A stretch of DNA of 63,747 nucleotides, counting the filler, from Octopus bimaculoides (taxonomy: Eukaryota): NCBI RefSeq assembly GCF_001194135.2. It is 4 parts of 4 records of this genome, joined end to end, with 100 filler letters (N's around TTAATTAATTAA, not from the genome) between each part and the next. Parts side by side here need not be neighbours in the genome. Positions count along the whole stretch, not along the records: positions 1 to 30,526 come from NC_069009.1; 3 more parts are not named here. One strand, 5' to 3'. Position numbers and translations under genes: made by a program. The notes beneath the pieces were generated by a model. The model had not been told where the DNA came from. It did no database searches and was given only the letters and a program-made list of their open reading frames with translations. Below, one piece after another: positions 1-63,747 of this stretch (position 1 is the stretch's first letter; each line of letters starts with the position of its first letter).

Positions 1-118
1 TTGTAACATATCTACATTATATGACAATAAAAATACGTTTCATTCTGATGCATTTTATCAACCTTGGTATTCAAAATAAATTACCAATATGACAGTAAAT
101 CAAGAGACAGTATCGTAC

Positions 119-290
119 CTCACTCCTCGCTTCCGTTTCATTGGTTCCATATGAAACAGCAAAGACCAGACCATTGAAAGTGTCTTTCTCCACTTTGGCA
201 GCACCAATAGCAAGATTGGAATACGAAACCGCGACTTGCTGCTTTTCCAGTGGAATCTTTTCTGGGATTATTTCTATAATGTCCAGCATT
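119..290 (-). CDS. Copy A exon, GAIN domain ([57 protein letters not shown])
   Basis: 172 nt, cacAG acceptor and GTACGA donor, phase 2 to 0. Paralogue at 21856-22027 has the same length. Resembles ADGRG-type GAIN sequence. Confidence 0.88.
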
Positions 291-2053
291 CTGTGAGGAA
301 ATCAAGAAAACAAGGTTCAAATGACAGTGTGGTTCAAATACGTAATTAGTTATAGGTGTAATTACACTAATTATATTAATTAGCAAATCTTTATTAACAC
401 GACTGCTGTTAATGTTGCTTCTGTTGTTTTAACCGTTATTGCTGCTAATGTCATTACAACACCACCACCAACACTACCTCCACCTACCCACTCATCAATT
501 ACCACCACCACCACCACCACCACCACTACTACTACTACTACTTCTGATGCTACTGCTACTGCCGCTGTTGCTTCTGCATTAATAACAGATGTGATCTGAA
601 TTTTACCTGCTAACGAGTTTCATAGACTGTTCTGCTCCGACCAAATTTTCCTGTGGTATGTTCATAATTAGGCTGACAATAGGAAGTATATTCCACAGTG
701 TTATTTCCACGGGCACATTCGGTATCAATGGCACCATTTTCTCATTAATGACTACAACGAAGTCAGCATTTTGTTGTAAAGTCTCTGTTACCTCTGAAAT
801 TTTCGAAATCATTTTGGCAACCAGTTCAATATTTTCTGTAACGAAAAATTTAACAAAATTCAAGGGAATTTACAGCCATTTTGAGAGGAAATATTAGATG
901 CAAATTAAACACTATAGGACAATTAATGTTGTTGGCACTCCGTCGCTTACGACGTCGAGGGTTCCAGTTGATGCGATCAACGGAACAGCCTGCTCGTGAA
1001 ATTAACGCGCAAGTGGCTGAGCACTCCACAGACACGTGTACCCTTAACGTAGTTCTCGGGGATATTCAGCGTGACACAGTGTGACAAGGCTGACCCCTTT
1101 GAATTACAGGTACAACAGAAACAGGAAGTAAGAGTGAGAGAAAGTTGTGGTGGAAAAGTACAGCAGGGTTCGCTATCATCCCCTGCTGGAGCCTCGTGGA
1201 GCTTTAGGTGTTTTCGCTCAATAAACACTCACAACGCCCGGTCTGGGAATCNNNNNNNNNNNNNNNNNNNNNNNNNNNNNNNNNNNNNNNNNNNNNNNNN
1301 NNNNNNNNNNNNNNNNNNNNNNNNNNNNNNNNNNNNNNNNNNNNNNNNNNNNNNNNNNNNNNNNNNNNNNNNNNNNNNNNNNNNNNNNNNNNNNNNNNNN
1401 NNNNNNNNNNNNNNNNNNNNNNNNNNNNNNNNNNNNNNNNNNNNNNNNNNNNNNNNNNNNNNNNNNNNNNNNNNNNNNNNNNNNNNNNNNNNNNNNNNNN
1501 NNNNNNNNNNNNNNNNNNNNNNNNNNNNNNNNNNNNNNNNNNNNNNNNNNNNNNNNNNNNNNNNNNNNNNNNNNNNNNNNNNNNNNNNNNNNNNNNNNNN
1601 NNNNNNNNNNNNNNNNNNNNNNNNNNNNNNNNNNNNNNNNNNNNNNNNNNNNNNNNNNNNNNNNNNNNNNNNNNNNNNNNNNNNNNNNNNNNNNNNNNNN
1701 NNNNNNNNNNNNNNNNNNNNNNNNNNNNNNNNNNNNNNNNNNNNNNNNNNNNNNNNNNNNNNNNNNNNNNNNNNNNNNNNNNNNNNNNNNNNNNNNNNNN
1801 NNNNNNNNNNNNNNNNNNNNNNNNNNNNNNNNNNNNNNNNNNNNNNNNNNNNNNNNNNNNNNNNNNNNNNNNNNNNNNNNNNNNNNNNNNNNNNNNNNNN
1901 NNNNNNNNNNNNNNNNNNNNNNNNNNNNNNNNNNNNNNNNNNNNNNNNNNNNNNNNNNNNNNNNNNNNNNNNNNNNNNNNNNNNNNNNNNNNNNNNNNNN
2001 NNNNNNNNNNNNNNNNNNNNNNNNNNNNNNNNNNNNNNNNNNNNNNNNNNNNN

Positions 2054-2088
<35 letters not shown>

Positions 2089-2625
2089 TACGACGGGCTT
2101 CTTTCAGTTTCCGTCTACCAAATCCGCTCACAAGGCTTTGGTTGGCCCGAGGCTATAGTAGAAGACACTTGCCCAAGATGCCACGCAGTGGGACTGAACC
2201 CGGAACCATGTGGTTAGTAAGCGAGCTACTTACCACACAGTCACTCCTGGAATGTAAACTAGCAGTGTTATAGAATTTGAACTGATGGGCATTAATTCTA
2301 TAATCCTAATCTCTATAGGTATTTTATTTACTAGACTGTATAAGATTCTCTCACAAAAAGATGAAAGTGAAAACTTCAAAATTTGTGAAGAGAGAAAACA
2401 ATAGAAACGAACCAGTGTCTTGTTGCTTCATTTGTGTGACATGTAATTGTCGCAGTTTTTCGTATTTCTGTCATTGGCCAATGCAAAGTGCCATTGTTGG
2501 TTGATGTGTCTTCATTACAAATCTCTGAAAAAGATACAAAACGTAGATATATGAGATATACACGTGAGAAGACTTCAGCGTAATTTATATATATACTGAT
2601 TAAGTAATTGTAATTTAATCAATGC

Positions 2626-2684
<59 letters not shown>

Positions 2685-5127
2685 AAGAAGAAGAAGAAGA
2701 AGAAGAAGAAGAAGAAGAAGAAGAAGAAGAAGAAGAAGAAGAAGAAGAGAAGAAAACGAAGAGGAGGAGGAAGAGTTCGGATGTGCTAACTGGTTTGATT
2801 TATTATCATATATGAACCGATATACTCTCATAGTAACGCAAAATCGTCTGAATATGTAACAAAGGTCATTTTATTGGTTACTTTTCTTGAGGCAAGCCAG
2901 GTGTGACCTCACCATCGAACTATTAGCGAATTCGCTCAAAAGGGGGTTCGCAATAAATTTTATATTTTCCTTGTATGATATTTCCAGAAAGAAATATTTA
3001 CTTCTTTAGTGACAGACGTACAATGTATTAACATTTATGACAGTATTAACATATATTAACATGTATTAACATGTATGACAGTATTAACATATATTAACAT
3101 GTACTAACATATATTAACATGTATTAACATGTATGACAGGCAGTCATTGAAAGCGGTAGATGCTGATTAAAGAAGGAAGATCCGAGTTTGATTTTCTGTA
3201 TAGGAAATGTTTAATTTTCAGAATACGTAAGCTCAACTATTTTGAGTATGTGATCGAGAATCAAAACTTGTGGTTAATATCAGCAGAATTAACAATTAGA
3301 ATAGAGTTTGATATTTATATTGGGCACACAGCAGTGATACAGTTTCGCACTGTTACTCACAATTTTACATGTCATTATAACTTTCCGAAACATTCTACCG
3401 TTTTACCTCAAATCTGTAAAGCTCCAATGGCCAAAATGAACGCCTGTAAATGAAAGCTTAAAATGTTAGAAATACAAGCTATTACAGTAACATTATTGTC
3501 AGAATGTTACTGTTGTTTTTGCATCAAATAGGAGTAGCTGTGTGGTAAGTAGCTTGCTTACCAAACCACATGGTTCCGGGTTCAGTCCCACTGCGTGGCA
3601 CCTTGGGCAAGTGTCTTCTACTATAGCCTCGGGCCGACCAAAGCCTTGTGAGTGGATTTGGTACACGGAAACTGATGCTGGTGTGTTTATGTACCCGTAA
3701 CTTAGCAGTTCGGCAAAAGAGACCGATAGAATAAGTACTAGGCTTCCAAAGAATAAGTCCTGGGATCGATTTGCTCGACTAGAGGCGGTGCTCCAGCATG
3801 GCCACAGTCAAATGACTGAAACAAGTAAAAGAGTAAAAGAGTAAAAGAGTTAGGTAATATGGAAAATACTTCCGATATTGTGGTCGAAATTGCAGTACAA
3901 AACATAGTACAAGACTTCTGATGAAGGTATGACTCTTCAAGGTTCAAAGGCCTTGAAGACTCAAAACTTTTCATACATCCCTCGTATATGTATGTGTACG
4001 CGTGTGTGTACGTCTGTATGTTAAGCCTCAATGGTATCACTTACATGATGATGTCGACAATAATGAAGGAGATGGTATGTGATCGCTATAAAACGTTAAG
4101 AAACTCACTACTTACTTTCACCGAAAACCTTACTTTTCTGAATTCCCATATTACGCAATGCTTGGGATTTGTCCAAAATTGGGTCGATTTCCTGCAAAAC
4201 TTGATCTTTAGTACTTTTAATGTTAGTTATATAGTAAATAGTAAATATCACTAGACTATTCTTGGAACTGAAATGGAATCGATTTTCGTTTTTTTTAGTT
4301 TCAGCAACGCTAACCAGAATATTTTAGTACATGTCAATCAAATTGGTTTTAAAGATATTGATCTTATTCTCGTAACAAACGTTTAAACTTTCGCGTTATG
4401 AAATACGGTCAACTGATTGACCAGACAAAATTTCATTCATACATAATGGATGCCAAGGTACCAAGACTAGTGTGTGTCAAACCTAATTCCTTTAGTTTGA
4501 GTGTGGTTCCTATTATTACCTTGTTAATTACTCGTGTTAATTACTCGTGTTAATATAATAACCTGCATCCATACTCCAAAATATAATCGATCGTATTCAT
4601 GTTAAAAATCAATCAATCAATATATACATATAAACATGTATGCATATGTTCTATATATTACTGACAGTGGAGGCGCAATGGCCCAGTGGTTAGGGCAGCG
4701 GACTCGCGGTCATAGGATCGCGGTTTCGATTCCCAGACCGGGCGTTCTTCGATGAAATTTCCCCAAGACACCTGATGAAGGCTGGAGGGTATATCAGCCG
4801 AAACCTTGTGTTAACAACAAACAAGATGAGGACAAATATCACTCAAATGTAAATAAATTAAATAATGTAAATAATGAGCACGGTTATTTTATTATAATTG
4901 AAATATACAGTAAAAAACACTTGAATGTTTTAAGCAAAAATAAACAAATTACGAATAAAGTTGGTAAATGTTTTTACTTACCTACAATATTCAACTTTAA
5001 ATTCTCCTCGTTTCAAGCGTGATAATTCCTNNNNNNNNNNNNNNNNNNNNNNNNNNNNNNNNNNNNNNNNNNNNNNNNNNNNNNNNNNNNNNNNNNNNNN
5101 NNNNATATATAGTTGTGTGTGTGTTTT

Positions 5128-5175
<48 letters not shown>

Positions 5176-8100
5176 TGCATATATACAGGGTGCGGCAGAA
5201 GTACTGCCATTTTTATGTAGTAATTTTTATAGTACAGAAAAAATTGTTTAGTAATATTGTATTGTACAAAAAATTATTACACTACTTAAAGAATTGAAAA
5301 AAAAATTATGAAAATAAATTGCAGTCATTTTTAGAAATTTATTAAATATTGCTCCATCAAAATAACTTAATCTATTATAGAAAAACAACAAAATTCAATT
5401 GACATGTTCAAAACGCTCCCCTTCGTTTTCAGTTCGATGCTGGGACATATCAGCAAAATTTCTACAAACCATTTGACACATTTCCACGTTAATTGCAGAA
5501 ACTTAGTCAGAAATTGGTTGTATTAATTCATGAATTGTTTTCGGTTTGAGGAAGCAAACAAGATCTTTCAATACTTCCACAAGAAAACGTCAAGTAGTGT
5601 CAGGTCTGATGATCGTGATCAGCACCAATAAATATCGATCGTGATTTCCCTTATTCGCCTGTCTAACTAGCTAGCTCTCTTTGTCTCCCTCTCTCTATAT
5701 ATCACACTCACTCTCTATTGTTTTCACTTTCCTTTTTCAGACGCTATTCTCAACACCTTCAGTTTTCAGAATGTTTTTTCACTTTAACTTCAGTCATAAC
5801 TGTTTTCACTGTAAGTTTAAGTTTTCAATCGCTATTTACAAACGCACACCTATAAATTACTGACAGAAGGAATTTCACAATCATTGATGTAATTTCATGA
5901 TTTACTGATAGAAGTATCTTCATAAATTTCACTTCAATCCGTACGGTTTTGTGTTTTCTGTTGTTGATGTTTTTTTTTCTCTTTCCTTCGATACTGGCTC
6001 TTTGGTTCACTGAGTGACAAATTTCAATTCAACCTGTACAATACTTTATTTTCCGTTAACATTTCTTATTTACTTTCTGCTCGTCGTATTAAGAAACATA
6101 ATTTTTGTTACCAAGTTACTTTCATTGTATACTATCTTCTTTCACTCCTGTATTTCTGTATACGTATATAAGCATGCCTAGAAGGAAAGTGTCAAATTTG
6201 TCAACAATATCAAAGTCAGCCAAAATAATGTCGCTGTGCGGGGAAAGGGAGAGGGCGGCAGAAAGGGAAGCACGCCAAGAAACGAACAGACTGTGTACCA
6301 CAAAACTCAGAGCATCTCAAAGTGATGAGCGGAGATATGTACGAGGGACAAGGAATAGGATCTCCACTGCAGAAGGAAGAGCAGTTGCAACAGCGTAGAG
6401 TAGAAACTTCTTCAGGGTATTTAAGATATGTGTGCCAACACGACCGAGACCTGCAACTGAGCATTTGATACCATTTGACACCAAAGCATATATTGGCACA
6501 CTGTTTAAACAAAAGAGAGTTTCTAACCAAATGAATAATGTAGTCTACTAAATGTATTGAATTCATTACTTAGTTGGCGTTTGACGTTTGTTTTATATGA
6601 CATGTGTGCGTGTTTGTATGTGTGTGAGAGAGATAGTTAGAGTGAGAGAGAGAGAGAGACAAAGAGAGACAACAAAAGAAAACGTGTGTCTACTCACAAC
6701 TCTAGATACATTTTCAGCAAAGGTTTTCTTTTCATTGAACTTTTTGGCTGGGTCCATGGTATAAATCAGATGAAATTCAAAGGAATTGGTCCAACCTATT
6801 CAAGAATATGAAATTAAACTGAGATATTGCGATTATAAATGTGATACATGTCACAGATGCACTGAGTGGTATATGCAATGAACATAAAAATTTAGATATC
6901 CGCTTCTTTAATATCCCTTAATTAAACCAATACCTAAGATCAGTTGAAGTGGCTCTATAATACTGTATACTATGATTAATATACCCTTTTTTGTTGGCAC
7001 TCCGTCGGTTACGACGACGAGGGTTCCAGTTGATCCGATCAACGGAACAGTCTGCTCGTGAAATTAAAGTGTACGTGGCTGAGCACTCCACAGACACGTA
7101 TACCCTTAACGTAGTTCTCGGGGGAGATTCAGCGTGACACAGAGTGTGACAAGGCTGGCCCTTTGAAATACAGGTACAACAGGGTACAACAGAAACAGGA
7201 AGTAAGAGTGAGAGAAAGTTGTGGTGGAAGAGTACAGCAGGGTTCGCCACCATCCCCTGCCGGAGCCTCGTGGGGCTTTAGGTGTCTTCGCTCAATAAAT
7301 ACTCACAACGCCCGGTCTGGGAATCGAAACCGCGATCCACTGGGCCATTTCTCCTCCACGATTAATATACCCAGTTTACTAACAAATATGCAAGTGCATA
7401 TCTTTTTGCCTTATTGATTCTTAGGGCGGTAGAGACAGGTGATATTATGCAATGTTCTTATTAATCATTCATGCGTAATAAATCAGGTGTAATTATATCA
7501 CAAAATAAACAACAATTACCCATGAAATCATTCTTGTTACATAGGTTTCCGCTGCAGCAAGCTACACACGAAGTGCCATTGGCCCATTCATTGCATGTAG
7601 AAGTATTGTTTCTCATAGCTTCAAGGCAGTTTCTGTATGTGCTGCAAGATCTTTCAAACTTCAGTGTGACGCTATTCATTGATAGTTTATATTGGCATAC
7701 AGGCTGTAACAATAAATATTAAAGTCATATACTACTACTACAGCAATTGATACTACTACTGCTGCTGTTAGTAACAACAACAGCAACTTTGAATCATTGT
7801 TACAAAAATTATTCAAAACATCAAATACAATCGAAGCAAATTGATAAGGTTTTGGAAGATGACTGTAATTACCTGTAAAATATAACATATTCCACTGATA
7901 AAGGATGTTGTATAATTCCTTACACTAGCCAAATTTCTCATACTATATGTAAATACGGCCATCAACGCATGGCCCCTTTAAACGCCACACAGATCTATCT
8001 CCAATCATCAAGCTCAAAATATGACAAATTATTCTACTAAAAACAGTATTATTTTGCTAAAGCTTCTTGAAAGGGAAAGCTTTATCAATGTTTCGTACCA

Positions 8101-10035
8101 AATATCAAGCGTTCAAATATCATAAACAGCAGAAAGAAAGACACTGGTGCACTTCATAAAGGAAGATAGCCATAATTTAGTTTGGGACGAAATTCCTCAA
8201 GCCTTGATATGCAAAACCAAAATTTCATAAAGGGAAAGCTACATGATCATACTGATTTTGTGTTGATGGCTATGAATATAATTTAACAGAAAATAAGAAT
8301 GTAAGATTTATAGCTTACCGATTCTCCTGTACAGTTTGTCACTTGTGAATCCTTGCACATCATCTCTGAACATGTCTGACATTGCAAATTCTTTTGAAAT
8401 AACGAGTAATCTACAGAATATAAAATAATATCCGTATTTAGGGACCAAATAGTGTAAAGTATAGCAACAGGAGGAATTATTTACTTTGTGATGCATACGT
8501 GTTAGTATTATATATACTAGATATATAAATGTAATTAACAATTAAAACTGCTTTTATATTCGTTTGAAAATGTTTCAGTTTTGTACAAATTCAACTAAGA
8601 AAAGCATGAAAGCTACTTCCTGTTTTTCATGTTTATCCCGCTTTCACGAAGATGGGAAAATCCTGGAATTACCCAAATGAAACTAAGTAGTTCAAAGCGA
8701 TGCAAACGTTGATGTAGAGTATGCCCCCTTAAAAAAAAAACCTTTGAATATCTTTTAAATTATATCACAGAAAGCTCCTTCATAGTGTCCTGTCAGAAGC
8801 AACCGTCATAACACTTTCCAAGTGAATTCCCATGCGTGACCACCTCCTGAGACTCTGTATATCATCCAACCACCTCGTTCTTGCTTTACAAATAGGTTCT
8901 CTGACAGTTAAATCGGTTCGATGAATCAGCCTTGTGATTCTCATAATTTAATCATATGTCCATAGCTGTGACCTCTAAGTGTTCTCCTAGCTATGCACCC
9001 TGCTGTGTAATGTTATTCCAGAAGCCCTTTGGACTAACCCCATTTCAGCCGTTTTTATTCGCGATCGTACTTTTTCTGTCGTTAGCCAACAGTAATTCCC
9101 ATACATACGAGAAAAGGTACGAACACCAAAGTGAAGTCATAGTTTTGGCTTTGATGCTACAAACATATACTGTTTTGAATCCTGGATCAATTGTTTTATA
9201 TCAGGAGGTTTATTATGCTAATGTGGAGGCGCAATGGCCCAGTAGTTAGGGCAGCGGACTCGCGATCATAGGATCGCGGTTTCGATTCCCAGACCGGGCA
9301 TTGTGAGTGATTTTTGAGCGAAAACGCCTAAAGCTCCACGAGGCTCCGGCAGGGGATGGTGGCGAACCCTGCTGTACTCTTCCACCACAACTTTCTCTCA
9401 TTCTTACTTCCTGTTTCTGTTGTACCTGTAATTCAAAGGTTCAGCTTTGTTACACTCTGTCACGCTGAATCTCCCCGAGAACTACGTTAAGGGTACACGT
9501 GTCTGTGGAGTACTCAGCCACTTACACGTTAATTTCACGAGCAGGCTGTNNNNNNNNNNCTGTGGAGTACTCAGCCACTTACACGTTAATTTCACGAGCA
9601 GGCTGTTCCGTTGATCGGATCAACTGGAACCCTCGTCGTCGTACGCGACGGAGTGCCTTCCTTCCCTATTATGCTAATAATAAACACACGCCGCTTTGGT
9701 TCTACTTCATTTGTATTCGCCAGCTGGTCAGCTATTTAATTATTTAATCTACTGCTTTATTAGTCATCCAATATTTAATTATTTAATCTACTCCTTAATT
9801 AGTCATTCAATAAATCACTCGACCAGTTATGGTTGTCTAAGACCTTTTCGTTCTCATTTGTGACCTCTTCAATAACAGGGAGTGTGTGTTTTAGTGTGTG
9901 TGTGTGTATGTGAGTGTGAGCGTGTTCATACATGCGTTCACGCTGGTGTGTATGTTGGGATGTGAGCATGTGTGATACAGTTCATTCTGTGAGTGCATTA
10001 AAAAGAATATGCGCACGCATGTGTGTGTGTGTGTG

Positions 10036-10068
<33 letters not shown>

Positions 10069-10077
10069 GTGTTTGTT

Positions 10078-10113
<36 letters not shown>

Positions 10114-13100
10114 TGTGTGTGTGTGTGTGTGTGTGCACTTGCATCTTGCATTCATATCTGTGTGGGGCGTTGGATGTGTGAAGAGTGTAGATGGTAAAGA
10201 GTTAATTTCTTTATATCTTTATCTATTGGTTCCACTTTCATAAAACATTACATTTTGAGCAGCAGAACATGACGTGGCGTTTGGTAAAAGTTAAAAAAAA
10301 AAAACGACAAAAGTGAGTAAGATTTTACTAACTTTTACATTTGGAATATTGCATTATGGGTATTACTTCGTCTTGTTTATTTGCCGAATCTGTATGACAC
10401 TTGCCCAGGACTTTCACGGTTCTTTCGTATGTACTGTTCATATAATGTACCATGGCCGGCAGGTGACATCCACACATCATGTCATTATTACCTTTAAGGT
10501 CACTGTAATTATAAGGAGAACTTTAATACTGAAGACTCTTCAGGTCAAAAGAGAAACTCTAACTGGATTTCACAAGAAACAAGGATTATATAATTTCATT
10601 GAGTGTATAGAAGTCACGGCATGTAGACACACGTATGTATGTATATTATGAATACATGCACATGCACATACACACATACGTGTGTAGGCCACTGAAGTTA
10701 CTACTCCTGTGTTTTACGTGTATTGTTATAGTGCATGAAATTAGATCTATCAACCCTCATTCTATTCAAAAGCAGACTTTACAATGACAAAACACATACA
10801 TGGAAATAATTGTTTTGACCTATTAACATTTAAACAAACTCATTGCTATTCATTCTTAATTGTATTAAGCAATTGTGATTTTGATGTTCTCTATTTATGA
10901 TATGAGATTCGCAAAATGTTTTACTTTTCCAAGAAATAAAGATATTTGTTGTACATACATCTCCTTTACGCTGGGAAGGAATAAGAAAGCGTCATCCTCA
11001 ACCTTTTGTATTTGGTTTCTGCTCAAATTTCTGAAAGAGAGGAACAAATATAAGTTGTAATTCGGATTAGTGAAAAAAACAGATTTCTCCTGTCAAATAC
11101 TTTCTAAATTTCTCTTTAGCCAACGCTGACAGAATAAATGCTCGTGTTCACTGTACAGTTGTTTATTTTTCTGTATGGATCTCCTGGCTGTGTAATTTAC
11201 ACAGGAACAGGGTCGATCAATCTAGCTTAAATATGCTGAGTGAAGGGTAAATCTTCCCTAGTAAAACAACAAAAGATGGATGATGATAAATTATAAGAAT
11301 AACAACACAAAATTGTTATGTGCACAATATTGGTTTTACATTACATCCTCCTCTATGATACAAACGTCATTTTCATTCCATAGTCCAATAACAATACAAT
11401 AATATAAGAATACGAACATAGCAGAGTTTGAACTCAGGACGTAGCATCGGGTGAATTACTGTTAAAAATCTTCGTCCAGCGTTCTAACGCTTCTGCCAGT
11501 TCACAGCCTTTCACTTACGGAATAATACTAAACGTTTAAGTAGCCACAGACATTAGTAAATCTGAGACACATTTGCACACCCTTTCAGACACAAATAGAG
11601 AGATACTGTTAGATAAAAAAAGAGACGGAGAAAAAATCTGGGCAAACATATATTACTTAGAAATACATTAGGTCATACTATATGTAATGCGACTTTTTGT
11701 ATTTCTTTTATTTATCAAAATTAAGATAAACTATGTTCTTTTTAAATCTAAAATATACTCTCTTTTATTTCTTTTCTATCTCGTAGGCTTGCAATGCCGC
11801 CCCCACCCCACCTTCCAAAATTTACGCAAGTATCTATGAATGGTTGACTGACAGAATTGAAGCTCATCTACTAGGTCCTCAACAGTTACAATAGCATTTT
11901 GGCCCGCCAGGTTCTGCAGGTCGTCCTCGTTCAGCTCTAGAGATGTTCCAAGATGAAACTGGTCTTCTAGGCTGTAGTTTCCGGCTCGGGATTTCTGGAG
12001 CTACCGTTGACACTGTCTTACGCTAATTGTCCGATCCCCGTATACTGCACTTTCCGTTGCATTTTTGGCTTTATTGCTCCCATGCATGAAAATTTACCGA
12101 AAATGCACCTCTGCAACTTCCATTATAGATTTGAAAAAATAAATGTTAAACCTGAATCGCACCCTTCAAAACGTACACTAGCAACTTGTTGGATGTAGTT
12201 TTTTCCGTCCCCGCCCGAATTTTAGTCCATGCAATTGAAAAAGCCGCATTATTTAGAGGATAGCCCAATACAAAGTAAGAGTATCTGCAACACATATCTA
12301 ACTTACAGATTTTCAAGTTTCGTAAGATTTATGAAGAATCTTTGTCCAATATTCGAGATCAGATTTCCGGATAGATTTCTGTGAGATGAAGGAGAATTGA
12401 AAAGAAATTGTAGACAAGAAATTTCGGATGAAATATTATATGTTACGCCTAATTTATTAAATGCCAGAAGAGACAAGAAAGAACAAGAAGTGAAGAAATT
12501 ACATGATGATAATGATGGAAAGACATACAGTATTTAGAAATATTAAATAAATAGTATCAGCAACACACATCCAGCTTACAGCTTTTGTAACTTGGGCAAA
12601 TGTTCAAGGAATCCGGGTTCAATCGTCGATATATTATTGGATAGATCACTGTAAGACAAAACAGAATTGAAAAGAATTAGTACACTAGAAATTTGGGATG
12701 AAATATTAAATATTACGTCTAATTAATTACATGCCTTAAGAGAACTAAAAGTGGAGAAATTACATGATGATAACGATGAAGAATTTTCCGAAGAGTAAAA
12801 ACAAAATGTTTTATCAGTATTCTTTATCTTTTGTACCCCAAAGAAAAAGAGAATGGAGAAAATTATAGGAATATGTATATACATACACAAAGGCAGATAT
12901 ATAAATATGCACTCACGAAATAATCTTTGCTACTATAGGCACAAGGCCTAGACTTTTGTGGGGGGGGGGGGTCATTCGATTGGATTAACCCCGGTACGAA
13001 ACCGGCATTTAAAATCTGTAATCATCAAAAATACGAAAGGTAAAGTCGAACTCTGCAGAGTTTTAACTCAGGACGTCGCGGAAAGTGAATTACGGCTGAG

Positions 13101-15056
13101 AAATTCGTCCAGCGGTCTACCGATTCTACCAGTTCACCGCCTTTCACTTAAGTAATAATACTAAACGCTTATGTAGTCACAGACATTAATATATCTGAGA
13201 CATTTGCACACTCTTCCAGACGCATATAAGGAGATAATGTTAGATGAAAGACGAGACGTAGAAAAAAATATGAGCAAACCTTAAATTATTTAGAACTACA
13301 TGGGGTCATCCTATATATAATGCGAGTTTTTGTAATTCTTTTTGTTCATCAAATTTAAGATTTAAAAAAAATGTTCATTTTTAATCTAAGATATATTCCC
13401 CTTTATTTTTTTTTTCTATCTATCTCGTAGACATGGAAGGCACCCCGTGAAAAATTCAAGCACGTGTCTATGAATGGTTGAATGACAAAATTCAAGCTTA
13501 TCTACTAGATCTTCAACAGTTACGATATCATTTTGTTCCACCAGGCTCTGCTAGCGTTCTCGTGCAGCTCTACAGTTCTTCCAAGTGCAAATTCGTCATC
13601 TAAGCCATAATTTCCGGCTGGAATTTCTGGAACAACCGCTGACGCTCGTGTACGCTTATTGTCCTGTCCCCGTTTACTGCATTCATATTGCTAGCACTTT
13701 CTACTGCGTTGTTGGATTTATTGCATTTATAAAGGGAAATATACCGAATATGCTCTTTTATCACTTCCATTATAGATTTGAAACCAAAACTGAATTGCAG
13801 TCTTCAAAACGTGCACTAATAAATACAAGGTGAAATTATTACCTGCTTTTACAGCAAGTTGATGGAAGTAGTTCATCCCGTCCCCGTCCGACTTTTAGTT
13901 CATGCACTTGAAAAAGCCGCATTATTTAGAGGATGACTCAATAGAAAGTAATTGTGACAGCAACACATATCGAACTTACAGCTCTTCTAAATCTGGAAGA
14001 TTTTTGATGAATCCTTGTCCAATATTCGAGATCTGGTTATTGGATAGATCTCTGTAAAGTGAATGAGAAATGAAAAAGTATATAACAAAATACATTTGTG
14101 ATGAAATATTAAGTATCATATGTAATTAAATGCAGGAAGAGAACGGAAAGAATTAGAAATGAAAGAATTAGATGATATATATATATGTGTGTGTGTGTGT
14201 ATAAATATATATATAACTGCNNNNNNNNNNNNNNNNNNNNNNNNNNNNNNNNNNNNNNNNNNNNNNNNNNNNNNNNNNNNNNNNNNNNNNNNNNNNNNNN
14301 NNNNNNNNNNNNNNNNNNNNNNNNNNNNNNNNNNNNNNNNNNNNNNNNNNNNNNNNNNNNNNNNNNNNNNNNNNNNNNNNNNNNNNNNNNNNNNNNNNNN
14401 NNNNNNNNNNNNNNNNNNNNNNNNNNNNNNNNNNNNNNNNNNNNNNNNNNNNNNNNNNNNNNNNNNNNNNNNNNNNNNNNNNNNNNNNNNNNNNNNNNNN
14501 NNNNNNNNNNNNNNNNNNNNNNNNNNNNNNNNNNNNNNNNNNNNNNNNNNNNNNNNNNNNNNNNNNNNNNNNNNNNNNNNNNNNNNNNNNNNNNNNNNNN
14601 NNNNNNNNNNNNNNNNNNNNNNNNNNNNNNNNNNNNNNNNNNNNNNNNNNNNNNNNNNNNNNNNNNNNNNNNNNNNNNNNNNNNNNNNNNNNNNNNNNNN
14701 NNNNNNNNNNNNNNNNNNNNNNNNNNNNNNNNNNNNNNNNNNNNNNNNNNNNNNNNNNNNNNNNNNNNNNNNNNNNNNNNNNNNNNNNNNNNNNNNNNNN
14801 NNNNNNNNNNNNNNNNNNNNNNNNNNNNNNNNNNNNNNNNNNNNNNNNNNNNNNNNNNNNNNNNNNNNNNNNNNNNNNNNNNNNNNNNNNNNNNNNNNNN
14901 NNNNNNNNNNNNNNNNNNNNNNNNNNNNNNNNNNNNNNNNNNNNNNNNNNNNNNNNNNNNNNNNNNNNNNNNNNNNNNNNNNNNNNNNNNNNNNNNNNNN
15001 NNNNNNNNNNNNNNNNNNNNNNNNNNNNNNNNNNNNNNNNNNNNNNNNNNNNNNNN

Positions 15057-15105
<49 letters not shown>

Positions 15106-15226
15106 GAAAACATTAATTATTTACAGATATACAATCAAAAAATAGGCAACTTACAACGCCTTTAATTCTTGCAGATTAACGAAGGATCCATTTGCAACAT
15201 TCGAGATCTGATTATTGGATAGATCT
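119..15226 (-). CDS. Adhesion GPCR copy A (partial): LRRs + Ly6/uPAR-like domain + HormR + GAIN; 11 visible exons
   Basis: Eleven exons with AG/GT boundaries, compatible phases and no internal stops. The second HormR exon is not visible (presumably in the gap 1252-2053). The 5' end is not seen (gap 15320-15419) and the 3' end lies left of the window. Confidence 0.88.
607..835 (-). CDS. Copy A exon, GAIN subdomain A ([12 protein letters not shown]...[10 protein letters not shown])
   Basis: 229 nt, tttttcgttacAG acceptor and GTAAAA donor, phase 1 to 2. Paralogue at 22434-22665. Confidence 0.88.
928..1251 (-). mobile_element. tRNA-derived SINE family 1, cut by a gap
   Basis: Near-identical to 6991-7359, 9223-9657 and 21040-21314. 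Absent from the homologous intron of copy B. Confidence 0.85.
2091..2248 (-). mobile_element. tRNA-derived SINE family 2 head
   Basis: Matches 3529-3675, 51436-51600 and 34920-35049 (GGTTCAGTCCCAC B-box-like motif). Confidence 0.85.
2413..2524 (-). CDS. Copy A exon, HormR domain first half ([36 protein letters not shown])
   Basis: 112 nt, ttttttcAG and GTTCGT, phase 1 to 2. Shows the C...WP.T......C...ATR.C HormR pattern. Confidence 0.88.
2626..2750. repeat. Compound (TAG)n(AAG)n microsatellite
   Basis: Seen directly. A (TAG)n lies at the homologous position of copy B (24568-24621). Confidence 0.95.
3022..3139. repeat. Minisatellite of ATGTATTAAC-type units
   Basis: Repeated atgtattaac/atatattaac/gtatgacagtattaac blocks. 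Confidence 0.85.
3529..3850 (+). mobile_element. SINE family 2 with tail ending in (GTAAAAGA)n
   Basis: Head as in the other family-2 copies; tail matches 34663-34830 in reverse. Confidence 0.85.
4667..4746 (+). mobile_element. SINE family 1 head only (tRNA-like A/B boxes)
   Basis: GGAGGCGCAATGGCCCAGTGGTTAGG...GGTTTCGATTCCC, as at 9223. Confidence 0.8.
4768..4811 (+). ncRNA. Hammerhead-ribozyme-like motif in a probable Penelope-type repeat
   Basis: ACAC-CTGATGA-A-GGCTG(10 nt)CAGCC-GAAA-cctt-GTGT: core, stem II and stem I are visible, but stem III and the cleavage triplet are non-canonical. Confidence 0.45.
5184..5660 (-). mobile_element. Tc1/mariner remnant
   Basis: TA-CAGGGTG terminus and a degenerate [14 protein letters not shown] (WPxRSPDLTPLDFFLW) motif on the minus strand near 5560-5625. 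Confidence 0.6.
5700..6700 (+). mobile_element. Helitron 5' fragment with RepHel N-terminus
   Basis: ATG near 6175 reads [19 protein letters not shown]...[26 protein letters not shown], like the N-terminal repeats of invertebrate Helitron ORFs. Boundaries approximate. Confidence 0.55.
6991..7359 (-). mobile_element. SINE family 1, near full length
   Basis: Matches 928-1251; has a deletion in the head. Confidence 0.85.
7520..7703 (-). CDS. Copy A exon, Ly6/uPAR-like domain second half (PVCQYKL...[17 protein letters not shown])
   Basis: 184 nt, phase 0 to 1, ending in the CCxxxLCN LU-domain signature. Confidence 0.88.
8319..8410 (-). CDS. Copy A exon, Ly6/uPAR-like domain first half ([30 protein letters not shown])
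   Basis: 92 nt, tctgtAG and GTAAGC, phase 1 to 0. Contains the CxxC start of the LU fold. Confidence 0.85.
9223..9657 (+). mobile_element. SINE family 1, full length
   Basis: tRNA-like head, body and GGAGTGCC tail. An internal duplication around the 10-N gap is artefactual. Confidence 0.85.
10718..10776 (-). CDS. Copy A linker exon closing the last LRR ([19 protein letters not shown])
   Basis: 59 nt, gtaaAG and GTAAAA. Its phase 2 to 1 bridges the phase-2 LRR exons to the phase-1 Ly6 exon. The same acceptor is kept in copy B at 27344. Confidence 0.65.
10959..11030 (-). CDS. Copy A LRR exon ([24 protein letters not shown])
   Basis: 72 nt, phase 2-2, ctttcAG and GTATGT, LxLxxNxI consensus. 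Confidence 0.88.
11815..12190 (-). mobile_element. Mariner transposase N-terminal remnant, co-duplicated with LRR exons (also about 13440-13830 and 30185-30400)
   Basis: Minus strand reads [25 protein letters not shown]...ELNEDDLQ...[14 protein letters not shown] (mariner HTH region). Confidence 0.7.
12307..12378 (-). CDS. Copy A LRR exon ([24 protein letters not shown])
   Basis: 72 nt, phase 2-2, ctcacAG and GTAAGT. Confidence 0.9.
12580..12648 (-). CDS. Copy A LRR exon ([23 protein letters not shown])
   Basis: 69 nt (one codon shorter), phase 2-2, cttacAG and GTAAGC. Confidence 0.88.
12935..13143 (-). mobile_element. SINE family 3 (AAGGCGGCGAGCTGGCAGAA head), degraded; homologue at about 11420-11510
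   Basis: Similar to the copies at 31550-31756 and 53660-53874. Confidence 0.7.
13980..14051 (-). CDS. Copy A LRR exon ([24 protein letters not shown])
   Basis: 72 nt, phase 2-2, tttacAG and GTAAGT. Confidence 0.9.
15155..15226 (-). CDS. Copy A LRR exon ([24 protein letters not shown])
   Basis: 72 nt, phase 2-2, ttttacAG and GTAAGT. Confidence 0.9.
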
Positions 15227-15562
15227 CTGTAAAATAAAAGAGAAATGAAAAAGTATAAAACAAAATACCTTTGTGATGAAATATTAAGTATCATATGTAA
15301 TTAAATGCAGGAAGAGAAGNNNNNNNNNNNNNNNNNNNNNNNNNNNNNNNNNNNNNNNNNNNNNNNNNNNNNNNNNNNNNNNNNNNNNNNNNNNNNNNNN
15401 NNNNNNNNNNNNNNNNNNNAATATTTATAGAATTATTAGAATAATTTGGAAACAGCTACAACATGGACTCTTACTGGATGAAATTTATTTAAGTTACTAG
15501 ACTTTTTTCATAAATTTTATATAAAACAAAATATGCACTGGTTTAAATGAGTTTTCACTTAC

Positions 15563-15686
15563 CTTACAAACAGCTGTTAGTTTTGTACTATACTCTTGGA
15601 ACCCAGCAAGAAAGATTAAATAAGTGACAGCTAAAGAAATGCACAAATTTACTAAAATCTTGGAAGCCATTAATTTCCATAGATTT
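15563..15686 (-). pseudogene. Copy B exon, ICL1-TM2 (NLWKLMASKILVNLCISLAVTYLIFLAGFQEYSTKLTAVCK)
   Basis: 124 nt, gcAG and GTAAGT, phase 2 to 0. Typical aGPCR TM2 motif (I..NLC.SL....LIFL.G). Confidence 0.88.
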
Positions 15687-15984
15687 CTGCATTAATAAAA
15701 AAAGAAAGAATAATATTACATTTAATTAATATAAACCTAAAAGAATTTGCTCAATGCACCAAAAGTTAATTACAACTGTGTGTATCGGTGATGATCATTC
15801 GAAATATAAATTATATGTGAAATATGTATTTAGAATTTGTATATATACATGGTGTATAATAGCTGTGTATAATAGTCTGTATGAGATATAAAACATTATG
15901 TTTATTGTTTATTGTGCTGACTGGGTAGGTTTTGTTGTTTATGATAGTAGTTCATAAAAAGAAAATAGAAATTGAAATACTTAC

Positions 15985-16106
15985 TTTGAATAAACATGAA
16001 TTGTTACAGTCAGAATGAGACAGACAAATGATATTCCGCAGCCAATGTTAGAAATAATAGACAAGAGTTCTTTATTTTTTACATCTCCTTCATTCTGGTA
16101 AACATC
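15985..16106 (-). pseudogene. Copy B exon, TM1 (DVYQNEGDVKNKELLSIISNIGCGISFVCLILTVTIHVYS)
   Basis: 122 nt, ttgcAG and GTAAGT. Typical aGPCR TM1 motif (L..IS.IGCGIS..CL.LT). Confidence 0.9.
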
Positions 16107-17229
16107 CTGCAATAGAAACAAACGACAACGTATTAGCTCCTCTTTTTCTTATCTTATTCCTTTCTTATATACTAGTCGATACTTATATAAATTATGAGTG
16201 TTCATATAGGCGGGAGCCATCTTCTATTACATGATACTTAATTCCAATATGAAGCATCGCTATCTTTATAATGTATGTAAGCGACGTCTGCGTTCAGGTA
16301 CAATATACCATCAGCGTTTAAATCTTGAGTTCAAATTCACTGAAGGTATATCTTATTATATGTTATCAGTACAACTAATTCAATGAAACCATCCGTTAAC
16401 TGAGGACTGACGTATGACGTGCAATATAAGATGAATAGTTACCTAGATATATTAAAAGTATGAAATTGGAATTATTTTGGTAATAAAAACAATAGAAACG
16501 AAAACAGTAATAAAGACAATTGAGTTGAGTCAGTAATATTCCTGAAAACACTGACAATGAAAGCAACAACATCCGTGACTTGATTATTTAATCTGCGTCA
16601 TTGTGATGTCAGGTGATAGTAGAACCAGTATGGAGTGAACTAACATATTGGGTGAGTTCAAGTCTTCGCTTTGGCTAAAATATGTATAATATATAGGGCT
16701 ATGTTTTTGTCATATATGGTTAATAGAAGTGTTTTAAAAACTGATAAATATTGGATACATGTGCATTATTGACACAAAGTTTCAGGTAAATGTGAGGAGG
16801 GATCTTGTAAGAGAATCATGAAGCGACCAATGATTTTAAAATCTAAGCTGCAAACATTTCTATTGTGCTATGGAGATCTATTGTATATTAAATATCTATT
16901 AGTTAGAATAACATTCTGATAATTTCAACGCAATAGATATTAAATCCAGGAGAGATGACTGTTTCTGTCCTTCACATCCGTGTTGGAAGAAATCTTACGC
17001 ATTTTATTGAGGATGGTGACTTGGTGCCCCTAACGGACCCCATCGTGAGTTTAAACTAATAAACAGCAGCCGCAGCAGCAAGAACAACAGTGACTTATTA
17101 CATAATATCACTGTCATATATCTACTAAAATATCCACCAACATGAAGTTTAATAGTTATTGAAATTATTTACCCATAGGCACAATTGCCAATTTACGGGC
17201 AATTAACAACATGTCATAATGTTACCAAC

Positions 17230-17370
17230 CATTAGTATAGCAAAACTTGTAAGATGTTAATAGAAACACAATACTTTCTTCCCAGGTACATAGTTGGATA
17301 TGTCACAGCCTTTTGTCGACCAATGTTCAGAGGATTTATCCCAATAGACACATTGTGGATTGGTGGCATT
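17230..17370 (-). pseudogene. Copy B GPS exon (NATNPQCVYWDKSSEHWSTKGCDISNYVPGKKVLCFY*HLTSFAILM)
   Basis: 141 nt, phase 0-0. C-W-W-GC-C and HL/TSFAILM motifs, with an in-frame TAA at 17257-17259. Confidence 0.9.
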
Positions 17371-17861
17371 CTGGAAAAAATTTAAATTCTGATATTTTAA
17401 TCAAATAATTAAAATACATATAATGAATCTTTACTAAACTATGTTTATAAATGTTTAATTATTATTGACACTGTGAACGTATATATCTATGTATATTCTC
17501 CTAATTTATACTGCATCACCATAACAATGAAAGAAGCGATTAGTTCTAGAAATGTTTAATGAACAATTAAATGTCATGATGTTCACAGCTGTAATGTGTT
17601 TTATAATAGGTCTACAGGGTCAAGCATGGCATGAAGGTAAACAACAAGCACAAGATAAAGAACAGCAACAACAACAATAACAACGGTCAACGAAATCTCA
17701 AAGAAATTAACTAAATTCAAAATACACAGCGGCAATCAAGGAAAGCAATATACATATTAAACCAATATACTGGCGATACTAAAATACAACACAAATAACT
17801 GAAAACATGTCCATGACACACATTATAAAGATACAGTTATAATTGTCACTTGCAACAGCTA

Positions 17862-17960
17862 AAACAACAACAACTACTGCTACAACTACTACTGCTACAA
17901 CTACTATTGCTACAACTACTACTGCTACAACTACTATTGCTACAACTACTACTTCTACTA
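17862..17960. repeat. 15-bp ACAACTACTA(C/T)TGCT minisatellite
   Basis: About five tandem units seen directly. Confidence 0.9.
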
Positions 17961-18067
17961 TTTGTAACGCCGTGGTTCATGTCTATTTCAGGTGGAATGA
18001 AGTATTACCTTGAAATGAAAAGAAACAGCAAGAACAACAACAGTTATAATAAATAGATAGTTATTAC

Positions 18068-18202
18068 CGGAACTATTACATGGAATGATATTTTAATTGG
18101 TTCATCAAGATTGGTAACTGGTTCGTGAACGTTAAGAATATTTACAGCAATAATATGGCTGTTAATTTTAGGATTTGTTTTGGTACTGGACATTTTCATT
18201 AC
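18068..18202 (-). pseudogene. Copy B GAIN exon (VMKMSSTKTNPKINSHIIAVNILNVHEPVTNLDEPIKISFHVIVP)
   Basis: 135 nt, phase 0-0. INS.IIA...V.NL.EP+.ISF GAIN-B motif. Confidence 0.88.
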
Positions 18203-19129
18203 CTATAAAGAGAAATCGTTAAATGAATTAATTTGATTCATAGAAGTGTTTATCACTACCATGTTAAAGCATGAAACCAGCTTTGTTGTCCTTAGACATA
18301 ATTGCTTCAGTCAGTACAACAACTCAGCACAATATATATTAGATGGAAATTCACAGCTGAGGGTTGTCCTTGCTTTAAGAAATGGATAATTTGGTTTTAC
18401 ATCCAAATTGTTAGCAATAACAGTTGCTGGTATGACTGTCTACTTAAGAAAGTCTCTTGGTTATCAACGTCTCCTGTGTTCAAAATCCTTAGATATTCAC
18501 CTTGGGACAAGTGATTTCGACAACAGCTTCTGGTTGACAAGAATATTGTGAGAGGAATTTGGTGGCTGAAACTGTTGAAGGGCACGCTTGTGAATATATA
18601 TANNNNNNNNNNNNNNNNNNNNNNNNNNNNNNNNNNNNNNNNNNNNNNNNNNNNNNNNNNNNNNNNNNNNNNNNNNNNNNNNNNNNNNNNNNNNNNNNNN
18701 NNNNNNNNNNNNNNNNNNNNNNNNNNNNNNNNNNNNNNNNNNNNNNNNNNNNNNNNNNNNNNNNNNNNNNNNNNNNNNNNNNNNNNNNNNNNNNNNNNNN
18801 NNNNNNNNNNNNNNNNNNNNNNNNNNNNNNNNNNNNNNNNNNNNNNNNNNNNNNNNNNNNNNNNNNNNNNNNNNNNNNNNNNNNNNNNNNNNNNNNNNNN
18901 NNNNNNNNNNNNNNNNNNNNNNNNNNNNNNNNNNNNNNNNNNNNNNNNNNNNNNNNNNNNNNNNNNNNNNNNNNNNNNNNNNNNNNNNNNNNNNNNNNNN
19001 NNNNNNNNNNNNNNNNNNNNNNNNNNNNTGTGTGTGTGTGTGTGTGTGTATGTGTACAAGGTGAGAAAAAGTGAACGTACGGCGCTACATGTACGTATAA
19101 TTCGATAAAATGGAAAAATAACAAAATGA

Positions 19130-19640
19130 CGAACGGGGAAAACAAGCACGAGTCCTTCGTGGCCTTCTTTCCTCAGTCAAGTTTCCAGATTATCCTTGGC
19201 AATTTCACTGAAGAAAGAAGACCACGAAGGACCAGTCCTTGTTTTTTTCTGTCCGTCTTTTTGTTATTTTTCCTGTCCATCCTCATATCGTCTATCTGCC
19301 CGGATTTTTATTGTCGTCTGTTGCGTTCTTGCATATAAATGTACCGTGCACACAGGGGAGGGGTCCTTATGTTTACATTGGGCAGACGGCTGATTCATTT
19401 AAGAATCGTTATCGTAACCATATTGCCAGCTTTAAAACAATCAATAAGAGACATCCAACATCTTTGGCAGATTTTATATGGCGCCTGAAGGAGAGTAAAA
19501 TGAAGCACAACATTGATTGGTCTATAGTTATACATGCAAAACCATACAATATAATTTCCAGGAGATGCCGTCTCTGCTCCGAGGAATCTCTCTGTATTCT
19601 ATGGATAATTAATAGAGAAGATAATTAATAGAGAAGATAA
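19130..19640 (+). mobile_element. Penelope-like element fragment, GIY-YIG endonuclease C-terminus
   Basis: YVYIGQTADSFKNRYRNHIASFK...TSLADFIWRLKE...IDWSIV...PYNIISRRCRLCSEE. Confidence 0.85.
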
Positions 19641-20078
19641 TTAATAGAATTTCTGAACGACCCTCGAGTTGCCTACATGCATATAAATGCACTTTCGCAC
19701 AATGCAGTGAGAATGAGTCTTTCAGTAACCGTTAACTTAATTTAATTTACTTTAAGGTATGGATGACTTAAGTTTACTTTTAACCTCCCCATTCTTATAA
19801 ACACCAAGTAAATAGCTAACTCACTTTGTGATCATGAGCGCACCAAACCTCACGTGTGGATATGCTCACATTTTTGCTGCAGCTTGTATGAGCGTCTGTA
19901 CTCGTGCCGTGCAGCTTGCCCGAGGGTGTTTATACATCCATATCTGTTAATGGTTATATACATATAAACATTGGTAATTGTATTAGTATTGTTTCTTCCA
20001 TTATCAAAAATGTATGAATGAATTCAAACAACTTTTAGTTAACCAGAAAAAAGAAATATTTCTATTCTTGTATCCTAC

Positions 20079-20216
20079 CCTATATAGCTTATCGTCACGC
20101 AAACTGATCATGGAAATCCTTAAAAAGTTTGACCGTTCTTCGTCTTTCAGATGTCTTAATAAACTCTTTGGTAAAGAAATGAAGTCCATCATATCATCGA
20201 CTTGTGAATTGTGTAT
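20079..20216 (-). pseudogene. Copy B GAIN exon (IHNSQVDDMMDFISLPKSLLRHLKDEERSNFLRISMISLRDDKLYR)
   Basis: 138 nt, phase 0-0. ISLP.SL GAIN motif. Confidence 0.88.
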
Positions 20217-21039
20217 CTGGTGGAGGAAAATGGAAAAAAAAAATTAAATTGATACTTAAAAGAAAAACACTTCTACGACTGAATTTTGTTGACGTCATAA
20301 AGATTTTTATAATCTTATGACAGAACATGAAGTGAAGTAATTNNNNNNNNNNNNNNNNNNNNNNNNNNNNNNNNNNNNNNNNNNNNNNNNNNNNNNNNNN
20401 NNNNNNNNNNNNNNNNNNNNNNNNNNNNNNNNNNNNNNNNNNNNNNNNNNNNNNNNNNNNNNNNNNNNNNNNNNNNNNNNNNNNNNNNNNNNNNNNNNNN
20501 NNNNNNNNNNNNNNNNNNNNNNNNNNNNNNNNNNNNNNNNNNNNNNNNNNNNNNNNNNNNNNNNNNNNNNNNNNNNNNNNNNNNNNNNNNNNNNNNNNNN
20601 NNNNNNNNNNNNNNNNNNNNNNNNNNNNNNNNNNNNNNNNNNNNNNNNNNNNNNNNNNNNNNNNNNNNNNNNNNNNNNNNNNNNNNNNNNNNNNNNNNNN
20701 NNNNNNNNNNNNNNNNNNNNNNNNNNNNNNNNNNNNNNNNNNNNNNNNNNNNNNNNNNNNNNNNNNNNNNNNNNNNNNNNNNNNNNNNNNNNNNNNNNNN
20801 NNNNNNNNNNNNNNNNNNNNNNNNNNNNNNNNNNNNNNNNNNNNNNNNNNNNNNNNNNNNNNNNNNNNNNNNNNNNNNNNNNNNNNNNNNNNNNNNNNNN
20901 NNNNNNNNNNNNNNNNNNNNNNNNNNNNNNNNNNNNNNNNNNNNNNNNNNNNNNNNNNNNNNNNNNNNNNNNNNNNNNNNNNNNNNNNNNNNNNNNNNNN
21001 NNNNNNNNNNNNNNNNNNNNNNNNNNNNNNNNNNNNNNN

Positions 21040-21314
21040 ACCCTTAACGTAGTTCTCGGGGATATTCAGCGTGACACAGAGTGTGACAAGGCTGACCCTT
21101 TGAATTACAGGCACAACAGAAACAGGAAGAAAGAGTGAGAGAAAGTTGTGGTGGAAGAGTACAGCAGGGTTCGCCACCATCCCCTACCGGAGCCTCGTGG
21201 AGCTTTTAGGTGTTTTCACTCAATAAACACTCACAACGCCCGGTCTGGGAATCGAAACCGCGATCCTATGATCGCGAGTCCGCTGCCCTAACCACTGGGC
21301 CATTGCGCCTCTAC
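21040..21314 (-). mobile_element. SINE family 1, cut by a gap
   Basis: Matches 9223-9500 in reverse. Confidence 0.85.
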
Positions 21315-21855
21315 GTTTATATAGATACGTTTCCGCTTTTAGGAACAGTTCAAGACCCAAAACTTCACAGTAAAATAGTGATAAAGATGTATGTAAACTA
21401 TTATTGACTGGATGGTTACATATTTATTTGTGGTTTATATTTGTTCATGTAGTTTCCCTGTGTCAATTTAAGACGGTGAGATGACAATCTTCAATCTTTA
21501 CCTTCCATGATCAAATTTCACCGATGTCAACTTTGCCTTTCATTCTTTCTGGCTCAGGGAAATGTATCACTGAAGTCCTGGGGTCAAATGTAATTGACAC
21601 TACCCACTCAACAAAATTCAGACAGTGTCCTTGTAGTAGGAAAGATTACTATGGTAGCGTTATTGCAAAGTTATATAATTTGTGTGCTGCGTATATTATT
21701 ATATTTTGTATTTCAATTGCAATCTCTATCGAGCTTTGTAACATAACTACTTTATGTGACTATAAAAACATTATATTTCATCCTAATATATTTTATTAAC
21801 TTGGCTGTTTAAAAGAAACAGTTAATAAGAGAGTAGTCAAGAGAAAGTATTGTAC

Positions 21856-22027
21856 CTCACTCCTTGGTTCCGTTTCATTGATTCCAAATGAAACAGCATA
21901 GACCAGACCATTTAAAGTGTCCCGCTCCACTTTGGCAGCACCAATAGCAAGATTAGAATATGGAGCTGTGACTTGCTGCTCTTCCAGTGGAACATTTTCT
22001 GCGATTGTTTCTATAACGTCCAGCATT
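21856..22027 (-). pseudogene. Copy B GAIN exon (MLDVIETIAENVPLEEQQ...NETEPRSE)
   Basis: 172 nt; paralogue of 119-290. Confidence 0.88.
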
Positions 22028-22433
22028 CTGCGGAAAGATGAAGAAATCAAGTTTCAATTGAGAGCATGTTTTCATTACCTAATTAGCTACAGGTGTAATT
22101 ACACTAATTATATTGATTAAAAATTTTTTTCACATGACTATTGTTAATGTTGCTTCTGTCGTTGTTACTGTTATTGCTAATACTGATTCCACAACATCAC
22201 CACCGCCACCGCAACAATAACCACCACTACCAACACCATCACCACCACCACCAACAACAACAACAACAGCAAGAATAACGAGTACTACTACTACAATATT
22301 ACTCCTACTACTACCACAGCTGCTACTGCCGCCACCGCTGCACCCACCACTGCTGCTGCCGCTGCCGCCACCGCTGCAGTTGCTACTGCTACTGCTGCTA
22401 CTGCACTAACAACAAATGTGATCTTAATTTTAC

Positions 22434-22665
22434 TTGTTGACACTTCTGTCAGACTGTTCTGCCACAGTCAAAATCTCCTCCGTTATGTTTATCATATTGT
22501 TGATACTAGGAAGAACATTGTTCAGTGTTATATTGACGGACACATTTGATGTCAATGGCACCATTTTCTCAAGTGTGTCTACAGCCAAGTCAATATCTTC
22601 TTCTCTGAAATACGCTGATTGCTGTGAAATATTCAGGAGCTTTGCTGAAAACTCCTCAACATTCC
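22434..22665 (-). pseudogene. Copy B GAIN-A exon (GNVEEFSAKLLNISQQ...AEQSDRSVN)
   Basis: 232 nt, phase 1 to 2; paralogue of 607-835. Confidence 0.88.
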
Positions 22666-23852
22666 CTACAATGGAATATTTGAAATAAAATTTAAGGTAA
22701 TTTACATCCGCTTTGAGACGAAATATTAGATGCTAATTAAACACAACAGAACAATTAATGAATCATTGGAGTTGATTAACAACTCCAACTTAATGTAGTG
22801 CAGAAATTGCTAAATATGTTCAGTTCATCAGTTGTATACTTATTGTTATACATCCTTACTGTCTCCTACTTTGTAGTATTAAATGGAATCGTTTATAGTT
22901 CGAGTATGACATACTTGAATGTGGGAGTCATTGATATCCAATGAGCTGTAATACATCAGCCTTCATAAAGAGTAGTTACTCTGGACGAAATTATTCTTTC
23001 AATGACAAAATAAAAAACGGGTCGTAGTTCTAATACTTAATATTGTTCAGTCTTCCTCAAGGCCATATGAAAAAATCTCAGCATTTCAGGCTCATGGAAA
23101 TATTTTAAATTTTATGGTGTTACAGCAAAAGATGAAAGGGATAAATTGCTCATATTCTATGGTACGCAACTATGTAGACTGCATCATTGAACATTTACAT
23201 ATTTTACAACCATCAACATAACGTAATGTATTTACAAAGATTTGAACCGACATTATCTCTATCAATTTCTGGTTGGGACGTCGTAATTCGTTACGCAACC
23301 ATAATATGCAACCAAGAACATGAAGAACTTTATAAGTCAATGGTGAGTTCTATCGTGTTAGCAGTGCTATTAAATAACATTCTAAAGTTATTTCTACTGA
23401 AACTGAAATTAGATTTTTCGTATACGAAATGTCGTAATAAATCATTACTGGTTCAACTTTCTATAAAAAAAAACCTGTAGAGATAACTTTAAAAAGTGAT
23501 TATCTCTATTGTTTTCTACTTCTTCATTTCCGTGGCCATTCTACAAAAAGTCATTAAAAATGTTAACGATATACTAATAAATTCAAATCTAAGTATTAAC
23601 TTCTGTCATAACCTTTCCGTAACGGATTCTAATTGATCCACCATTGGAGAACATGAACACATGATCTGAGAGCTCAAAAGGAAAATTACGACGTATTACT
23701 ACTTGGTAGATAACTTTAATCGTAAACATATACACATACACACATACAGTTGATCGTAATGAACACTCATACAAAGACATACACATTCATCTTGCTCCTG
23801 AAACTATTAATAAATCTACTATAAGAGTATTTCGAAACCGTCTTTTACTCAC

Positions 23853-24021
23853 CCTTATCAATGTCTTCACTTGTGATGTTCTTTAGTTGTCGAGTTATCC
23901 ACTCGGTATTGAAACACTGAGACATGTTTGGCTTTAGCCAGATACCGGTAAATGGCGAACACTTTCGTAATGTCATATATTGACTTGTTGTCATTTCTTG
24001 TATGCTACCGTTCTGGAAGAA
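23853..24021 (-). pseudogene. Copy B HormR second exon (...KCSPFTGIWLKPNMSQCFNTEWITRQLKNITSEDIDK), frameshifted
   Basis: ttttcAG and GTGAGT boundaries. 169 nt is incompatible with phase 2 to 1; the incoming frame reads CSSRTVAYKK*. Confidence 0.8.
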
Positions 24022-24331
24022 CTGAAAAATTTTTATCAAATATGTCTCATCGTTTTATTTCATCAATCACACTGGAATGCAAGAATTACGTTGATCTGGT
24101 TGTAAATTGTTCTTATAATCTAGTTGATGTAGTTAGACCAAGGTAAAAATTATGTCACATTCTATATAAAATGGAAGACACCAGTGTTAAATGATTTGAA
24201 CTGACGGACATTAATTCTATAATCTTAATCTTTGTAGGCGTTTTATTTAGTATACTGTGTAACATTCTCTCACAAAGAGATTAAAGTGAAAACTTCAAAA
24301 TTTGTGAAGAGAGAAACCAATACAAACGAAC

Positions 24332-24443
24332 CAGTGTCTTGTTGCTATGTTTGCATGGCATCGAATCGTCGCATTAGTTCCTACTTTTGTCATTGGCCAA
24401 TTGAATGTACCATTGTAAGTTGATGTGTCTTCATTACAAAACA
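24332..24443 (-). pseudogene. Copy B HormR first exon (FCNEDTSTYNGTFNWPMTKVGTNATIRCHANIATRH)
   Basis: 112 nt; paralogue of 2413-2524. Confidence 0.88.
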
Positions 24444-24567
24444 CTGAAAAAGATACAAAACGAAGATATGAGATATACATGAGAGAAGACTTTAGTGTAA
24501 TTTATATAATAAAAATACAGGGATATTTGTAAAGGTAAGTGATTAAGTAATTGTATTTTAATCAAAT

Positions 24568-24621
<54 letters not shown>

Positions 24622-25961
24622 NNNNNNNNNNNNNNNNNNNNNNNNNNNNNNNNNNNNNNNNNNNNNNNNNNNNNNNNNNNNNNNNNNNNNNNNNNNNNNN
24701 NNNNNNNNNNNNNNNNNNNNNNNNNNNNNNNNNNNNNNNNNNNNNNNNNNNNNNNNNNNNNNNNNNNNNNNNNNNNNNNNNNNNNNNNNNNNNNNNNNNN
24801 NNNNNNNNNNNNNNNNNNNNNNNNNNNNNNNNNNNNNNNNNNNNNNNNNNNNNNNNNNNNNNNNNNNNNNNNNNNNNNNNNNNNNNNNNNNNNNNNNNNN
24901 NNNNNNNNNNNNNNNNNNNNNNNNNNNNNNNNNNNNNNNNNNNNNNNNNNNNNNNNNNNNNNNNNNNNNNNNNNNNNNNNNNNNNNNNNNNNNNNNNNNN
25001 NNNNNNNNNNNNNNNNNNNNNNNNNNNNNNNNNNNNNNNNNNNNNTGTGTTCAAATCCCATTCCGGTGTGGTAGAATTAATCCATCATCCGGCTTAACAA
25101 AGCTTATCTGACAGCTTCAGTGCCACTAATGAAAAAGAACATTCTGATATAAGTATTTGATCTAGATCTCTAGTTTGGTGACACCTACTTTCCTATCTCT
25201 CACCCTCTACGAAGAACCTGTAAAAGGATCATGGAATTGTCACGAATTAATATGTCATTAAGTATAAGAGGGTTGGGATCTTCTGGAGACATTTGTGATT
25301 ATGTGTGTCTGCCTTAAGAGTCGTCATAAGAAGAGCATTGCTTAATAGTCGTCATCAGAACAGCATTCAGTAATATATAAGACTTAGACGTGTGTATGTT
25401 TGTCTGTGTGTCATGTTTCAATGGTAACACCTATTTATGACAGCGAATATGACGCCGACAATGATGAAAAGGATGATAATGAGTGATAGCGATAAAAATG
25501 TAAAGAAATTATAATGGGTGATAACGATAGAAATGTTAAGAAACTCACTACTTACTTTCACCTTTTGATGTCACCTTAACTTGGTTTATTCTCAAGTTAC
25601 GCAATGTTTGGGGGGTATTCAAAATTTTGTAAAGGTTTTGCGAAACTTGATCTTTAGTACTTCCAATAAGGGTTGTACAGTAAATAGTAAACACCACTGT
25701 ACTTTTCTCCAACCTGAAACACGATTTTAAAAAAAGAAGTTAAAAAAAAATTAGTTTCAGCAACGACAACCAGAATGCTTTCGTACACGTCAGTCTAACT
25801 GGTTTTAAAGATGTTGATCTTATCCTCATAAGAGAAATCTAAATTTCATCGTTATGTAATACGGTCAGCTGATTTGATTTATCCATAATGGACGCCAATG
25901 TACCAAGACTAATGGTAATAATAGCCACCACGCTAAAAGTAAAGGAATTAACAATACTTAC

Positions 25962-26145
25962 CAGGGAAATCATTCTTGTTGCATAAGTTGTCGCTGCAAC
26001 AAGCAACAAAAGAAGCGCCATTGGACCATTTTCTACACGTAAGGGAATTGTTTCTCACAGCTTCACGGCAGTGCAAGTATGTGCTGCAGGACCTTTTAAA
26101 CTTCAATGTACCGCCATTCACTGATAGCCTATATTGGCAGAGAGG
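25962..26145 (-). pseudogene. Copy B Ly6-like exon (PLCQYRL...[19 protein letters not shown])
   Basis: 184 nt; paralogue of 7520-7703, with one Cys replaced by Phe. Confidence 0.88.
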
Positions 26146-27258
26146 CTGTAACAATGAATATAAAAGTCATATAGTACTACTAAACAAACAGCGACAATAG
26201 CAACGCAGGATTTTTAGCATGTAAAAGTCAAATCATTACTATAAATCTATAATTTGTCTGTTTTGTATACTTCTTTGAAAAAAAGATCCCACACTCTCCT
26301 TATCCTCTGGCCTAGCACATTACTCTTTCTGAGACGATCTGGATAGGCCACTCTTGTTGTCCTATATTCACACTGGCGCAGTTGAAAACTTTTAAGCAGG
26401 ATTTTGACGTTTTTGTAACCTCTTCATTGTAATTCATTGTAATTGCGTTACTATTGCGTCTAAATGCAGTTCCAAATTCCGCTGGTAAATATCGTAACGT
26501 CCCTAAAAAAGTTGCCAGACATCAGGAGAAATCGAGACGTCCTTTTTTTCTGTTGCAGCATATACAGCCACTCGGCACCCTCGCTGTGCGGTGGTTGTGC
26601 TTTCAGATCGTTGTGCAGCATCCAGGGAGCACTGATTTACCGTCAGGATTCAAAAGGATTGCTTATACTATGAAATTTAAGGATTTCCTGTAAACACTGC
26701 AACCCTATCGCCCAAACATAGCATTTTACGAGATAAGAATATATTAGCCATCAACAATGAACGTGAGTGCGAGCGGTCCAGAGGTCCTGGTCCCGCTAGT
26801 AGCTACTGCATCTATGTAGAGTGATTTGCTTCCAAGCTGATTCCTGGTCACGTACATTCATACACCCAACTGAAAGCGATGTTTGTCTGAGACAAAGAGA
26901 GAAAAAGGTAAGTCTGAAGCTTGTGGTTTCGATTTCCGGACCGGTTGATACTTTGTGAATTAAACACGACACTTCCTTATATATTGTTCCAGTCTACTCT
27001 GTTGAAAAAGAGTATCAGCTTTGAGTTGATCGTCCCTCTCTCTCTCTCTCCCCTTCAATTGTCATATCCTTGGCACCCAACTGAATCGTGAATGGGAAGA
27101 CCGAGAGGGTGTTTATGTCTGCTTGTGACTACATAGGCACCGAAAACAATTAGCAAAAACATGGTTCAAGCTACCTGGTCATACTGAGTTGCTATTGACC
27201 GTTATATTTTATATGGATATATTTTGATAAAAAGGAAGAAAGTAACATTTCATTTTAC

Positions 27259-27343
27259 CATTAGTCCTGGACAACTTGTCATTTCTGAATTATCGCACAT
27301 CATCCCTGAACATGTTTGACACTCTCATGCAATTCGAAGCAGA
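27259..27343 (-). pseudogene. Copy B fused exon (linker exon 5' part + Ly6 first-half 3' part) with in-frame TGA
   Basis: 27321-27343 matches copy A 10753-10776 and 27259-27321 matches copy A 8319-8381. Reads LLRIA*ECQTCSGMMCDNSEMTSCPGLM. Confidence 0.8.
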
Positions 27344-27526
27344 CTTTACAATGACTAAACACAATACTTGGAAATAATCATTTTGACTTATTAAAATGTA
27401 AAGTAACATATCATTATTTATTGTCAACTGCATTAAACTATTGTAAATTTGATAATCTTTCTTTATGGTATTAGATTTACAAAGTGTTAAACTTTTCTAA
27501 GAAATAAAGAGTATTATTGTACATAC

Positions 27527-27595
27527 ATATTCTTTATGCTGGGAAGGTATAAGAAAGCGCCATCATTTTTTCGTAAACGGTTGTAGCTCAAATTT
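27527..27595 (-). pseudogene. Copy B LRR exon (NLSYNRLRKNDGAFLYLPSIKNI)
   Basis: 69 nt, phase 2-2; paralogue of 10959-11030. Confidence 0.85.
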
Positions 27596-28064
27596 CTGAA
27601 AGAATCAAAGATAAGTTAAAATACGTGAAAGTCAAATAAACCTGTTTTATAGTGTAATATAATTTCTACATTTTTCTTTAGAGAATACTGACAAACTATA
27701 TGTTCATGTTCACTGTTTAGTTGCTTATTTCTCTGTATGGTTCTCCTGACGTTGTAGTTTGAACAGGAATAGGTTCGATCAATTTAGCTTTAACATGCAA
27801 CGTAAATAGAAAATCGTCTGTGATACCGCAAAACAAAAAGATTGAAGAACTAGCAAACCTACCCATCTACGATGGGAAATGAAAGGATGGTGGAAAATAA
27901 TAACAACTTTAAGTATAAATGTATTTATACTGAAATATGGTACGGGAAATGTAATAAAATATAGATAACTGTTGGTTTTCATTATACTTATGTTCAACTT
28001 TACATAGTACATATTCATGATATTACGTTTACAGAACTTCTTTGTAAACGATATTTTGTGCTTA

Positions 28065-28560
28065 ATCAAGACTAATTTTCAAATTAGCTGAGTCCGTGGC
28101 TCTGCTCACAGCGATATACAGCTGGCTGTGTGTAAACATCTGAGTGAACAGAAGCACACCAACACGATTCAAAGTCTGGCCCTGAGACTTGTTAGCTGTG
28201 AATGAAAAGGCTAGTTTGATGGGAAACTGCCTGCGTCGTATTGGAGGGGATACTGGTTGCTGGAGGTTACCAGTGGTATCCGATGCATGCACAGGCGCTT
28301 ACCACTGTGAGGGCCAATCGTTATCACTGCCTCGATGACGTGAGAATTGAGGTCCGTGGCGGTGTAATTTGTTCCGTTGCAATGTCCAATGGTAGGGTCA
28401 AAATTTCGTAGGAGCATTATAGGACAGTACTTTCTTAGTGAGATCCTATGTATAGATAGTCCCGATGGATTCAAGTTGTTAAGAAGATCCCGTGGATACT
28501 AGTGATAATTTCCATCGACTATAGTGTCAGAACTTAGATATCGTCGACTTTCTCCAGGGA
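28065..28560 (-). mobile_element. Helitron PIF1-type helicase C-terminal fragment (frameshifted)
   Basis: IMLLRNFDPTIGHCNGT and RRQFPIKLAFSFTANKSQGQTLNRVGV...HSQLYIAVSRAT motifs. Confidence 0.9.
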
Positions 28561-28589
28561 AGTTGTTAATCATGTGGTCATTAACATTA

Positions 28590-29200
28590 TTTCACATTTC
28601 ACATTCGCAAAACATTTTCCTTTGATGAGTTTATTCATTCGGAGTAAGAGAAAAGTTATAAGGAGCAACATCGAGTGAATTGTGAGGGTGGATAAGCGGG
28701 ATCATGCCATTTTTGGTCAACAACTCTCTCACACACAAGACTGTGTGTGCAGGTGCATTGTCGTGATGAAACCACCATTCTCTACGTTTTCACAAGTTGG
28801 AGCGTGTTTGTCTCACCGCAATTGACACTGAAATTCCGAATAAAATCTCTAGTTAACAGTTTGACGAGGAGGAACAAATACTGTGTGGACAACTCCTTTC
28901 GCATTGACGAAACAAATCAGCATCGTCTTGAACTTAGACTTCAATTGACGTGCTTTTGGTGAGCGCGGTGACATTGAATGCTTCCCTTGACTTCATTGCT
29001 GCTTTGTTTACGGGACGTAGCCGAAACATTAGCTTTCGGCACCGGTGATGACCTTCGAAAAATAGTCCGGATTAACTGGAAACTGTTTCTTTCAGTTCAC
29101 GATACGCATTATGTCGTGACCGCTTTTCATCTTCCGTAGCAAGCGAGGCACAAATTTTGCTGCAACTCTTGTTTTGTAATTGTATATGTGCATGTGTTCG
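28590..29200 (-). mobile_element. Mariner remnant
   Basis: Degenerate HPHNSLDVAPYNF (HPPYSPDLAPSDF) and catalytic-region residues on the minus strand. Confidence 0.65.
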
Positions 29201-29890
29201 TGTTTGTGTGTGTGTGTGTGCATGCGTGTTTGTGTGTGTGTATGTGCGTGCGTGTGCGTGCGTGTGTGTATGTGTGTGTGTAGGTGTGTGTGTGTGTGTG
29301 TGTGCGCGTGTGTGTGTGTGTGTGTAAGTCTGCATCTGTAAATCTGCCTCTCTGTCTGAAGTTACAAAAATGGTATTGAATGCAACGAAATTCAGTTTAC
29401 AATTTAGATTCGTCATATTTTGATTTAAGTATAGTTATATGTATGTGTATATAAGCATTGTATCTTTGTGTTTGTATCTATTTTACCAACGTTGAGTGTT
29501 GCTCCCTCTACATCTGTATACTGAAGACTTTATATATAATAATAAAATAGAAACAATTGTGGGCTTTATAATGAGAAATCTAATAAACGCAACTGTCTCT
29601 ATATTTATCATTTGTTGTCAAAATGTCTGAATTTTTCGGAATTCTGCTAAAGGATATTTGGATTAATTTATCATACATGAGGATTTAACTTGGATGTGTA
29701 TTCTACTTTTCATTACTGGTGTCTGTCGAATATAGTTAGATCGGAATCTCTGAGTTTCCTTACTTCTCCCACATGGCGTTTCCCCGTATTGGGGAATTTT
29801 GTTTTTAATCGTTATTTGTTACGTTGTTCAGATCAATTTATATAAATCACAACAGAAATGTAAACCACAAACACTAATATCCTTAAACAT

Positions 29891-29955
<65 letters not shown>

Positions 29956-30061
29956 GTGAACGCCTGTTAGAAAGGATAAAAGAAAGAGCGAAGATAAAAG
30001 GGAAGAGAAGATATGTAGAAATATATGATCAGATAAATAATATCAGGAAGATCAAACTTAC

Positions 30062-30133
30062 AGCTCCTTTAAATTGATAAGACTGTAGAATGATTCATGT
30101 TCAATATTCGTGATAAAATTATGGTCTAGATAT
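30062..30133 (-). pseudogene. Copy B LRR exon (YLDHNFITNIEHESFYSLINLKEL)
   Basis: 72 nt, phase 2-2, ctttcAG and GTAAGT. Confidence 0.88.
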
Positions 30134-30626
30134 CTGAAAGAGGGAAGAGAATTGCTGAGAAATGGTATAAAAATGATTAGTCAAAAAATTCGTAATTTCC
30201 GGCTCTGAATTTCCGGAAACACCGTTGACACTTGCTTACGATAATTGTCCGATCCCCATATAATACATTAATATTCCACGTACTTTCCATTGCATTGTTA
30301 CATTTATTGAACTCTTTACGAAAAATATAAACGAATGTCCTATTTTGTTACTTCTATTAAAGCTTTCAAAAAATACCGTTAAAAAAATGCACTAAGAATA
30401 CGTATATGATAGAATAACTACCTTTTTTTAATAGCAAGCTCATGCAGTTCGTGTGTCCCTTCCCCTTCCGACTTCTAGTTCAGGGAAACTGCATTACGTA
30501 TGGGATGACTCTATATATATATATATNNNNNNNNNNNNNNNNNNNNNNNNNNNNNNNNNNNNNNNNNNNNTTAATTAATTAANNNNNNNNNNNNNNNNNN
30601 NNNNNNNNNNNNNNNNNNNNNNNNNN

Positions 30627-30687
<61 letters not shown>

Positions 30688-31036
30688 ATGTTTAGAAATA
30701 TGCATATATGTATGTATGGATATGTATATATAACTATTTGATACAGCAGTACTGTCAGCATAATACGAAGTTTGTTGCTCGTGAGTAAATATTCGCCCCA
30801 AAGAAGTTTGGCGTATATTTGGCATTTAAGAAAGATAATACTTTACAGTGCATTTTTAATGAATTAAGTTATGATTTTTAAAATTGCGTAAAAGTAATAC
30901 TTTGATATTTCGGTTTGGGAATATTCCAACAAAAAAGAATAAGATGTCCAGCAGAAGAGAAAATGGTGGTGAAGTTAAATGTTATTACTATAGTAGATAT
31001 TCAATAACACAAGATATTTTTCTGTAACAAGAAATT

Positions 31037-31525
31037 TCGAGGGTCGGCTGAAAGGTTCATAAGCTGACCACAATACTCTCATGGAATGTGACTAATTTTT
31101 CAACATAGCCCCGCCCTTGCAGTCCTCACATTTCTTCCGCCGGTGTTGCAGTGCTTGGATCTTTTGGTATGACGTCTTCATTACTGCGATACGGGTTTTC
31201 AGTCAAGTGTTTTTTCATGTTAGGCAACAGATGATAGTCAGCTGGGACAAATCAGAAGAATAGGGAGGGTGATCAGCCAGTTCAAAGCAACAGTCACGCG
31301 CAGCAGCCATTAAGACCAAGGTCTTGTGTGCTGGAGCATTATCCTGATGAAACAAAACCTCTTTCGTCAGCTTTTTGGGCGTTTGATCTTGATAATCGCC
31401 TCAGCAAGTTGGCATAATACTTTCCATTGACAGCGTGACCTTTCTGAAGATATTCAATAAACACAGTGCTTTTTGCATCCCCCAAAACTGAGGCCATCGA
31501 CTTCCTTGCAGATGAAATGACCTTG
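31037..31525 (-). mobile_element. Mariner remnant with TIR CGAGGGTCGGCTGAAAGGTTCAT
   Basis: TIR shared with 38817-39386. Degenerate K.MASV.(W)DAKS motif on the minus strand. Confidence 0.7.
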
Positions 31526-31549
31526 TTAATAATAAGAGTTTAAATTAAT

Positions 31550-31756
31550 CCTTTCTACTGAAGGTACAAAGCCTTGACATTTTGGGGGAGGAGACCAATC
31601 GATTACATTGATTGAATGCAGTGTTAATTTATCGATCCCGAAGGATGAAAAGCAAAGTCGACCTCGGCGGAATTGAACTCAGAACGTTAGCGGCAGACGA
31701 AATACCGTTAAGCATTTCACCCGGGGTGCTAACAATTCTACCAGCTCGCCGCCTTA
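31550..31756 (-). mobile_element. SINE family 3
   Basis: Reverse complement of the 53660-53874 type. Confidence 0.8.
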
Positions 31757-33489
31757 ATAGGAGTTTAAATTAATGCATGCAAGATTTCACAGTTCTAGCA
31801 TCGATCCTTCATAGCCTGTGAATTTTTAAAACTTCACCAAACAATAATCTTTAATACATTCATAATCTTTTTACCTCACACCTTTACTCAAACTAATTTT
31901 AAAATGAATTATAATAGTAAGTTAATTTTTAAAATATCTGCGAAACGAATTAAAATAAACGTTTTGAGCATTATTCGAAAACTGAACGGGGACCACATTT
32001 TTATTTTTGAACATGGTGAAATTTCAAGCATCGGTGATAATCAAAACTGTACATATGAAAATGGATTTAGAAACTGACATATGTTATGAAGTAAATTTTG
32101 TATAAAAATACCCGCTTGCTGACATGATCATCTTCATTAAAAATAATTCATAACATTTCATATTTTTCACTTCACACATTTCAAAATTATAGGGGATATG
32201 GAATATTATGGTGTTCAAGAGTTTTAAAGTGAATTAATAGAGAATAGGTAATGTGATGAGTTTAATTAGCAGTCGAATTTGAGTAGAAGTCTCGCTGATC
32301 ATCATGTTAAGATTAAATTATTCTAAATTGTAAAGTGGCTTGAAAATAGCTAGAAGAAAACGTCTGTCAAGAGGTTTATTTTGCTGTTAAAATCAGGTGT
32401 TAAAATGAATGCTCTGTACTGGATTTTAAGTTCAGGACAGTATATCAGAGGAATAAATAAATTTACGAAAAAGTTTTAATAATTTTGCAACCAGAATATT
32501 TTTGCTTTATTCAATTTTCTAAAAATATTTCTAATATTTACCATAAATTGAAGGCTAAATTGTCATATTGGTCATAGAAATATCATTCTATTCTTTGCAG
32601 CAAACTTTAGGAGATATATTATAGGAACAGATCCATAAAGAAAGAAAATTGAACTACATTGTATTGACAAAATAAAGAAAAGTTAATTGAAGAATATTTA
32701 AACTCCGAAAATAATTCTTAATGCCATACAGAGTACTATCTATAACTTATGTCAAGTATGAAGACTGAACGTTTGAAATTTCACTTTATATACTCAAATA
32801 GTTAAGAGTTCTGAGGAGGATTTTACTGATAACATTTAAAAAGTACTTAATTATGCGGACCATTATTGAATATAGAATAAATAGATGCAGAGTTAAGTCC
32901 ACAATCCATATAAATGAATAGAAACTAAACATTTAGAATGTGAAGGGAAATTTGGGAATTATTTTATACCATATAGAAAGTTTTGAAAATATAAGATTTC
33001 AGTTTAAAATTAAATTGCTTTTAAGAACGAAACATTTAAATATCGGAAACATCATAGAATCTGTAAATTTCAGAGAAGGTTNNNNNNNNNNNNNNNNNNN
33101 NNNNNNNNNNNNNNNNNNNNNNNNNNNNNNNNNNNNNNNNNNNNNNNNNNNNNNNNNNNNNNNNNNNNNNNNNNNNNNNNNNNNNNNNNNNNNNNNNNNN
33201 NNNNNNNNNNNNNNNNNNNNNNNNNNNNNNNNNNNNNNNNNNNNNNNNNNTTCTTCAGTCTTTCTAAGCCATGTCAAAGAACTCAGAATTTTAGGCCCCC
33301 AACCAAGCTTTCGTGATACTCTTAAAGCCAGGAACTTTGCACTACTTCCTCGTATATATGTATATATATATATATATATAATCTTTTTTCCCTATTTTTT
33401 CCATCTTGAATCAATCTCTACTCAAACCTTTGTTTCTCACAGACACACTATCCATCCATCCATCCACAGCATCAGGCACTGGCTGTCAT

Positions 33490-33845
33490 AGCTTCTTAAC
33501 TGATTGGAAGTGTTATCATGTACATTGTTTTGTCTTGGGTTAAAAGATGGGATACAGCAAATATGCTGCTCAATACTACAAATTTGCGTGTCAGTTGCTT
33601 GAACTTAACCAGTTGAGCATGTTCCTTAGTGGCTGGCGATATGTGCATCTCTGATCACAAGCAGAAGTAGTGGGGGAGCATCATAGCTATGTGTTGAGAG
33701 GAATTCTTTGTGGTTTGGATAATTCACCTAGGGAAACACGGGTGTTTCGTTCAAGATCCTTAAACAACCCTTATTCAGAGACCTTTTGAGCGAGAAGGGC
33801 TACTCTATCTGAACGAAATTCTAGCTGGGCCCAATCTGCTAGATC
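33490..33845. repeat. Interspersed repeat of unknown class
   Basis: Recalled as a common octopus repeat; only one copy in the window, so not verified here. Confidence 0.4.
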
Positions 33846-34429
33846 TTGATATGAAATCACCATGTCTCGTACATATGGTTGTGATGTTTGTGCTTGATGT
33901 ACCCTTATCAGACAGGCAGTCATGATGGGTATATAGTTCAGACATGGATGACATAGAAAGGAGACATGCGTTGCGCAGGATTGGAAACGTGAAACATCAA
34001 CAGGGCACTTCTGGAGAATGGATGAAAGGGTCTGTTGTGTCTTTAACCAGCCGCACACACATGCACATGGCCCAGTGGCGCGCGGGGTGGTAACATGAAG
34101 CATCAACAGGGCACCGACAAAAAATAATGTTCTCATTTCCTCTGCCAAATTGGACAAAAAGGTTTTCATGAAATTTTTATACACCACTTATAAAGCATAA
34201 GTAGTGTCAATATTTTATCGTCGGAAAATGGCATAAAACAAGCTAAAACCCACTGCAGTATACTCAAATCTAATTAATCTGCATCTTTAAGGGCTTCATA
34301 GTCGCCGACGAAAATTTATTTTAGTCAACAGCAATTCGAGGGTCCTGATTAATGTTTGTTGCGAATTTAGAGGAAAGCTACTGGATACTCTTCAACTTAC
34401 GGGCCTTAACGCTGCGAAAATGCTTTAAA

Positions 34430-34617
34430 AATGCAGTTTATCTGCCCCTGGGCCTGCATTAAGCAAGAAGTTGAAAATTTTGTTGACTCATGACACTCCA
34501 TGGTTCTTGTGTAATGCATGTATAAAATTTCATTAAAATCGGCTAGGTGTATCTCGAGTTATAACGACATGGCAAACACACAGACAGACACACATCCTGT
34601 GTTTTATATATATAGAC
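34430..34617 (-). mobile_element. Non-autonomous Helitron/HINE-like 5' end
   Basis: Minus strand begins TCTATATATATAAAA followed by GTGTGTCTGTCTGTG and a CCGATTTTAATGAAATTT block. Confidence 0.4.
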
Positions 34618-34662
34618 ATCTAAGATTTCATCTCCGCACAGTTGTTGATTGTTAGCGTATAT

Positions 34663-35049
34663 TTATCTTTTATCTTTTACTTGTTTCAGTCATTAGACTG
34701 GAGCCATGCTGGGGCACCGCCTTGAAGAATTTTTCGTCGAATGTCTCGACTTCAGTACTTATCTTTCTTTAAACGCCTGGTACTTACTCTATCGGTCTCT
34801 TTTGCCGAACCGCTAATTTACAGTGACGTAAACACACCTATACCGGTTGTTAAGTGGTGGTGGTGGTAGGGAACAAATACAGATACAAATACACCCACTT
34901 TGATTTATATACATATATACGATGGTCTCACAACTTCGGTCTGCCCGAGGCTATAGATAAAGACACTCGCCGAATGTGCCACGCAGTGGGACTGAACCGC
35001 GAATCATGTGGTTGAGAAGCAAGTTTCTTATCAGACAGCCACGCCTGCT
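34663..35049 (-). mobile_element. SINE family 2, near full length
   Basis: Reverse of 3529-3850. Confidence 0.8.
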
Positions 35050-36779
35050 CATTTAATTTTGCTGAACTATCTCAAAGTTAGTTGACGTCTTTTGGGAAAC
35101 GTATTCTTTTATATATTGTGTATTGTAAATATTAATAAAGTCTTTCATTGACACATGATTGTGGGTAATATATGACTGGTGATAGCTTAGAAACACAAAG
35201 AGCACGATCAGATTTATAAAAGATATAACTCTCAACAGAATGTGAATAAGAGAAAGGACTTGTTAGGTTAAAGCTCACAGGTTTGGCCTCACATCGGCTC
35301 CAAAGAAAGGAAGATGAACGAAAACTGTCATCACAAAAATACTAAAAATAGAATACATAGAATTTCTGATTGGCCGTTAGAATCTTAAGGACTTTGATTG
35401 GTAATGTGATATCTTCCGAAAGAAGAGCTGTGTAACCTTCTTTGGAACTTGATGGATATTTTTATCTTACTCGAGATCCGTTTTTCTGAAATATGTTGAA
35501 TGCAGATAATCTAAATGATGATAATATAAAGAGAGAGTCTGGAGTTGGTTTTTGCAGTTAAATAATCGTTAGTCCCATATCCTAGGAGACTAATTTCTGG
35601 TTTAAATGATAAACTTATATATAGACATCAGTCCATTCTTTATAGTCGGTCAATAACTTTCATCTGTGCCTGCGCATCAACAGTGAATGGTTGTGATCAA
35701 GGCAAAAATCTTTTTAATACCTATTCGGAAAATTACGGTTTGAAATAAAGTAATGATTCTTGGGAACTTCAATGCATGAGCTGGTAAAAATAATCTCTGA
35801 AATTGCATAGGACGTCACAGGATGAATTAACTAAAGTTAAACTCCAGTAGTTTGTATTTGCTACAAATCTCAAGAGAAACGAACTTGGCTGTTTGTAATA
35901 CTTTGAACATAAAACGATTCACTAAGAAACTTGGATGCACTCAGGTTCCAAGAAATTCCACATGATTGATTATGTTTAACTCAAAGGAAATGTTTGAATT
36001 ATGTGAGAGATTCGGGTTTTGAGAGGTGCAATATTTATACACGGATCATAATCTTATATGAACTAAACTGCAATTCAAAGTACAATCACAATTAGAAAAC
36101 AGTGTTTTCAATACGTAAAAGGTTTTGATGTTTCTAAGCCTAAGAAAAAGTCTATCAGATAAGAGTTAACGCAAAGCTTTTATCCTTTGGAAAATACTAC
36201 TAAGTGTGATGTCAAGACATTTTACCAAATTTCCAACGAAGTATTAGGGTAACAATGTCCAAAAGAAAGGACTGTTTTGACAACAATAAGAACACGACAT
36301 CCGTCCGGCAAGAAAACGAATTTTTGAAAACAAATTTATCGCTTCATTTATAATTTAATGAGACTTGTCTCTCTTTAAAATAAATTTCGTCACATTTGAT
36401 ATATCGATTCCAGCTTTGTTTTTATAGTGTTGGAAATATTTTTTTAGGAGAAGTGCGCAATTCTCACAGCAAATTTTTTTCACTTTTATTGTTTTAAATT
36501 AGTGACCTTTCAAGATGGATTTCAAATTTAAGAAAAAAGGGAAAAAGTCGCTTCTGATATGAGAGTGAGTGGAGGGTCAAGAGTCCTCTCGTGTTGTGCC
36601 AAAAAAAAAAAAAACATCGATAAAGAGAAACGCATGCGCATGTGTATTACCGCGTTGCAGCATCCAAGATTCGTTTATCCATGTCTAAAGCCATTTCTTT
36701 TGCACTGTCACTGTAACTGTCCGACTCCGCAAGACATCCAAGCGAAATCTATATCGACTGGGCAACTTGGAACAAACTC

Positions 36780-37300
36780 ATGATGAACAGCATCTTTCCC
36801 ATCAAATAAGTAGACCAACACCAGCTTCGCATTTGAGCGACAGCAAGGTGCTTTTTTTTATTGCTGACAATACCTTTTATTTCGACATCGTAGTCATACA
36901 ACTACGTTTCCTCAATTGTTATAACACTTATCTACATTAGAAAAATCAAGCATCTCCTTACTGACTGCGATTCAGTTCTTATTTTGCTTATTTGTCATCA
37001 AATGGGGCAGAAACTTTTCGGCGACTGGATGTTCAGCTTTTTATCACGTGGCGCTAACTTTTAGAGATACCTTCTTCAGATACTTCACTGACGAATATAT
37101 TTCATAGAGTTCAGCATGCATTTTCGCAATGTGATTTTCGTTTATTATTGTGGGTGGCTATACAGATTTGGGATAATATTCAGTAGAAGTTCTTTCTGAT
37201 TCGAAATATTGACACCACTCTTGAAATTACATACGGCTCAAACAATTCTCCCAATTGAAAGTTACCGCAAATATTTTTCTCAGTTTGAAATAGAATTTAA
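36780..37300 (-). mobile_element. Mariner remnant
   Basis: Degenerate ITIAKMHAEL...RKVSA...SKEMLD...ITIEET.LYDYDVEIK (ITGDETWVYGYDxETK) on the minus strand. Confidence 0.55.
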
Positions 37301-37654
37301 CACACAAACATGTTGCTCTTTTAATTCCTCCTTTAATTGAATTTGTGATACGTAACCAAGTGCACTATATATTCATTCGTTCTGGCACGTTTTGATCGAT
37401 GGCTAACTGATGTGATTTGTTGTTGCTGTCACACATATGCAACAAGACAGTTGCAAGAAGTTTACGCTGGTTGAAACACTTCATCTAAGAGATGAGGTTA
37501 ACAACTCTGTCAAAAAGAAAAAAAATGTTCCCATGTAAAACTGTTAACTAAATAATTCAGAAGCATGAAAAATAAGTGGTGAAATGAACGTCTCGATGTT
37601 AGAAAGCATACAACACATAACGTACTGAAGAACTTCTAAAGCAGGTTTATTACC

Positions 37655-63747: not shown

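Follow-up and report, generated by a model that had tools for sequence, protein, structure and literature searches.

A probable adhesion GPCR cluster in Octopus bimaculoides with a predicted LU (three-finger) domain in the receptor ectodomain

Adhesion GPCRs (aGPCRs) are classed and studied chiefly by the modules of their ectodomains, and the LU domain is a well-known protein-binding fold. A locus of Octopus bimaculoides seemed to bring the two together, and this raises two questions: does it really encode tandem receptors, and is the cysteine-rich segment of the ectodomain an LU domain? The window is the whole stretch of DNA that was analysed, 63,747 nucleotides with filler, in which positions 1 to 30,526 come from NC_069009.1 and the locus occupies positions 119 to 30,133. 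We consider it highly probable that the locus belongs to an aGPCR cluster, with one decaying pseudogene (copy A), one probably functional gene (copy B) and LU domains in the intact members.

Location of the locus and assembly gaps

The locus showed 100% identity with Octopus bimaculoides GCA_001194135.2 CM046629.1:820005-848109, with the gaps alike, and it forms one portion of a gene cluster on CM046629.1 whose members are related. Two colinear paralogous copies were found on the (-) strand, copy A (30133->15563) upstream and copy B (15226->119) downstream, with 70-82% nucleotide identity across exons and portions of introns. Annotated Octopus proteins matched the locus exons with tblastn E-values as low as 1e-27. 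The exon positions of the first-pass annotation were right, 30133 being the start of an LRR exon of A and 119 the end of the last in-window exon of B. Its claim of two adjacent same-strand paralogues holds for the colinear (-) copies, but the upstream copy is a pseudogene and the adjacency runs across a 100-N gap. The assembly has 8 gaps within 30 kb:

1252-2053, most probably conceals the second HormR exon of copy B
5031-5104, truncates middle-domain exon 2 of copy B
9550-9559, intronic
14221-15056, intronic
15320-15419, no strand, exactly 100 N, between the TM2 exon of A and the first visible LRR exon of B
18603-19028, intronic
20343-21039, intronic
24622-25045, intronic

By exon matching and tblastn, no expected exon of A or B was absent at the intronic gaps. 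Because CM046629.1 carries identical gaps, they could not be closed from the newer chromosome record.

The gap at 15320-15419 is the only one of exactly 100 N, the customary placeholder for a join of unspecified length, and TM3-7 of A together with the signal peptide and LRRNT exons of B are absent precisely there. The two copies might thus not be truly adjacent and have been placed together by scaffolding, which we think rather unlikely but deserving of real weight; both assembly versions put A beside B. With these exons absent at a 100-N join, the adjacency is unproven and the spacing is not fixed. Close linkage is nevertheless likely whatever the spacing, because the 12-Mb record carries several other genes of the family, including one about 70 kb off.

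Exons and lesions of copy A

The N-terminal part of copy A (signal peptide, LRRNT and the preceding LRRs) falls upstream of the window, and TM3-7 are missing from the assembly. The following exons were recognised:

30062..30133 (-), LRR exon, 72 nt, YLDHNFITNIEHESFYSLINLKEL, 100% match to P0034 (XP_014782533.1) residues 122-145, with splice sites
27527..27595 (-), last LRR exon, 69 nt, by DNA alignment with B 11030..10959
27259..27324 (-), remnant of LU exon 1, ECQTCSGMMCDNSEMTSCPGLM, acceptor and 5' end gone
25962..26145 (-), LU exon 2, ninth conserved Cys changed to Phe (GASFVACC, codon 26010..26008)
25556..25713 (-), middle-domain exon 3, EKSTVVFTIYC...KGE, 100% match to P0034
24332..24443 (-), HormR exon 1, FCNEDTSTYNGTFNWPMTKVGTNATIRCHANIATRH
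23853..24021 (-), HormR exon 2, frameshifted
22434..22665 (-), GAIN exon 1, 100% match to P0034 residues 274-351
21856..22027 (-), GAIN exon 2, by tblastn with P0001 and P0012, 70% identity
20079..20216 (-), GAIN exon 3, IHNSQVDDMMDFISLPKSLL...KLYR
18068..18202 (-), GAIN exon 4, by splice sites and exon match
17230..17370 (-), broken GPS exon, ...KKVLCFY-TAA-HLTSFAILM against the family C-S-C-N-H-L/T
15985..16106 (-), linker and TM1 exon, by splice sites and exon match
15563..15686 (-), TM2 exon, final A exon ahead of the 100-N gap

Five lesions mark this copy as a decayed pseudogene, judged from its sequence. The first is a deletion which took both the LRRCT exon and the acceptor and 5' end of LU exon 1; A sequence upstream of 27321 aligns with B intron (10753-10790) and not with B exon, and an in-frame TGA stands at 27327..27325. 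The last LRR exon has a 3-bp deletion but retains a working donor, ATgtatgt, and a nearby alternative GT site reads AGCgtaaag in B and ATAAAG in A. The second lesion is a deletion of about 3 kb, in which A 25914-25946 stands for all of B 4472-7504; it took middle-domain exons 1 and 2, neither of which was found in A by matching. The third changed a cysteine of the LU domain which is invariant among 20 paralogues and the mollusc homologues. The fourth is the frameshift in HormR exon 2: the frame that fits the splice sites gives CSSRTVAYKK and then a stop (TGA 23993..23991), and the conserved ...RKCSPFTGIWLKPNMSQC lies in a different frame. The fifth is in the GPS, with Cys changed to Tyr (17262..17260) and an in-frame stop TAA (17259..17257). 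The HLTSFAILM motif and TM1-2 reported earlier do exist as A exons (17370..17230, 16106..15985 and 15686..15563), but the stop and the cysteine change come before them.

We see next to no chance that A and B are both functional tandem receptors. Each retains recognisable exons with good splice sites, and NCBI places a protein-coding model, P0034, on copy A; against this, the lesions of A are independent of each other and include the loss of whole exons. Nor is it at all likely that they are sequencing or assembly errors of a gap-rich draft. The number of gaps would fit errors, and the newer record reuses the same contigs. However, the lesions are of differing kinds (kilobase deletions, point changes, an indel) and are scattered over 10 kb, at a distance from the edges of the gaps; one single-base error might account for one of them, not for every one.

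Copy A might also persist as a gene whose truncated LRR protein is secreted and serves as a soluble binder or decoy. P0034, which matches the A exons at 98-100%, has a signal peptide, LRRNT, LRRs and an open frame of 351 aa, and for many loci of the family the annotation gives LRR-only or LRR plus LU proteins. But the model comes about only by leaving out the LU exons and 14 codons of HormR, which is how it avoids the frameshift, and by ending ahead of the GPS; it requires non-conserved splice sites and reads through HormR and GAIN remnants, and most of the LRR-only models are likely split annotations. We therefore hold such a persisting gene to be improbable, and a decaying pseudogene is the reading we keep for copy A.

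Exons and integrity of copy B

Copy B has 14 exons in the window:

15155..15226 (-), LRR exon 1 of 5 in the window
13980..14051 (-), LRR exon 2
12580..12648 (-), LRR exon 3, 69 nt
12307..12378 (-), LRR exon 4
10959..11030 (-), LRR exon 5
10333..10502 (-), LRRCT (cysteine cap) exon, ends QYSKCK, matches the start of P0152 (LOC106873848)
8319..8410 (-), LU exon 1, Cys 1-4
7520..7703 (-), LU exon 2, PVCQYKL..., Cys 5-12
6698..6795 (-), middle-domain exon 1, 33 residues
4982..5030 (-), middle-domain exon 2, 5' portion in gap 5031-5104
4116..4267 (-), middle-domain exon 3, family Cys changed to Tyr (FTIYY, codon 4233..4231)
2413..2524 (-), HormR exon 1, with HormR exon 2 expected in gap 1252-2053
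607..835 (-), GAIN exon 1, open frame, divergent, about 45% identity to paralogues
119..290 (-), GAIN exon 2, last B exon in the window

In spliced translation they join to a continuous open frame with no stop, and encode 5 LRRs, LRRCT, a 12-Cys LU, an α/β middle domain, one half of the HormR domain and the first part of GAIN; Pfam LRR_8 was found in exons 1-9 (5.8e-37). Beyond the window, at L002 22483-27800, copy B reads VLCSCNHLTSFTILM with an intact CSCNHL/TSF site and then TM1-4, counted as far as the retrieved sequence extends. At the locus, the 7TM region is thus represented by TM1-2 for A and TM1-4 for B.

Copy B is probably a functional gene as far as its exons can tell. Its integrity is not proven, because of the Cys to Tyr change in the middle domain, the divergent GAIN exon and the unassembled 5' end. 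What copy B lacks is most simply put down to assembly gaps: its 5' end, one HormR exon, a piece of one middle-domain exon and, outside the window, one GAIN exon or more. The gaps also split B into two truncated gene models. P0152 (LOC106873848) is the gene model of copy B, and the NCBI models at both loci are truncated, to 351 and 321 aa.

The single protein from LRR to TM2 which had been proposed is a composite of A and B, and in neither copy is the architecture complete within the window. The full order is LRR-LRRCT-LU-α/β domain-HormR-GAIN; the LRRCT exon (10502..10333) and an α/β domain of about 100 residues had been missed.

The 12-Cys segment as an LU domain

The cysteine-rich segment quoted at first, LQCQTC..., is exactly that of copy B (8410..8319 plus 7703..7520). 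Its 12 cysteines do not vary among the octopus paralogues or in the gastropod and scallop proteins. The best PDB sequence match was LYPD1, aligned end to end with 12/12 Cys (E 0.036), and the two share the framework of an LxCxxC start and a CCxxxLCN end. With Foldseek on the LU model, LYPD1 was again first (E 0.012, prob 1.0), ahead of TGF-β-family receptor ectodomains, LYPD6/6B, three-finger toxins and uPAR. Nearly all top matches were three-finger folds, though none reached E <= 0.001. A profile of the octopus LU matched echinoderm and hemichordate proteins exactly where Pfam calls Toxin_TOLIP, CD59 or UPAR_LY6, and hhalign of the octopus LU against those Pfam-certified domains gave 96.8% probability (E 2.5e-10). 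NCBI itself titles one family fragment 'ly6/PLAUR domain-containing protein 1-like'. From these matches the segment is very probably an LU/three-finger domain, as had been suggested.

Alternatively, the segment might have no homology with Ly6/uPAR domains, as a disulfide-rich module of convergent or unrelated origin. The Pfam LU families (UPAR_LY6, Toxin_TOLIP, CD59) gave no match at E <= 1 with the isolated segment or the full proteins, the Foldseek and PDB E-values were all >0.01, and the AlphaFold model was weak (pLDDT 66, pTM 0.52; pLDDT 27-56 in a two-domain run) and predicts helices. On the other side stand the complete LYPD1 cysteine register with both of its end motifs, the first place of LYPD1 in the fold and the sequence rankings, the profile matches on certified LU domains, the hhalign result and the NCBI label. 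A convergent module is very unlikely, and we retain the LU assignment.

LYPD1/Lynx2, LYPD6 and LYPD6B have the 12-Cys register, start and end in common with the octopus LU. Known LU proteins are small and GPI-anchored or secreted, or are receptor ectodomains such as uPAR and TGF-β-family receptors. The octopus LU sits inside an aGPCR ectodomain as one of its modules and is encoded by two exons.

Middle domain, HormR, GAIN/GPS and 7TM

Between LU and HormR there is an α/β domain of about 100 residues (B 6795..6698, ..4982 and 4267..4116), modelled as β-α-β-β-α-β with pLDDT of about 80. No match was found by Pfam or PDB profile search, and where SEA was the comparison, Foldseek gave only generic ferredoxin-like folds (E > 0.006).

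Pfam HRM was found in paralogue P0005 (30.4 bits, cutoff 26.2), on the segment homologous to the HormR exons of the locus, and was not reported in P0001, P0003 and P0011. Pfam GPS was detected in paralogues at 1e-13 to 6e-15, and full-length members showed 7tm_2 at 1e-36 to 1e-37, and also LRR_8. The family thus has the features by which aGPCRs (class B2) are recognised, namely a predicted GAIN/GPS with an HL/T site and a secretin/adhesion 7TM.

Family distribution

The order in intact members is signal peptide, LRRNT, LRRs, LRRCT, 12-Cys LYPD1-type LU, α/β domain, HormR, GAIN with HL/T GPS, and 7TM. In annotated full-length paralogues of O. sinensis, O. vulgaris and O. bimaculoides, the modules LRR, LU, HormR, GAIN/GPS and 7TM stand in a single protein, which bears out the proposal that the LRR/LU arm and the GAIN/7TM part belong together. 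The LU segment and a GPS motif occur side by side in nine of the annotated models. The family is strongly expanded in Octopus, whose proteins made up the best 56 of 257 matches. Many Octopus annotations as 'decorin/slit/chaoptin/TLR5-like' are probably pieces of such receptors.

The idea of a lineage-expanded cephalopod family is right for the expansion but not for the architecture. A protein of the gastropod Nucella lapillus has the same order, LRR-LU-middle-(HormR-position segment)-GAIN/GPS-7TM, so the architecture is not cephalopod-specific, and a fragment from a scallop combines LU with the middle domain.

The family is that of the octopus-expanded aGPCRs, named 'ADGRG6-like' by NCBI and 'group 3' by Ritschard et al. 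2019 (PMC6408891), who already described the expansion. They described the genes as co-localised and as expressed in axial nerve cord, suckers and skin, and reported GPS plus adhesion 7TM, with LRRs in some members and Death domains; of ectodomain modules that paper gives LRR and Death only, and notes neither the LU nor the α/β domain. A 2026 aGPCR review and the 2019 reclassification contain no mention of Ly6, three-finger or uPAR domains, in agreement with the earlier statement that no characterised aGPCR with an LU domain was known. The expansion has been known since 2019, and the LU within the aGPCR ectodomain is what goes beyond these papers. Relative to group 3, which is the same family in the same species, the present locus adds one pseudogene and one gapped member.

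Possible function

By analogy with vertebrate aGPCRs, we infer autoproteolysis, ligand binding and tethered-agonist activation in the family. The GAIN domain of intact members would self-cleave at HL/T, and the LRR-LU arm may engage a protein, either a ligand or a partner; once the N-terminal fragment is displaced, TSFAILM would be exposed as tethered agonist and would then activate the 7TM. The conserved LU of octopus, gastropod and scallop gives a handle on the ligands of these orphan, lineage-expanded receptors. A chemotactile or immune role is speculation.

LU proteins of the Lynx family bind to nicotinic acetylcholine receptors, and in octopus the suckers use an expanded set of nicotinic-receptor-like chemotactile receptors. 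From these two points, and from the reported presence of the family in suckers and axial nerve cord (PMC6408891), one may imagine as a long shot that the LYPD1/Lynx-type LU makes the receptors partners of nicotinic-receptor-like proteins. If so, an LU-bearing aGPCR could dock on, or sense the state of, those channels and lead contact chemosensation into G-protein signalling.

Comparison with known receptors

The best solved-structure matches of GAIN plus 7TM were ADGRG2 (4e-73) and ADGRG6 (5e-66), and the ADGRG6 ectodomain 6v55 matches across HormR-GAIN. ADGRG6 has a small α/β (SEA) domain directly ahead of HormR. Unlike ADGRG6 (GPR126), the octopus family showed no CUB or pentraxin (PTX) domain by Pfam.

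ADGRA2/ADGRA3 (GPR124/GPR125) resemble the octopus family in the N-terminal LRR block with cysteine cap, HormR, GAIN and 7TM. In vertebrate ADGRA2/3 an Ig domain lies between LRRCT and HormR. Pfam found no Ig domain in the octopus family, which on domain order alone departs from the ADGRA arrangement; LU and the α/β domain occupy the Ig position. This difference, LU plus α/β in molluscs against Ig in vertebrate ADGRA, bears on the evolution of LRR-type aGPCR ectodomains. The precomputed Pfam family PF26588 'ADGRA2/3 GAIN' matches many family members, and one O. bimaculoides protein titled 'ADGRA3' also has the LU domain.

Locus structure and assembly gaps

The first 30,526 positions of the window fall into two halves which are colinear paralogues, with 70-82% identity over exons and some intron stretches, and coding signal was found exclusively on the minus strand. 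Two copies were placed as follows.

30133 -> 15563, minus strand: copy A, the upstream paralogue
15226 -> 119, minus strand: copy B, the downstream paralogue, extending past the window

The Octopus bimaculoides record CM046629.1:820005-848109 of assembly GCA_001194135.2 matched these positions with 100% identity contig by contig. This newer record, fetched with its flank (L002), is built from identical contigs with unchanged N runs, and no gap was closed. We counted eight assembly gaps; the initial gap list was two short, lacking 20343-21039 and 24622-25045. The gap at 15320-15419 is the only one with a length of exactly 100 N. The TM3-7 exons of copy A and the signal-peptide and LRRNT exons of copy B are absent exactly at this gap, which is also unfilled in the newer record. 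Although unproven, the adjacency of the two copies is likely, because the 12-Mb record holds several more members of the family, one of them (P0012) about 70 kb away. The two copies as haplotype duplicates of a single gene were rejected on account of their limited identity. The LU (Ly6/uPAR three-finger domain) exon of copy A also speaks against such duplicates, being 76-78% identical to O. sinensis and O. vulgaris proteins versus about 70% (by eye) to copy B. The P0012 locus (L001) was rejected as a different gene, with about 90% identity in one exon only.

Copy A is a pseudogene

Copy A carries five independent lesions and can be modelled by NCBI only with skipping, and is therefore a pseudogene. 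First, a deletion brought the intron downstream of the final LRR exon up against the interior of LU exon 1, so that the LRRCT exon and the acceptor are gone and a TGA stands just upstream of ECQTC. Second, LU cysteine no. 9 is changed to Phe. Third, exons 1 and 2 of the middle domain (an α/β domain between LU and HormR) were lost in a deletion of about 3 kb. Fourth, the splice-consistent frame of HormR exon 2 reads CSSRTVAYKK-stop, with the conserved RKCSPFTGIW in another frame. Fifth, the GPS sequence is CFY-TAA-HLTSFAILM where the family has CSCNHLT. XP_014782533.1 (P0034), the 351-aa NCBI model on copy A, matches four exons at 98-100% and depends on omission of the LU exons and of 14 codons of the HormR. 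What the first-pass annotation described as a GPS with Stachel and TM1-2 is present, but it belongs to this pseudogene.

Copy B is interrupted by gaps

The 14 exons of copy B in the window, with conserved splice sites, gave a stop-free translation in three runs: 300 residues with five LRRs, LRRCT, LU and middle exon 1 (Pfam LRR_8, 5.8e-37); middle exons 2-3 with HormR exon 1; and two GAIN exons. An alternative donor at 10970 for the last LRR exon was rejected, because the family and P0152 (LOC106873848, a model on copy B) have the LRRCT exon in phase after 10959. Three exons are hit by gaps. Middle exon 2 is cut by the gap at 5031-5104; HormR exon 2 is absent and most probably lies inside the gap at 1252-2053; and a GAIN exon past the window (about residues 531-568 of the Octopus family protein P0001), which was unmatched, most probably lies in a gap of 1003 N immediately outside position 1. 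In the flank, copy B proceeds to ...VLCSCNHLTSFTILM and then to TM1-4. Two features call for caution: a family cysteine is replaced by Tyr (FTIYY), and GAIN exon 1 is only about 45% identical to its paralogues. NCBI divided this gene into two models, a splitting that is likely due to the assembly gaps.

L002 10001-18105 (CM046629.1): P0152, a truncated 321-aa 'uncharacterized protein' with retained intron and read-through end
L002 19669-28105 (CM046629.1): separate 568-aa GPS/7TM model

The cysteine-rich segment as a very probable LU domain

The cysteine-rich segment is very probably an LU domain, and we accept this call of the first-pass annotation. Its 12 cysteines are invariant across 20 octopus paralogues, and are kept in Argonauta, a gastropod, a scallop and an octopus 'ADGRA3'. 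A profile search of the PDB gave human LYPD1/Lynx2 as top match, end-to-end and with 12/12 cysteines in register, followed by ACVR1 and LYPD6. Independently, Foldseek also placed LYPD1 at the top (E 0.012, prob 1.0), ahead of TGF-β-family receptor ectodomains, LYPD6/6B, three-finger toxins and uPAR. The LU profile matched only 32 proteins among 1.84 billion representatives; these included sea-cucumber and acorn-worm proteins, matched exactly where Pfam has Toxin_TOLIP, CD59 or UPAR_LY6, and hhalign against those Pfam-called domains gave 96.8% probability (E 2.5e-10). One octopus fragment is named 'ly6/PLAUR domain-containing protein 1-like' by NCBI. Pfam gave no match on the segment at E ≤ 1, and Foldseek with the LU model gave nothing as good as 1e-3. 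The AlphaFold model of the segment had pLDDT 66, and a two-domain run was no better (LU pLDDT 27-56).

Architecture and relatives of the family

A composite query retrieved 257 proteins, the best 56 of which were all from Octopus; most of them are called 'adhesion G-protein coupled receptor G6-like'. The cysteine-rich segment and the GPS motif occur together in nine annotated models, which come from O. sinensis, O. vulgaris and O. bimaculoides. Full-length members matched Pfam 7tm_2 (1e-36 to 1e-37), GPS (1e-13 to 1e-15) and LRR_8, and HRM was above cutoff in one paralogue, where its sequence is homologous to the HormR exons of the window. The complete order is signal peptide, LRRNT, LRRs, LRRCT, LU, middle domain of about 100 residues, HormR, GAIN/GPS and 7TM; the LRRCT and the middle domain had been overlooked in the first-pass annotation. 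AlphaFold gave the middle domain a β-α-β-β-α-β fold (pLDDT about 80), for which Foldseek found generic ferredoxin-like folds only, Pfam no matches and the PDB profile search nothing meaningful. A SEA-like domain as in ADGRG6 is a guess.

The nearest solved structures to the family GAIN and 7TM are ADGRG2 and ADGRG6. Precomputed Pfam labels the GAIN of many members 'ADGRA2/3 GAIN'. The LRR-...-HormR-GAIN logic is similar to ADGRA, but LU and the α/β domain stand at the position of the ADGRA Ig domain. We filed the family under neither ADGRA nor ADGRG.

Many Octopus models with slit-, chaoptin-, decorin- or TLR5-like names, among them P0021, P0027, P0028, P0041 and P0045, have LRR and LU with neither GAIN nor 7TM. 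These are probably split pieces of the receptors. P0021 has three tandem LU domains.

Distribution and previous reports

The LU profile matched an O. bimaculoides protein named ADGRA3, a Death-domain adhesion GPCR (aGPCR), an Argonauta hians aGPCR and two unnamed transcript-derived full-length proteins. It also matched a scallop fragment with LU and middle domain, and a protein of the gastropod Nucella lapillus that shares the order LRR-LU-middle-(HormR-position segment)-GAIN/GPS-7TM. From these matches the architecture is at least molluscan and not confined to cephalopods. Two further homologue searches gave 14 matches (all but one Octopus) and 2 matches.

Ritschard et al. 2019 described octopus-specific 'group 3' adhesion GPCRs with GPS and 7TM, with LRRs in 5/22 sequences; the genes are co-localised and expressed in axial nerve cord, suckers and skin, and Ly6 is unmentioned (PMC6408891). 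A more distantly related O. bimaculoides aGPCR with an LU domain, P0128 (1283 aa), carries a Death domain at its C-terminus (Pfam 3e-6) and probably corresponds to the Death-domain member of that study. Among the papers searched, none combined aGPCR or GAIN with Ly6, uPAR or LU. Ly6, three-finger and uPAR are unmentioned in the 2019 reclassification and in the accessible part of a 2026 Pharmacological Reviews aGPCR review. The LU-bearing domain combination found in the first-pass annotation is real and apparently undescribed. The expansion of its family was already known, and the window holds one pseudogene and one gapped gene.

The domain order, a cleavage motif that is intact in both copy B and paralogues, and the LU cysteine conservation are established. 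By analogy with vertebrate aGPCRs, GAIN would undergo autoproteolysis, the LRR-LU arm would capture ligand, and the TSFAILM tethered agonist would become exposed. Chemotactile or immune roles for the family are speculation.

Repeats and mobile-element remnants

A SINE-like repeat of about 300 bp, with copies 88-94% alike, was observed in introns of both copies and within the paralogous locus L001, and several of its copies adjoin assembly gaps. Both transposon remnants lie within the copy A intron between LRR exons. The 129-aa ORF may also be a mobile-element remnant.

928-1251, 6991-7338, 9219-9657, 21040-21317: SINE-like repeat copies
4666-4746, 21235-21314: short pieces of the SINE-like repeat
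28065-28498, minus strand: Pif1/Helitron-type helicase fragment (Pfam Pif1_2B, 1e-10)
28634-28789, minus strand: mariner-like transposase fragment ('HHDNAPAH')
19239-19628, plus strand: 129-aa ORF in a copy A intron, weak GIY-YIG nuclease match below cutoff (E 0.055)
383-619, 2620-2800, 9890-10200, 17850-18000, 22130-22440, 29150-29400, 29900-30040: long intronic microsatellites (CA, CTT, GTT/GCN-type)

The microsatellites occur at equivalent sites in both copies (383-619 vs 22130-22440) and look like long ORFs in the ORF list.

Follow-up and report, generated by a model that had tools for sequence, protein, structure and literature searches.

The window (63,747 nucleotides of Octopus bimaculoides DNA, in four joined parts) contains a tandem duplication, visible in its self-comparison as a collinear match between positions 1-11236 and 21736-27798. 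Translated matches reveal two minus-strand paralogues, referred to here as copies A and B, of an octopus family labelled ADGRA2/3-GAIN, 'adhesion GPCR A2-like' or 'G6-like', and the pair lies in CM046629.1 at ~820-850 kb (GCA_001194135.2), with 100% identity and identical N gaps. A and B are tandem paralogues within an octopus-specific expansion of LRR/HormR/GAIN adhesion GPCRs. An Rfam scan over the window gave zero matches. The features that the argument needs are, from the 5′ end of each gene:

Copy A, from ~11.2 kb to position 1, minus strand; the remainder is outside the window
7461-7712, minus strand: Cys-rich exon of copy A (Ly6-like)
4116-4267, minus strand: 'pre-HormR' exon of copy A ('pre'); B counterpart 25556-25713; also drifting
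2413-2524, minus strand: HormR-1 exon of copy A; B counterpart 24332-24443
2263-2412, minus strand: conserved intron after HormR-1; B counterpart 24182-24331; A-branch divergence 0.073
1252-2053: assembly gap of 802 N, also in GCA_001194135.2, at the expected site of the copy A HormR-2 exon
836-928, minus strand: conserved element in the intron, bordering the copy A GAIN-A exon on its upstream side; B counterpart 22666-22760
607-835, minus strand: GAIN-A exon of copy A ('GA'), the exon under study; 229 nt, placed by splice sites, frame and family alignment
391-606, minus strand: intron downstream of the copy A GAIN-A exon, with ~35 nt of conserved donor-proximal sequence, a trinucleotide microsatellite (471-569) and unique sequence
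119-290, minus strand: G2 exon of copy A, the next after GAIN-A; B counterpart 21856-22027; 12% A-B divergence
Copy B, ~30.1 to 16.0 kb, minus strand; its last exons reach ~15993
30061-30132, minus strand: LRR exon of copy B
23853-24021, minus strand: HormR-2 exon of copy B, with a 1-nt deletion (a frameshift relative to L004, L005, L006 and L007)
22434-22665, minus strand: GAIN-A exon of copy B; 232 nt, close to the family consensus
17257-17370, minus strand: GPS-motif exon of copy B, with an in-frame stop (KKVLCFY*HLTSF)

Copy B is a pseudogene, because of the in-frame stop in its GPS exon and the frameshift in HormR-2, and it fails as a functional GAIN/GPS member because the stop falls inside the motif itself (CFY*HLTSF). 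The GPS motif of copy A is intact, KKVLCSCNHLTSFTILM (CSCNHLTSF), at L001 23363-23527, outside the window, and so is its TM1 exon. The cluster has at least one pseudogene member, which the current annotation divides into two 'genes', and residues 274-351 of one annotated protein, P0001, match the GAIN-A exon of copy B at 100%.

The architecture is ADGRA2/3-like (LRR - HormR - GAIN - 7TM), with both the LRR and the HormR found at the N-terminal side: P0001 (copy B) matches LRR_8 with E = 1.6e-20, and a HormR-like Cys/WP pattern can be read in HormR exons 1 and 2. No Pfam HRM match was obtained for the HormR exons, no LRR exon of copy A was seen within the window, and the Ly6-like Cys-rich exon matches nothing in Pfam, even at E = 10. 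The GAIN domain is recognised by a GPS motif with its Cys pattern and H-L|T/S triad and by homology to a solved GAIN structure: the family profile matches 6v55_A (the ADGRG6 ectodomain structure) with E = 3.6e-12 over profile positions 78-318, and residues 53-255 of the family protein P0005 match Pfam GAIN (PF16489) with E = 8e-4, under the gathering score. P0005 also matches GPS (E = 2.9e-12), and PF26588 (GAIN_ADGRA3) is precomputed for several family members. Finally, a 568-aa gene called downstream of the GAIN-A exon in L001 has precomputed PF01825 (GPS) and PF00002 (7tm_2) matches, i.e., the 7tm_2 after GPS of a class B2 adhesion GPCR, of which the TM1 exon is the part directly inspected.

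The exon under study has canonical AG/GT splice sites at both ends and keeps its reading frame. It is reasonable to take it as encoding the first (N-terminal) helices of the GAIN subdomain A of copy A, hence the label 'GAIN-A', because it comes after the HormR exons, its P0005 homologue is predicted to be helical, and the family matches 6v55 and Pfam GAIN. AlphaFold2 models residues 48-125 of P0005, which correspond to the exon, as helices with a pLDDT of 66-87, and gives GAIN subdomain B a pLDDT below 50 (mean 41.7). The copy A exon carries A-specific replacements at positions that are conserved, some of them invariant, across all other members; two family-conserved N-x-S/T sequons are lost from it (NVS -> NVP and NIT -> EIT), and one codon is deleted.

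Divergence of the exon and of its introns

Pairwise alignment of 607-835 with 22434-22665 gives 66-67% identity (153 matches, 76 mismatches and one 3-nt gap), which bears out the ~66% and ~78 mismatches of an earlier, sequence-only reading; purely synonymous codon differences are indeed few, as it held, though six were found instead of about four. Its two intron figures also stand, with 122/137 (89%) for 2275-2412 versus 24195-24331, and 81-83% for 836-927 versus 22666-22760, which had been put at about 80%. The first of these stretches is not as near as was thought, since it follows HormR-1 and is not adjacent to the GAIN-A exon: between the two lie HormR-2 (23853-24021) in B and the N gap (1252-2053) in A. 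A compensated frameshift behind the diverged N-terminal third of the exon was considered and ruled out, as the nucleotide alignment is collinear, with the 3-nt gap as its only interruption.

When all alignable A-B intron is pooled (2,842 sites), its p-distance is 0.18-0.21, against 0.332 in the GAIN-A exon (Fisher p ~1e-5 to 6e-5). This ~1.5-fold excess is significant, and the effect is therefore real and no artefact of counting. In the downstream exons, A-B p-distances of 0.08-0.17 are lower than those of their introns (0.12-0.24). The contention that the exon is more diverged than its introns thus holds against pooled and upstream intron, but not against the intron that really lies downstream, where 391-569 has an A-B p of 0.296, with no significant difference from the exon. 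The pieces of this downstream intron range over 0.24-0.34, the upper value being that of the microsatellite (471-569), within which the alignment is uncertain; without the microsatellite part, 391-569 has a p of 0.238, and the exon is borderline higher (p = 0.047).

The same picture emerges when only the changes of the A lineage are considered. A-unique substitutions number 6-12 per 40 columns from ~842 to ~391, in exon and intron alike, fall to 2-4 per 40 over 390-108 (the acceptor region and the G2 exon) and climb again over 107-1, with abrupt breaks at ~842, 390 and 107, so that the high A-lineage divergence extends ~215 nt into the downstream intron. In a three-taxon table, the A-branch divergence of the GAIN-A exon (0.220) is accompanied by 0.227 in the pre exon, 0.206-0.208 in the introns around it, 0.225 in intron 391-470 and 0.174 in intron 1-118; the downstream intron as a whole ranges over 0.225-0.29. 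The splice-proximal intron by HormR-1 and GAIN-A has only 0.047-0.108, and the two stretches first chosen for comparison 0.047-0.094.

Those stretches belong to conserved elements. Deep paralogues (L005 and L007 of O. vulgaris, L006 of O. bimaculoides) keep the 100 nt upstream of the exon, and in all non-sinensis paralogue pairs the p of this upstream intron is below that of the exon, both in pairs without A (0.15-0.22 versus 0.21-0.31) and in pairs with A (~0.20-0.29 versus 0.33-0.41); its JC distance is ~0.4-0.6 of the codon-model synonymous path length. Conservation across species also holds for the intron that follows HormR-1 and extends, in its first ~75 nt, to deep paralogues, including those of O. 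vulgaris. Set against an A-branch dS of 0.48 in HormR-1, these introns have changed far less than synonymous sites, and as both have been conserved between species and between deep paralogues, neither can serve as a neutral yardstick. This conservation probably has a functional basis. As to RNA structure or an exon-intron duplex, none was found in the conserved introns, where RNAalifold covariation terms are positive (i.e., penalising) and compensatory pairs almost absent.

Two simpler generalisations were tried on the pooled introns and rejected. Splice-site distance is not the main driver of intron conservation, as its pooled effect is small (p = 0.183, 0.194 and 0.207 with increasing distance, the last for intron >100 nt away). 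Nor does the exon evolve exactly like deep intron globally, since the p of 0.207 in intron >100 nt away compares with 0.332 in the exon; a deep-intron-like rate therefore holds only locally.

Direction of change and tests of selection on the A lineage

The sequence-only reading had reasoned from decay of the pseudogene copy, a premise that turns out to be reversed. Family proteins match the exon of B with 57-65% amino acid identity and that of A with 39-45%, whilst in the next exon (G2) they match A at least as well as B. In p-distance, the GAIN-A exon of B differs from L004 by 0.08 and from the O. sinensis copies by 0.15, and that of A is 0.31-0.41 from all seven sampled relatives, to which it is roughly equidistant. 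By these comparisons, the diverged copy is the intact-looking A, and the pseudogene B is the one that keeps the family-consensus exon.

Selection was assessed by our own GY94/F3x4 likelihood code, not PAML or HyPhy, with NG86 agreeing in magnitude; at 76 codons and 4-8 sequences, the power of these codon tests is low. With eight sequences, the M0 omega of the GAIN-A exon is 0.92 (0.80 without A) and the background omega 0.82, for an overall family-wide dN/dS of 0.8-0.93. The estimate for the A branch (omega_A) is 1.4-1.8 depending on the attachment point of A, and 1.4-1.9 over all models, but omega_A > 1 is in no case significant against omega_A = 1 (2dlnL 0.75-2.4, or 0.75-2.1 with eight sequences; p 0.12-0.4), nor is the omega_A model against one ratio with eight sequences (2dlnL 1.4-3.2). 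M1a places 89% of codons at omega = 1, and M2a places 2%, i.e., one codon (alignment column 4), at omega ~10; the likelihood-ratio test of M2a versus M1a gives p = 0.024 with A and 0.052 without it, a signal driven by this one codon.

Branch models on four taxa (A and B with two copies from O. sinensis) allow a comparison among exons. Taken singly, omega_A is 0.90 in pre, 0.32 in HormR-1, 1.86 in GAIN-A (p = 0.12 versus 1) and 0.31 in G2; when pooled, it is 1.39 in pre and GAIN-A (p = 0.29) and 0.97 in pre, HormR-1 and GAIN-A. The A-branch dS is 0.42 in pre, 0.48 in HormR-1, 0.26 in GAIN-A and 0.12 in G2, the last of which is under constraint in A (omega_A 0.27-0.31). Given the dS of 0.42-0.48 in its neighbours, the total divergence of the GAIN-A exon is in line with the local synonymous divergence. 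Its dN on the A branch is 0.39-0.48, and its NG86 A-B dN is 0.52, versus a pooled dS of 0.30 in the other exons. When 70 substitutions (an upper bound, counted against an ancestor proxy) are placed at random on the inferred ancestor, 42.2 +/- 2.9 amino-acid changes are expected on the A branch, and 43 are observed; the simulated probability of no stop under neutrality is 0.19.

Very fast evolution of this ectodomain exon is upheld, and the findings which the sequence-only reading itself had named as fatal did not appear: exon identity does not reach that of introns, family-wide dN/dS is not well below 1 and the trees do not place the exon with any other paralogue. Diversifying selection of the kind known from toxins finds no support: omega_A of 1.4-1.9 is never significant and pools to 0.97, and one codon has omega > 1, where dN/dS significantly above 1 and multiple selected sites would be expected. 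Of the flanking introns, the upstream one is more conserved than the exon (in every non-sinensis pair), as the toxin pattern would have it, and the downstream one is not. The original observation is, then, numerically right, its yardsticks and its direction are wrong, and there is little in the case that is out of the ordinary. Change is almost neutral in GAIN subdomain A and in the pre-HormR linker, whereas the HormR, GAIN-B/GPS and TM exons are constrained.

Drift as the proposed explanation, and its alternatives

We consider it somewhat better than an even bet that a weakly constrained GAIN subdomain-A exon, drifting near-neutrally beside constrained introns, is the explanation of these results. 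The exon would be almost free of purifying selection in the octopus family, and on the long A lineage would have taken substitutions at about the local synonymous or deep-intron rate, with the split between synonymous and replacement changes that random mutation predicts; pseudogene B would have retained a near-ancestral version of it, and HormR-1, G2 and the downstream exons would have stayed under purifying selection in the meantime. The apparent excess of the exon over introns would stem mainly from the nature of the intron sequence that by-eye alignment can reach, namely constrained non-coding elements by splice sites. A near-neutral exon flanked by constrained introns would, therefore, have an identity below theirs as a family-wide property, and not as one specific to A and B. 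We infer that near-neutral drift, permitted by the structural tolerance of the GAIN-A helices, and not adaptation, lies behind the changes of the A lineage. Some observations do run against this reading: the exon, at 0.332, exceeds pooled intron (0.18-0.21) and, borderline, nearby non-repeat intron (0.238); the dN of 0.52 exceeds the pooled dS of 0.30, and all models of GAIN-A alone put the point estimate of omega_A above 1; the frame and both splice sites are retained, and M2a beats M1a (p = 0.024).

A rival reading, which we think unlikely, is that after the duplication episodic positive selection (neofunctionalisation) reshaped the helices of GAIN-A in copy A, the intact one. It would account for point estimates of omega_A of 1.4-1.9, for a dN_A (0.39-0.48) in excess of the A-branch divergence of introns (raw 0.14-0.21) and an A-B dN (0.52) in excess of pooled dS (0.30), for an exon above pooled introns (p ~4e-5) and for an open reading frame and splice sites kept next to a G2 exon constrained in A (omega 0.27-0.31). 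It would also suit the unique residues of A where all other members are invariant, with two sequons lost and a codon deleted, and accelerated branches are on record in the octopus adhesion-GPCR expansion (PMC6408891). Yet omega_A does not differ significantly from 1 in any likelihood-ratio test (p 0.12-0.4), the pooled upstream exons give 0.97, the synonymous-to-replacement split is that of random mutation, the adjacent intron is equally diverged, and the family background omega is already ~0.8-0.9.

Gene conversion or recombination among the tandem copies might, in principle, have left a mosaic in one of two forms. Either the A tract at ~842-391 came from an unsampled, more distant paralogue, or A and B were homogenised over low-divergence islands (G2 with the acceptor region 390-108, and intron 893-928) but not over the exon. 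In the neighbour-joining tree of G2, A, B and L004 form one group, with 84% bootstrap; the tree of the GAIN-A exon, discordantly, leaves A outside B, L004, the O. sinensis copies and V5, a position to which introns and upstream exons also point by making A the outlier; but at 56-58%, bootstrap for a basal A is weak, and long-branch attraction would yield the same. The A-branch dS of 0.12 in G2, against 0.26-0.48 in upstream exons, and the abrupt switches in A-unique density at ~842, 390 and 107 fit a mosaic as well, but purifying selection on G2 and on splice-proximal intron explains low-divergence islands equally well, and a GENECONV-like run test of A-B identity is marginal (P = 0.043). A donor is what such a history calls for, and neither a donor nor an orthologue closer to the copy A exon was found among 5.8 billion database proteins (the search returned P0015, P0004 and P0009 only, none A-like in the GAIN-A exon), nor a closer relative at the DNA level among the seven sampled, none of which is below 0.31. 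Moreover, A is unique at sites that are invariant even in deep paralogues. Taken together, this makes a mosaic quite improbable, and exon-limited conversion, which the sequence-only reading had offered as its alternative, is not supported either: the tract does not end at the exon borders but runs into the downstream intron, no donor is found among the sampled paralogues or annotated proteins, and A is roughly equidistant from its relatives (0.31-0.41).

Least credible of all, and in our view very improbable, is a mutation rate raised locally, above that of the rest of the gene, by the long, unstable trinucleotide microsatellite, which lies ~40 nt from the exon, over the exon and intron 391-606. 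Divergence does peak in or next to the repeat (A-B p of 0.34 in 471-569 and 0.30 over 391-569), and both synonymous and replacement changes are elevated in the exon. Inside the repeat, though, the alignment is uncertain; every paralogue has this repeat beside the exon, although exon divergence is ordinary in B, L004 and the O. sinensis copies; and the A branch has diverged just as much in the pre exon, which lies far from the repeat.

It is tempting to speculate that an adaptive burst in the GAIN-A helices of the intact A, soon after duplication, with >40 replacements and with two sequons and a codon lost, could have given a new surface of ectodomain interaction, and that the family-wide intron elements point to a shared splicing or regulatory constraint; we regard this as rather doubtful. 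The conserved intron elements of deep paralogues are themselves the least expected item here, and could have a splicing or regulatory role.

Comparison with known systems

Exons more diverged than flanking introns between paralogues are familiar from venom toxins (snake PLA2, three-finger toxins and conotoxins), where the mature-peptide exon has a dN/dS clearly above 1 and many selected sites. The octopus exon resembles those of toxin genes in exceeding its flanking introns in divergence, in its many replacements and in its few purely synonymous differences, and differs from them in an omega of 0.8-0.9 family-wide, at most one selected codon and a downstream intron as diverged as the exon. The octopus case shows how an exon can come to exceed intron in divergence with no toxin-like selection: an exon under weak constraint, beside splice-proximal intron that is constrained, is enough, and choosing alignable intron by eye biases the yardstick.

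Closer at hand is the 'group 3' octopus-specific adhesion-GPCR expansion described, from 22 sequences, by Ritschard et al. 2019 (PMC6408891), whose branch tests found accelerated evolution (omega > 1 on some branches) and no individual sites. The organism is the same, as are the tandem clustering of adhesion GPCRs with GPS and adhesion 7TM and the presence of LRRs in some, and the family omega of 0.8-0.9 and the single-codon M2a signal obtained here agree with that work. Whole proteins were treated there, whereas exon-level rates, the contrast with conserved introns and the pseudogene status of one copy are resolved here, adding exon-level detail to a known lineage-specific expansion of cephalopod adhesion GPCRs.

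As in the GAIN subdomain A of other receptors (Arac et al. 2012, PMC3321182; PMC11697300), the subdomain, here predicted to be helical, comes directly after HormR. Subdomain A is the variable part of GAIN, with conservation declining toward the N-terminus (Seufert et al. 2025, PMC11697300). What is known of this variability concerns distant receptors, whereas here near-neutral change appears between very recent tandem paralogues, one of them a pseudogene.

Decay of copy B and divergence among the copies

Copy B, one of the two tandem minus-strand paralogues of this octopus-specific LRR/HormR/GAIN adhesion-GPCR expansion, is a pseudogene, as evidenced by two lesions:

17257-17370, minus strand: GPS-motif exon of copy B, with an in-frame stop within the motif (KKVLCFY*HLTSF)
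23853-24021, minus strand: HormR exon 2 of copy B, with a 1-nt deletion

The public annotation splits this copy into two 'genes', P0001 and P0014, and the P0001 model relies on an alternative donor. Indels are also seen in the GAIN-A exon and HormR exon 2 of other clade members, at the following sites:

11670-11891 of L003 (O. sinensis), 1229-1357 of L004 (O. bimaculoides) and about 9940-10125 of L002/L003 (both O. sinensis): indels of other members

One O. sinensis copy carries a 12-nt deletion in its GAIN-A exon; HormR exon 2 has lost 18 to 21 nt or more in L004 as well as in the O. sinensis copies. Every indel whose length is given keeps the frame. These changes suggest that the whole cluster is weakly constrained or decaying. 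Two further comparisons among the copies concern:

22640-22680 (copy B) and 803-842 (copy A), minus strand: cluster of copy B-specific substitutions
119-290 (copy A), 21856-22027 (copy B) and 3257-3427 (L004): G2 exon, the next one downstream of GAIN-A

The cluster holds about eight substitutions unique to copy B within 40 aligned columns that take in the acceptor and ~30 nt at the start of the GAIN-A exon; here copy A matches the O. sinensis copies. By the G2 exon, the O. bimaculoides copies A, B and L004 group together (84% bootstrap), and the A branch has a dS of only 0.12 there. In the upstream exons and the deep introns flanking G2, by contrast, copy A is the outlier. The G2 grouping could be the product of a short gene-conversion patch, or simply of purifying selection.

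Intron sequences flanking the GAIN-A and HormR exons

Three intron features were compared among the copies:

836-928 (copy A) and 22666-22760 (copy B), minus strand: intron element, about 100 nt long, on the upstream side of the GAIN-A exon; in relatives at 43171-43270 of L005, 1850-1949 of L006 and 10973-11072 of L007
2333-2412 (copy A) and 24252-24331 (copy B), minus strand: start of the intron that follows HormR exon 1
471-569 (copy A) and about 22253-22400 (copy B), minus strand: trinucleotide microsatellite in the intron downstream of GAIN-A, with GCA/GTA/GTG units on the coding strand

The upstream element, which contains TAATT and ATTTGCAT-like motifs, is better preserved than the exon among deep paralogues and between species; its distal half is replaced in both O. 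sinensis copies, and covariation lends no support to RNA structure within it. In the intron that follows HormR exon 1, the initial ~75 nt barely vary in any copy, O. vulgaris paralogues included, and carry an imperfect inverted repeat (TCTCTCTTCACAAA ... TTTGTGAGAGA); exon-intron pairing is predicted here by RNAalifold, with no compensatory changes behind it. Six of the seven sampled relatives share the position of the microsatellite, L002-L005 and L007 among them (the L006 contig stops ~15 nt past the GAIN-A exon, short of this position); it is conserved in position but unstable in sequence.

Repeats and probable mobile-element remains

929-1251, 6991-7338, 9220-9657 and 21040-21317: interspersed repeats, the longest copies about 320 bp
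2104-2248 versus 3530-3675: second repeat, a 145-bp inverted pair
28062-28474, minus strand: two overlapping ORFs, Pif1-type helicase fragments by Pfam

The interspersed repeats, 89-94% identical to each other, are inserted between copies A and B and within the introns of each; these and the inverted pair probably represent SINE-like elements, and assembly gaps adjoin several of the repeats. The ORFs match Pif1_2B_dom (E = 6e-9) and, below gathering, UvrD_C_2/helicase C-terminal (E = 3e-4), and probably represent the decayed remnant of a Helitron-like element within copy B's upstream intron region.

A Cys-rich exon

7461-7712 (copy A) and 25948-26154 (copy B), minus strand: Cys-rich exon

This exon is part of the annotated copy A protein (P0015), yet it is skipped by the P0001 model of copy B. 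Pfam gave no match for it, even at E = 10; its cysteine pattern resembles that of the Ly6/uPAR three-finger domain.
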